From: a virus
Lineage: Duplodnaviria > Caudoviricetes
DNA: 47,263 nucleotides
IMG/VR virus record: IMGVR_UViG_3300037440_000041
Span: 1 to 47,263 of that record
Strand: one strand, 5' to 3'
Below, in pieces: positions 1 to 47,263 of this stretch (positions are counted from its first letter, which is position 1; the number at the start of each line of letters is the position of its first letter). The notes below the pieces were generated by a model. It did not search any database. It saw nothing but the letters and a program-made list of their open reading frames with translations, and was not told the DNA's origin. Position numbers and translations under genes: made by a program.

Positions 1-127
1 CACTCTGGGTATTCCCCTAGGTGGGGCATCCTACTGTTACCCGCGTATTAATGTGATAAACATATTGACTGCTAACATAACAGAAGCTGTAGCTAAGGCG
101 ATCAGTACCTTAGTAATTCGTTCATTA
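1..127. repeat. 127-bp terminal direct repeat (copy at 47137..47263); circular-assembly overlap
   Basis: cactctgggtattcccc...gttcatta is identical at both ends and cuts through a CDS; 127 is a common assembler k-mer size. Confidence 0.9.
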
Positions 128-276
128 ATCTCTTTTACAACAGTTTCAGCATGACTAAGGTCTTCAGCATAATCCTTTTGGTTACGCTCGAACCAATCCA
201 TATCGTCTTCCAACAATGCAAGACGTTGTTCGACGGTGCTGCCCTCACGACGTATTCTTCTAGTAAAACCATTCAC
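37..276 (-). CDS. coiled-coil protein with C-terminal TM helix (holin/XhlA-like lysis accessory candidate)
   Basis: Heptad-like N-terminus followed by VLIALATASVMLAVNMFITLI; last gene of the late arm. Confidence 0.5.
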   Translation of the reverse strand: MNGFTRRIRREGSTVEQRLALLEDDMDWFERNQKDYAEDLSHAETVVKEINERITKVLIALATASVMLAVNMFITLIRG

Positions 277-740
277 TACGGACCTACCGTTACGCGGTTG
301 CTCTCTACCTGTACTACTTGAACCCTACCGTCGTAGCTTGCCAGTACAAGTAGTGCTAGTCTCCAGTGTCCAGGTGGTAAGTTGGGTACAGTAAGGCCAA
401 CTGTAGAGGAATTGCACCCTACATCAGTTTCTGTACCATTAGCAGGACCCAGGTGTGATAGATTAGTGGGCGATACCCAGATAGCATAAACGAACACGGT
501 TACTTTTTGGTCAGCACAACCACTAATTATTAAGTCTACAGGTTGAAATGGTGTAACCTCATCAGCAAGTAGCTCAATATTAATGTCGTGTAGTGGCTGA
601 TTAGGTGTTCGTGCTACTGCGTTGACCGTCATGAGAAGTGACACAACTGATAATACCAGTGCTGCACCTAGCACACCCCAGATTAGTTTCATACGCACTT
701 TTTTACACCTTGCCCCAAGATAGTCCATCCTACCAGCCAT
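276..740 (-). CDS. membrane-anchored protein with beta-sandwich-like C-terminal domain
   Basis: N-terminal TM LIWGVLGAALVLSVVSLLMTV, two Cys in the soluble part, coupled to the next gene. Confidence 0.55.
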   Translation of the reverse strand: MAGRMDYLGARCKKVRMKLIWGVLGAALVLSVVSLLMTVNAVARTPNQPLHDINIELLADEVTPFQPVDLIISGCADQKVTVFVYAIWVSPTNLSHLGPANGTETDVGCNSSTVGLTVPNLPPGHWRLALLVLASYDGRVQVVQVESNRVTVGP

Positions 741-764
741 TTTAACAACTTTCTCTAACCGGCC

Positions 765-944
765 CTAACGGATTAGAGCGTACACGCCTAGCAGAACCAT
801 AGACGCACCAGCAGCTAACGCGTTAATGAGACGTACCAGGTCCCAGAACTCTTTGTCAAAGTGTTCTTGCTCATTGACTAGCCGCCAGCCTCTGAAAGCT
901 GCTCCTGCTAGGAACCCTGATAGTAATAGAAGTGCTGTTCCCAC
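765..944 (-). CDS. 59-aa two-TM membrane protein (holin candidate), not in ORF track
   Basis: SD AAGGAGGT then GTG; manual translation MGTALLLLSGFLAGAAFRGWRLVNEQEHFDKEFWDLVRLINALAAGASMVLLGVYALIR*. Confidence 0.65.
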   Translation of the reverse strand: MGTALLLLSGFLAGAAFRGWRLVNEQEHFDKEFWDLVRLINALAAGASMVLLGVYALIR

Positions 945-953
945 CTTACCTCC

Positions 954-2531
954 TTAACCTGCTGATACCGTAACTATGCCTAAATCACTCCACAACTGAC
1001 CGGCAACCGTTGGGTCAGAAGTCGGGAGAGCAGACATATGTACCTCACCAGCAAACAAAGCGTCACCGTCTTTATCGATTGTTACTTTGGTAGTTCCACT
1101 AGAATTATTAAATCGCCACAAATCACCTGACTGCCCAGTAAGTGCTTGTACGATACCTGCGGTTGAGCCCGTGGTATTAGGCTTAAGTCTAAGTACTCCA
1201 CGACCATCTTGTGCGTCCAGGTCATGTGAACGAATACCCGCTAAGACACCCTTGTTATCACCAGAGTAAGGTATGTATAGATTACCGCTCAAGTATATGT
1301 GCTCTGAGTTACGCCCAAATAGATATGGTGTCTTAGTCTGTTTACGGTAGGTGTGCGTCCCAACACCTATATCGGTAATGTCTATGGCTGCTCCACCTGA
1401 CGTGAGGGACAACTGGAAGTCATTTCCTGCCACACCGACTACGTAGTAATCTTCTCCTACGTCTAATGGAGCAGGTGCTGTGTCTGAACTTTCTACAATT
1501 ACAAGGTCACCGTCGGTTAAGCCGTGTGACGCTATAGTAATAATGTCAGTCCCCGTATTCACAGTAGATGTATCACCAGAAGCAGCTACTGGTGTGTCAA
1601 AAGCAGAGCCTACTTCAAAACGTGTGTCACGAATGGTCCAGCCAATTCCATCTGAATAGACAGCCGTACCAGTAAAGTTCTCTAGGTCACACCCGAGTAA
1701 TCTGATAGCACTAGCGCTCTGACGGTCTACGATAGGCCGACCTACAGCACCCCACGTGCAGTCTATAAACTTTAGCTCGTTAGTGTCTTTGTCAGCATCT
1801 TCAAACACTACACCTTGTGCAAGATTACGGAACAAGCACCTCTCAAAGTGTGTGTAAAAGATACCGATAGTGGCGTCTGGTACAAAGCGGACGGCTGTGT
1901 GTACGCCAGTACCGAGAGCGGTAGTAGTTGTGAACACTACCCTGTCAAAGTTACAGTGACTGTTTCCTGCGTTAATTTCCACCAGCGTTACGTCAGAGTT
2001 CTGGTTATCAATCGACAGCATCATGTCCAGAATCTCAAGACCCTGGAAGTGTGTCAGTGTAGCCTCAGCACCACGGGTAATAAACGTACCAGTACCTGTG
2101 TAAGCTAACCGTGTAGACGTACGCCCTGCTCCGCGTAATCGCGTAGGTTTAGTAAAGGATAGTTCGGAAGCACTGAAGCTGCCTTCGTCTAATACAATGG
2201 TACCCCCGTTAGCAGGTAACGCGTCATGGGCAGCCTGAATCTGTGTAGCGTCGTCACCGCCACTAGGCTCTAGAGGCTCAGTAACACCAAAGTTGGTAGC
2301 GGTTAAGTTACCGTCAGAATCAATGCTGGCTACTTCAACTCCGTCTGAGTCTATCACAGAAAACTTACGTACACCAGCATTGTCGCCTAGCTGTACTGAG
2401 TGGTTGCTACCTGAAGTAGAGTTGAACTTCCACGCTAAGCTAGTATTAACTGCACCCTCTAGGTGGTTAACAATATCAGAAACGTGTGTAGCTTCTACTA
2501 CATCACCAGTAGAGGGTTTAGTTAATGACAC
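954..2531 (-). CDS. tail spike/fibre with pectate-lyase-like beta-helix
   Basis: DDATQIQAAHDALPANGGTIVL beta-helix cap, repeated FxxCxF strands, C-terminal LPTSDP..AGQLW motif. Confidence 0.75.
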   Translation of the reverse strand: MSLTKPSTGDVVEATHVSDIVNHLEGAVNTSLAWKFNSTSGSNHSVQLGDNAGVRKFSVIDSDGVEVASIDSDGNLTATNFGVTEPLEPSGGDDATQIQAAHDALPANGGTIVLDEGSFSASELSFTKPTRLRGAGRTSTRLAYTGTGTFITRGAEATLTHFQGLEILDMMLSIDNQNSDVTLVEINAGNSHCNFDRVVFTTTTALGTGVHTAVRFVPDATIGIFYTHFERCLFRNLAQGVVFEDADKDTNELKFIDCTWGAVGRPIVDRQSASAIRLLGCDLENFTGTAVYSDGIGWTIRDTRFEVGSAFDTPVAASGDTSTVNTGTDIITIASHGLTDGDLVIVESSDTAPAPLDVGEDYYVVGVAGNDFQLSLTSGGAAIDITDIGVGTHTYRKQTKTPYLFGRNSEHIYLSGNLYIPYSGDNKGVLAGIRSHDLDAQDGRGVLRLKPNTTGSTAGIVQALTGQSGDLWRFNNSSGTTKVTIDKDGDALFAGEVHMSALPTSDPTVAGQLWSDLGIVTVSAG

Positions 2532-2532
2532 A

Positions 2533-2763
2533 CTATTCCCAATCTTTTGTTACGGAAGCTCTGCCTAAATCAGTATTAGTAGGTATGACAGCAGTAGACC
2601 TACGGTAATCCTGTACTGCAGGGATTATTAGTGAGGATAATATAGCTTCCCAAAGCCCATCTAGGGTAGCCTGTACTCCATAGGTATGCGCTACAGCCTG
2701 TATTGCTTCGTCTTGTAGCTCACTATCACCACTCCACTCAATTGTGATAAGTCTCTTAGCCAT
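2533..2763 (-). CDS. hypothetical protein (possible fibre chaperone)
   Basis: SD AAGGAGG; lies between two fibre genes. Confidence 0.55.
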   Translation of the reverse strand: MAKRLITIEWSGDSELQDEAIQAVAHTYGVQATLDGLWEAILSSLIIPAVQDYRRSTAVIPTNTDLGRASVTKDWE

Positions 2764-2773
2764 TTAAACCTCC

Positions 2774-3733
2774 TTAGCAGTTGTCCGAGTAGCCTATTTG
2801 GAGCCAGTCTGACCCCACCTTAAGTAGGGTAATGGTATCGCTAGGGTGACTCAGGACAGGACAACCTGAGGCTTTAATGTTCCCTGCGCTTCCGCTGACA
2901 GTCACGCTTCCCGTACCGGCTTTACTGAGCACAACAATAGCGCCCTCTACACCACCGCTAAGAGTGTCTAGAGTGTCACACGTACCACACGCTGGGGTGA
3001 CTGTGTGACGCGATTGGGTAACGGTTACTGCATCAGAAGCGCAGATATTTAAGTTAGTAGCCGCTGGCAGGGCTAAGAAGCCACCCTGTAGCTTGAAGTC
3101 ATCACCAGTTGCAAGGCTTAATTCGTTAGCAGCACTACGGTAGAGTTGGGTATCCCCACCAATTAGTAGTCCACCAGTGCTACCAGTAAGGGGGAACTGG
3201 GATTGTCGTGCTGCGGTAAAGACAGCGGCCGAGCCACAAGCTACGCTAATTGTTACCTGGTTACCTCTAAGGGTAGTGTTGACACTGTCTCCTACAGCGG
3301 GACCTAATAGTGCAGCATCACCAGAAGAAATAATGACCATATTGTGTGCACAGCCACACGAGTCGTTAGCTGTAATAGCTCTGTTGTTAGCGAGTTTAAG
3401 TCCTATATTAGCTGTGACACAACTACTGAAGACGGCATTTCCTGTGACTGTTAAGGAACCTGTTAGTGTAGAACCACCGGCTACTGTCAGGGTGCCATCA
3501 CCCTGAATGTTACCGCTACTGTCTATGTGTGCTTTCTCAGTACCAGTAGAGTCTAGGACGCTTAAAGCAGTACCGCCTGACGCTTCTGGTAATCTGACAA
3601 TAAAGTTGTTACACGCTCGCACTCTGAAGTGCCACGATAAGTCAGTACACGCAGCACCTTCTAAATGGTCTACGATGTCAGAAACATCCGTAGCTAGTAC
3701 GATGCATCCTGTGGAGGGTTTGTTTAGAGCCAT
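2774..3733 (-). CDS. Cys-rich tail fibre protein
   Basis: N-terminus paralogous to 954..2531 (KPSTG..V.AT.VSDIV.HLEGA); G/T-rich beta repeats; 12 Cys. Confidence 0.65.
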   Translation of the reverse strand: MALNKPSTGCIVLATDVSDIVDHLEGAACTDLSWHFRVRACNNFIVRLPEASGGTALSVLDSTGTEKAHIDSSGNIQGDGTLTVAGGSTLTGSLTVTGNAVFSSCVTANIGLKLANNRAITANDSCGCAHNMVIISSGDAALLGPAVGDSVNTTLRGNQVTISVACGSAAVFTAARQSQFPLTGSTGGLLIGGDTQLYRSAANELSLATGDDFKLQGGFLALPAATNLNICASDAVTVTQSRHTVTPACGTCDTLDTLSGGVEGAIVVLSKAGTGSVTVSGSAGNIKASGCPVLSHPSDTITLLKVGSDWLQIGYSDNC

Positions 3734-3739
3734 GATGTC

Positions 3740-5713
3740 CTATCCATAAGTTACTCCTGAACCATAAGTAGACACTCCGTAAATTGCTGTGCTACCTAAG
3801 CCAGCGAAGGTAAGCTGTGTGATTTCGTATAGCAGCATATCAATATGCTCTACATCACGTACTACCCCACCTAGCTTAGAGGGTATTAGACCAGCACTCT
3901 GTACATCAAGCACTCTTACTACATAGGTATTGCCAATACGGTCCTGCATTTGACATCGCTTGTTAGGTGCGAGGTACAAATACCTGCGTAGAGTAGCCCC
4001 TGACTGTGGGTCCTTAGCCAACGTATCCCGTAGTGGTAATCCGTCAGCTACCATTACACGTGGTGACCATTTCCTCAGTCTAGGAGGGTTGGGAGTAGCG
4101 TGTAGGGTACCGCCTAGTAGTCTAGGTGAAGACCTAGAGTCACCTGTAATCATTGTGAGTACGTATCTAATACGGTTAAACTCTACGGTATCGTTGATAG
4201 CTTCTTGTGTCTTGCCATCAGTACTGCCGGTAAGGACAACTGTAGGTACGGTGTCATTATCCTTCATATATTTTAGGATAACGTTTTTAGCACCAGACAG
4301 GTTCTCTCCAATGACACTGCCCCTGTTTAGGAACTTGTTGAAAGCCTGAGCACCAAACGTTACCCAAGGGCCGTAAGCTGTGTTGTCGGTAGCTATATCA
4401 AATCTGTAGTTGGAGTCTGTCTTAGGGTCGTAGCCTATACGTGGTAGGATGAAGTACCTTGACGTACTACCGTGTCCAATAAACACTACAGGGTTGACAG
4501 TGTGTCCTGCACCGGGGCCAGCTACGTCGATAGCGTTGCAGTCGTTAGCACCCAGGTATACCCAGGTGTGAGCGGCGTCACGTACGGGGCTAAACTTCAT
4601 GATGTAGGTGTTACCATCACCATTTTTAATAGGAAAGTACAGCCACTCGTTATCACCTGTTACGTCTGAAAAGGTGCCTGTAGTTTCGGGGTTAGACTCA
4701 GATGTCTCACCTTCTGTACCTGTGTGTCCAGCGATAGGCCAGATAAGGGAGATACTATTATCGATTGGGTTGTACTGTAGCAACCTGTCTCCGTACGGTA
4801 CATAGATATTACCGTCTACCCATCGGTAAGGATTCTTACCATTGTTAGTGCCGATGTACTCAGTAGCCCACACGTCAGTAGTAGTGCTTCCTGTGTAGCG
4901 GTAGAAACCTTCCTGCTTAAACACGTAGATATCATCATCAGCCACAATCATACCCGTAGTAGTGTCAGACGTAGAGCCTACCGTGTCAGAGCCACTCCAT
5001 GATGTGGCGCTGTTAACACCATCAGGAGTATTCTGAATTGCTGTACCCAGAATCTTCCATAGAACTGCTTGTGCACCAGTACCGCGTACTACAAAGTAGT
5101 CTGCTAAAGCATCATCACCTGAGCGGTTACTGGCTACCCACGTGCTGCCGTTAGAACTGTACTTGTAAGCAGCACCATCACCTCTACCTACGTAGAGCAC
5201 TCCGTCTAGTTCCACCATGCTAGCTGTATAGTCAACGGCATCAGCAGTAGCGTCGTCTCTCTGAGTCCAAGCGTCACTAACAGTGTTGTATTCGTAGATG
5301 TACTGTCCTGCTACGCAGAAGTACCCGAGTGAACTGTGGAAGAACTGTACGGGAGCAGCAGCTACGTCTGTAGTGGGTGTCTGTTTAGCGGGGGAGATAT
5401 AAGCTGTGTCTTCCCAGCTAAAGTCTATACCACGAGAGTAATTATACTTGTGAGTGTTGTGCCCTGTGTGGTCTACACCCGTACCTGCGTTGATGAACCC
5501 AGCGCCCTTGTGCCAGTTCTCAAAGGGCATAGCAATTTCTAGCTGTTGTGGTACGTGTTCGTAGCTAAAGCTGTCGGTAGTAAACTGCTGTGCTAAGTCA
5601 GGAGCAAAGCCTTCGCCCCAAATCTTCTGACCCGTGTCTGGGTCATCAGCAAGCATCAGCCCAATCTCTGTGCCGTCTACTGTAAGTCTGAAGTCGTAAC
5701 TGTCATCGGCCAT
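3740..5713 (-). CDS. virion structural protein, probable tail nozzle/stabilization (beta-propeller-like)
   Basis: 657 aa, beta-rich, located after an adaptor-like gene; role inferred from podovirus synteny. Confidence 0.55.
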   Translation of the reverse strand: MADDSYDFRLTVDGTEIGLMLADDPDTGQKIWGEGFAPDLAQQFTTDSFSYEHVPQQLEIAMPFENWHKGAGFINAGTGVDHTGHNTHKYNYSRGIDFSWEDTAYISPAKQTPTTDVAAAPVQFFHSSLGYFCVAGQYIYEYNTVSDAWTQRDDATADAVDYTASMVELDGVLYVGRGDGAAYKYSSNGSTWVASNRSGDDALADYFVVRGTGAQAVLWKILGTAIQNTPDGVNSATSWSGSDTVGSTSDTTTGMIVADDDIYVFKQEGFYRYTGSTTTDVWATEYIGTNNGKNPYRWVDGNIYVPYGDRLLQYNPIDNSISLIWPIAGHTGTEGETSESNPETTGTFSDVTGDNEWLYFPIKNGDGNTYIMKFSPVRDAAHTWVYLGANDCNAIDVAGPGAGHTVNPVVFIGHGSTSRYFILPRIGYDPKTDSNYRFDIATDNTAYGPWVTFGAQAFNKFLNRGSVIGENLSGAKNVILKYMKDNDTVPTVVLTGSTDGKTQEAINDTVEFNRIRYVLTMITGDSRSSPRLLGGTLHATPNPPRLRKWSPRVMVADGLPLRDTLAKDPQSGATLRRYLYLAPNKRCQMQDRIGNTYVVRVLDVQSAGLIPSKLGGVVRDVEHIDMLLYEITQLTFAGLGSTAIYGVSTYGSGVTYG

Positions 5714-5722
5714 TAATTATCC

Positions 5723-7042
5723 TTACCTTGAGTACGGACCCACAACAGTACTACTAGGAACATCTTGTGCCCAGTTCTGTATTAGCTTAGGCACCCTGGC
5801 TCTAACAAACTGGATACGCTGTACTACCTGTGGTACGTTCTCAGCAGAGATACCTTCTCTAGCAAACAGAATCTCAGCAGCTTTTGCGTACACCAATTCT
5901 GCTGTCTGAGTGTCTACCTCCATAGTGTTAGTAACCTGAGTAGCAGCGGTTGTACCTAGCGCAGACAGAATACCCTTACCTACTACACGTAGCTGATAGC
6001 CACGTGGGGGAGTGCTCATCAAGGTAAAATTCTGTGTAGTGTTGTCCCTGCGTACAACTTCTAGCGCACGTTCTTCTGGGAAGATTTCGGTAACACGCTC
6101 TGTGTCTCCAAAATACAGCCATGCACGCTCCCAGTACACAGTAGCTGCATTGTCAGTAGACGCTACACCAAACTGTGCTGACAGTGTAGCGCTGTTGTTA
6201 CCTACAATTGTTTTACTAACCGTAAGCAGTTCCCACCCACTACCACCGTGGTATGAACCATTAGTTGTACTAGCATTATCAATAAGGTTAAGTCTTATCT
6301 TACTAGTTTCCGTGCAGTATACCCATGCAGCAAACGTCATCTGACGGTCAGCGGCTAGTGCTGCCGTGATACCGTTAGCCATATCCCCTACAACTTGTGT
6401 GTATGTACCTGCTGTAGTAGCGGCGACTACCAGCTTGGTAGCTACGTCACCATATTTAGGTACCAGCATGTCATTGTCAGCACGCTCTAGGGTAGACGCT
6501 GTGACACTACTGGCAGTCCAGTTAGTTGTTGAATTACCCAGAGGGTCGGTAATAAAGTTCCACTGGTTCTCACAACTAAGAGGGTGTTCAAGGTACACAT
6601 TAATAGGACCGGATACTATACTGGATGGTGTTGGGAAGGTACGTGTGTGACCGTCACCTGTTAGGGTGTCACTATGTATAAGCTGGAACACGTTGTCAGC
6701 TACGTCAAACCTGGCCTGGTCAAGCACTTCAAACTTAACCGAAGGGTCTACCTTGTGTACTTCATAGGTTTGTGTAGAGGCTGTCTGTGCAGTAAACGCC
6801 GGTAGCACGGTGATAGTACCACTACTTGCTACGTTGCTAGTAACCCTGCGTATCGCAAACTGGTTGGTAGCTCCTGTGGGTCTTACGTACCTACCAGTAA
6901 GTTCACCATTACCGAACCTGCCTAGTGTGGTGTCTACTAACGTAGTACCATCCGCTAGGCCGGCACCTGTAGTGGTACCAAGCCAGTAGTCATCAATAAA
7001 TTTACTGAAGCCGGTTAATAGTTCTGCTCCGGTTAATGTCAT
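5723..7042 (-). CDS. virion structural protein, probable head-tail adaptor with inserted carbohydrate-binding-like domain
   Basis: Central segment TFAAWVY...HGGSGWELLTVSKTI resembles a CBM/jelly-roll; synteny. Confidence 0.5.
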   Translation of the reverse strand: MTLTGAELLTGFSKFIDDYWLGTTTGAGLADGTTLVDTTLGRFGNGELTGRYVRPTGATNQFAIRRVTSNVASSGTITVLPAFTAQTASTQTYEVHKVDPSVKFEVLDQARFDVADNVFQLIHSDTLTGDGHTRTFPTPSSIVSGPINVYLEHPLSCENQWNFITDPLGNSTTNWTASSVTASTLERADNDMLVPKYGDVATKLVVAATTAGTYTQVVGDMANGITAALAADRQMTFAAWVYCTETSKIRLNLIDNASTTNGSYHGGSGWELLTVSKTIVGNNSATLSAQFGVASTDNAATVYWERAWLYFGDTERVTEIFPEERALEVVRRDNTTQNFTLMSTPPRGYQLRVVGKGILSALGTTAATQVTNTMEVDTQTAELVYAKAAEILFAREGISAENVPQVVQRIQFVRARVPKLIQNWAQDVPSSTVVGPYSR

Positions 7043-7052
7043 TATAACTCCT

Positions 7053-7928
7053 TTAGGTAGTAGCTACCCCGACAACCAGCGCGTTTGTTGACCCAGCCGT
7101 ATTGATGTTAGTAGCCCCTCCGGTAGCACTACCTTTGTACGCACGGGTGTTAGTACCTGCGATTCTAAGAGTAGAGTGTGTAGGACCAGACCCTATAAGG
7201 TCAGGACAGAACACTCGTACTTCAGCAGCAGCGGTATCGATTGACAAGTTGTGACCGCCGGGTGTACGGCCAGTAACGTGGATGAACTGCTGGTTGCTAC
7301 CGTGTGCAGCGTAGAAATTAACTGATGGGTTACCTTCTGCATAGCAACGGTCAGCAACACAATTCCAGCCTAAGTGATAACCGTGGTGGGTGCTATCGTT
7401 ACCAATACACCTGTATAGCCTTCCGCCTAAGTCAGCTTCGCTGAACCCTGTGGCAACACGCCAAGCGTCTCCGCCTGGAGCCTGGCGGCCTGCGTCATAG
7501 GACTCGGAATCAGCAATCAACCAATCAGCGTTCACGCCCTCATCACCAATAGACATTACGTTGTGGAGTGGTGCGTTACGGAACGTAACCCCCTCCACGA
7601 TAAAGCCTTTCACCCCATCAAAACGTAGACCCTGAAACCCCGCTGAGTTGTTATCCCCGTTCCAGTCGTACTCCCCACCAAACAGGGCTATGTCAGTATT
7701 ACCACTTATGGAGTCACTATTAATCATCCCGTGGTCGTTTGTACCAGCAGCAAGTGTGTACTTTGCACCGTGCGCGAATATCTGTGCGTTAGATGGGATA
7801 ACAAGTCGGCCACCCGAGAACTCCCCAACAAGTCGTATAGACCCAACGTCTAGGGCTTCTAGTATTTGAACGTGGTCATCCACACCATCCGTATCGATAC
7901 CAGCGCGGAGTGTTATCACGCCACCCAC
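7053..7928 (-). CDS. right-handed beta-helix protein (depolymerase-like)
   Basis: DDHVQILEAL cap, IALFGGEYDWNG, GLRFDGVKGFIVEGVTFRNAPLHNV; the true start may be the GTG at 7919. Confidence 0.7.
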   Translation of the reverse strand: MGGVITLRAGIDTDGVDDHVQILEALDVGSIRLVGEFSGGRLVIPSNAQIFAHGAKYTLAAGTNDHGMINSDSISGNTDIALFGGEYDWNGDNNSAGFQGLRFDGVKGFIVEGVTFRNAPLHNVMSIGDEGVNADWLIADSESYDAGRQAPGGDAWRVATGFSEADLGGRLYRCIGNDSTHHGYHLGWNCVADRCYAEGNPSVNFYAAHGSNQQFIHVTGRTPGGHNLSIDTAAAEVRVFCPDLIGSGPTHSTLRIAGTNTRAYKGSATGGATNINTAGSTNALVVGVATT

Positions 7929-8494
7929 TTAGAAGGTTCGCGTACAACGGTAGTTGTGCTTGTTGGGATATACGGGGTCTGTACTGTTCCAGCTTCTGCT
8001 TGTCCGGCGTCTACGTAGATGAATCTTCCTGCAGTAGGTGTACCGCTAATGTCAACACGGAAGGTCCCTACTAGGTCACCCGCAGCAGGGGTAAAGGGTC
8101 CTAGGAGAATACGCACCCAGCGGTCATCGTTATCGGAACCCGTAATATCTAGCGACTGAGTAATGGTACCCGTAGCGCTAGTAAAGCCAGACGCTACTAG
8201 TCGTACTGCTGTAGCATCGAAATCGGCTGGCACATAAACGCTGACTGCGTAGACATGGGCTACGGCAGTTAGCGTCTGCGTACGCTGTACAAGGATGGCA
8301 CTGTCCTGGTACGTAGCCTTGCAAGAAAATGCACCTTCTAGAACTTGCTCATCAGACTGTGCAATGGTGTTCGTACCACCAGTAGTCCAGCCTGTCATAG
8401 CTTCAAAGCTACTATGCAGACAAAGATTAGTAGCACCTGTAGGTGAACTAATAGCGTTGTCCGCACCCATAGTAGGCATTCCCCTGAGGGCCAC
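7916..8494 (-). CDS. carbohydrate-binding-module-like virion protein
   Basis: TNLCLHSSFEAMTGW...FIYVDAGQAEAGTVQTPYIPT, typical of phage head/tail CBM-like domains. Confidence 0.65.
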   Translation of the reverse strand: MALRGMPTMGADNAISSPTGATNLCLHSSFEAMTGWTTGGTNTIAQSDEQVLEGAFSCKATYQDSAILVQRTQTLTAVAHVYAVSVYVPADFDATAVRLVASGFTSATGTITQSLDITGSDNDDRWVRILLGPFTPAAGDLVGTFRVDISGTPTAGRFIYVDAGQAEAGTVQTPYIPTSTTTVVREPSKWVA

Positions 8495-8778
8495 TAGGAA
8501 ACGTATTCCTCAAGGAACGATACTGTGGGTGTACCACTAGCAGCTTCCATCCATATAGCAGCAGTAGTCTCTAGCGTAATGCTTTCGCCAGCTTTTAATT
8601 CCATGCCCGTAGTAGACGCTACTGTGTCGTCAAAGCCTACGTAGACTGCAATAGCTGTGTCCAGGTTCTTAATAATAACACGCTTACGTGTAAGTCTTGC
8701 AGGGACCACTTCTTCTTGTGTGGTACTTAATGCTTCCTGCTCTACATTAAGTGCGTTAGAGTAATAGATTGACGCCAT
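8494..8778 (-). CDS. small virion structural protein
   Basis: RKRVIIKN....VYVG......TGMELKAGES motif of small phage beta-sandwich proteins. Confidence 0.6.
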   Translation of the reverse strand: MASIYYSNALNVEQEALSTTQEEVVPARLTRKRVIIKNLDTAIAVYVGFDDTVASTTGMELKAGESITLETTAAIWMEAASGTPTVSFLEEYVS

Positions 8779-9407
8779 TAGCGCTTACTCGCAGCTTCTG
8801 CTAGCTTGAGTAGAGCGTCTAGCTGTGCAGTCTGTAGGGACTCTGTCTTCAGACGGTCCTGCTTACCGCGATACTCTGTAAGCATACGTAGTTCCTGCTT
8901 GTGCTTCAGGCGCATGTGGTCATTCAGGTGGAACTCACTAGCGATACCCTGCTTACGGCAGCGTGAAGACGTGATTCCAATAGCCTTAAGCTCTGCCTTT
9001 ACAGCAGGGTCAGCATCTTCGTGTAGAAGACAGATGACTTCACCGGGGACAAAGACGTTAGTGCTGCGTGTGAACCATACCTGCTTACCCCACTGACCAC
9101 GGGGAATAAAGGCGTCACCACTAGGGAATCTGTGGCTAAGCAGCTTGGGTACCATGTACGCAGGTACTGGGTGCTGCCTACCGTCGTATGCGTGGTAGAT
9201 AATCTGCACAATCGAAGGGTCTACAAACCCAGCTTCTGTGCGGATTTCTGTTTCAAGAGTAAGACCGTGCTGTGCTGCGATAGCATTAGAGCCAGCCTCA
9301 CCAGCGTTGTTGTCAATGCCTGTACCCTTACGTCGGTACTTAGGCGCGTTAGCAGCCTCTACCTCACCGGACGCTACAGCGGTCTCGGGACTGTGTTCAG
9401 TAACCAT
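8778..9407 (-). CDS. hypothetical protein with possible C/H metal site
   Basis: CLLH...CRK...H..DHMRLKH; coupled within the operon. Confidence 0.55.
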   Translation of the reverse strand: MVTEHSPETAVASGEVEAANAPKYRRKGTGIDNNAGEAGSNAIAAQHGLTLETEIRTEAGFVDPSIVQIIYHAYDGRQHPVPAYMVPKLLSHRFPSGDAFIPRGQWGKQVWFTRSTNVFVPGEVICLLHEDADPAVKAELKAIGITSSRCRKQGIASEFHLNDHMRLKHKQELRMLTEYRGKQDRLKTESLQTAQLDALLKLAEAASKR

Positions 9408-9865
9408 TAATTCCTCCCTCTCATAGAGAAGTGTGCCTTGTTTAGTATACGTTTCCTACGCTCATCGAAGTGGTTGTACGCGTCTGCTATAAGCGTAGAA
9501 TCTGCAGCATCCTCTGCAATCAGTCGTGCTACCTGATTCTCTGCTCGCATATTGTCAGCCATATCCATGAGCATATCTACGGTGTCACCATCGTTATCAC
9601 CTAAGATAACAAACAAGCCTACATCTACATAATTGATTGCAGGACCGAGACTCCTAGGAAATTCCATTAGCCTATCCTTACGAACTATCGTAATAAGCTG
9701 CCAACGGTGTTCTTCTTTAAGGTCTGAGGTACGTGCGTTAATCTCCCTCAGCATCAACGCACTCTCATCAGAACGTAGAGCATCAGCGAGCGGGAGTAAT
9801 AGTTGGTCTCCTGTGGGAGTTTGCTCTAGTTCGTATTTACGGCCTATGGCCTTTAAGTTACGCAT
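9407..9865 (-). CDS. hypothetical protein
   Basis: TAATG-type coupling at both ends. Confidence 0.6.
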   Translation of the reverse strand: MRNLKAIGRKYELEQTPTGDQLLLPLADALRSDESALMLREINARTSDLKEEHRWQLITIVRKDRLMEFPRSLGPAINYVDVGLFVILGDNDGDTVDMLMDMADNMRAENQVARLIAEDAADSTLIADAYNHFDERRKRILNKAHFSMRGRN

Positions 9866-10362
9866 TAGTCAGACGAGAACAGATGAGCAACATTGTCTTT
9901 ATCAATGACTATGGGTCCATCATGGAAAACATGGGAACCCTTATCAAACCAATTCAGACTAGCCTTGCCTACGTAACCACGTACATGAGTAAGCTCATTC
10001 GTACGCTCGTTGCGTAGACGCCACTTGTCATTATCGGCACCTGCTAGGTTTGCACACAATCTCCAGTGACTATTAGGAAGTTCCAGACCGTCAACGTCAT
10101 CTATAGTCTCTGCTTTTAACGCAGGGTCTGGGTAGATATACGCGACGGTCTGGCTTCCTTCATTCCTAAGCAGCAGTTGGCCACGTACCGTTACATGGCC
10201 CTTCTGCTTAATGGAGTCTACATCACACATTCCAGCTATACGGTCACACAACCACTCTTCACCGTTGAGCCGCCAACGGAACTTGCTCTGACCTGTCTGA
10301 CGAGCTAGCTTAGCTGCGTAAGAAAAGTCGTAATCTTCAACCCCGCGTGGTGGCTCTCCCAA
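9865..10362 (-). CDS. hypothetical protein with internal tandem duplication
   Basis: Two WRL...G...KG(S)HV...G...VA(Y/H)(I/L) units. Confidence 0.55.
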   Translation of the reverse strand: MGEPPRGVEDYDFSYAAKLARQTGQSKFRWRLNGEEWLCDRIAGMCDVDSIKQKGHVTVRGQLLLRNEGSQTVAYIYPDPALKAETIDDVDGLELPNSHWRLCANLAGADNDKWRLRNERTNELTHVRGYVGKASLNWFDKGSHVFHDGPIVIDKDNVAHLFSSD

Positions 10363-10572
10363 TTACTCATCCTCCGGTGTCGGTAGCTCAGGCATAACCT
10401 GCCAACCGTCGTCAGACATTACAACTCGGGACAACGGAGTCGCCCCCAGCTTAACGCTCTTTAGTAGATTAAGTGTGTTGACGTGAGCATCTCGCTCTGT
10501 CTCCAATAGCCGGACTATTTCTGCAATGTCGTTTGCGAACATGCTAACCAGGTGGTCGGAAACGCTTGCCAA
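10363..10572 (-). CDS. hypothetical protein
   Basis: SD AAAGGAG then TTG. Confidence 0.55.
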   Translation of the reverse strand: MASVSDHLVSMFANDIAEIVRLLETERDAHVNTLNLLKSVKLGATPLSRVVMSDDGWQVMPELPTPEDE

Positions 10573-10611
10573 TGTAAACTCCTTTGACTAATCGCTTAAA
10601 TTACTGTTAGA

Positions 10612-10935
10612 CTACGGAATAATACTCAGTGTACCAACGCAGCAGCAACAACCGCTAAGAGCGACATACACCATTCCTGATGTAAGACACGCTGCAGATG
10701 TCGGTAGCCCGTCCAGCGTCAGACTGGTACAACTTGTATCAATACTCGTGGTACCAACCACGGTGAGCCCTCCGGCACTTGCCGTGAAAGCTCCCGTGGC
10801 ACTAAGCGTACCTGTGACCGCGAGACCACCAGTAGTGAATCTAGCGCGGCTAGTTCCGGCGACATTGATGTCATACTGACTGCCGACGTTAGCCGTCGAG
10901 CTAACATGGCCGCCGGTGTATCGTGGTCCAGGCAT
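10612..10935 (-). CDS. short head-fibre-like protein, Cys-rich tip
   Basis: GGLAVTGTLSATG fibre repeats; LPTS..C..G.VY...GCCCCVG. Confidence 0.55.
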   Translation of the reverse strand: MPGPRYTGGHVSSTANVGSQYDINVAGTSRARFTTGGLAVTGTLSATGAFTASAGGLTVVGTTSIDTSCTSLTLDGLPTSAACLTSGMVYVALSGCCCCVGTLSIIP

Positions 10936-11654
10936 TAGTTGTCTCTACCTGCACGAATGTAGATGTAATCCATATCCACATTCATAGCGCCAGTACCTTC
11001 AGTAATGACCATAACAGGGTAGAGAGCTACGTCTGCAACTACAGCGGTTGTACCGTTGTAGGTATAGACAGCCTTACCGTCTACGCTAAACTCTACGAAC
11101 TTAGCACCATCCGAAATCATCATACCGAGGGTGTGCCACCCGTCAGCAGTAATAGCGGCGTGAGTCCGCTCTACTGCGGTGAGTGCATTGGTAGCGTTAC
11201 CAACTACCACAACATCAGTATTCTGTGACGCTGGCTGCCAGTAATCCCCGGTCATATCACCTTCCCAGAAGAAGCCAATAGCGTCATCAGGGTCAGCAAC
11301 GGCAGTAACTACTGTAGTAGCACCAGTGAATGGCATCTCACTAAGAGTGTCTTCCTGAACATCGGTAAAGCCTACGAACACTCGTTCTGAGGCTGTACCT
11401 AGTGCAGAAATCTTGACTCGTGCCTCTAGGTAGAGGTAGTTGTCGTGAGCACTCCAGTGTGTAGCACCAAAACCAATACCACCAACGTTGGCCTGACCTG
11501 CATCGCCCGTGATACGCATAACGCCACCAATACCAGCGGCTACAATCTGTACTGCTGGGTCTGTGTCTACTGCGTACTCAGGCTTGTCTGCTGCAGCATC
11601 ATAAAGGAAATCTTCAAAGAACTCGATTTCGCCACGAGGGCTATCTGTTGACAT
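10935..11654 (-). CDS. capsid-associated (cement/decoration) jelly-roll-like protein
   Basis: Directly downstream of the capsid gene; LEARVK...WHTLG...FSVDG...MDYIY ConA-like pattern. Confidence 0.55.
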   Translation of the reverse strand: MSTDSPRGEIEFFEDFLYDAAADKPEYAVDTDPAVQIVAAGIGGVMRITGDAGQANVGGIGFGATHWSAHDNYLYLEARVKISALGTASERVFVGFTDVQEDTLSEMPFTGATTVVTAVADPDDAIGFFWEGDMTGDYWQPASQNTDVVVVGNATNALTAVERTHAAITADGWHTLGMMISDGAKFVEFSVDGKAVYTYNGTTAVVADVALYPVMVITEGTGAMNVDMDYIYIRAGRDN

Positions 11655-11664
11655 TTAACCCTCC

Positions 11665-12540
11665 TTAAGAAGTCGGCGCAGTCGAGTCAGCGGTGATGGC
11701 GTAAAGCCATGCTTGCTGTCGAATGCCCGTTGCGTACTCATCGTACATGTACATGATGTCAGAACCACCACCGTAAGCCTCATCACGTACGGTTACTGCT
11801 CGTGGCGAGTAGCCTTCTACGTGAACGATAGCGTCACGGCCAAACGCAATTGCGATAGCGTCATCGGAACCGTCAACTGTAAGGTTGTCATCGGTGAATA
11901 CTTCCATGTTGAATAGAGTCCCGCTAAAGCCACGTCGGAACGTGTCTTCGGTGAGACCAGCAGGAATTGTGTAAGTACCAATACCCGCAACAATCTCGTC
12001 CTGTAGGTCCTTCACGTGGAAGGAAGTAGCTACGAGATACTTGGGCATATCGGAACCATGCTCAGTAGTGTTACCCGTAATACGAGCACTAGCTGCTGAC
12101 ACAAGTCCTGATGTCATTGGGTTGTTAGCTGTACCAAGGTCAGTAGTAGCTGATGCACCAATGGCTAGAAGGTTCTTGTCCTTCTTTGTGTTCATGGCCT
12201 TCTGCCCAAGGGAGCCCATGAGTGCGGCAACGTTCTTAGAGATACGTCGCTTAGCACGGTCTGTTACTTTAATCGCCAGGCCAACCTGCGCAGGTGTGAT
12301 GCTGAACAGGGTGTCTACCATCTGCTGGTAGTTCTCTAGCTTGGTCGATTCTGTGATGTCCTGGGCCGTAAGCTGGGATAGAGCAATCTCATTCCAGTTA
12401 AGGCCTTCGCCCTCACCTAATCGCTGTCGGTCTACTAGTCTGGGCATAACACCCGCGAATTCGCGGACGATACGAGCAGACTGAATAACTGTTGGCAAAC
12501 TATCGGAGAGGACGCCTACATTAGTTACGCCTGACGGCAT
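11665..12540 (-). CDS. major capsid protein
   Basis: 291 aa after the scaffold gene; HK97-like features (ITPAQVGLAIKVTDRA, GTLFNMEVFTDDN). Confidence 0.8.
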   Translation of the reverse strand: MPSGVTNVGVLSDSLPTVIQSARIVREFAGVMPRLVDRQRLGEGEGLNWNEIALSQLTAQDITESTKLENYQQMVDTLFSITPAQVGLAIKVTDRAKRRISKNVAALMGSLGQKAMNTKKDKNLLAIGASATTDLGTANNPMTSGLVSAASARITGNTTEHGSDMPKYLVATSFHVKDLQDEIVAGIGTYTIPAGLTEDTFRRGFSGTLFNMEVFTDDNLTVDGSDDAIAIAFGRDAIVHVEGYSPRAVTVRDEAYGGGSDIMYMYDEYATGIRQQAWLYAITADSTAPTS

Positions 12541-12564
12541 GTAGTATCCTTCCTACTAATCAAA

Positions 12565-13350
12565 CTAAACGTTTACGCCCATACTGCGGAGAAGTGCTAC
12601 GCCTTCGTCTAGGGTCTTTGCAGAGCCTAGTCTGTCTGCTGCATCTCCCGATGCACTAGCGCCATTTGGGCTACCTGCGCCAGCACTTTTCTTAGCCGCC
12701 TGCCTGCGGGTTGTAGCCTGTGCTGTCTCTACTGCTTTGTCGGCAATGTCTAGAAGTTCATCTAGAGTACCGCCACGCACTAGGACTGCACTAGCTTGTT
12801 TCCAGTCATAGTCAGTATCGGGGTTAAGTCCTGCACGTTCTAGCTGACGAACAACCGCTCGTTCGTAGACTTGAACAGTCTCAGGACTAAGCCCGTTTGG
12901 TAGACTGGATTGCGGTTGTGGTACTTCTCGGGGCTTTAGTTCCTCGATAAGCTCACTACGCAAGGAGGCTTTTTCAGCAGCCCTCTGTGAAGTGCTGTAG
13001 GCTTCTCGTACACGCTGCTTAGTAGCAGGGTCTAGAGCGGTGTCGTCGATGTTCTCTACGACACTAGCCAGCAGTTCTGTTACGCTGCCGAATTGCTTAT
13101 TAATCTGGTCCACTACATCGTTCTTGTTAGCGTTCCCCTCAACCTCTGCAAGCTTAGCTTCGAGGGATTGGATACGCCCTACCGAACGACGTAGGTCTGC
13201 GGCTACACTGTCAAGGCTCTTAAGTCTTTCGACTTCTGCCTTGAGTAGTGCCATTTCATCAGGGGGTTCAGGCTCGGGCTCTGGTTCAACTTCCGGAGCT
13301 TCTTCCTCTACGGGTTCTGGCTCTAGTTCTAGGTCAAAATCAGTTGGCAT
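12565..13350 (-). CDS. capsid scaffolding protein
   Basis: Acidic EP-rich N-terminus, coiled coil, G/A/S-rich linker; SD AGGAGG precedes the ATG at 13350. Confidence 0.7.
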   Translation of the reverse strand: MPTDFDLELEPEPVEEEAPEVEPEPEPEPPDEMALLKAEVERLKSLDSVAADLRRSVGRIQSLEAKLAEVEGNANKNDVVDQINKQFGSVTELLASVVENIDDTALDPATKQRVREAYSTSQRAAEKASLRSELIEELKPREVPQPQSSLPNGLSPETVQVYERAVVRQLERAGLNPDTDYDWKQASAVLVRGGTLDELLDIADKAVETAQATTRRQAAKKSAGAGSPNGASASGDAADRLGSAKTLDEGVALLRSMGVNV

Positions 13351-13387
13351 CTTACCTCCTTCAGAGAGCACGTAGCTGTCTTCATTT

Positions 13388-13417
13388 AATATACCACTAT
13401 TTATTCTAGGTTGTCAA
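13388..13417 (-). promoter_or_regulatory. sigma70-type promoter for scaffold/capsid operon
   Basis: TTGACA-18-TATATT with TGn extension. Confidence 0.65.
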
Positions 13418-16412
13418 CACTGTTTACGGGAAATCCATTCTCTTGCAGGGAAACTCTTGCTTGTCTAGTTTGCGGCTTTGTGACTCTACCAGTTAGGATT
13501 AGAGCAATGTCTACTTCTGGGTTACGTCTGCGTATGATTTGCTTCTGTCTATTAGCTACTTTCTGTACCCGACTAATAAACCTGGTTAGGTTAGCCGCTG
13601 TCCTAGTGTCACCATTTACAAGAGCAAAGTTTCTTTCTTGGATAAGGTCCCCAAAAGAATCTATACCTTGGGGCATACGCGCACGCAGCTTGTTGAACGC
13701 TACGTCATTCTGGTCGTAGTAACCAGAACCACTAACAATGTCTCGCTGGTCGTAATACCACTGAACACTGGGGTCGTGGAGTGTACGCTTACGCTGCTCC
13801 ACAAAGTCTTTCTGTTCAGGGGAAAGTGCCTCGTTGTAATCATGCTCTAACTGGTCGTACAGTTCCCAGTCAAGGATACCTGTCTCAACACCCTGTGCGT
13901 AACCCCTGTCTGCCTGACGGTATAGGTCGTAGAATCCCGACAGTGCTTCCTGTAACGGGGAGCCAGCAGGAACATCAGGTATCTCAAAGTTACGGCGAGA
14001 CTCATCTTTACGCTGGGATACATTCTGCTGAACATTACCCAGTGCGTCTGCAAAGTCTTTAGGACCTAGAGACCCGGTAGCTAGCTCCGCTGCTAATATC
14101 TGTTCTGACTGAGTACGCAGAGTTTCTAGTCTGTCGATTTCTGTACCGTAGTCAGACTCTCGGAGGTCAAACTCAGCCTGCTTGTCTACGACACGTGGGT
14201 CCTGATTAATAATCTGCTGCTCTGCACCTGTAGCGTCGCGGTAATCCTTACCAAAGATTTCTTCTGCTACAATATTCTGGCGGTCACGGATGGTAGAGAA
14301 GTTAGCAAAGCCCGCGCCTAAGAAAGCAGGGGCAGCAGCTAACCCACCTACAAGACTGTTTTCTTCTTGAATAGACTCAATCACGTCCTGAATAAACAGT
14401 GGGGTTAGCCTACCCACAACCTGTTCTTCAAACGTATTGGTGTCTGCACGTAGCTGCTCACCAAGGAAGGACTCTCCGGTACTCACGTCTACAGCTAGCC
14501 CGGCTACTGGTGACAGCTTAGAACGAAGGAATCGTAGTACAGTGTCTGACCTGTCTACACCAACAATATTTCCGCTAGAAGTCTTTTGCTGGCCTGTTAG
14601 TGCCTGGGCAAAGTATCTAGCAATAGGCTGGTATCCTGCCCAGAAGTCGTACTGTCTGGTGCCTACTTTTACTTTACCGAAAGCACTACTACGTGGGTCT
14701 AGTTCTACTTCAGCCATACCAGACTTCTGCATCATATAAAGTGCAGCCAAACCTGTACCTACAAAAGCACCTACAGAACGTGCTACAGGAACACGTAACG
14801 CTGGGTCACCTAGCGCCTTAACGAAGTCACCACCTAGGGCTACACGTGACCACACCAGCTGCGGTGCGAAGAACGCTGCGTTAAGTAGTGGCTGTGACTT
14901 ACCCAGTGCACCGGGAAGCTTACCTCTACCAGTAGCGTGGTTAACGAAGTCAGCAGCCTTCCGGTATTCTTTATGGCTTCTAGGCTTAGTGTCCCAGTTT
15001 TTAGTAATACTTTTGTAAACATCTAACCGCAACTTGTTCAGGAATACAACATACGCACGCTCTGAAGCTCTGACTGTACTAGCTAGTGCACTACCACTGG
15101 CCAACTTCTCTAGTGTCATAGCTCCAAGGAAAGCTTCTTCTCTGCCCTCAAAAACCATAGAGTTAATATCCGTAAAGTCCACACCAGCCTTTTTAGCACC
15201 AATAAGTGTGGCTTCATCGTCGATGCTCTTTAGTAGGTCCTTGGCAAAAGCTTCATCACCCCATGCTCTAACCATAGGCTTAATAGCTCCACCAAATTCT
15301 TTAGGGAATCCGGGGGCTAGCGTCGCACCCTGCCGGAGTGGAGCACTCATGTCCGCAGATGCCATAATTGCACGGGGGAGATTGAGCATTTCTGTTAACG
15401 CTTGTTTAATTATCTCAGGCTTAGGACGCTGAGATTGAATAGCACGCACTAACTCGGAACCGTACACCTTCTGAAGAACCCGTATTTCTGCAGGCTGGGG
15501 TACTACACCTTGACCATACACTTTCAGTAGTCCACGTATAGCAGCCAGGTTGTCGGCCCAACCTAAATCAGCTTCCTTAAGCGTCTGCATGAGAGCAGAT
15601 TTGTCTGTGTCAGTAAACGCTACTCCGGGTGTTGTAAATCTCCCTGCGGGCAGTTCCCCCTTTAATGAACGTACAGCTTGTGGCAAGATTTGCTCACCCG
15701 TTTCACCACGTGCAAAGCCTTTAGCCATACGTCGTTCTGATTGGCTAATCCGGATGCCTAATTCTTTAGAACGCTCTTTAGATGTAGTAGCAAGAATCTG
15801 CTTAGCATTACGCGTAAAGTAAGCTAGTTTAGCAACGGGGTCTGCTATATCAGTAGGGTTAATCACAGCGTCGGCAGCCCTCTGCTGCGAGCTAGACAGT
15901 GGTCCCACTGCTCTGGTGCCACGTAGACCCCTAGAAATACCGCCAGCAGTGAGTCCGCCTACTAGCAGCGGAGCTAATGCTTTAACCACACCGGGTGCGT
16001 CTTCAGGTATACGTGCGCTGGTCTCTCTAGCAGCTACACCAGTAAGCCCACCAGCAAGTGCCTCAACACCTAACCGTGTGCCTACACGTGCTCCTGCGCC
16101 CGCTACCCCTGTCAGCCCCAGACTCGCGCCACCCGTAAACGGGACTAACGCAGCAGCAGCAATACCCAACGGTGAGGATAGGCTTTCTAGTCCATACTCC
16201 GCTATCTCACCTACCTTACCTCCTGGTAGTGTGGGTACGTCGATAAGGGGGTCGGTAGCTGCTTGAGCAATGTTTAGTAACCCACCAAGTAGCCTGCCCC
16301 TGCCAGTACCCGTGTCTTCCCTACCAGTTTCTGCTCCCTGTACTCCGCCAAGGCGCGTACCGCCAGCAGCCCTGCTGCGTCTCTGCGCTATGATTTCTTC
16401 AAGAGTTGGCAC
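13401..16412 (-). CDS. large internal virion (ejection) protein
   Basis: 1003 aa, helical, with G/A-rich hydrophobic stretches; DPRSSAFGKVKVG and FLRSKLSPV segments. Confidence 0.6.
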   Translation of the reverse strand: MPTLEEIIAQRRSRAAGGTRLGGVQGAETGREDTGTGRGRLLGGLLNIAQAATDPLIDVPTLPGGKVGEIAEYGLESLSSPLGIAAAALVPFTGGASLGLTGVAGAGARVGTRLGVEALAGGLTGVAARETSARIPEDAPGVVKALAPLLVGGLTAGGISRGLRGTRAVGPLSSSQQRAADAVINPTDIADPVAKLAYFTRNAKQILATTSKERSKELGIRISQSERRMAKGFARGETGEQILPQAVRSLKGELPAGRFTTPGVAFTDTDKSALMQTLKEADLGWADNLAAIRGLLKVYGQGVVPQPAEIRVLQKVYGSELVRAIQSQRPKPEIIKQALTEMLNLPRAIMASADMSAPLRQGATLAPGFPKEFGGAIKPMVRAWGDEAFAKDLLKSIDDEATLIGAKKAGVDFTDINSMVFEGREEAFLGAMTLEKLASGSALASTVRASERAYVVFLNKLRLDVYKSITKNWDTKPRSHKEYRKAADFVNHATGRGKLPGALGKSQPLLNAAFFAPQLVWSRVALGGDFVKALGDPALRVPVARSVGAFVGTGLAALYMMQKSGMAEVELDPRSSAFGKVKVGTRQYDFWAGYQPIARYFAQALTGQQKTSSGNIVGVDRSDTVLRFLRSKLSPVAGLAVDVSTGESFLGEQLRADTNTFEEQVVGRLTPLFIQDVIESIQEENSLVGGLAAAPAFLGAGFANFSTIRDRQNIVAEEIFGKDYRDATGAEQQIINQDPRVVDKQAEFDLRESDYGTEIDRLETLRTQSEQILAAELATGSLGPKDFADALGNVQQNVSQRKDESRRNFEIPDVPAGSPLQEALSGFYDLYRQADRGYAQGVETGILDWELYDQLEHDYNEALSPEQKDFVEQRKRTLHDPSVQWYYDQRDIVSGSGYYDQNDVAFNKLRARMPQGIDSFGDLIQERNFALVNGDTRTAANLTRFISRVQKVANRQKQIIRRRNPEVDIALILTGRVTKPQTRQARVSLQENGFPVNSVDNLE

Positions 16413-18739
16413 TAGAACTTAAACCTCGCTCTTTGTCCACTAGTACCGAGGAATCGTTGACGCTGTGAAGCTACTACATCAGACAGACTGGCGTTGAACT
16501 CAGCAGCTAGACTAGTACCCAGAGCCGTAGTCTCATCAGGAGTTAGTTTCGCTGTACTTTGTGGACTAGGTACGGGGAAGTCAAACTGTAGAGGGGCAAT
16601 AGGCTTATCCTCCAAGATACTCCGTACAGCAGGTGGTGCGAATAGTCTGCTCATGTTAGCAATGTCTGTCTGGTTAATGGTACCAAACTGGAAGCGAGAC
16701 ACACCTGTTTTGTCTGCTCTGTCTACTACATCATCTGCTAACAGGTCGTTAGGGATAACGTCGAAAGACCCGTCCTTGTTATGAATAAGAAGTTCAGGAC
16801 CACGCTCTCCTACTAGTGAGAATCTGTTTTTAATACCAGTACCGCCCTTGGCAGCCTTACGAATAGGCTGGCCCTGGGGGTTAATAGTCCTGCCAGTAGT
16901 CTCGGCTTGTAGTCTCTGTCTGTTAGCAATCTCCTGTAGCTCTGCGAATCCGGCGGTTAGCCCACCCATAGCGGGTGCACCGCTTGCTGCTAAGCTAGCA
17001 GCCAACCGTGACTCTAGGGGGTCATTCTCTCCACGGAATACTTGCGCCATAGGCTGCGCGCTGATACCAGGGCCACCACCAACAGGGGCGGTAGCAGGTG
17101 CGGGAGTGGGGGCAGCCGGCCCCGCCCCGCCACCGCTGAACTGTGTAAAGTCTAGTGGTGATAGCTGTGGTCTAGGGGTACCTTGTTCAAACTGTGGCGC
17201 ACCTACGTCTCTGATTTCAGAACGTAGGGAGTTGAGTAGGTCTGCTTGTGTAATCTGACCACCGGGTGGTTGCTGTCCACGTGATAAGAACGCTCTCGCG
17301 AGAAAGTCGGCAGGGTTACGTAGAACGTCTGTCAACCTGTCGAACCTACCGAAGTCAGCGGCCTGGTTGGTAGTCTGTGCTTCCTGCTCTAGTGACCTGC
17401 GTAGTCTGTCTTCACCAGCAGCACCAAGGTCTAGTTGGCCCTGGGATACATCACGGTCTAGACCTAGACCTGCGCGTAGTCTGTCCTCAGCGGCGGTACC
17501 AAATTTCTCATCCTGAGCTAAACGTCCTCTGCCTAACTCAGTATCCAAACCAAGCCGCTGTCTGCTAACATCTAGGCCACCTAGACCTAACGCGGCGTCT
17601 AACGCAAACCTGCTCTGAGGGTCTACACCCCCGAAGCCAAACTGTCCTACACTAGTACGCTCACCTGTTTGTGTGTCTAGTAGGTACGAGTCACCTGTAC
17701 GGTCATCTGTAACGAACTGAAGGTTGGGGTTCTCAGCTAGGGCTCTACGTAGCTGCTCATTCTGTAGGCTAATCTGTTCCCGTTCTTCTGGAAACAGAGT
17801 GCGTCCACCAGAGTCACTGCCTACTGGATTAGCACCAGGACGGGTGTCAATACGTGCACCACCAATAGGGTCTACAAACAACCCCGGTTCAATCTCGATA
17901 TAACCAGCGTCTAGTAGCTGCTGTCTAGGGTCACCAGCAGTAGCTGGGTCACTACGTTGTAATATGCTACCAAGACTAGGGTCACTAGCGTCCTGTGTTA
18001 ACAGTTCCTGTAGGCTGCCGTATACTTCTTGTGTAGACACCCCACCTTGTGTGAGGGCCTGAGCTACCTGTGGGCGGTAACGTGCAATAGCTTCTGGGGT
18101 AGGTTTAATACCTGCGTCGATAAGGGACTGTGCAATAAGGATATCGGGTCCACCAAAGATACCGGCATCACCTGTACCAATACCACCAGTAGGTGCAGTA
18201 GGTACGGTAGGTGTAGTACCGCCGCCACCAAATAACTGTGCGGCCCCCAGTACTGCTGGAGCCCCGCCTAGTCCTGCTAAGAGTCTAGTAGGATTTGATG
18301 CTACGTCACCTACAGCACCCCCTAATGCAGCACCGAAGCGGCCTAGGAGACCTCCAAAACCCCCGCCGCTTTCTTCCTCTTCAGGCACACCGCCTCCTTC
18401 TCCAAACACTTTGGGAACTACTGTCTTGTGTGTAGCCCATGCTTTGTAACCCTGAGCGTCAAATATCTTTCTAGCAGCCGCCATATTATATTCAGGGTCA
18501 CTAGTAAGTTTCTTGCTGTCGAACCCATGCTGGCTATTAACCTGCATGAGACCGTAATCATATCGTGCAGGAGAGGTAGCACTCTGATGACCACTCTTAA
18601 AGTTGTCACCAATAGCAGAGGCGTCAGCACTACTTTCTGCTTTAGCAGTCTCTACAGCCCACTTAACCCACTCAGGGCCTAGGTCACCAAAGTATTTGGT
18701 GGCTAAAAGATTAAGCTGTAGGTTGCTGAGGGCTGCCAT
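16412..18739 (-). CDS. internal virion protein with N-terminal lytic transglycosylase (SLT-like) domain
   Basis: AESS...DYGLMQVNSQH...YNMAAARKIF..QGYKAW; C-terminal AKGG...VGERGPEL motif. Confidence 0.75.
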   Translation of the reverse strand: MAALSNLQLNLLATKYFGDLGPEWVKWAVETAKAESSADASAIGDNFKSGHQSATSPARYDYGLMQVNSQHGFDSKKLTSDPEYNMAAARKIFDAQGYKAWATHKTVVPKVFGEGGGVPEEEESGGGFGGLLGRFGAALGGAVGDVASNPTRLLAGLGGAPAVLGAAQLFGGGGTTPTVPTAPTGGIGTGDAGIFGGPDILIAQSLIDAGIKPTPEAIARYRPQVAQALTQGGVSTQEVYGSLQELLTQDASDPSLGSILQRSDPATAGDPRQQLLDAGYIEIEPGLFVDPIGGARIDTRPGANPVGSDSGGRTLFPEEREQISLQNEQLRRALAENPNLQFVTDDRTGDSYLLDTQTGERTSVGQFGFGGVDPQSRFALDAALGLGGLDVSRQRLGLDTELGRGRLAQDEKFGTAAEDRLRAGLGLDRDVSQGQLDLGAAGEDRLRRSLEQEAQTTNQAADFGRFDRLTDVLRNPADFLARAFLSRGQQPPGGQITQADLLNSLRSEIRDVGAPQFEQGTPRPQLSPLDFTQFSGGGAGPAAPTPAPATAPVGGGPGISAQPMAQVFRGENDPLESRLAASLAASGAPAMGGLTAGFAELQEIANRQRLQAETTGRTINPQGQPIRKAAKGGTGIKNRFSLVGERGPELLIHNKDGSFDVIPNDLLADDVVDRADKTGVSRFQFGTINQTDIANMSRLFAPPAVRSILEDKPIAPLQFDFPVPSPQSTAKLTPDETTALGTSLAAEFNASLSDVVASQRQRFLGTSGQRARFKF

Positions 18740-19019
18740 TGGTCTCCTGTGGTGGAGCTAGAATCTGCTGAATAACTGGGAGGAGTATCTGACTAGCCTT
18801 CTGATTGAAGTCTTGTATAGTACCATTCTGGTGAGCAGCGGTTAGTTCGCTTACAAATGTTTCCCAATTAAGGATAGACTCTTTAGTACTAGCAGTATTC
18901 TCTGCAGCGAATTCTTCTGATATCATAGCCACACTCAAGCCTTGTAGAGCCTCTGCTAGTTGTATAGACTGCAGAGTAGCATGGGCGAATCTACCATAAG
19001 GCTTTATATTACTAGCCAT
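18711..19019 (-). CDS. hypothetical protein
   Basis: Coupled to the portal gene. Confidence 0.55.
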   Translation of the reverse strand: MASNIKPYGRFAHATLQSIQLAEALQGLSVAMISEEFAAENTASTKESILNWETFVSELTAAHQNGTIQDFNQKASQILLPVIQQILAPPQETNGSPQQPTA

Positions 19020-20863
19020 TAGCGTAACTGACTTCCACCAAGATTTGTATTTCGGACCCTAGTAGCCTGCTCGAACAGTTCATCACCGCTAGGTGTTAGT
19101 GCTGGCTGTCCGCTAGAAGCAGCCCCGCCAGCAGCCGCAGCGTCAAACAGGGTATTGCTAGTATTCACACCACTTCCTGGTGTGTCTGCCTGAATACCCA
19201 TTTGCTGCATTAAGTTAGCTAGTTCTCCAAACACCTGAGCAGCGGTCATCACACGTATCTTACGGAATTCTTCTGATAGGAATACGTCCTCACTCGCACG
19301 CTTAGTCATTTCCATTTGTGGCTCATCACTAATATTACCACGTTCCATAGCAGTTGTATAGCTAAGGAATGGGTTACGTAGTGCAGCTTCCATCCAGAAC
19401 CTAGCCTTAACCTGTGAAATAGCATCTTCGTCTGATGTAGACAACTCAGCACGTACACGCTTAAAGCCGTGTAGGTCTTCTGGCTTAAGTCTTACTTCTC
19501 CGTCACGGTTGTCTACTGCTGCGAAGATAGTAACAGGAGCACCGATAACATCTTCGATGTCGCTGAATACCTGCTCAGTGAGTCTCTCTACTAAGCGCTC
19601 TAGACCGCTTACAGGACCAGCTAGTTTAGAAGTAGCATTACGTACGTTCTGGTCTGCTTCAGTAGCTGTCTCTACACCACTCATTGGAATACCACCTAGG
19701 ATATCCATCTTGAATGTGGAGTTAGCTACGCGGTCAGTCTTCTCTAGCATACGAGTCACGCTTGCAGGAATGTCAGGCCACTCGACTACGTCAAAGTCTT
19801 CGCGCTGAGGGTCATCTTCAGCACCTTCTAGTGGGATAACCTTGCCCGGACCTACTATCAGCTTCTTTGAGGCGTCCATATTACGGGTTTTAACCATAGG
19901 AAATGCTGTGATTTCCGTGACAGCTTGGATGCTGGAAGTCTGAATAGACTCCATTTGGAACACTTCGAAAGCGTGTTCGGTCATACCAACAAACTTTTCT
20001 TCTGGTTTAGCGAGCATATGGTTAGCACCGAAGCCGGGGTCTTCGATGACTACGGGGATATATGGGTAAGGATTGTCATCTTCGTGTACTAGGTCTTCTT
20101 GTACCCACTGTACAAACCTACCTGGTTCGTCCTTCTCCGCGTTCTTAACAGGCTTAGACCAGTATTCTTTGTATTCCAGCTTATCAAAGTCATTGTATTC
20201 AGGACTGGCCCACAAGTGTGCCTTATCCGGCCAGCGATATTTAGCTTCTTCACACAGAATATCATAAGCAATATACACGTATTTGGGGTCACGGTGGTTA
20301 CTAGGGTCTTCAAAGATAGTGGTGTTGTCGAGTAGCTGAACGTCCCACATGAACTCATCCCTGCCTAGACTAGCTATCTTATTGCGGTAACTGTCAGTAG
20401 CGCGCTTAAAGCTGTCATCACCAGGGTGGTCATCACGTGTAGGCTTGTCTGGGAGCATATCCATACGTAGAGTCTTACGGATAGCAATTTTGCCCTCATT
20501 AAGAAAAGGCTTCTTGCCATCACCAATAGGATTAAACCGCTTGGTTACTTCTGACCACCAAGCGTTAGCGAACTTACGCTTAGCTTCAGCGGTATCCTGC
20601 TCTTTCTGTCTATCACCCTCAGTAGGGCGCACAGGTATGTAGATACGTGGATTGTGTAGGATATGGTCTGCAGGTTCATCGATAGCTCTACGTGCTGTAG
20701 GTAGTATACGTACTTTAATACCGCTGCCTTCTGGGACTACATCTTTCTGGTAGTCCAAGTTGTAGTATTTACGGTTACGGTCTACGTTACGGTGGTACGC
20801 ACCAAAGAACTGAGTCTTCAGTTCAGCGTATTTAAGTAGTAGCTTGTCTGACGCTTCACTCAC
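19019..20863 (-). CDS. portal protein
   Basis: 614 aa directly after TerL; NPYPYIP, ETATE motifs of P22/T7-like portals. Confidence 0.75.
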   Translation of the reverse strand: MSEASDKLLLKYAELKTQFFGAYHRNVDRNRKYYNLDYQKDVVPEGSGIKVRILPTARRAIDEPADHILHNPRIYIPVRPTEGDRQKEQDTAEAKRKFANAWWSEVTKRFNPIGDGKKPFLNEGKIAIRKTLRMDMLPDKPTRDDHPGDDSFKRATDSYRNKIASLGRDEFMWDVQLLDNTTIFEDPSNHRDPKYVYIAYDILCEEAKYRWPDKAHLWASPEYNDFDKLEYKEYWSKPVKNAEKDEPGRFVQWVQEDLVHEDDNPYPYIPVVIEDPGFGANHMLAKPEEKFVGMTEHAFEVFQMESIQTSSIQAVTEITAFPMVKTRNMDASKKLIVGPGKVIPLEGAEDDPQREDFDVVEWPDIPASVTRMLEKTDRVANSTFKMDILGGIPMSGVETATEADQNVRNATSKLAGPVSGLERLVERLTEQVFSDIEDVIGAPVTIFAAVDNRDGEVRLKPEDLHGFKRVRAELSTSDEDAISQVKARFWMEAALRNPFLSYTTAMERGNISDEPQMEMTKRASEDVFLSEEFRKIRVMTAAQVFGELANLMQQMGIQADTPGSGVNTSNTLFDAAAAGGAASSGQPALTPSGDELFEQATRVRNTNLGGSQLR

Positions 20864-20875
20864 TACCTAGACTCC

Positions 20876-22204
20876 TTAACCAACTGATATACCCATACGT
20901 TCTAACGGATTATCTGACTGAATGTAGCTATATGCCCCTGAGCCGCTAGTTCTGTCACTGCGTACACCCTCGTTTAGCAAAGCTAGTGCGGTGATACAGT
21001 CGTCATGGAAGCCACTAGCAGCTTCAGCGGTAAGCCTACCGCTAGGTGTAGAACGGTACAGATAAGATTTTAGTTCGCGGATTACATCATCCCAGTCTTT
21101 AGGGAACATTATTCTGCGGTGCTCTAAGTCAGCCTGTAGCTGCTTCATAATGGGCATCTTGCTAGCAACAGTGAACTTAATACCACGTACTTTAAGGCCC
21201 ATACGTCGTAGCTCAGCAATCATAGGCTCACCCATACCAGACTCATCAGCAATGATTTTAGGCTTACCAAATCGTTCCCATATGCTGGCGATACGTTCGT
21301 ACGTAATCGTAGGGTCTGTGTTATTCCAACGTTCTTTGAATAGGCAGGTACGCGTAGCCCTGTCAGCTATGATGACTACGTTAAAGTCATCGTGGATAGC
21401 TAGGTCCAGCCCCATAACGTATTGGTAATCCGGGCGGTACGGAGGGGTACTGTCCACCATAGCGTTAACATAGTTAACAAAGAACTGGCCTTCTTCGTCT
21501 ACCCACTCTCCAAGGTAAAGCATCCTGAATTCACGCTCAGGAATCTGGCTGCGTGCTTCTAATATAGTTTCCATCTTCATCCAGGGGTTGTCAAAGCAGC
21601 TTACGGTGTAACTGTGGTAATTGGACTCCTTAGAATCCTGGCCTCGCAGCCACATGCCTTTAAACCAAGACTGAGTGGGGGTAATATCGGGAGTTCCAAA
21701 TGCACGTACAGTTGCATCTCTAACGTCAAGAGCTGGTCGTATTTTGTTAAAGACTTCATCTGGTACCGCCTGACTCTCATCTACAATTAGTTTAGAAAAG
21801 GTATAACCTACAACACTGTAGGGGTCGTCTGAGCTTAGCCACTGTAATCTTGCCCCTAACGTACCTGCTTCACCGTCTACAATGGTAAGAATATGCTTGT
21901 TCTGGTTCATACGGTAGCAGTCACTACCGAATGTTTCAGTAAGCCTGGTAATATACATATTCACCATTAGCTCTGCTTTTTCGTAGGTAGGGGCTAACAC
22001 GCCAACCATAGGAGCACCGAAGATGTCCATAGGTTCAGACATGCCCATATCAATTTCCATTGAACCTGTGACTGTCTTACCTACCTGCCGTGCTGTAGTG
22101 CCTGCTATAAAGCGTTCTTCACGGTCATGCACGTGAGATTTAGCCCATGCGTTAGGAATGTAACGAGTGGCCCTCCACCGCGCAATGGGTAGAAGTTTAG
22201 CCAT
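20876..22204 (-). CDS. terL: terminase large subunit
   Basis: Walker A ARQVGKT, Walker B LIVDE, GTP coupling motif, nuclease GLD, ADESGMG, HDDC. Confidence 0.92.
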   Translation of the reverse strand: MAKLLPIARWRATRYIPNAWAKSHVHDREERFIAGTTARQVGKTVTGSMEIDMGMSEPMDIFGAPMVGVLAPTYEKAELMVNMYITRLTETFGSDCYRMNQNKHILTIVDGEAGTLGARLQWLSSDDPYSVVGYTFSKLIVDESQAVPDEVFNKIRPALDVRDATVRAFGTPDITPTQSWFKGMWLRGQDSKESNYHSYTVSCFDNPWMKMETILEARSQIPEREFRMLYLGEWVDEEGQFFVNYVNAMVDSTPPYRPDYQYVMGLDLAIHDDFNVVIIADRATRTCLFKERWNNTDPTITYERIASIWERFGKPKIIADESGMGEPMIAELRRMGLKVRGIKFTVASKMPIMKQLQADLEHRRIMFPKDWDDVIRELKSYLYRSTPSGRLTAEAASGFHDDCITALALLNEGVRSDRTSGSGAYSYIQSDNPLERMGISVG

Positions 22205-22673
22205 TTAGAGGTGCGTCCCCTACACGCTTACTACGTTCAGGTTTTACACCAGACTTTCTCTCCAAAGTTCTTAGTCGATGGCATGAAGCACAGACTACTT
22301 CCACAATTTTCATTTCTTTCCAAAATTCCTCCCAGGGAAGTCGGGCCAACGAGCGGCCGTAACTAGCATAGGTTTGCGTTCTTGGTACGATATGGTCTAA
22401 ATCTAACGCAGCCGGGTGAAACCACTGCTTACAGTCGGTACAGGGTGTGTTGTATTTATAAGCACTAATTATTTCGGTTTTCAGTTTATCTGAACGTAGA
22501 TGTACTTCTCCTAAATAATCCTCTATTTTCTTGGTACCGCGTCTCTCTCTACGCCAAACGTTGTAGGCATCTTTGCATGACCTACACGTTGGGCCATACT
22601 CGTCTGGATGAGTAAAATGCTTGGTATAACCGGATAGGGTCCCATGAGGACGTTCTTTTATTCTGTTAGCCAT
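22197..22673 (-). CDS. HNH endonuclease next to terminase
   Basis: CTDC...DLDHI...CASCHRLRT; N-terminal HGT..GY...CxxC. Confidence 0.85.
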   Translation of the reverse strand: MANRIKERPHGTLSGYTKHFTHPDEYGPTCRSCKDAYNVWRRERRGTKKIEDYLGEVHLRSDKLKTEIISAYKYNTPCTDCKQWFHPAALDLDHIVPRTQTYASYGRSLARLPWEEFWKEMKIVEVVCASCHRLRTLERKSGVKPERSKRVGDAPLNG

Positions 22674-22712
22674 AGAGAGCACGCCATCTTGCGATAGGCA
22701 GCAGTTTAGTCA

Positions 22713-22961
22713 TTAGCTTAGCTGGTTAGCATCCCAGAATGCTACCGAGCCTGAGAAGGGGCTGATAAACCACGAAGATGTGGGGTCTACTTCGTACTTA
22801 CGGAGTAGGTCACCAGCCATCTTAAAGTATTCAAGGTAAGACTGATAAGCTTCCTCAGCAGACTGAGAGTGGTGTGCATTGTCTGCTAATTCTTTCTTAG
22901 CCATAACCATACGCCACCGAGCTAGTTCCATTTCCTCAAGTGTACCCGCTTTAGCTAGCAT
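22713..22961 (-). CDS. hypothetical protein
   Basis: SD AAGGGGG then ATG. Confidence 0.55.
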   Translation of the reverse strand: MLAKAGTLEEMELARWRMVMAKKELADNAHHSQSAEEAYQSYLEYFKMAGDLLRKYEVDPTSSWFISPFSGSVAFWDANQLS

Positions 22962-23038
22962 CTAACACCCCCTTGTCAGTGATGTCCGATAATATTTCCA
23001 TAATCAGTTCTAAATAAGATTTTGACTGTTTACACGTG

Positions 23039-23620
23039 TTAGGTAGCATCGATAATCTCCCTTCGCCTAATCGACTCGTTCGGGTCAATTGTGTGAACAG
23101 TAATCTCGTGTACAGGTGTACGCTCGTTAAGGACTGCTATCAATGATTCACTCTTGATGTTCAGGTCCTGAGTCTCCCTAGCCTTGCCAGATAACAGTTC
23201 GATAAGCTTGAAGATAAGCTGACCGTCTTTCTTAAAAGCTACTAAGTGTCTTTGGTCACACTCTTCGTGGGGGCATTCTACTCTTTGCGGGGAACCTTCT
23301 GCCGCCGAGTACGCTTCTTTGAGCCACCAAGCAAACGAGCCTCTCTTCTCTTCACCACCTTCCAGCGGTACAAGGTGCTCAAGAGCCTCGCGGTACGTCT
23401 TAGACTTCTTGTAACCCGTAAGGCGTGCTGTTTTTGCGATATCGTTCGCGTTGGGGTATCTCCCACTTCCACGTACTAGCTTACCCTCCAAGTTCCTGAC
23501 TACTGGTCTTAAAGGATTCTGTCCAGGTTGCACAGTGTACTCCCTGGCTTCTACCTTAGCTTTTAAAGGCTCAGGTAGTAAGTCTGCTAGTTCTTGTTCT
23601 GCCTTGTTTAGCCGTCTCAT
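23039..23620 (-). CDS. putative terminase small subunit
   Basis: First late gene; GKLVRGSG..N and ELLSGKA segments; call rests mainly on position. Confidence 0.5.
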   Translation of the reverse strand: MRRLNKAEQELADLLPEPLKAKVEAREYTVQPGQNPLRPVVRNLEGKLVRGSGRYPNANDIAKTARLTGYKKSKTYREALEHLVPLEGGEEKRGSFAWWLKEAYSAAEGSPQRVECPHEECDQRHLVAFKKDGQLIFKLIELLSGKARETQDLNIKSESLIAVLNERTPVHEITVHTIDPNESIRRREIIDAT

Positions 23621-23646
23621 GGATAGTTTAATCTCCGCATATACCT

Positions 23647-23675
23647 ATTATGCCTCTCTAAGATACATATGTCAA
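23647..23675 (-). promoter_or_regulatory. sigma70-type promoter of the packaging operon
   Basis: TTGACA-17-CATAAT, then SD GGAG and ATG at 23620. Confidence 0.7.
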
Positions 23676-23679
23676 GTAC

Positions 23680-24480
23680 TTAAATGAGCTTCAGTCTGAA
23701 AAGGTTAGCTGCTTGGATGATGGAAGTACTGCCCTCGGTACGCAAAGAGGGTTTAGACACTAAAGCTAGTTCGTAGATGTGCATTATAGGTGTATACTTT
23801 ATAGAATATTTAGTTTGAGGCTGATTCCATAAGCTGTAATACAGCGTCTTTCTAACAAACAAGGTTATTCCTTCCGAAGGAACCTGTAGGTTCCTAATAT
23901 AATTAGATTCATAACAGTGTAGTTATGTTCTGTAAAGTGATAGACTCGGCCCTTTTGGGAACCATCTTTGGTTTAGCTATTCGGTTATTGCTCATTAGCT
24001 TTTCTTTTTAAAGACTTTGCTCATTAGCTCTATTTTGTGAGGGTCTTACCGCCCTACTACTCTCGTGTTAGCTTCTTGGCTCCCTACCCCTGTGCTTCTG
24101 TGTAGTAGCTATGGTGTACTAGCGTGATGTGATGACGTGTTACGCGTTACTTGTGACGTTGTAGTGAGTAGTGGTGGGGCGTCGAACAGGTCGGTTCAGC
24201 AGTGGTAGTGTGGGTAGCTGCTAACGTGTTAGCCTCAGCTAAGCGGCATGCTGTGCAGTCATCACGCTTATGGTTCATAGGCCTTAGCAGCACCGCTCCC
24301 CGCTCTCTCCAATGATCTATATGTATAATCCTACAACATTTGAACCCATAAGTCAAGCGGTTTGCAAGGGTTTTGCAAGGGTTTTGCGATAACTTTCAAG
24401 AATTTGTTGTATTTCTGCAACAAGATTGGGCGTAGAGTGTTGTTTGTCAAGCATTTGTCAAGCAGCCGAACCGAACGGAG
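23680..24480. other. divergent non-coding control region with short repeats
   Basis: ttgctcattagct x2 (~23988, ~24017), ttttgcaaggg tandem (~24360-24387), tttgtcaagca x2 (~24443-24464). Confidence 0.55.
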
Positions 24481-24486
24481 ACCACG

Positions 24487-24738
24487 ATGGCAATGGCAAA
24501 GCGCTTCCAGCCTGACACGACCGTGACTCGCGATCTGTACGAGACCGCACGAGACTCCAACATGCTGCGCATCGGTGGGGACTTGTGGACGAACGAGTAC
24601 AAGCTGCTCGCTCAAGCGTTCCGAGACTCACGCGTCGCATCCATCCGTGTCCCGCGACTGACCACGGGACTCTGGGCCGAGGTTGACGCAATCCTGACAG
24701 ATGGCACTCGCGGAACCGTCCGCGTCTTCGACAACTAG
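24487..24738 (+). CDS. early hypothetical protein
   Basis: SD GGAG then ATG; GC-rich codons. Confidence 0.65.
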   Translation: MAMAKRFQPDTTVTRDLYETARDSNMLRIGGDLWTNEYKLLAQAFRDSRVASIRVPRLTTGLWAEVDAILTDGTRGTVRVFDN

Positions 24739-24788
24739 GAGCGTAACGGGACAGCCGAACGGCTGGACTCAAGAGAAGGGGGTTCACC

Positions 24789-24998
24789 ATGGCCATGACC
24801 GACCAGCAGACGATGAGCTTTGACGCAGCGCTGAACAACGCGCGGGGCATCGGAGTGATGAGCGGTGCCGCGATTGAGCGCGAGTACGAGCGGTCTAAGG
24901 GTCGCGACGACTGCCCGGAGTGCGGGGGCGTCCGGACGGTTGTCTACCGCCACGCGTCCGGAGTCTGGAAGTGCACACGCTGCACCGCGCGCTTCTAG
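24789..24998 (+). CDS. early zinc-ribbon protein
   Basis: CPECGG...WKCTRC. Confidence 0.65.
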   Translation: MAMTDQQTMSFDAALNNARGIGVMSGAAIEREYERSKGRDDCPECGGVRTVVYRHASGVWKCTRCTARF

Positions 24999-25004
24999 CA
25001 GGCC

Positions 25005-25043
25005 GCGGCTCGGGGCCCGACTCCGGTCGGACCTCGGCCGCGC
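25005..25043 (+). terminator. strong GC-rich hairpin after early gene (terminator or processing site)
   Basis: gcggc/gccgc and ccgac-tccg-gtcgg nested stems; no long U-tract. Confidence 0.4.
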
Positions 25044-25164
25044 CCGCTCTCTTGAGCGAATGTCGAAACTGTAATGAAATTGCAATGTTTAAGTGGTTGA
25101 CATCGGTCAAACGGGTGTATTCTTGAACTTGTCAACGGCACCAGCGAAGCAACGGAGACTGGCC

Positions 25165-25392
25165 ATGGCGAAGCACAATCGGTCATGCGAGCGAAGTTAC
25201 ATGGGAGGACGTGGCCGAGCGTCTGCGGATTGCATCGAGTGCACGGCACAGATTGACGCTAACGTCATCCACGCAGTAGAGTGCGTAGCAGCATTCGGCC
25301 GGAAGGACATGACGTGCGGCCGATGCCGGTCACTCGCGGCAGGTGTCAAGGCAGCAACCACGTATCGAACGCTGGGAAGGTACTCACGGTGA
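25165..25392 (+). CDS. early Cys-rich (Zn-binding) protein
   Basis: SD GGAG; CIEC, H...C, CGRC. Confidence 0.6.
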   Translation: MAKHNRSCERSYMGGRGRASADCIECTAQIDANVIHAVECVAAFGRKDMTCGRCRSLAAGVKAATTYRTLGRYSR

Positions 25393-25502
25393 AATGTCCA
25401 CTACAGGATGACTGGCGACAATGGAACACAGCTAAGCAGCTAGACCGTTTATTCACGGTCTGTCCAGCGTGTGGCGCTAACGGTTCACACGTACGCATCT
25501 AG
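25389..25502 (+). CDS. 37-aa zinc-ribbon-like peptide
   Basis: GTGA overlap; MKCPL...CPACGANGSHVRI. Confidence 0.45.
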   Translation: MKCPLQDDWRQWNTAKQLDRLFTVCPACGANGSHVRI

Positions 25503-25539
25503 TCCTGATAACGTTGACTAGTCCTGAGAGGATTCTAAG

Positions 25540-25659
25540 GTGAAACTGTACGTAGGTTCAATCGGGTACGATGACTGCTGCCCAATCGCGGCTGTAATCG
25601 CGACAACACGTCAAGCAGTAGAAGACGTTCTTGAGCCAGACTGCATGTGTCTGCACTAG
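25540..25659 (+). CDS. 39-aa Cys-containing peptide
   Basis: SD GAGG then GTG; MKLYVGSIGYDDCCP...DCMCLH. Confidence 0.4.
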   Translation: MKLYVGSIGYDDCCPIAAVIATTRQAVEDVLEPDCMCLH

Positions 25660-25670
25660 GAGAGACTCAA

Positions 25671-25928
25671 ATGCGCTGCACGATCGTCACACGCAACATC
25701 AACGGAACGCAATTCACGGCCGAGTGTCGGACGCACGCAACAGGGACACCCCACCTCGCATATCGGCCGTTCAATATGTGGATTAAGGCACACACGTCAG
25801 TCAAGTGCGCCTGCAAGCATGTTGCCGGGTCGCATGGTTCGATCCCGGTTTGGGCGTGGTACGAGCGCGCCGGTGGCACTAGCGACGGTACATCGTGCCA
25901 CACGTGCAAGTGCCGACGATTCCGTTAG
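25671..25928 (+). CDS. early Zn-finger-like protein
   Basis: SD AGGAG; CACKH...H...CHTCKCRRF. Confidence 0.6.
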   Translation: MRCTIVTRNINGTQFTAECRTHATGTPHLAYRPFNMWIKAHTSVKCACKHVAGSHGSIPVWAWYERAGGTSDGTSCHTCKCRRFR

Positions 25929-26247
25929 AACACTCCGCAGGGCGCATGACTACGGTCGTGCGTCTAACGGAATGGTCGAACGGCCGTTCAACTAGCCTGC
26001 GAGGCTCTAATGCCAAAGCGAATAGCCCGAGTATGGTTTGCTCATCCACATCTTCATCACCGGACATACGCGCTGATTCACCTGCTGGCACTAGCAGTAG
26101 CTATCCTATATCACGGAGCAGCGGTGGTGTTTCATACTACTGAGGATAGGAGAGACTACGAATAGCTAAGTCTAACTAAATCTAACCTTGACAACGTGTG
26201 ATAGGCTTTAAGTACTCTAAATCGGATTAGCTCAAAAGAGGTTAGTC

Positions 26248-26457
26248 GTGTTCCAGAAGCGCCACTACGAGGCCATTGCAGAGATTATCCGCGAAGCGGA
26301 CAGTAGTGCATTCGATGTTGAGCTATCCGCAGAACGTCGAGTCAAGAATGAGACAATCGCCGAGCTACGCCGGGATTTCGGAAGGATGTTCATCAGAGAC
26401 AATCCTAACTTCGACCTGGACCGCTTCAATCGTGCGTGTGACTCGAATATCAACTAG
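26248..26457 (+). CDS. conserved phage hypothetical protein
   Basis: KRHYEAIAEII...DNPNFDLDRF..AC pattern common in small phage early proteins. Confidence 0.7.
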   Translation: MFQKRHYEAIAEIIREADSSAFDVELSAERRVKNETIAELRRDFGRMFIRDNPNFDLDRFNRACDSNIN

Positions 26458-26488
26458 CCTAGACTACTATATCAACTAGTCTAGGCTA
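26455..26488. repeat. perfect 12-bp inverted repeat
   Basis: TAGCCTAGACTA-N10-TAGTCTAGGCTA in an intergenic spacer. Confidence 0.8.
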
Positions 26489-26502
26489 CTAAGGAATAAC
26501 TA

Positions 26503-26889
26503 ATGCTCTCGTTCGAAGCGTTCGCGTCCGCAGTCCCCAAGCCCAGCAATCGTACTAGCTGGAAGGGTGTTGTTGAATCCCTTAAGCTGGTAGAGGGTAC
26601 TCCGGTGCCACTGCCTCACTCCGATTCGTGCAAGCAGTTTCCCATCCTACGTAAATCGGTAGTGGGGGCTGGTGCTAAGCTAGGACTCACGCTAGAGCTA
26701 GCCAAGATTGACGGGGTTGTCTACGTGTGCCGAATGCCCTCAGGTGGTACTCAGGTGCTACCTAGTAAGGCAGCTCAGGTGCTACCTAGTAAGGCAGCTC
26801 AGGTGCTACCTAGGGCCGCTGAGCAGGCTGCTAGCAAGCCTAGCAAGCCTAGCAAGGCTCCGAGCATGCCTAAGCCGTTCGATGCATAG
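26503..26889 (+). CDS. hypothetical protein with tandem-repeat C-terminal tail
   Basis: SD AAGGA; QVLPSKAA x~3 and SKP x~3. Confidence 0.65.
   Translation: MLSFEAFASAVPKPSNRTSWKGVVESLKLVEGTPVPLPHSDSCKQFPILRKSVVGAGAKLGLTLELAKIDGVVYVCRMPSGGTQVLPSKAAQVLPSKAAQVLPRAAEQAASKPSKPSKAPSMPKPFDA
26750..26857 (+). repeat. 24-bp tandem repeat x~2.7 plus 9-bp repeat x3
   Basis: ctcaggtgctacctagtaaggcag; ctagcaagc. Confidence 0.85.
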
Positions 26890-26899
26890 TTAGTACTCC

Positions 26900-26938
26900 C
26901 GCACTGCGCTTCCAAGTACAAGCTTGGGAGCGTGTGCG
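26900..26938 (+). terminator. long intergenic hairpin
   Basis: cgcac-tgcgcttccaag / cttgggagcg-tgtgcg. Confidence 0.45.
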
Positions 26939-26963
26939 GCAGGATTACCCTTTGGAGTCTGTT

Positions 26964-27218
26964 ATGCGCCTAGACCAGCTTATGGACGAGCTTAAGTGTA
27001 ATCTCAATAGGCAGATAGAAACTGCTCTAAGAGTCTACGATATTAGAACAACAGTTAACAACTACTATATGCGAGAGACCCGAGAATACTTAGAACGTAC
27101 TTACCCTTTTGATACTACACGAGATATACAGCTTGCTTTAGAGGGAGATACTAACACTACAGTTAGGCAGTTAGCTAGATGGAAACTAGAGCAACTGTAT
27201 CAGGAGGTTAAGCGATGA
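26964..27218 (+). CDS. hypothetical protein
   Basis: SD GGAG then ATG at 26964. Confidence 0.6.
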   Translation: MRLDQLMDELKCNLNRQIETALRVYDIRTTVNNYYMRETREYLERTYPFDTTRDIQLALEGDTNTTVRQLARWKLEQLYQEVKR

Positions 27219-27286
27219 TTATTCGTTGTCAGGGGCGAGCGCCAAGTGGTGAGTTTGACTGTACTAGCTTTCTTCAAGGTACTTGA
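27215..27286 (+). pseudogene. truncated 5' copy of the 27758..28150 gene
   Basis: SD AGGAGG; MIIRCQGRAPSGEFDCTS vs MIIKCQGTAPDGTYGCSR. Confidence 0.65.
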
Positions 27287-27719
27287 CCGCAGAGCGTAGG
27301 TACTCTAGGCTATCTTTGAACCCCCCTAATGACATATTACAAATGGAGCACAATATACCCCGAACCTTTCCAGTCTCATGGTTATGGTCAACAACAAGAT
27401 TTAATCCTTCTGTAACATCTCCAAAGCATATAGCGCACTTACCATCTTGTTGTTCTAGGAGTTCTTTAAATGTGTTCTCATCCAAACCATAAGTATGCAG
27501 CCGTATTCTGTGTCTGTGTGCGTCACTACACACATCGCATCGGCATGCGAAGGTTTGATAACCGGAGTACCCATGTTCAGGAGGTTCCGTACCTCGGACA
27601 CGCTGCCGGTACTCCTGGCCTTTTGCTTTTTGAGTAGCGGCACAAGCCGTACACCTACAGCCGTAGCTGTACCCTGTAAAGGTCCCGTGTTTGTTTTCGA
27701 AGGAATATTGTTTTTTCAT
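27264..27719 (-). mobile_element. free-standing endonuclease VII-family homing endonuclease, antisense, probably leaderless
   Basis: YGL...QDGKCAIC...VVDHNHETGKVRGILCSICN; two HG..GY...CRCxxC repeats. Confidence 0.85.
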
Positions 27720-27725
27720 GTACTT

Positions 27726-27755
27726 ATTGTAACAGTACACGATGAAAGGTGTCAA
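27726..27755 (-). promoter_or_regulatory. sigma70-type promoter giving a leaderless endonuclease mRNA
   Basis: TTGACA-18-TACAAT with TGn; ATG 6 nt after the -10 box. Confidence 0.7.
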
Positions 27756-27757
27756 GT

Positions 27758-28150
27758 ATGATAATCAAGTGTCAGGGAACTGCACCAGATGGTACCTATG
27801 GGTGCAGTCGCCCGCTAGGTCACGATGACCACGGTATGCCGTGTAAGAGCCATGCTGCTGACGTAGTCTGGTGCTCTTTGTGTGACCAATGGGAATGTGA
27901 ACACGTTAATCCTTTAGACGTAGCGATTACCCAAATCCAGCGTAAAATCATTGAAGATGCTAGAGCCAAGTATCTAGAGCAGCAGAAAGCTCTAGCTAAC
28001 AATCGGGACGCTATGAACAGTAGCTTTGAGCGTTTGCTGAGCAGCAACGCTGTAGACTCTCAGGAGTCTAAGTCTGAATTAAATAAAATATCTGCTCCAC
28101 GCTCTCAGAAGCGTGGCCGATCATGGTGGGCTAAACTGTTTGGAGTTTAG
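27758..28150 (+). CDS. hypothetical protein with N-terminal Cys/His cluster
   Basis: SD AAAGGT; C..C...GH..H...C..H...CxxCxxxxCxH; C-terminal WWAKLFG. Confidence 0.65.
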   Translation: MIIKCQGTAPDGTYGCSRPLGHDDHGMPCKSHAADVVWCSLCDQWECEHVNPLDVAITQIQRKIIEDARAKYLEQQKALANNRDAMNSSFERLLSSNAVDSQESKSELNKISAPRSQKRGRSWWAKLFGV

Positions 28151-28315
28151 ATGCTTCATTATGTGGACCTAACTAGACTAGTTCCTAAAGAAGATAGAGG
28201 TGTTCAGTGGTACACTTTTTGTGGTATTATTGAAGATGGTGTAAACACTACTTCTTTAATTAATAAGATACAGTGTCTCAAGTGTAAAGAGACTATTCGA
28301 GAAGCTCTTATATAA
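28151..28315 (+). CDS. 54-aa zinc-finger-like protein
   Basis: Manual translation MLHYVD...TFCG...QCLKCKETIREALI. Confidence 0.55.
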   Translation: MLHYVDLTRLVPKEDRGVQWYTFCGIIEDGVNTTSLINKIQCLKCKETIREALI

Positions 28316-28334
28316 TATATAGTTCAGCATTGCT

Positions 28335-28590
28335 CTTAGATAATACGGGGTCCTAACGTGCTTCTTAGCATCGTTACGATACAATACCGGCGAATCAGGG
28401 GCGAGGGACTGTTCACACAGACCTCTATTCCCCGGTGTTCACCCCGATATCAATCCTACCCGCTTGCTGCCTGTCAGGCTTACGTGGTAGAATCTAGCCG
28501 GTACTGCCAACCGACAGGTTGGGCTTAGGTCAGGGGCTGGGGGTCGGCTTTGACTGTAGTGTTTTGTCTGCTACGCTAAACCCTTACACC
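28335..28590 (-). ncRNA. candidate structured non-coding RNA
   Basis: Gap without a credible ORF, with many nested helices and an upstream minus-strand TTGACA-18-AATAAT (28593..28622). Confidence 0.45.
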
Positions 28591-28627
28591 TGATTATTGC
28601 ACGGAGAGGGTGGTACTGTCAAGAGCT

Positions 28628-28786
28628 ATGAGATTCAATAACTTCGATGATATCCTGTTCGAGACAGTCACAGTGTCTCGGAGTCCTGTAGAAGCGGTGA
28701 CTAGTGCTATGCTACTGGTCTCCCTGAACTGGTGGGGCTTGTACATGACAATGTGGAAAGCATGGAGGGGCTATGTCAATACGTAA
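28628..28786 (+). CDS. 52-aa hydrophobic Trp-rich protein
   Basis: Manual translation MRFNNFDDIL...LNWWGLYMTMWKAWRGYVNT. Confidence 0.45.
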   Translation: MRFNNFDDILFETVTVSRSPVEAVTSAMLLVSLNWWGLYMTMWKAWRGYVNT

Positions 28787-28949
28787 ACCCAAAGTTGAAG
28801 CTCTAACCGAAACCTGTTTCCGCATAACAGGTTTAGATTATTGGGTATTATCAGGAGAACGTGCATACTCAGATAGTGCTACGATATGGCAGCCTGAGGG
28901 AACGCTGACTCAGTTACAGGTCAATAGTGTGGTACTGCGCTTAACGTAA
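28773..28949 (+). CDS. microprotein family member (58 aa, ends VLRLT)
   Basis: SD GGAGG; clear paralog of 28959..29150. Confidence 0.7.
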   Translation: MSIRKPKVEALTETCFRITGLDYWVLSGERAYSDSATIWQPEGTLTQLQVNSVVLRLT

Positions 28950-28958
28950 GGATTTACA

Positions 28959-29150
28959 GTGGCTAAAGTTATTTTTATAGGCGAATACGATGTTAATGCC
29001 TATTTAATAAGTAATTTAATGAGTAAGTCTAATTATTGGGTGCTTGCCCAAGACCCTGGTTATTTAGACAGCACGTTAGTATGGCAGCCCAAAAACGTAC
29101 CCTCACTAAGTCAGTTGCAGATTGGAGGCTTAGTACTCCGCTTGACGTAA
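28959..29150 (+). CDS. microprotein family member (MAKVI...VLRLT)
   Basis: SD AAGGA then GTG; shares YWVL..Y.DS...WQP...L.QLQ...VLRLT with the previous gene. Confidence 0.7.
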   Translation: MAKVIFIGEYDVNAYLISNLMSKSNYWVLAQDPGYLDSTLVWQPKNVPSLSQLQIGGLVLRLT

Positions 29151-29170
29151 CCGGGAGCCGGTGGTATGCT
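29142..29170 (+). promoter_or_regulatory. sigma70-type promoter for tRNA
   Basis: TTGACG-17-TATGCT with TGn. Confidence 0.75.
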
Positions 29171-29179
29171 AGGCTTCGC

Positions 29180-29253
29180 TGGGGTGTAGCTGGACAGTCA
29201 AGCAGTGAGCTTATATCTCACCGACCCGAGTGCAATTCTCGGCACCCCAACCA
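29180..29253 (+). tRNA. tRNA with anticodon TAT (tRNA-Ile UAU)
   Basis: Acceptor TGGGGTG/CACCCCA + A-CCA; anticodon arm GTGAG-CTTATAT-CTCAC; T arm CCGAG-TGCAATT-CTCGG. Confidence 0.8.
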
Positions 29254-29271
29254 ACAGAGTCTAAGCTGTAG

Positions 29272-29300
29272 TTGACGGAGAGAGCGTATAGGGTTATGCT
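29272..29300 (+). promoter_or_regulatory. sigma70-type promoter upstream of the AAA/VWA-replication operon
   Basis: TTGACG-17-TATGCT, same boxes as 29142..29170. Confidence 0.75.
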
Positions 29301-29441
29301 AAGGCAAGCGTTCACGTTCCTAGTTCGATTCAATGGGTATACTTGTATCCGGTGTAACCGACGAGAGGCATTGCCTGATAAGAAATATTGTGCTAAGTGC
29401 TTAAAGCGTAGGACAAGCAAGTAATTTTCTAGGAGATAACA

Positions 29442-30629
29442 TTGGCTACTCGTACTACTAAGACCGCTGATAAGCCTGAGGAAGCGCCTAATCAGGAGCC
29501 TACTCGCGAAGATGTGTTCAACGCTGCACTCTGGATTGCACGCAATACGAACCGCGTCCCTACGGGGCATGGTCCTACCGCGAGTGGTAAGACCTTCGGG
29601 TTTAATGTGATGGCAGAGAGCATTGACGCAGAGCTTATTACTGTATTGCTGGGTCAGCACACTCCTGATGAGGTAGCGGGATTCCAGCTTGCTCTTAATG
29701 ACAAGCTTGTTATTCAAATGCCTTACTGGTTCCGTAAGGCTCAGGACGTTCTGGACAGTGGCAAGAGCGTTGTTATTCTGTTCGATGAGCTTAGTCTTAG
29801 CCGAGAGGAAACCCGTGGAGCGCTATACACCTTCTTCCGTGATCGTCACCTCCACGGTAATGGGTTCCAAATCCCGGATGGTAAAGAAGTTCTCATTGTG
29901 GCTGCTACCAATCCCGGTGCGTTTGCCCCTCCTTTCCGTTCGCGATGCATCTTTCTCCCCGTTCCAGCCGATCGTGACTATCTGCGTGGAATGATGCGGG
30001 GTGGATTCGGTAAGCGGGTTGCTAACATGGCTCCGCTTACCGTGGACAGTGACCCGGCGTACAGCAACGCCCCACCGCCAGCGCCTGAGACCTTCGACGC
30101 TAGCGCAGCTGCAGTGCTTAACAGTGTAGATGACCCTAAGACGGGGTTTTGGCGGCTCAGTGAGCCTACTAGGTTCCTGATTCTTAGTGGGGTGGTTCCC
30201 CACCAGACGCTTAACAGTGTTCTTAAAGAGTCTGGACTAGACGCTAGTGCACTTGCTCGCCAGCACGAAGAACTGCTCCGAGCGTTGCGTGCTCTGCCAC
30301 GGGACAAGAAGCACTCCATGATTAACAATGTGCTTGAATCTTTCCCGCAGATTGACAAGAATGAGCGTGCTGAGGCTATCCTTAGTATTCTCGATGCAAT
30401 TTATGACGACACGATGGCTGATGACCTTCACACGTACTTTAGTACTCCGCGTAGTGCAGAGGTTGTTAAGGCTGTGAGTGAAATCGACCCTGAATACATG
30501 GAGCGTCGGCTTAAGGAGCGTGGGTTACTCGCGGTAGAGGTGGACAAAAAGGGTAATAACAAGGTTAGTGGCTCGCTGGTTGCCCGTATTCAGGAAATGG
30601 TTAAGCGGACTGCTGACCAGGCCGGTTAA
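29442..30629 (+). CDS. MoxR-like AAA+ ATPase
   Basis: GPTASGKT, ILFDEL, IVAATNP, PPFRSRC. Confidence 0.85.
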   Translation: MATRTTKTADKPEEAPNQEPTREDVFNAALWIARNTNRVPTGHGPTASGKTFGFNVMAESIDAELITVLLGQHTPDEVAGFQLALNDKLVIQMPYWFRKAQDVLDSGKSVVILFDELSLSREETRGALYTFFRDRHLHGNGFQIPDGKEVLIVAATNPGAFAPPFRSRCIFLPVPADRDYLRGMMRGGFGKRVANMAPLTVDSDPAYSNAPPPAPETFDASAAAVLNSVDDPKTGFWRLSEPTRFLILSGVVPHQTLNSVLKESGLDASALARQHEELLRALRALPRDKKHSMINNVLESFPQIDKNERAEAILSILDAIYDDTMADDLHTYFSTPRSAEVVKAVSEIDPEYMERRLKERGLLAVEVDKKGNNKVSGSLVARIQEMVKRTADQAG

Positions 30630-30845
30630 ATGGTTGTAATCAGTGAGGTCGGGCCTGAAGGTAACTGGTTGTGGTATACTATAGGCGAGGGGGTAGGCTC
30701 GGCTTACCCCCGAGTAGCTTACCCCCGAGTACTAGAGTATTCTACTGCGTCTTACAAGTATCAACACGTGACAGCACTAGGTGCTGTGGATAGTTCTAGT
30801 GGTTTGACCCGTATTAGCAAAGACTATTGGTTAAGGATTATTTAA
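30630..30845 (+). CDS. microprotein family member (ends WLRII)
   Basis: Abuts the AAA stop; TAATG overlap with the VWA gene; internal AYPRV duplication. Confidence 0.6.
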   Translation: MVVISEVGPEGNWLWYTIGEGVGSAYPRVAYPRVLEYSTASYKYQHVTALGAVDSSSGLTRISKDYWLRII

Positions 30846-32104
30846 TGAAATTAAGCAACCGCAATCTTAACAACCCGGTGTACCGTAAGGTGCTCGACGC
30901 AGCACCTAGCTATATCAACACCCTAATTGGTACTGAGTGGCTTAGGTGTGAAGTACACGAAGAAGGTCCGGCGTTAGCGTGGACTACATATGACGAGGGT
31001 GCTAATCACTTTGTAGTTAACTTTCTAGAAATCGCTGCTGGTATGTCTAAAGAGGCCCTGTCTACTTTGTGGAGACACGAAGTGGGGCACGTAGCCCTCG
31101 GGCATTTCCAGCAGCCGTTGTGTAATGACAATGACAGTGTCGCAGATATTATGCGTGCTACTACTGAGCGTATGGTAGTTGCTGACATTCACATTAACTA
31201 CTACCTTCCTGAAGATATTATGCGGGAGATTGGGGAGACCGCTCTTTCTACCGTTCCTAAGGCTCTAAGAGACTCCGCCGAGCCTAAGGGTTATATTGAC
31301 CCTAAGGAGTGGCTGCCTAAGATTGGACTGAATGTAGATGAGTACCCATACGAAATCATCCACGCGGGTGTCCATCAGTTTGTGGATGAGCAGCAGCAGT
31401 CCGGTAGTGGAAATGTGGCCGGAAATGGGGGTCATGACCACTCCAATGGCATGTGTGGCGGTATTGAGCCGGTTGACGATGCTTCGGGAATGGCGGAAGC
31501 TTCGGCTGCTGTAGTCGCAGGTGTAGCCAGTGAGGGTGGCGAGGATGGTATCAGTGAATCGTGGGGTAATGGCTCTGGTCTAGATACTATTAGACTGGTG
31601 CAGTCAGACCTTCCCGAATGGATTACCGCACTGATGAACTTTGCTAGGAGCATTGTCGAGGTTGTCCTAGCTGAGAAGCGTAGCCATGCTAGACCGCAGG
31701 AAGCGTACAAGGCTTACGGTGTTCACATGCCTACGGTACGTCCTAGGTGGGACTACGCTCCTGCTCAGGTGTGTTTCCTTGTGGACACGTCCGGGAGCAT
31801 GGTGCATGAGCTTAAGTATGTTGGTCCTACAATAGATTATCTTGCGCAGCACAACGTCGCTACTCGACTAATCGCTGGTGATACTAGAGTTACGTTTGAC
31901 GAGATTGTTACGAGTGTTCCTGCTGGCCTGGTAGGTGGTGGTGGCACTGAAATCTCACCGTTGTTCGAGCGTGCTGAGGATTACTCCCCCGAGAGCATCG
32001 TGTGTTTCTCCGATGGGTATGTCCCCGGCTGGCCCAAGGAGCCCGGCGTGCCTGTGTTGTGGGTAGGTTGCCAAGCTACCCCACCGTTTGGAGTCAAGGC
32101 ATAA
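30845..32104 (+). CDS. DUF2201-like HExxH metallopeptidase + VWA domain protein
   Basis: HEVGH, D..IN, DTSGSM MIDAS, GGGGT, FSDGY. Confidence 0.85.
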   Translation: MKLSNRNLNNPVYRKVLDAAPSYINTLIGTEWLRCEVHEEGPALAWTTYDEGANHFVVNFLEIAAGMSKEALSTLWRHEVGHVALGHFQQPLCNDNDSVADIMRATTERMVVADIHINYYLPEDIMREIGETALSTVPKALRDSAEPKGYIDPKEWLPKIGLNVDEYPYEIIHAGVHQFVDEQQQSGSGNVAGNGGHDHSNGMCGGIEPVDDASGMAEASAAVVAGVASEGGEDGISESWGNGSGLDTIRLVQSDLPEWITALMNFARSIVEVVLAEKRSHARPQEAYKAYGVHMPTVRPRWDYAPAQVCFLVDTSGSMVHELKYVGPTIDYLAQHNVATRLIAGDTRVTFDEIVTSVPAGLVGGGGTEISPLFERAEDYSPESIVCFSDGYVPGWPKEPGVPVLWVGCQATPPFGVKA

Positions 32105-32316
32105 TGGCTAAAGTAATACTAACTTCTAATGGTAATTACAACATGGGGCGTTGGTTTCCTGTGGGGCTATACAATCCGGATAATTCAAAACCGGAAATGG
32201 CATCCAGGGATGCATCTAATTATTCTGAAATACACCTACCACTAAAGAACCAACCTAAAGACACTACTATGAGAGCGCCAGTAGGCGTATTCCTCCTACT
32301 AGTAACGTCAAACTAA
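32104..32316 (+). CDS. microprotein family member (MAKVI...APVGVFLLLVTSN)
   Basis: TAATG overlap; same N-terminus as 28959. Confidence 0.6.
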   Translation: MAKVILTSNGNYNMGRWFPVGLYNPDNSKPEMASRDASNYSEIHLPLKNQPKDTTMRAPVGVFLLLVTSN

Positions 32317-32340
32317 CTTGTTTAAACTAGCAGGCATAAC

Positions 32341-32541
32341 TTGTTTAAACTAGAAGCGCCATATACATGTAGCCTGTACTGTCGAAGTTGTGTTCAGGAG
32401 ACTCAGCACAAATTGGCGGGTAAAGGGTATACGTGTAACACATGCAAAAGGTTTATACATGCTGTAGAAGTAGTTGCTACTTATTCTTTAGACGACGTGT
32501 CACAGCCGTACGTTCTGCACTTACCACGGAGACTGCAATGA
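32341..32541 (+). CDS. zinc-ribbon protein
   Basis: CRSC..ETQH...YTCNTC. Confidence 0.55.
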   Translation: MFKLEAPYTCSLYCRSCVQETQHKLAGKGYTCNTCKRFIHAVEVVATYSLDDVSQPYVLHLPRRLQ

Positions 32542-32587
32542 TTGAGGGTGGAGCATACTTGTTCCGGTCAGTAATAATTAAGATACT

Positions 32588-32755
32588 ATGAATAATTTAC
32601 GTCTCATAGAAGGTTATGGTTCGTATAGGTTCGGTACACAACCTTATATATTGGGTGTTAATGGTGGTGGTTATAGGGCAGACCAGGGTCCCACTCAAGT
32701 CCGGTTTGACAATGTACGCATGATTAACAAAAGATTCTTACTTAGGGTACTTTAA
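32588..32755 (+). CDS. microprotein family member (55 aa, ends LLRVL)
   Basis: ATGA and TAATG overlaps; preceded by a 17-aa ORF 32538..32591 ending IIKIL. Confidence 0.6.
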   Translation: MNNLRLIEGYGSYRFGTQPYILGVNGGGYRADQGPTQVRFDNVRMINKRFLLRVL

Positions 32756-33372
32756 TGCAGCAAGACTTAACATTAGCACTAGCAGTAGCCGGGTGTAACA
32801 AAGCATGTAAACTATTGACTGATAGGGGTGGTGTTCCTTGCCCAGCTATGCCTGGTAAGGACTACCAGCCAGGCGGTATTGCTTTGTTCTTAGAAGCGCC
32901 CGGTGCTGATGAAGAGCAGCCTCTTACGAAGGGTGCTGCTTACGGCGCACCGCTGGTAGGCCGTGCTGGTAAGCTAATGAACACCCTGCTCTACCGTGCA
33001 GGGCTTACTCGGGACGAAGTGTTGGTAATGAATCGCATCAGGTGCAGGCCACCGCGTAACCGTATCGTAGACTACCCTGACGCTGTGCTAGCGTGTGATG
33101 ATTGGGTGCAGCGAGAGCTAGCCACGTACGCCCCTTCAGTAGTCGTGCTGTGTGGCAAGGTAGCGGGGGAGACCGTGTTCGGTGCTAACATAGGCGTCGG
33201 TGCTACTCGTGGTACAATTAGGCACACACAGCCACCGAATCCTTACGGTGACCGCGACTGGATTATGACCTACCACCCTAGCGCAGCACTCCGGCACGGT
33301 GGAGCAGGGTCTAACGTAGCCGAACTAATAGTCACAGACTTAATGGAAGCTAAGAGGTTACTTAATGCCTAA
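32755..33372 (+). CDS. family-4-like uracil-DNA glycosylase
   Basis: EAPG..EE, PLVGRAGKL, N..RCRPP.NR, TYHPSA; Fe-S Cys pattern. Confidence 0.88.
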   Translation: MQQDLTLALAVAGCNKACKLLTDRGGVPCPAMPGKDYQPGGIALFLEAPGADEEQPLTKGAAYGAPLVGRAGKLMNTLLYRAGLTRDEVLVMNRIRCRPPRNRIVDYPDAVLACDDWVQRELATYAPSVVVLCGKVAGETVFGANIGVGATRGTIRHTQPPNPYGDRDWIMTYHPSAALRHGGAGSNVAELIVTDLMEAKRLLNA

Positions 33373-33526
33373 GATTATAGATGATGTTACGGTTTCCTTA
33401 CAGTGGCATAGATACAGTATGAGGAATATGGATTGGGCTCTAGGTATATGTCCTAACCACGCAGGTACTGTAGGTATGAACCTTAATCTAATAATTATGC
33501 CACACGCTTTTCTTAAGTTAATCTAG
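33365..33526 (+). CDS. microprotein family member (53 aa, MPKII...AFLKLI)
   Basis: Manual translation; SD GAGG. Confidence 0.6.
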   Translation: MPKIIDDVTVSLQWHRYSMRNMDWALGICPNHAGTVGMNLNLIIMPHAFLKLI

Positions 33527-33535
33527 AGGTGCAGT

Positions 33536-35692
33536 ACGGAGTACATCGACCTTGACGGAATCACTACAACCGACGCGGAGCAATACGCTTTTGCCCTTAA
33601 TCTCCACGGAGAAAAAGTCGGGGAAGGTTTTACGAGTCGTAGCAATACGCTTCTCACTCTCTCGGCTACCAGCAATCAGTGCGTGGTATACACTGGACCC
33701 CAAGGTGCACCCTACTGGTCTATAACATCACCATATGTTACAGTGCTAGTAGTCCCTGATGACTACGAGTACACGTACCGTACACAGAACGTAGAAGAAT
33801 GGTCATACCTAGCGACAGGATTTAGTAATGCCGAGTCGAAGCGTTTGCTCACACACAATCCTACGAAATCTCAGACGACCCGGCTTAGCGCAGCTATGGA
33901 ACTTCAACAATTGTTCCCACTGCTACATGTTAGAACTCGTAATACAACGAAAACTACTGCAACAATTATTAAAGAGATTAACAGACAGCTAGAGTTTATA
34001 GGTAACATACCCGGGGGGTCTGCGTTAGACTATGAATGGACTAAAGACGGTAGACAAGAACTCATTGGTCTTAACGTTAGCTTACGCGATGGCACAGATT
34101 GGTATCTGCCCACTCTCGCAGAGGGATTTAGTCTACTACAATATGGTGAGGCAATTAAGCGAGCCGTCGCCGGACATTGTAGAAGTAATGACACAGTATG
34201 GCATAATGCTAAAGCAGATATCCAAACCCAATTCCCAGGAGACCCCTTAGACTACTTTGGTTGTGACATACACGATACTATCTTGATGGCATATCTAGTA
34301 GGTGAAGAAGAACTAGGACTCAAGACTTTAACAAAGAAACTACTCGGGCGTAATGCTCAGTCACTACCCGACAAGCTAGAGACACTACCTATGGAGGTAG
34401 CTGCTAAGTATGGTGCTGAGGGTGACACCCGTAATACTCTAGACTTGTTTGGTATACTGAAGCGTAAGCTAGAAGATACTAATCAATGGGAGATATACAA
34501 CAACTTAGAGCGTCCGTTAGTGCCTGTAGTAGCAAGTATGGAGAAATACGGTAGTCCCGTAGATATGCAGGAAGCTGTGCGCCTACGTAATGATTACTAT
34601 GAAATGGAGTTGGCACTTGAAGCACTTGCACAAGTCAGAGGCTTCTCTTTTAGGTCCGACTCGGGACAAAAAGAATACGTCACTAAACACTATGGGTCTA
34701 ATCTTGGGACTCTCGACAAACGTGTTCTTTCCCGTATTCCAGGCGAATGGATGGACACACTTATTGGTTATCGGCAAATCAAAACCCTCAGGAGGAACTT
34801 CCTCGACAAGCACATCGATAAGTGGAGGGGTCTAGGTGAGCCTACCGACTATAGATTATTCCCTAGATTCAACCAGGCGGGGCGTGACAATGAAAATGAG
34901 TCGTGGCTCCGTGCTCCTGCAACTGGTAGGTTCTCAAGTGCCGGCCCTAATCTCCAAAATCAACCGCGCGCAATCCGTAGCATTTTTACTGCGCCCGCTG
35001 GACATCAACTAGTATCACTAGACTATTCAAAACTAGAAATGGTGGTAGCTGCTGCTGTCAGTGGTGACCCTGCTATGCTAGCTGCACTACGTACTGGTGA
35101 TATTCACGCTTTCATGCAGGAACAAATCTTTAACAAGACAGGTGTCCACGTAACACGTACCACTGCTAAGAACGGTAACTTTAATCTACGGTACGGTGGT
35201 GGCCCGGATATGCTTATGACTATCTCAGCTAAAGAACGTGCACATCTTGATTATGATGTAGCTAAGGCTATTGTTGATACTGACCACGCTACGTACACGG
35301 GGTACTGGCAGTGGTATGACAGTACAGTTGCAGAAGCACTGCGGACAGGGTATAGTGAGAGTCTACGTGGGAGACGGAGGTACCAGGATGAATTATTCAG
35401 TGGAGATGCGGGTGTTCGCCAGCACGCAGAAAGAGCAGCAGCTAATATGGTTGTCCAAGGCACTGCTGCCGACATTATCAAAGAGGCTATGCTTAAACTC
35501 ATACCTATTCTCAGATATTATAAGGCTCATCTGAGTGTACAAATCCATGACGAGCTACTGTTCTGGGTACCCGAGCAAGCTGCTAATGCATTCCGTATAG
35601 CTGCTGCGCATGCAATGGAAAGTGTGACTATTCCACATCTAAGTCTAGCTGTAGAAGGGAAGATAGGAAAAACGTGGGGTGATGCACACTAA
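33536..35692 (+). CDS. polA: family A DNA polymerase with 3'-5' exonuclease (start uncertain: ACG 33536 or GTG 33683)
   Basis: DYE, HNAKAD, HDT exo motifs; TGRFSS..PNLQN, DYSKLE, AK..NF...YG, IHDEL. Confidence 0.92.
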   Translation, partial: TEYIDLDGITTTDAEQYAFALNLHGEKVGEGFTSRSNTLLTLSATSNQCVVYTGPQGAPYWSITSPYVTVLVVPDDYEYTYRTQNVEEWSYLATGFSNAESKRLLTHNPTKSQTTRLSAAMELQQLFPLLHVRTRNTTKTTATIIKEINRQLEFIGNIPGGSALDYEWTKDGRQELIGLNVSLRDGTDWYLPTLAEGFSLLQYGEAIKRAVAGHCRSNDTVWHNAKADIQTQFPGDPLDYFGCDIHDTILMAYLVGEEELGLKTLTKKLLGRNAQSLPDKLETLPMEVAAKYGAEGDTRNTLDLFGILKRKLEDTNQWEIYNNLERPLVPVVASMEKYGSPVDMQEAVRLRNDYYEMELALEALAQVRGFSFRSDSGQKEYVTKHYGSNLGTLDKRVLSRIPGEWMDTLIGYRQIKTLRRNFLDKHIDKWRGLGEPTDYRLFPRFNQAGRDNENESWLRAPATGRFSSAGPNLQNQPRAIRSIFTAPAGHQLVSLDYSKLEMVVAAAVSGDPAMLAALRTGDIHAFMQEQIFNKTGVHVTRTTAKNGNFNLRYGGGPDMLMTISAKERAHLDYDVAKAIVDTDHATYTGYWQWYDSTVAEALRTGYSESLRGRRRYQDELFSGDAGVRQHAERAAANMVVQGTAADIIKEAMLKLIPILRYYKAHLSVQIHDELLFWVPEQAANAFRIAAAHAMESVTIPHLSLAVEGKIGKTWGDAH

Positions 35693-35701
35693 GGAGGTAC
35701 T

Positions 35702-35794
35702 ATGTTCGTAGTCTTTATTGTGGGTGCTATTATCATTGCTGCTGCTGGTGGGTACGCTATTTATGACGCCTTTACGCAGTACGGGTTTTACTAA
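35702..35794 (+). CDS. 30-aa single-TM peptide
   Basis: SD AAGGAGGT; MFVVFIVGAIIIAAAGGYAIYDAFTQYGFY. Confidence 0.6.
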   Translation: MFVVFIVGAIIIAAAGGYAIYDAFTQYGFY

Positions 35795-35828
35795 GCGCGC
35801 ACGCGTACGATTTTTGTAGCAGACTTTA

Positions 35829-36143
35829 GTGCAAGTACGTACGCCATCTGCTCGGACCCTTAAGCGTTACGGCTTGAGCCCTGAAGCTTGGCGTGGTATA
35901 CTTAAGGGCCAGGGGGGCGTGTGCGCTGTCTGCGGTACGGTCCCCAAGTCAGGGGGTTTAGTAATAGACCACGAACACACTAGAGGGTGGGCCAAGCTCC
36001 CACCAGAGAAGCGTAGGCTATACGTTCGTGGCTTACTATGCTCCTACGATAATTTCAGGTGGTTAAGGAAGGGAGCAACAACCCAAAGGCTAAGAGCGGC
36101 AGCCGATTACTTAGAACGATACGAAAAGACAAGGAGTAAATGA
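35829..36143 (+). CDS. endonuclease VII-family protein (resolvase or homing endonuclease)
   Basis: YGL...QGGVCAVC...VIDHEH...VRGLLC..DN...AADYL. Confidence 0.85.
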   Translation: MQVRTPSARTLKRYGLSPEAWRGILKGQGGVCAVCGTVPKSGGLVIDHEHTRGWAKLPPEKRRLYVRGLLCSYDNFRWLRKGATTQRLRAAADYLERYEKTRSK

Positions 36144-36292
36144 AGCTATTTATAGAAGCAACAATAGACCCTAATGAGTTGGATATCGGTGTTATGGGTA
36201 GTTGGTTGGAGGAAGTTAAAGACAAGGTACGGGAGTACGCCAAGTTAGACAAAGCCGAGCTAACAGAAATCCCTAACATACTCAGTATTTAA
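36140..36292 (+). CDS. 50-aa hypothetical protein
   Basis: ATGA overlap; MKLFIEATID...IPNILSI. Confidence 0.55.
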   Translation: MKLFIEATIDPNELDIGVMGSWLEEVKDKVREYAKLDKAELTEIPNILSI

Positions 36293-36299
36293 GGAGTAA

Positions 36300-36572
36300 A
36301 TGACACACGTAATCGGATACTACAAGTCTGAAGATGTCCCTGGCACAAACATTAATCTGTACCACGACTATTGGTGGAGTAGCGCGGATGGTGATGAAGT
36401 TTGTCTCAATGTAGAAATCGGTAAGGAGACAGCCTACCTGACTAAAGATGAGACTGAGACTTTTGTTGCAGAGCTAATGGAAGCACTCAATGAGTGGGAC
36501 AACGTAGCGCTCGAAATGAAGCAGAGGTACACCCCTGTTGCAGTTGATGTAGTGGACGTGGAGGTAAACTAA
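36300..36572 (+). CDS. acidic hypothetical protein
   Basis: SD AAGGAG. Confidence 0.6.
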   Translation: MTHVIGYYKSEDVPGTNINLYHDYWWSSADGDEVCLNVEIGKETAYLTKDETETFVAELMEALNEWDNVALEMKQRYTPVAVDVVDVEVN

Positions 36573-36573
36573 T

Positions 36574-37008
36574 TTGACAACCGACAACGCAGTTAGGCAG
36601 CCACTGTTTCGGCAGGGTGGTGGTACAGGTGGGGAGAAGTACGAGTACGTTAATGATGGATTCTACGTTGGTGAGCTAAGCCACTTCGAAGAAGGTCCGG
36701 TGTTTACTAACGAAGATGGTACACCCGCTCCTAAGGTACGCTGGATTTGGAATCTGTTTCAGGCTGATGGTGTCACTCCCGTGATGCATGAAGGTAATGT
36801 AGTACAGATTGGTGAAATCACCAGTGACAAGACAGGTGAGCGTAGTACTGCTGCTAAGTGGTTCAGCGCACACCTTAAGCGTAACTTCAATAGCCGTGTG
36901 GATATTGTTGAGCAGGTAATGCTTGACTGTGAAGGATGCAAGGTTAACCTTGTTATTTCCACTAAGCCTAGTGGGTACAAGAAGATTGACGTATTCCCTG
37001 CTAGTTAA
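36574..37008 (+). CDS. putative single-stranded DNA-binding protein
   Basis: G.Y.GE...EEG...KVRWIW...EGCKVNLVI...GYKKID OB-like pattern; replication context. Confidence 0.55.
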   Translation: MTTDNAVRQPLFRQGGGTGGEKYEYVNDGFYVGELSHFEEGPVFTNEDGTPAPKVRWIWNLFQADGVTPVMHEGNVVQIGEITSDKTGERSTAAKWFSAHLKRNFNSRVDIVEQVMLDCEGCKVNLVISTKPSGYKKIDVFPAS

Positions 37009-37019
37009 GGGCTCGCAGG

Positions 37020-37054
37020 AGGGCGGGGCGGCTGACAACCGCTCCGGCCCTCTT
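37020..37054 (+). terminator. intrinsic terminator-like hairpin
   Basis: agggc-ggggcgg/ccgctcc-ggccct followed by ctt. Confidence 0.5.
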
Positions 37055-37143
37055 ACGTGGTACTACTGCGGTAAGTGCCGTAAGCCTACGGACATTGAAG
37101 TTATGCGGGTGAGAGATGGTATGTACTTTTGCAAGAGGTGCAA

Positions 37144-37320
37144 ATGACTACAGTAGTAGCAAGGTATGAATCGGTACAGGGTAAAAATGCATTGTTTTAC
37201 AGGACGCCACTACCCGATGGTAGCATGGCGCTAGGCACCAACCATCTTAAACCAGAAATGTATGCCTACGCATACGCAGGTGGTGTTGCCTACCTTACAG
37301 GTAGATTGAGGTTGCTGTGA
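37144..37320 (+). CDS. microprotein family member (ends RLRLL)
   Basis: SD GAGGT then ATG 37144. Confidence 0.6.
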   Translation: MTTVVARYESVQGKNALFYRTPLPDGSMALGTNHLKPEMYAYAYAGGVAYLTGRLRLL

Positions 37321-37457
37321 AATTGTTAGAAACAGATTACTCTTATAGCTTCAAGGGTATTGATTGGATTGTGTGGGGTAAAGACAATTATGAGGCAAAG
37401 GATGTCTCTATTTATTGGGGGACTGCTGCATACTTTAGTTGTATGAGGTTATTATAA
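37317..37457 (+). CDS. microprotein family member (46 aa, ends CMRLL)
   Basis: GTGA overlap; MKLLETDYSYSFKGIDWIVWG...FSCMRLL. Confidence 0.6.
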   Translation: MKLLETDYSYSFKGIDWIVWGKDNYEAKDVSIYWGTAAYFSCMRLL

Positions 37458-39514
37458 TTACAAACGACATACTATCAGCAGCATTAGCCTATGCCGAGCA
37501 AGGCTTCCTGGTATTCCCTATTAAATCAGGCGGTAAGACCCCGCTTACAGAGAATGGATTTAAAGATGCCACTATTAGCGGTAGCAGTATCAGGTCATGG
37601 TTCGAAGGCAGGGTCAACGGAACTAGAAATATTGCCATTTGCACAGGGCAGGAGTCGGGCTTCTTTGTTATTGACGTTGACCCGCGCAATAACGGACACA
37701 AGTCTGCCGTACTCTCGAAGCTGGGTGTGCCTACTGTAGCTACAGGTGGTGGGGGTTATCATTACTACTTCAAATATCCCGCCGAGTCAATCAGGTGGCG
37801 GAAGACACTCGACAAAGGCATCGACATTAAGGCAGATAACGGATACGTACTTGTACCACCTAGTGTTACATCAGCTAAATATTCGTTCATCGCAACCACT
37901 CACACACCAAGTAATTTACAAACAATTCTTACAGAAGCGCCTGCTTGGCTTGTAGAAGCATGTATTAAGCCTGAGATAAACCCCGCTAAAATAATAACTG
38001 GCCACGTTACTAGCGATGTGACAGACACCCGCCCCGGCAGCGTGTTCAACCGCACAGCGTCGTGGTCTGGTATACTAGAACCTCACGGGTGGGTAGCCGT
38101 CCGTGAAGAAGATGGTGAAGTTAACGGTGAAGTATTCACCGAAACGTTCTGGCGTAGGCCGGGGAAAGCGGAAGGCGTTAGTGCCACCACAAACTACGAC
38201 GGGCATGACTATCTCTACGTCTTTACAAGTAGCGCGGAGCCCTTGGAGTCCGGGACCGCATATACGAAGTTCGCTGCGCAGACCAATCTTAATTACGGGG
38301 GAAACTATAGCGCAGCATCAAGAGCGTTGGCTAATGGATTTGCAATGGCTGGGCCTACTATAACTACACCTTATTCATTCACACCAGCTACGGAGGCAGA
38401 CCACTTTGTCCAACGATACATTGATTATGCGTCAAAGCAGACGGATGCTCCTACCGAGTATCATGAAGCCGGGGCACTCACACTCCTATCTATGGCTACT
38501 TCACGGTGTCGAGCTAGTCTCGCACCGTACCCCGGAGGGCTACGCAATAACTTATATATCACACTTGTAGGTACACAGGGTCAGTCACGTAAAAGTACTG
38601 CTCAGCGTATAGCAATTGATATTGCTAAAGCGGTAATGCCTGCTAGCATCCTACCTAACCGCGCTACTACTGAGGCTCTAATCAAATCGTTGTCACAACA
38701 CAATGGTATCCCCGCTATCTGGACTCCCGATGAATTCGGTGTAGCGTTAGCAGAAATGTATTCAAGAACATTCATGGCTGGTTTAGAGGAACTACTACTA
38801 AGTGCCTACTCCGGTGACGACTATATCTACGAGCGCAGTAATGACACACTCACCATTCGGCAGCCGTATCTCAGTGTTCTCGCCGCCGCTACGCCTGAAA
38901 GCATTAGCAGGACTGGGGGAACTGCACTTGAGTCTGGCCTACTACCTCGCTTTGCTGTAGTGTACCCCAAGACTCTGCCTGCACCTAAGCCAGTGGGTAA
39001 CTCAGTACCTGACCTAGCAGTAGAGCGTGCTAACCTAATCAGTTTTCTTAAGGACTTACTTACTTGGACGAACTCTAATGATAAAGTTACCTTCACAAAA
39101 GAAGCACTCAAAATCCTTAACGATGCGGAGTCGGGATTGGTGGGTAGAGCAGGCTCACGCCTGCCCGCAATGTTATACAAAGTCAGCGCGCTTTTGTCTC
39201 TGGCATCTAACAATACCAGTGTCGAGCGAAATATGGCTGAGGCTGCTGTAGTTATAGTAAACCGCTGGCGTACAGGTATGGAAAACCTGGTACCACTACT
39301 CAGTAAGGGCGGTAGTGACCCCGTGTTTACTCGCCAAGCTGAGTACGCTCTTGATATAGTCGTCAATCATTCAGGGCGCGTAGCACGTACCGTTATTGCT
39401 GAGGCACTGCGCCTTAAGGCAAGCCGAGTCGATGAGCTAGAACGTGCCTTGATCGATTGGGGTCAAATTAATTTGGACGTAAAGAACGGCCACAAGATTT
39501 GGATGAGACCATAG
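37439..39514 (+). CDS. bifunctional primase-polymerase fused to DUF3987-like helicase domain
   Basis: VFP...KTP..NGFKDAT, NIAI.TG, VIDVDPRN, TGGGG.HYYF, YVLVPPS; G..GQSRKST, DEF, GLLPRF. Confidence 0.88.
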   Translation: MYEVIIITNDILSAALAYAEQGFLVFPIKSGGKTPLTENGFKDATISGSSIRSWFEGRVNGTRNIAICTGQESGFFVIDVDPRNNGHKSAVLSKLGVPTVATGGGGYHYYFKYPAESIRWRKTLDKGIDIKADNGYVLVPPSVTSAKYSFIATTHTPSNLQTILTEAPAWLVEACIKPEINPAKIITGHVTSDVTDTRPGSVFNRTASWSGILEPHGWVAVREEDGEVNGEVFTETFWRRPGKAEGVSATTNYDGHDYLYVFTSSAEPLESGTAYTKFAAQTNLNYGGNYSAASRALANGFAMAGPTITTPYSFTPATEADHFVQRYIDYASKQTDAPTEYHEAGALTLLSMATSRCRASLAPYPGGLRNNLYITLVGTQGQSRKSTAQRIAIDIAKAVMPASILPNRATTEALIKSLSQHNGIPAIWTPDEFGVALAEMYSRTFMAGLEELLLSAYSGDDYIYERSNDTLTIRQPYLSVLAAATPESISRTGGTALESGLLPRFAVVYPKTLPAPKPVGNSVPDLAVERANLISFLKDLLTWTNSNDKVTFTKEALKILNDAESGLVGRAGSRLPAMLYKVSALLSLASNNTSVERNMAEAAVVIVNRWRTGMENLVPLLSKGGSDPVFTRQAEYALDIVVNHSGRVARTVIAEALRLKASRVDELERALIDWGQINLDVKNGHKIWMRP

Positions 39515-39684
39515 TGAGAATGTTAAAGAAGTGGGGCCATTATAGAACTACGTGGGTGCTACATGAACCTATGACTATTTACGTTACAGTACTTAACCAA
39601 CGTAATAAACGCAGTGCTAAATACCTGGTGCGTATGAACGACAAAGATTTAGTCATTCCAGATGCTATTCTGCGTGTAATCTAA
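39514..39684 (+). CDS. microprotein family member (ends AILRVI)
   Basis: TAGTG and TAATG overlaps. Confidence 0.6.
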   Translation: MRMLKKWGHYRTTWVLHEPMTIYVTVLNQRNKRSAKYLVRMNDKDLVIPDAILRVI

Positions 39685-40544
39685 TGCGTATGACCAACAA
39701 GCTAGGTTTACCCCAACCCATCTATGACGCTGTGTGTAACGACACCTACGAACGTGGTGCTGACACCGACATCAGTGTCACCCAGTTAATAGACCCACCC
39801 AGACTGGTAGCACTGAGTAAACTATACCAGGAGGTATTAGAAGAAGATGCATCTGATAGAATCTGGTCTTTGGTTGGTCAGTCAATGCACACTATTCTTG
39901 AACGTGCTGGTGTTGCCGGGTCTGTTGATGGTGAGTCTGTTGGAGAACAGACCGAAAAGCGTCTCTACGCTACTGTTAACGGGTGGACTATTAGTGGGCA
40001 ATTTGATTACATTGATAGTGACGGCACACTATGGGATTGGAAACTAGCTAGTGTATGGGAGGTCATGAACGGTGTTAAGGATGCGAGAACACATCAACTC
40101 AACGCCTACGCTTATCTTGCCGCTGTTAATGATATCGAAGTCAAACAACTCCGAGTCGGATTTATACTGCGAGATTGGCGCAAACACGCGGCCCGGACTG
40201 AGGCGGGGTACCCTCCTTACCAAGTCATGGTTTACCCTATTCCGCTCTGGCCCCTTGGACAAAGAGAGGCGTATCTACAAGAGCGAGTCGTTACCCACCA
40301 GGCGGCTAGGATAACGCTGCCTGAGTGCACTCCTGAAGAACGTTGGGCTAAGCCTGACACATGGGCAGCACGCAAGCCTGCTAACAAGCGGGCTAGTAAA
40401 GTGTTCGGTTCTGCTGCGGAGGCACACGCATGGGCAAAATCTAGTCCAAGTTATATAATAGAGAGACGCCCCGGAGTCAGTATCCGCTGTGAATCCTACT
40501 GCTCAGTTAGTTCTGTGTGTACACAGTTTAAGGGATTAAAGTGA
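39684..40544 (+). CDS. Cas4-like PD-(D/E)xK exonuclease
   Basis: G..MH..LE, EKR, SGQFD...DWK, QLN.Y, C-terminal RC.SYC.V...C.Q. Confidence 0.8.
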   Translation: MRMTNKLGLPQPIYDAVCNDTYERGADTDISVTQLIDPPRLVALSKLYQEVLEEDASDRIWSLVGQSMHTILERAGVAGSVDGESVGEQTEKRLYATVNGWTISGQFDYIDSDGTLWDWKLASVWEVMNGVKDARTHQLNAYAYLAAVNDIEVKQLRVGFILRDWRKHAARTEAGYPPYQVMVYPIPLWPLGQREAYLQERVVTHQAARITLPECTPEERWAKPDTWAARKPANKRASKVFGSAAEAHAWAKSSPSYIIERRPGVSIRCESYCSVSSVCTQFKGLK

Positions 40545-40726
40545 AGGTAGAGTTTACTCACCCACCGTCATGGTGGAGGTTCTCATTCAACGATGAATCT
40601 GTACCTATTACACCTTTATGGATTAGTGAATCTACTGTACGTCCGTATATGGCACCAGCAATATTTACATTCGCTGGGGCACAACTAGCTTCACAAGACT
40701 CCGGCTACTACATAAAACTACTATGA
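40541..40726 (+). CDS. microprotein family member (MKVEF...GYYIKLL)
   Basis: GTGA and ATGA overlaps. Confidence 0.65.
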   Translation: MKVEFTHPPSWWRFSFNDESVPITPLWISESTVRPYMAPAIFTFAGAQLASQDSGYYIKLL

Positions 40727-40914
40727 ACAAGGTAAAACGTGACGACGCTAACCTGTGGTGGAACTACACCCTTTGGGACAGAGACAGTACTTGGTTATTG
40801 TACACTATTAAAAGAAATGGTAGTTACACTTCTGGTGCTCGTGTAGAGGCCAATTATATTAAACAAGTAGCTGCTCGCTCCGTTAACACAGGTTACTATA
40901 TGAGGATACTGTGA
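40723..40914 (+). CDS. microprotein family member (MNKVK...GYYMRIL)
   Basis: Shares WW and GYY-x-[KR]-xL with the previous gene. Confidence 0.65.
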   Translation: MNKVKRDDANLWWNYTLWDRDSTWLLYTIKRNGSYTSGARVEANYIKQVAARSVNTGYYMRIL

Positions 40915-41123
40915 ATAAGCAGACTATAGATGAGTATGGGGTACGCTGGTCGGTGCAAGCACGTGATCCCGCATCGAAGCTGGTTAATACGTTACGGCGT
41001 AAAGGTTACATGTATGTGGTATTACCTCGTAAGACTTATCGTACTGGTGAACTAACAGACTGCAATAGTGATGACTATCTGATTAATGTACGACTAAAGG
41101 ATTGTGTCCAATGCTTACAGTAA
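40911..41123 (+). CDS. small hypothetical protein, possible microprotein family member
   Basis: GTGA overlap; LINVRL near, but not at, the C-terminus. Confidence 0.5.
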   Translation: MNKQTIDEYGVRWSVQARDPASKLVNTLRRKGYMYVVLPRKTYRTGELTDCNSDDYLINVRLKDCVQCLQ

Positions 41124-41287
41124 CTTCTGATTATTATGGTACAACTTATGATATAGGTTATGAGTTGGGGGGTATCATGTATACAACCAAGCTGCCTGAC
41201 TGGGGCAACCGAGAACCCAAGTTAACCTTTACCCCAAAGCGTACCTTCTACACCGTTAGTGGGTCATTAGACTTACAGCTAATTTAA
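41111..41287 (+). CDS. microprotein family member (ends DLQLI)
   Basis: SD AAGGA then ATG 41111. Confidence 0.55.
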   Translation: MLTVTSDYYGTTYDIGYELGGIMYTTKLPDWGNREPKLTFTPKRTFYTVSGSLDLQLI

Positions 41288-41296
41288 GGAGTATAA

Positions 41297-41839
41297 TTGC
41301 GTACCGTAGTATGTGACCTGGAAACCACCGACCTTAGAGCGGATATTGGTGTCTTAATAGTAGCGTGTTATGGCGTGCTAGACGATGATGATAATATCAA
41401 GGAGATGCACACCGAGACTATCCAGTCTATAGGTAAGGGTACAGTAGCTGACCGTGAACGTAAGCTAGCGCTGTGGGCTAGCAAGCAGTGGTCTGACTCC
41501 GATATAATCATAGGCCAGAATCACGTAGGCTTCGACCGCCACTTCTTGGATGGAGTGTTGTTCCGTAACCAGCTTCCCATGCTCCCTCCACGTATACTGT
41601 GCGACACCTATCAGACAGCTAAGGGTAAGCTTGGTATGGGTGCTAGTATGCGTAACCTGGTGGACATCATGGGTATCGGAGCTAAGGATGCTCCTAGTAA
41701 AGATGATTGGCGTAAGGCTAATCACGGGGACAAAGAAGCACTAGAGCGTATTAAAGAGCGTTGCGAATCAGACGTAGAAATGACGGCTGCTATGTGGCGT
41801 CGGCTTAAGCCAATCTATTACTCCCGATGGGGACGTTAA
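41297..41839 (+). CDS. DEDD/RNase H-like 3'-5' exonuclease
   Basis: CDLETT, GQNHVGFD, RCESDV. Confidence 0.8.
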   Translation: MRTVVCDLETTDLRADIGVLIVACYGVLDDDDNIKEMHTETIQSIGKGTVADRERKLALWASKQWSDSDIIIGQNHVGFDRHFLDGVLFRNQLPMLPPRILCDTYQTAKGKLGMGASMRNLVDIMGIGAKDAPSKDDWRKANHGDKEALERIKERCESDVEMTAAMWRRLKPIYYSRWGR

Positions 41840-42021
41840 TGAAAGTAGAAGTTGATATTGACTATGAAAACAAAAGAGCTGAGCGATGGTATCAGTTCGC
41901 CGCTGATAAAGAGTGGCGGACTGACGAGATATTTGCTCATGCTCTTACCCACACAGAAGCTTACGCGTGGAGTGATACTAAGTGGTTTAACAGTACACAG
42001 TTTGGGTTACGGTTAGTATGA
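41839..42021 (+). CDS. microprotein family member (MKVEV...GLRLV)
   Basis: TAATG overlap; RWY motif. Confidence 0.65.
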   Translation: MKVEVDIDYENKRAERWYQFAADKEWRTDEIFAHALTHTEAYAWSDTKWFNSTQFGLRLV

Positions 42022-42031
42022 AAGGATTAGT

Positions 42032-42262
42032 ATGACAGTAACACCGGGGCCTGATGCCCCACTACCTATGACATTTAGAGAGACAGTAGAGCGTACTGTC
42101 CAGAAGTTTGTACGTGACCTAGTAGTTAACCTAGTAATGGTGTCACCTATGCTGCTTGGTGATGGTGAGTTTAGCGCGGCACTAATACTACCAACTATTG
42201 GTCTAGCTTTCTACAGAACGTTTCGCGATGTATTTCCGGGCATCGTTCGGAGGGCCGGGTAA
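42032..42262 (+). CDS. two-TM membrane protein, holin-like
   Basis: ETVERTVQKF recalls the ER.VKTF motif of r1t-type holins; two hydrophobic segments. Confidence 0.45.
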   Translation: MTVTPGPDAPLPMTFRETVERTVQKFVRDLVVNLVMVSPMLLGDGEFSAALILPTIGLAFYRTFRDVFPGIVRRAG

Positions 42263-42264
42263 GG

Positions 42265-43869
42265 TTGCAATTCTCCGAAAATGCATTATATATTCTAAAA
42301 GAAAGGTACCTCAGTAAGCACTCCGGTACACAAGAAACTGTTGGTGAGTTTATTGACAGAGTGTCAATGGGTAACCAAGAGTATAAGGATGAACTAATTG
42401 CACCGCTTAACTTTCTACCAAATTCCCCAACACTATTCAACATGGACGTTCCCGGAGGGGGGACACTTTCAGCCTGCTTCAAGTTTGACGTTAGTGATAC
42501 CATGCTCGACGGCTTCGACGGTATCATGGACACCGCTACCAAAGCCGCACTGGTCACAAAGTGGGGTGGCGGTACTGGGTACTACGTCGGGGCTATCCGA
42601 CCTAAGGGTGCTCTAGTAAACAGTACCCACGGCTCTGCTATGGGACCAGTAGCTGTACTACGGTTTTATAATGGTATCGGTAAGATGATGACTCAGGGCG
42701 GTAAGCGTGAAGCTGCTCAGATGGGTATCCTAGACTGCGACCACCCAGACATACGTGAATTCATACACATGAAAGACACTGACCCGCAAGCACTAAGCAC
42801 GTTTAATATTAGTGTGAGTATTTCTGACAGTTTTATGGGGAGGGCGGTACACCGTGACACCAGGGAACATTCCATACTATGGGAAATGGCCGAAGCTGCT
42901 TGGCGTACCGGCGACCCCGGTGTTTATTTCGGGGATAGGGCAGAGGCCGACAACCCTACAAGGTTTTTGGGTAGGCTCACGGGCACCAATCCGTGTGGAG
43001 AGGTCCCCTTACTCAATAACGAAGCTTGTAACCTCGGTTCGATTAATCTAAGGAACATGTATGCTGACGGTATCAATTGGGAGCTACTACACAGGACAGC
43101 TACACTCGCCACACGGTACCTCGACGATGTTCTCGAACGCAATCACTTCCCCGTGGAATCCGTTGGTGTTGCCACTAATTTCACGCGAAAACTCGGGCTT
43201 GGCGTATGCGGTTGGGCTGACCTACTCGCGTTGATGCGTATTCCATACGCTAGTGACGAGGCTGTCAACCTGTTAGAAGCTGTTATTGCGTTTATACGAA
43301 AGGCGGCTGATGAAGAATCATTACGACTCGGAGAAGAACGTGGCCCAGCACCGTGCTTCGCTGGTACTGAGATTAGATTCCGTAATGCAACACGGTGCTG
43401 CATTGCCCCTACTGGCACAATTGCAATCCTCATGGGTGCAAGTAGTGGAATTGAGCCGCACTACCTCCGTGGGTGGACACGAACCCTCGGCGATGGTACT
43501 GTACTCTCTGAACATATAGGTGTTCTAAACGACACAGACTACGTACCGCAAACTGCTATGGAGATACCGTGGGAGTGGCACGTTAAGCACCAAGCTGCTG
43601 CTCAGAGACACACTGACTTAGCTGTCAGTAAGACAATTAATATGCCTAACTCTGCTACTGTGGAAGACATTTACAATGCTTATGTGTACATGTGGACACT
43701 AGGGTGTAAGGGTGGGACAGTGTACCGTGACGGTTGTCGTGAAACACAAGTCCTTAATGCTGTCGATGAAATTTTAGTAGAGTGTCCTAATTGTGGTGCT
43801 GGTATCAAACATGTTGAAGGATGCGCTACTTGTGCAGCGGAGTGTGGGTGGGGACTGTGCAGTACATAA
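42265..43869 (+). CDS. nrdJ: class II (B12-dependent) ribonucleotide reductase
   Basis: ERYL, FLPNSPTL, LSAC, QGG.R..A.M, TNPCGE, CNLGSINL, IAPTGT, SSGIEP; no beta subunit gene; C-terminal Zn ribbon. Confidence 0.9.
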   Translation: MQFSENALYILKERYLSKHSGTQETVGEFIDRVSMGNQEYKDELIAPLNFLPNSPTLFNMDVPGGGTLSACFKFDVSDTMLDGFDGIMDTATKAALVTKWGGGTGYYVGAIRPKGALVNSTHGSAMGPVAVLRFYNGIGKMMTQGGKREAAQMGILDCDHPDIREFIHMKDTDPQALSTFNISVSISDSFMGRAVHRDTREHSILWEMAEAAWRTGDPGVYFGDRAEADNPTRFLGRLTGTNPCGEVPLLNNEACNLGSINLRNMYADGINWELLHRTATLATRYLDDVLERNHFPVESVGVATNFTRKLGLGVCGWADLLALMRIPYASDEAVNLLEAVIAFIRKAADEESLRLGEERGPAPCFAGTEIRFRNATRCCIAPTGTIAILMGASSGIEPHYLRGWTRTLGDGTVLSEHIGVLNDTDYVPQTAMEIPWEWHVKHQAAAQRHTDLAVSKTINMPNSATVEDIYNAYVYMWTLGCKGGTVYRDGCRETQVLNAVDEILVECPNCGAGIKHVEGCATCAAECGWGLCST

Positions 43870-44102
43870 TGAACACATCAGATTTTACAACAGATTGGAT
43901 TAATACCGAAGAAGACCCGTGGATAAGAACTACTGTACCTCGATACACTACGACTACTACAACTACTAATACGTATGCCATACCCACCGTAATCTTTCCT
44001 ACACAGAATTCACAGCAGTATGCAAATACTGTTCAAGTAGTAGCTGACTACGCTGGTGGTTATTATCTACGTGGGAAGGGGAAGAGCCTACGCCTGCTGT
44101 AA
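43869..44102 (+). CDS. microprotein family member (77 aa, Thr run, ends SLRLL)
   Basis: TAATG overlap. Confidence 0.55.
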   Translation: MNTSDFTTDWINTEEDPWIRTTVPRYTTTTTTTNTYAIPTVIFPTQNSQQYANTVQVVADYAGGYYLRGKGKSLRLL

Positions 44103-44257
44103 ATGCTATAGAAGTCATTTGCACTACCGCCCCTGGGTGGGGTACGCTTGTCAGCGGAGCCGTGTTCATGGTAGGCTTTGCCTTAGCCGGTGTAGTGTGC
44201 GGACCGCTAGGGTGGTGGCTAGGGGGCAAGGTGTGGAGCATGGTGGGAGGTGATTAA
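44090..44257 (+). CDS. possible TM peptide lacking a canonical start
   Basis: Open frame ...IEVICTTAPGWGTLVSGAVFMVGFALAGVVCGPLGWWLGGKVWSMVGGD*, TAATG-coupled to the next gene. Confidence 0.4.
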   Translation, partial: TPAVNAIEVICTTAPGWGTLVSGAVFMVGFALAGVVCGPLGWWLGGKVWSMVGGD

Positions 44258-44463
44258 TGAGGTTGTGGCATAAGCATTCTTGGGTGTACGACACTTATGA
44301 AGAAAGAAACTGGCTACCTGAATGTAACCATAAATATACTCTTAGAATACCACGGTGCAGACACTGTACATCATGCCCTAAACATGAATACTACGATGAC
44401 TGGAAAGTTGACTGGCCTATCGAGAGGATAGAACGGAATAGGGCTACCCCTATAATCCTATAA
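44257..44463 (+). CDS. small Zn-binding protein
   Basis: HKHSW...RCRHCTSC. Confidence 0.6.
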   Translation: MRLWHKHSWVYDTYEERNWLPECNHKYTLRIPRCRHCTSCPKHEYYDDWKVDWPIERIERNRATPIIL

Positions 44464-44594
44464 TGTGGATAACTCGTGACTCCAAACGATGGTTCTACGT
44501 ACCGGACACCATGAAAGGATTACTGCCTTACCAGCGTGACGCATATATGGCTTATGTTTCAGGACTAGGAAGAAGGTTGCTTAAAGGCATATGA
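44463..44594 (+). CDS. microprotein (43 aa, ends LLKGI)
   Basis: TAATG and ATGA overlaps; RWFY. Confidence 0.5.
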   Translation: MWITRDSKRWFYVPDTMKGLLPYQRDAYMAYVSGLGRRLLKGI

Positions 44595-44761
44595 CTGTAC
44601 AAATGATGCAACACGAAGGTTGTGGGTACACCCGTAGGAACGCCGATTTTTGGTACGATTTAGCGTTAAGTAAAGATTTTGTTACTGGATATGAGATGAT
44701 TTACTTAAACCAAGTAGTACAGTTTCAGGCACCTAGTGGCGTAATATTGAAGGTGCTGTAG
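44591..44761 (+). CDS. microprotein family member (56 aa, ends APSGVILKVL)
   Basis: Manual translation; FWYD; tail resembles APVGVFL of 32104. Confidence 0.6.
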   Translation: MTVQMMQHEGCGYTRRNADFWYDLALSKDFVTGYEMIYLNQVVQFQAPSGVILKVL

Positions 44762-44943
44762 TGGCGCGTGTTACTTATGGAAGTACTAATACGTATACTT
44801 GGTATGACTTTAATGCCCTAGACCCGTTCTACATCCTTCTTGCGCAAAGGCGCGGGTCAGTCCACACATTACCCTATTTAACAGAAGTGGATGGACACAT
44901 AGGTCATTCTAGTGGGGCATATGGTTCCCTAAGGATTTTATAA
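44761..44943 (+). CDS. microprotein family member (MARVT...SLRIL)
   Basis: TAGTG and TAATG overlaps. Confidence 0.65.
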   Translation: MARVTYGSTNTYTWYDFNALDPFYILLAQRRGSVHTLPYLTEVDGHIGHSSGAYGSLRIL

Positions 44944-45122
44944 TGGCACGTATGCGGCACGGTGATAATAAGTCATACGGTTGGTATGACCTTAATAGTT
45001 ATGATGCATTTTTCGTTATGCTGAAAGCATATACTCATAATGGTTCCGCACCATTTATAAGTGAACAACGGGACCAGTTAGAACTCACGTTAACTGAGGG
45101 CTCACACGTGAGGATTATCTAA
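44943..45122 (+). CDS. microprotein family member (59 aa, MARMR...HVRII)
   Basis: Paralog of the previous gene (MAR...G...Y.WYD.N..D.F...L). Confidence 0.65.
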   Translation: MARMRHGDNKSYGWYDLNSYDAFFVMLKAYTHNGSAPFISEQRDQLELTLTEGSHVRII

Positions 45123-45469
45123 TGCGACAGTTCGCGATGGACGCTGCCACTGAGGTTAGGCTAGAATCCAATATGAAGCAGCGCGTAGGTGCTGCTCTTG
45201 TTCGTGGGAATAGAATTATAGGTCTAGCTTCTAACAAGACAGGGTGCTCACCGGCAGGGGGGTGGTCTAGACATGCAGAAATACGTGCTTGTATTAACCG
45301 CAACGCGTTCGGAGCGTCCGTGTATGTATCACGGGTACACGGACATAGCGGAACCCCGCTTCTTGCTAAGCCTTGCAGGGTATGTCAAGCATGGCTTACT
45401 ACCATTGGTGTCCGAAGGGTCTACTTCTCGGTAGCTGAGCCTCCGTACTGGGAGGAAATGAGGTTATGA
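45122..45469 (+). CDS. cytidine/dCMP deaminase-family protein
   Basis: VGAALV, HAE, PCxxC. Confidence 0.85.
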   Translation: MRQFAMDAATEVRLESNMKQRVGAALVRGNRIIGLASNKTGCSPAGGWSRHAEIRACINRNAFGASVYVSRVHGHSGTPLLAKPCRVCQAWLTTIGVRRVYFSVAEPPYWEEMRL

Positions 45470-45849
45470 AGAAAAAGAAACCTGTGTATGTTACACACTG
45501 CGTATCCTGTAATGTAGAGATACGTGGTACAGGGAAGTTTATTAAACTACGGTGCCCCGATTGTACACCTCGTCGTAAACTACGAAACCTGGGGGATAAA
45601 TATACTGCTAGTGATGGGTATGTAACAGTACTCACAGAAAGTGGCGCTGTTGCAGAGCACAGGTTAGTTATGGAAAAATTACTGGGTAGAAAATTACTCC
45701 CAGGAGAGAACGTTCATCACAAAAACGGTATACGCGATGACAACCGCCCCGAGAATCTTGAATTGTGGGTTAAACCACAACCATCGGGGCAGCGTGCAGG
45801 GAACCTCCAATGTCCCCACTGTGGTAAAAGGTACTTGGACACCGATTAA
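45466..45849 (+). CDS. HNH homing endonuclease
   Basis: EHRLVME..LGR.L...ENVHHKNG.RDDNRPENLEL. Confidence 0.88.
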   Translation: MKKKKPVYVTHCVSCNVEIRGTGKFIKLRCPDCTPRRKLRNLGDKYTASDGYVTVLTESGAVAEHRLVMEKLLGRKLLPGENVHHKNGIRDDNRPENLELWVKPQPSGQRAGNLQCPHCGKRYLDTD

Positions 45850-46058
45850 CTAAAATATGCTAAGAAAAACCGTTTAGGAGTAAAATGGTTAGGTTCAGAA
45901 ATTTATGCTAGCGAACAAAAAGCCTAAGACCCTAACCCTAAATTGTAGTGGGTGCGGAAAAGGTGTGAGAAACGTCCTCCCTTCACACGGAGGGAAGGTG
46001 CTTGAGGCATGGCATCCAGCATGCAGTCCGTATGTAGGTAAGGGTATCGGGGGTTAGT

Positions 46059-46604
46059 GTGAAGGTACTGGTTGCGTGTGAATTCTCTGGGGTTGTACGA
46101 GACGCATTCATAGCCCGTGGACATGACGCTATTAGCTGTGACCTTCTTCCCTCAGAGTCTCCCGGCCCCCACATACAAAGAGATATCCGAGAGATAGACT
46201 TGAGCGTGTACGACTTGATGATTGCGCATCCTCCATGTACACATCTAGCAGTCTCTGGAGCACGGTGGTTCAAGGATAAGCAGAAGGAACAGGCGGAGGC
46301 CCTTAACTTTGTACGGTATCTACTTGAAGCACCTGTACTAAAGATTGCCTTAGAGAATCCTATCAGTGTTATCTCATCACGTATACGTAAGCCAGACCAG
46401 ATTGTCCAGCCGTGGATGTTTGGACATGGGGAAACAAAAGCCACCTGTTTATGGCTTAAGAATTTGCCTAAGCTGAAGCCCACGAATATTGTAAATGGGC
46501 GAGAGCACCGCGTACATCAGGAACCACCATCACCTGAGCGGTGGAAGAACCGTAGTCGTACGCTTCAGGGAATTGCTGATGCTATGGCGGCACAGTGGGG
46601 TTAA
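46059..46604 (+). CDS. phage DNA cytosine methyltransferase-like protein
   Basis: VLVACEFSG, SCDL, AHPPCT, LENP, K.TCLWL, RSRT..GIADAMA.QW. Confidence 0.75.
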   Translation: MKVLVACEFSGVVRDAFIARGHDAISCDLLPSESPGPHIQRDIREIDLSVYDLMIAHPPCTHLAVSGARWFKDKQKEQAEALNFVRYLLEAPVLKIALENPISVISSRIRKPDQIVQPWMFGHGETKATCLWLKNLPKLKPTNIVNGREHRVHQEPPSPERWKNRSRTLQGIADAMAAQWG

Positions 46605-46606
46605 AT

Positions 46607-46652
46607 AAAAAAGCGGTTGCTGAAGCGTGGAAAGTGTACGCTCGCAACCGCT
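46607..46652 (-). terminator. long hairpin with 5' A-tract (terminator on minus strand or bidirectional)
   Basis: aaaaa-agcggttgc..agcgt / acgct.gcaaccgct. Confidence 0.5.
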
Positions 46653-46736
46653 GGCCTAGTATGAATCCGTATCACTTATCTCTAGAGTCTGCTGCGGAGC
46701 ACTTTGCAGCAGGTTATGAAGCAGGGGCTAGTTTTT

Positions 46737-46898
46737 ATGCCTAGAGTTACAGAAAAGCTAGAGACACTACACACCGGCAGCGCTACCACATACTTTGTAC
46801 TAGATGATATTACTAGCATATTGGTACTAACGAACAGAATATTCCCTAAAGCATCTGGTTGGTGTGACATAACTAACCTCTGTGTAAAGGTGGTCTAA
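46737..46898 (+). CDS. microprotein family member (MPRVT...CVKVV)
   Basis: ATG 46737; TAATG overlap with the next gene. Confidence 0.55.
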   Translation: MPRVTEKLETLHTGSATTYFVLDDITSILVLTNRIFPKASGWCDITNLCVKVV

Positions 46899-47038
46899 TG
46901 TGCTCTGAGTGTGGATTCCTACCAACTAAGCATTCAGTATGCTGGTGTGCATTGTACGGCACTAACGCCCCCCACTGGAAATGTCTACGGTGTAACTACG
47001 AATGGCTTAGCACATCTAGTCTAGCATATCACCGCTAG
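46898..47038 (+). CDS. 46-aa Cys-rich zinc-finger-like protein
   Basis: MCSECG...CWC...WKCLRCNYEW. Confidence 0.55.
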   Translation: MCSECGFLPTKHSVCWCALYGTNAPHWKCLRCNYEWLSTSSLAYHR

Positions 47039-47263
47039 ACACTACCCACAAACCATTACGAAATATAATTGTAGAGTTAGTATCATCAGCTATACGCCAC
47101 TGCTGAAAGCGTACTGACTTGCAATCGTAGCAGGGGCACTCTGGGTATTCCCCTAGGTGGGGCATCCTACTGTTACCCGCGTATTAATGTGATAAACATA
47201 TTGACTGCTAACATAACAGAAGCTGTAGCTAAGGCGATCAGTACCTTAGTAATTCGTTCATTA

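Follow-up and report, generated by a model that had tools for sequence, protein, structure and literature searches.

The replication arm of the window (the whole 47,263-nt stretch of viral DNA analysed here) carries, among its core genes, a series of small ORFs that end in a common motif, a hydrophobic residue followed by Arg or Lys and two further hydrophobic residues. The original prediction had described about 20 of them as one dispersed family. All 20 ORFs were found again with the coordinates and C-terminal ends it had given, and we retained 18 full-length members plus one ORF of 17 aa (32538), possibly a truncated member. The ORF at 44463 was excluded because it is a separate conserved gene without the motif register; its orthologue in G001, a related phage, was recognised with z 9.7 and by tblastn with 44% over 25 aa. 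The features are as follows, and members are named below by their start coordinates.

28773..28949, plus strand: member, 58 aa, end VLRLT (Arg CGC), tandem paralog of 28959 (z 15.1)
28959..29150, plus strand: member, 63 aa, end VLRLT (Arg CGC), followed by a tRNA gene and no coupled ORF
29180..29253, plus strand: tRNA-Ile, anticodon UAU (context)
29442..30629, plus strand: MoxR-like AAA+ ATPase (core gene, context)
30630..30845, plus strand: member, 71 aa, end WLRII, TAATG overlap with the VWA gene
30845..32104, plus strand: VWA-like (DUF2201) protein with HExxH motif (core gene, context)
32104..32316, plus strand: atypical member, 70 aa, motif LLLV followed by TSN
32538..32591, plus strand: ORF of 17 aa, end IIKIL, ATGA-coupled on both sides
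32588..32755, plus strand: member, 55 aa, end LLRVL, TAATG overlap with uracil-DNA glycosylase (UDG)
33365..33526, plus strand: member, 53 aa, end FLKLI, modelled as five beta strands
37144..37320, plus strand: member, 58 aa, end RLRLL, GTGA overlap with the next member
37317..37457, plus strand: member, 46 aa, end CMRLL, adjoining the primase-helicase gene
39514..39684, plus strand: member, 56 aa, end ILRVI (Arg CGT), TAATG overlap with PD-(D/E)XK exonuclease
40541..40726, plus strand: member, 61 aa, end YIKLL (Lys AAA)
40723..40914, plus strand: member, 63 aa, end YMRIL
41111..41287, plus strand: member, 58 aa, end DLQLI, next gene with its own Shine-Dalgarno (SD) word
41839..42021, plus strand: member, 60 aa, end GLRLV (Arg CGG), next gene with its own SD word
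43869..44102, plus strand: member, 77 aa, Thr run, end SLRLL (Arg CGC), after ribonucleotide reductase
44463..44594, plus strand: separate conserved gene, 43 aa, end LLKGI, not a member
44591..44761, plus strand: member, 56 aa, end ILKVL, TAGTG overlap
44761..44943, plus strand: member, 60 aa, end SLRIL, tandem paralog of 44943 (z 11.9)
44943..45122, plus strand: member, 59 aa, end HVRII, TAATG overlap with the deaminase gene
46737..46898, plus strand: member, 53 aa, end CVKVV, TAATG overlap

Member 32104 carries Leu at the basic position of the tail and three extra residues after the motif. After the TAG of member 33365, the N-terminus of PolA lies in the same frame as 33365. Of the replication arm's 18,126 bases, the window members take up 3,288, which corresponds to about 7% of the genome. 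Together with 13 members from G001 and 8 from three further contigs (L030, L033 and L034), all chosen by their tail, they make up a curated set of 39, most of which overlap the start of the next gene; 33 of the 39 are between 50 and 65 aa long.

The G+C content of the members ranges from 0.35 to 0.47, with values of 0.47/0.42/0.38 at the three codon positions compared to 0.58/0.45/0.46 in the core genes, so that the drop falls mostly on positions 1 and 3. At four-fold degenerate third positions T reaches 0.40 in members and 0.39 and 0.42 in the other genes of the phage. Cys accounts for 0.6% of residues in the window members and no metal-binding motif was found. Tyr/Trp content and beta propensity are higher than in core genes (p 5e-7 and 2e-5), but not higher than in the 13 other small ORFs of the window (p 0.37 and 0.31). 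An origin of the bodies by overprinting was rejected on composition, with Leu at 7% compared to 16.5% and Asp at 6% compared to 1.4% in off-frame translations. The predicted N-terminal signature M-x-[KR]-phi (phi, hydrophobic) was present in 11 of the window's 18 members but in only 3 of 21 members from the relatives, and it also occurs in 3/13 other small ORFs and 3/10 core genes. The view that these are real coding ORFs was supported. In a DNA alignment blind to frame the pair 28773/28959 ranked first of 741 pairs, with identities of 0.59/0.73/0.44 by codon position; when the alignment is guided by the protein, the 2>1>3 order of positions arises in part as an artefact of aligning (null 0.40/0.45/0.30).

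The strict tail was defined as [LIVMFW][RK][LIVM][LIVM]-stop and small ORFs as plus-strand ORFs of 40–90 aa. A blind gene tiling of positions 28000–47263 yielded the strict tail in 14 of 32 small and none of 13 large ORFs, compared to a mean of 0.066 and a maximum of 2 in 5000 within-ORF shuffles. In 16 unrelated phage loci it was found in 1/132 small and 2/252 large ORFs, while the corresponding arm of G001, likewise tiled blindly, gave 3 strict and 7 loose tails among 16 small ORFs. None of 26 genes that are not members and have a stop overlapping or touching a start carries the tail; 18 of them are ≥90 aa, and the small ones count as non-members partly because they lack it. The tail frequency in the window is thus beyond chance. 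Among the 39 members, which were selected by the tail, Leu occupies position -4 in 25 and Arg or Lys position -3 in 33. Positions upstream of the tail played no part in the selection, and hydrophobic residues are found there at -12 in 24/39, at -8 in 4/39 and at -6 in 26/39 members (family-wise p 0.022, 0.002 and 0.002), which suggests that the hydrophobic pattern of the tail runs on into a preceding hairpin.

We considered whether the tail could be a by-product of the SD word and the stop/start overlap, or of frame-shifted T-ending codons, on unrelated accessory genes. AGG indeed makes up 17 of 27 tail Arg codons compared to 14% in core genes, and nested off-frame ORFs sometimes end alike, as the tail occurs at 7 of 478 off-frame stops within 27 large window genes in the most favourable frame. 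This rate is, however, about 30-fold lower (Fisher p 6e-14), the member bodies lack an off-frame composition, the other overlapping genes are free of the tail, and ten different codons, each with T as its middle base, are used at position -2. AGG or AAG was found at the basic position in 20 of 29 members without an SD word past the stop compared to 2 of the 10 that have such a word (p 0.011), and residue -3 is non-basic (Thr or Gln) in 4 of 10 members that precede a gene with its own SD compared to 2 of 29 otherwise (p 0.028). The hydrophobic positions remain unchanged where -3 relaxes, and this relaxation fits an exposed strand position. The claim that the tail is not merely an SD by-product therefore stands for the hydrophobic positions, which are kept at the protein level, and not entirely for the basic residue, which is partly SD-driven; conversely, the by-product explanation is largely refuted for the former, holds in part for the latter, and is very improbable as a full account.

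Members are present in five related contigs, whose core genes are 48–66% identical to those of the window. Such ORFs are often found at the same junctions, but their bodies are unrelated: for occupants of the same junction in different phages the body z was below 2 in 16 of 17 pairs, whereas two ordinary small genes are 43–49% identical. Across the window, G001, L030 and L031 junctions are filled, refilled or empty. The hypervariable bodies described originally were borne out. The closest match of 33365 is a G001 member at a different junction (z 6.0). Relocated genes keep a member directly upstream, namely the deaminase in L034 and a resolvase-like gene in L033. At the UDG junction, the ORFs window 32104, G001 7729 and L031 2808 all extend 3–4 residues beyond the motif. 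Scans of viral contigs gave a single clade member, G001, and a metagenome scan five short loci, while no clade member was found in the GTDB genomes scanned and no close relative among annotated phages. One DNA sequencing run, possibly the source run, contains the stretch without differences; no RNA sequencing run containing it was among the matches listed.

Shared ancestry, as implied by the proposed expanded paralog family, is supported for the tandem pairs and one subgroup, but not one ancestor for all bodies. Only 10 of 990 member pairs reach z>4, and the match between the two subgroup profiles is confined to the tail (probability 4%), so that one ending may be common to several unrelated bodies. 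No match was found in Pfam for the 18 window members or among PDB sequences; PHROGs returned one weak match, for 37317 (E 0.0064), and NCBIfam one weak match among 35 (E 3e-4), which we judged to be chance. A homologue search with profile A5, built from 9 members, gave 7 of 15 candidates, own members only, and against 1.84 billion proteins the profile retrieved six members and two long repeat proteins. The latter were rejected as relatives, their scores being sums of weak repeats. In the ESM Atlas the best hit of 33365 reached 0.78, and 40723 had no usable match. Titles and abstract openings in the literature contained no described family matching these microproteins, and traits of DUF6745-type micro-ORFs were absent from the members (no PF20530 match, no tetrapeptide repeat). 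The reported absence of a reverse transcriptase and an integrase was confirmed by Pfam (no match among 75 ORFs), with no integrase in PHROGs either. Between 23600 and 47263 there is no member-linked repeat and no DGR template/variable repeat, only short repeats of junction words, e.g. family D7. Promoter and terminator scans stayed at shuffle level (29 compared to 27.8, and 16 compared to 12.7), and Rfam identified only tRNAs.

An AlphaFold2 model of 33365 from a 9-row alignment shows five strands, the last at residues 48–52, with a mean pLDDT of 69.5 and 78–85 in the last-strand block. On this one medium-confidence model the members are predicted to be small all-beta domains ending in a tail strand. 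This agrees with the small beta-fold put forward originally; pairing of its first and last strands is not supported by the one usable model, in which residues 1–10 have a pLDDT below 50. In the model of 44761 (pLDDT 51.8) the tail is not resolved, and for 40723 the model in the ESM Atlas reaches a pLDDT of 0.38. Using the medium-confidence five-strand model of 33365, Foldseek found no match at E≤0.001; its best viral rows, two uncharacterised phage proteins of 49 and 54 aa (TM 0.53–0.59), are leads only. VIA gave a best Z of 4.0 against 48,161 chains, and no SH3 domain was among the fold matches listed.

The tail could also be a docking or degradation signal on unrelated bodies, read by a single machine such as host ClpX's zinc-binding domain (ZBD), another AAA+ protease or the phage MoxR/VWA-peptidase pair, with the bodies choosing the targets. 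An adaptor-like protein that a phage uses for ClpCP has reportedly been described (PMC6873191), the bodies of the two subgroups show no detectable relationship, and 11 of 33 Arg/Lys residues at -3 use non-SD codons (CGN, AGA, AAA). The tail moreover fits the reported ClpX ZBD consensus LKxh (PMC7226468) and resembles the SspB end RGGRPALRVVK (PMC8808172), and bacteria are described as generally depleted in hydrophobic last residues (PMC7246954). Against this, a hydrophobic strand-turn-strand pattern and no flexible linker precedes the tail, the basic residue drifts once the need for an SD is lifted, and the three UDG-junction ORFs continue past the motif. L031 retains the AAA/VWA pair, yet holds no member at two junctions filled elsewhere, and the similar C-terminal motif of RssB is described, in the available text of PMC7226468, as integral to the fold and not binding the ZBD. 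Co-folding of 33365 with the ZBD of E. coli ClpX gave a score of 0.11 (mark 0.32), which speaks neither for nor against docking. The free-tail adaptor suggested originally is therefore left with its resemblance in pattern, several features pointing to a strand inside the fold, and we regard docking as a serious but rather unlikely explanation. Its more elaborate form, a modular library of about 20 unrelated, swappable target-binding microdomains that would share one docking C-terminal strand and remove host defence proteins, appears improbable, including its assignment of a single unfoldase or protease, either host ClpX-type or the phage MoxR/VWA-peptidase; here the codons of the tail would also tether every adaptor to a replication gene that the phage needs, making its loss difficult.

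Alternatively, members might be near-neutral coupling spacers that help ribosomes over a junction and provide the SD of the following gene, their hydrophobic end flagging the product for rapid disposal. The frequent overlap with the next start, the unrelated bodies at shared junctions and the abundance of rare-looking codons (ATA for 50% of Ile, TTA for 33% of Leu) would be in line with this, as would the report that degradation via hydrophobic C-termini lowers protein levels (PMC7246954). In L031, and at other junctions too, core genes are nevertheless coupled to each other with no spacer in between, and the tail is kept in members without a coupled neighbour (28959 and G001 22093). Lengths are tight, the tail is preceded by the hairpin pattern, and in tandem pairs the body residues are kept while codons change; we consider a spacer role to be quite unlikely.

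The explanation we tentatively place foremost, at somewhat less than an even chance, is that the members are fast-changing all-beta microproteins of about 55–60 residues in a replication operon that serve as turnover-prone binders of host defence or control proteins. The tail would be a structural strand closing the C-terminal hairpin, with the hydrophobic residues at -6, -4 and -2 buried and -3 exposed, and its codons would double as the SD of the next gene and as the stop/start overlap. Since both come from the tail codons, deleting a member may be difficult and exchanging or duplicating one in register easy, and junctions could for this reason keep their members even as the bodies change. 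Through coupling, the amounts of members made would also follow those of the replication proteins detected by many defence systems; phage replication proteins are reported to be often sensed in this way (10.1101/2022.08.27.505566). A role against host defences is likely.

The members are small, fast-evolving, uncharacterised and gained or lost between conserved neighbours, with presence and absence among relatives, like the accessory genes of Silas et al., many of which are reported to act on host defences (10.1101/2023.04.06.535777). Judged by the available text of that study, they differ in that most junctions of a single replication operon hold at least one gene with one shared C-terminal motif, which often carries the SD of the next gene; our own set is known from sequence. 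Numerous copies of one kind of small protein within a single phage lineage are also described for Bacillus phage G, with about 35 zinc-ribbon copies (PMC7824862, which also describes MoxR-vWA-peptidase pairs in phages), but the present genome has 47 kb, its members have no metal-binding motif and most copies show no detectable full-length homology to one another. With SspB-type ClpX adaptors and their XB tail the members share L-[RK]-x-hydrophobic near the C-terminus, but, as far as those sources describe SspB (PMC7226468, PMC8808172), they differ in having no flexible leash, a hairpin pattern before the motif and a basic residue partly set by the SD.

The members match no catalogue. If the tail were a docking signal, they would amount to a programmable degradation system built by a phage. 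If they are a binder library, they would be a small reservoir, open to testing, from which novel counter-defence proteins could be drawn, as well as a compact natural scaffold able to absorb almost total change of its sequence, and the dual-coded end would be a simple route by which accessory genes may hitch-hike on essential ones.

The window, a complete virus record, carries 127-base direct terminal repeats, and no close relative was found among annotated phages. Terminase and tail genes lie on the minus-strand arm; the plus-strand arm encodes a MoxR-like AAA ATPase, a VWA protein, uracil-DNA glycosylase (UDG), PolA and a primase-helicase, together with two nucleases, ribonucleotide reductase (RNR), a deaminase and a methyltransferase. 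All 20 small ORFs of the original prediction, which were proposed to share a hydrophobic-[RK]-hydrophobic-hydrophobic C-terminal tail, were found as described; 18 were kept as full-length members (named by start coordinate), while 32538 has only 17 aa and 44463 was removed as an ordinary conserved gene. In a blind tiling the strict tail ([LIVMFW][RK][LIVM][LIVM]-stop) ended 14 of the arm's 32 small ORFs and none of its 13 large ones, shuffling giving a mean count of 0.066; at 16 unrelated phage loci the tail occurred in 1 of 132 small ORFs. Three small function-unassigned genes (40911-41123, 42032-42262 and 44463-44594), 35-52% identical to counterparts in the related phage contig G001, make useful controls for the members. 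Four-fold third positions of members match those of the phage's other genes, which is in keeping with in-frame coding sequence of long residence.

The MoxR-like ATPase has 47 relatives besides itself (37-69% identity); the DNA examined was that of G001 (46 kb) and of five short metagenome loci. Members were collected there by eye and selected by tail (13 in G001, 8 in L030, L033 and L034), with six candidates excluded before counting (window 44463 and 32442, G001 19762, L031 2808 and 6619, L033 1344). Blind tiling of the G001 arm gave 3 strict and 7 loose tails among 16 small ORFs, and by ORF listing eight strict-tail ORFs sit between its genes. Members occupy the junctions ahead of VWA, UDG, PolA, primase, exonuclease and the gene preceding RNR, as well as the one behind RNR, in the window and in G001 alike; two junctions filled in the window hold no member in G001, and after PolA it is the window that has none. 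In L031 AAA is joined directly to VWA and UDG to PolA. Of 17 pairs of same-junction occupants from different phages, 16 are unrelated in their bodies, while their neighbours are 43-66% identical. Tandem members are related (28773/28959, similarity score z 15.1; 44761/44943, z 11.9), and the closest match of 33365 is a G001 member from a different junction. Two relocated genes, the L034 deaminase and a resolvase-like gene in L033, each keep a member directly upstream despite the changed gene order.

Other features of the genome were also noted. Two endonuclease VII-like and two HNH genes lie at 27264-27755 (minus strand, opposite to the direction of its arm), 35829-36143, 45466-45849 and 22197-22682 (minus strand), and ORF 26503-26889 contains three copies of a 24-base tandem repeat (26750-26821). 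The early region (24000-26500) has a GC content of 0.55-0.57, short ORFs and TTGACA-type promoter-like words, and G001 carries an island of GC 0.61-0.66 at about 20200-21700; such regions might point to a host of high GC content. Immediately past the TAG that ends 33365, the PolA frame continues open in the same frame (33527-33683), with no ATG, GTG or TTG before 33683, and the window PolA matches that of G001 from residue 2 on. PolA might use a near-cognate start (ACG near 33536), be made as a fusion by amber readthrough, or be affected by a one-base error absent from the compared contig. Several core genes of the clade apparently start at ATA, ATT or CTG after good SD words (G001:14733, G001:15792, G001:10971), and for the window primase an ATT within a TAATT overlap (about 37456) is a possible start. 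ATA makes up 45-50% of Ile codons in small ORFs versus about 20% in large genes. The tRNA genes are:
29180-29253, window, tRNA-Ile, anticodon UAU
435-808, metagenome locus L032, tRNA-Leu(UAA), tRNA-Ile(UAU) and a tRNA with a CUA anticodon
Judged from its anticodon, the last could act as an amber-stop suppressor.

The tail had been predicted to be more than a by-product of the next gene's SD. For the hydrophobic pattern this was borne out: the tail occurs in 0 of 26 other genes overlapping or abutting a start and at 7 of 478 off-frame stops, member bodies lack an off-frame composition, many different codons are used at the hydrophobic positions, and the tail is kept in members without a coupled neighbour. 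For the basic residue it held in part, as AGG or AAG occurs there in 20 of 29 members without an SD word after the stop versus 2 of 10 with one (Arg or Lys of any codon: 27 of 29 versus 6 of 10). These sequence comparisons indicate that the hydrophobic pattern reflects constraint on the protein and that the basic residue serves both protein and ribosome-binding site; a tail that is purely a by-product is highly improbable. Since the general trend in bacteria, as given in PMC7246954, opposes hydrophobic last residues, their presence requires a positive reason. Stop/start overlaps are known to underlie translational coupling (PMC6728339). Members could be near-neutral coupling spacers, which we consider quite unlikely. 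That the tail is a docking or degron signal on unrelated bodies is rather doubtful: it agrees with the ClpX zinc-binding domain consensus LKxh reported in PMC7226468, but no linker precedes it, and RssB in the same source is a cautionary precedent. The MoxR/VWA pair, for whose MoxR-vWA-peptidase type a role in virion assembly has been proposed (PMC7824862), is tied to the members by neighbourhood alone.

A strand-turn-strand pattern was found at positions -12, -8 and -6 from the C-terminus, which played no part in member selection. The AlphaFold2 model of 33365 has five strands, the last of which is the tail (mean pLDDT 69.5, residues 1-10 uncertain); that of a second member has five strands at pLDDT 51.8, the tail not being resolved. 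A loose Y-x-phi-x-G-x-x-aromatic pattern is common to a subgroup of nine members and a near-invariant Trp to another of ten, and the two subgroup profiles align only at the tail. A single fold for all members is therefore likely rather than established. Tyr/Trp content and beta propensity exceed those of core genes, but not those of the window's other small ORFs. Fold searches with the member models gave no standout match, Pfam, PHROG, NCBIfam and PDB held no fitting family, and one subgroup profile (nine of 39 members) found no outside relative among 1.84 billion proteins. A literature search by title and abstract found no description of such a family, which is real and, as far as searched, undescribed.

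The reading we tentatively favour, at somewhat less than an even chance, is that members are small beta domains with a putative role as binders. Each would start at the preceding stop and carry the next gene's SD and start within its end codons, so that losing it would in many cases deprive an essential gene of its initiation signal, while the register would survive swaps and duplications. Phage replication proteins are reported to be frequently sensed by defence systems (10.1101/2022.08.27.505566), and accessory genes between conserved pairs to frequently target host defences (10.1101/2023.04.06.535777); coupling would yield the members together with the replication proteins. Fast-evolving accessory genes placed between core genes are already known; what is new here is that a dual-coded end is shared by genes at most junctions of a replication operon, in a family for which we propose a binding function.
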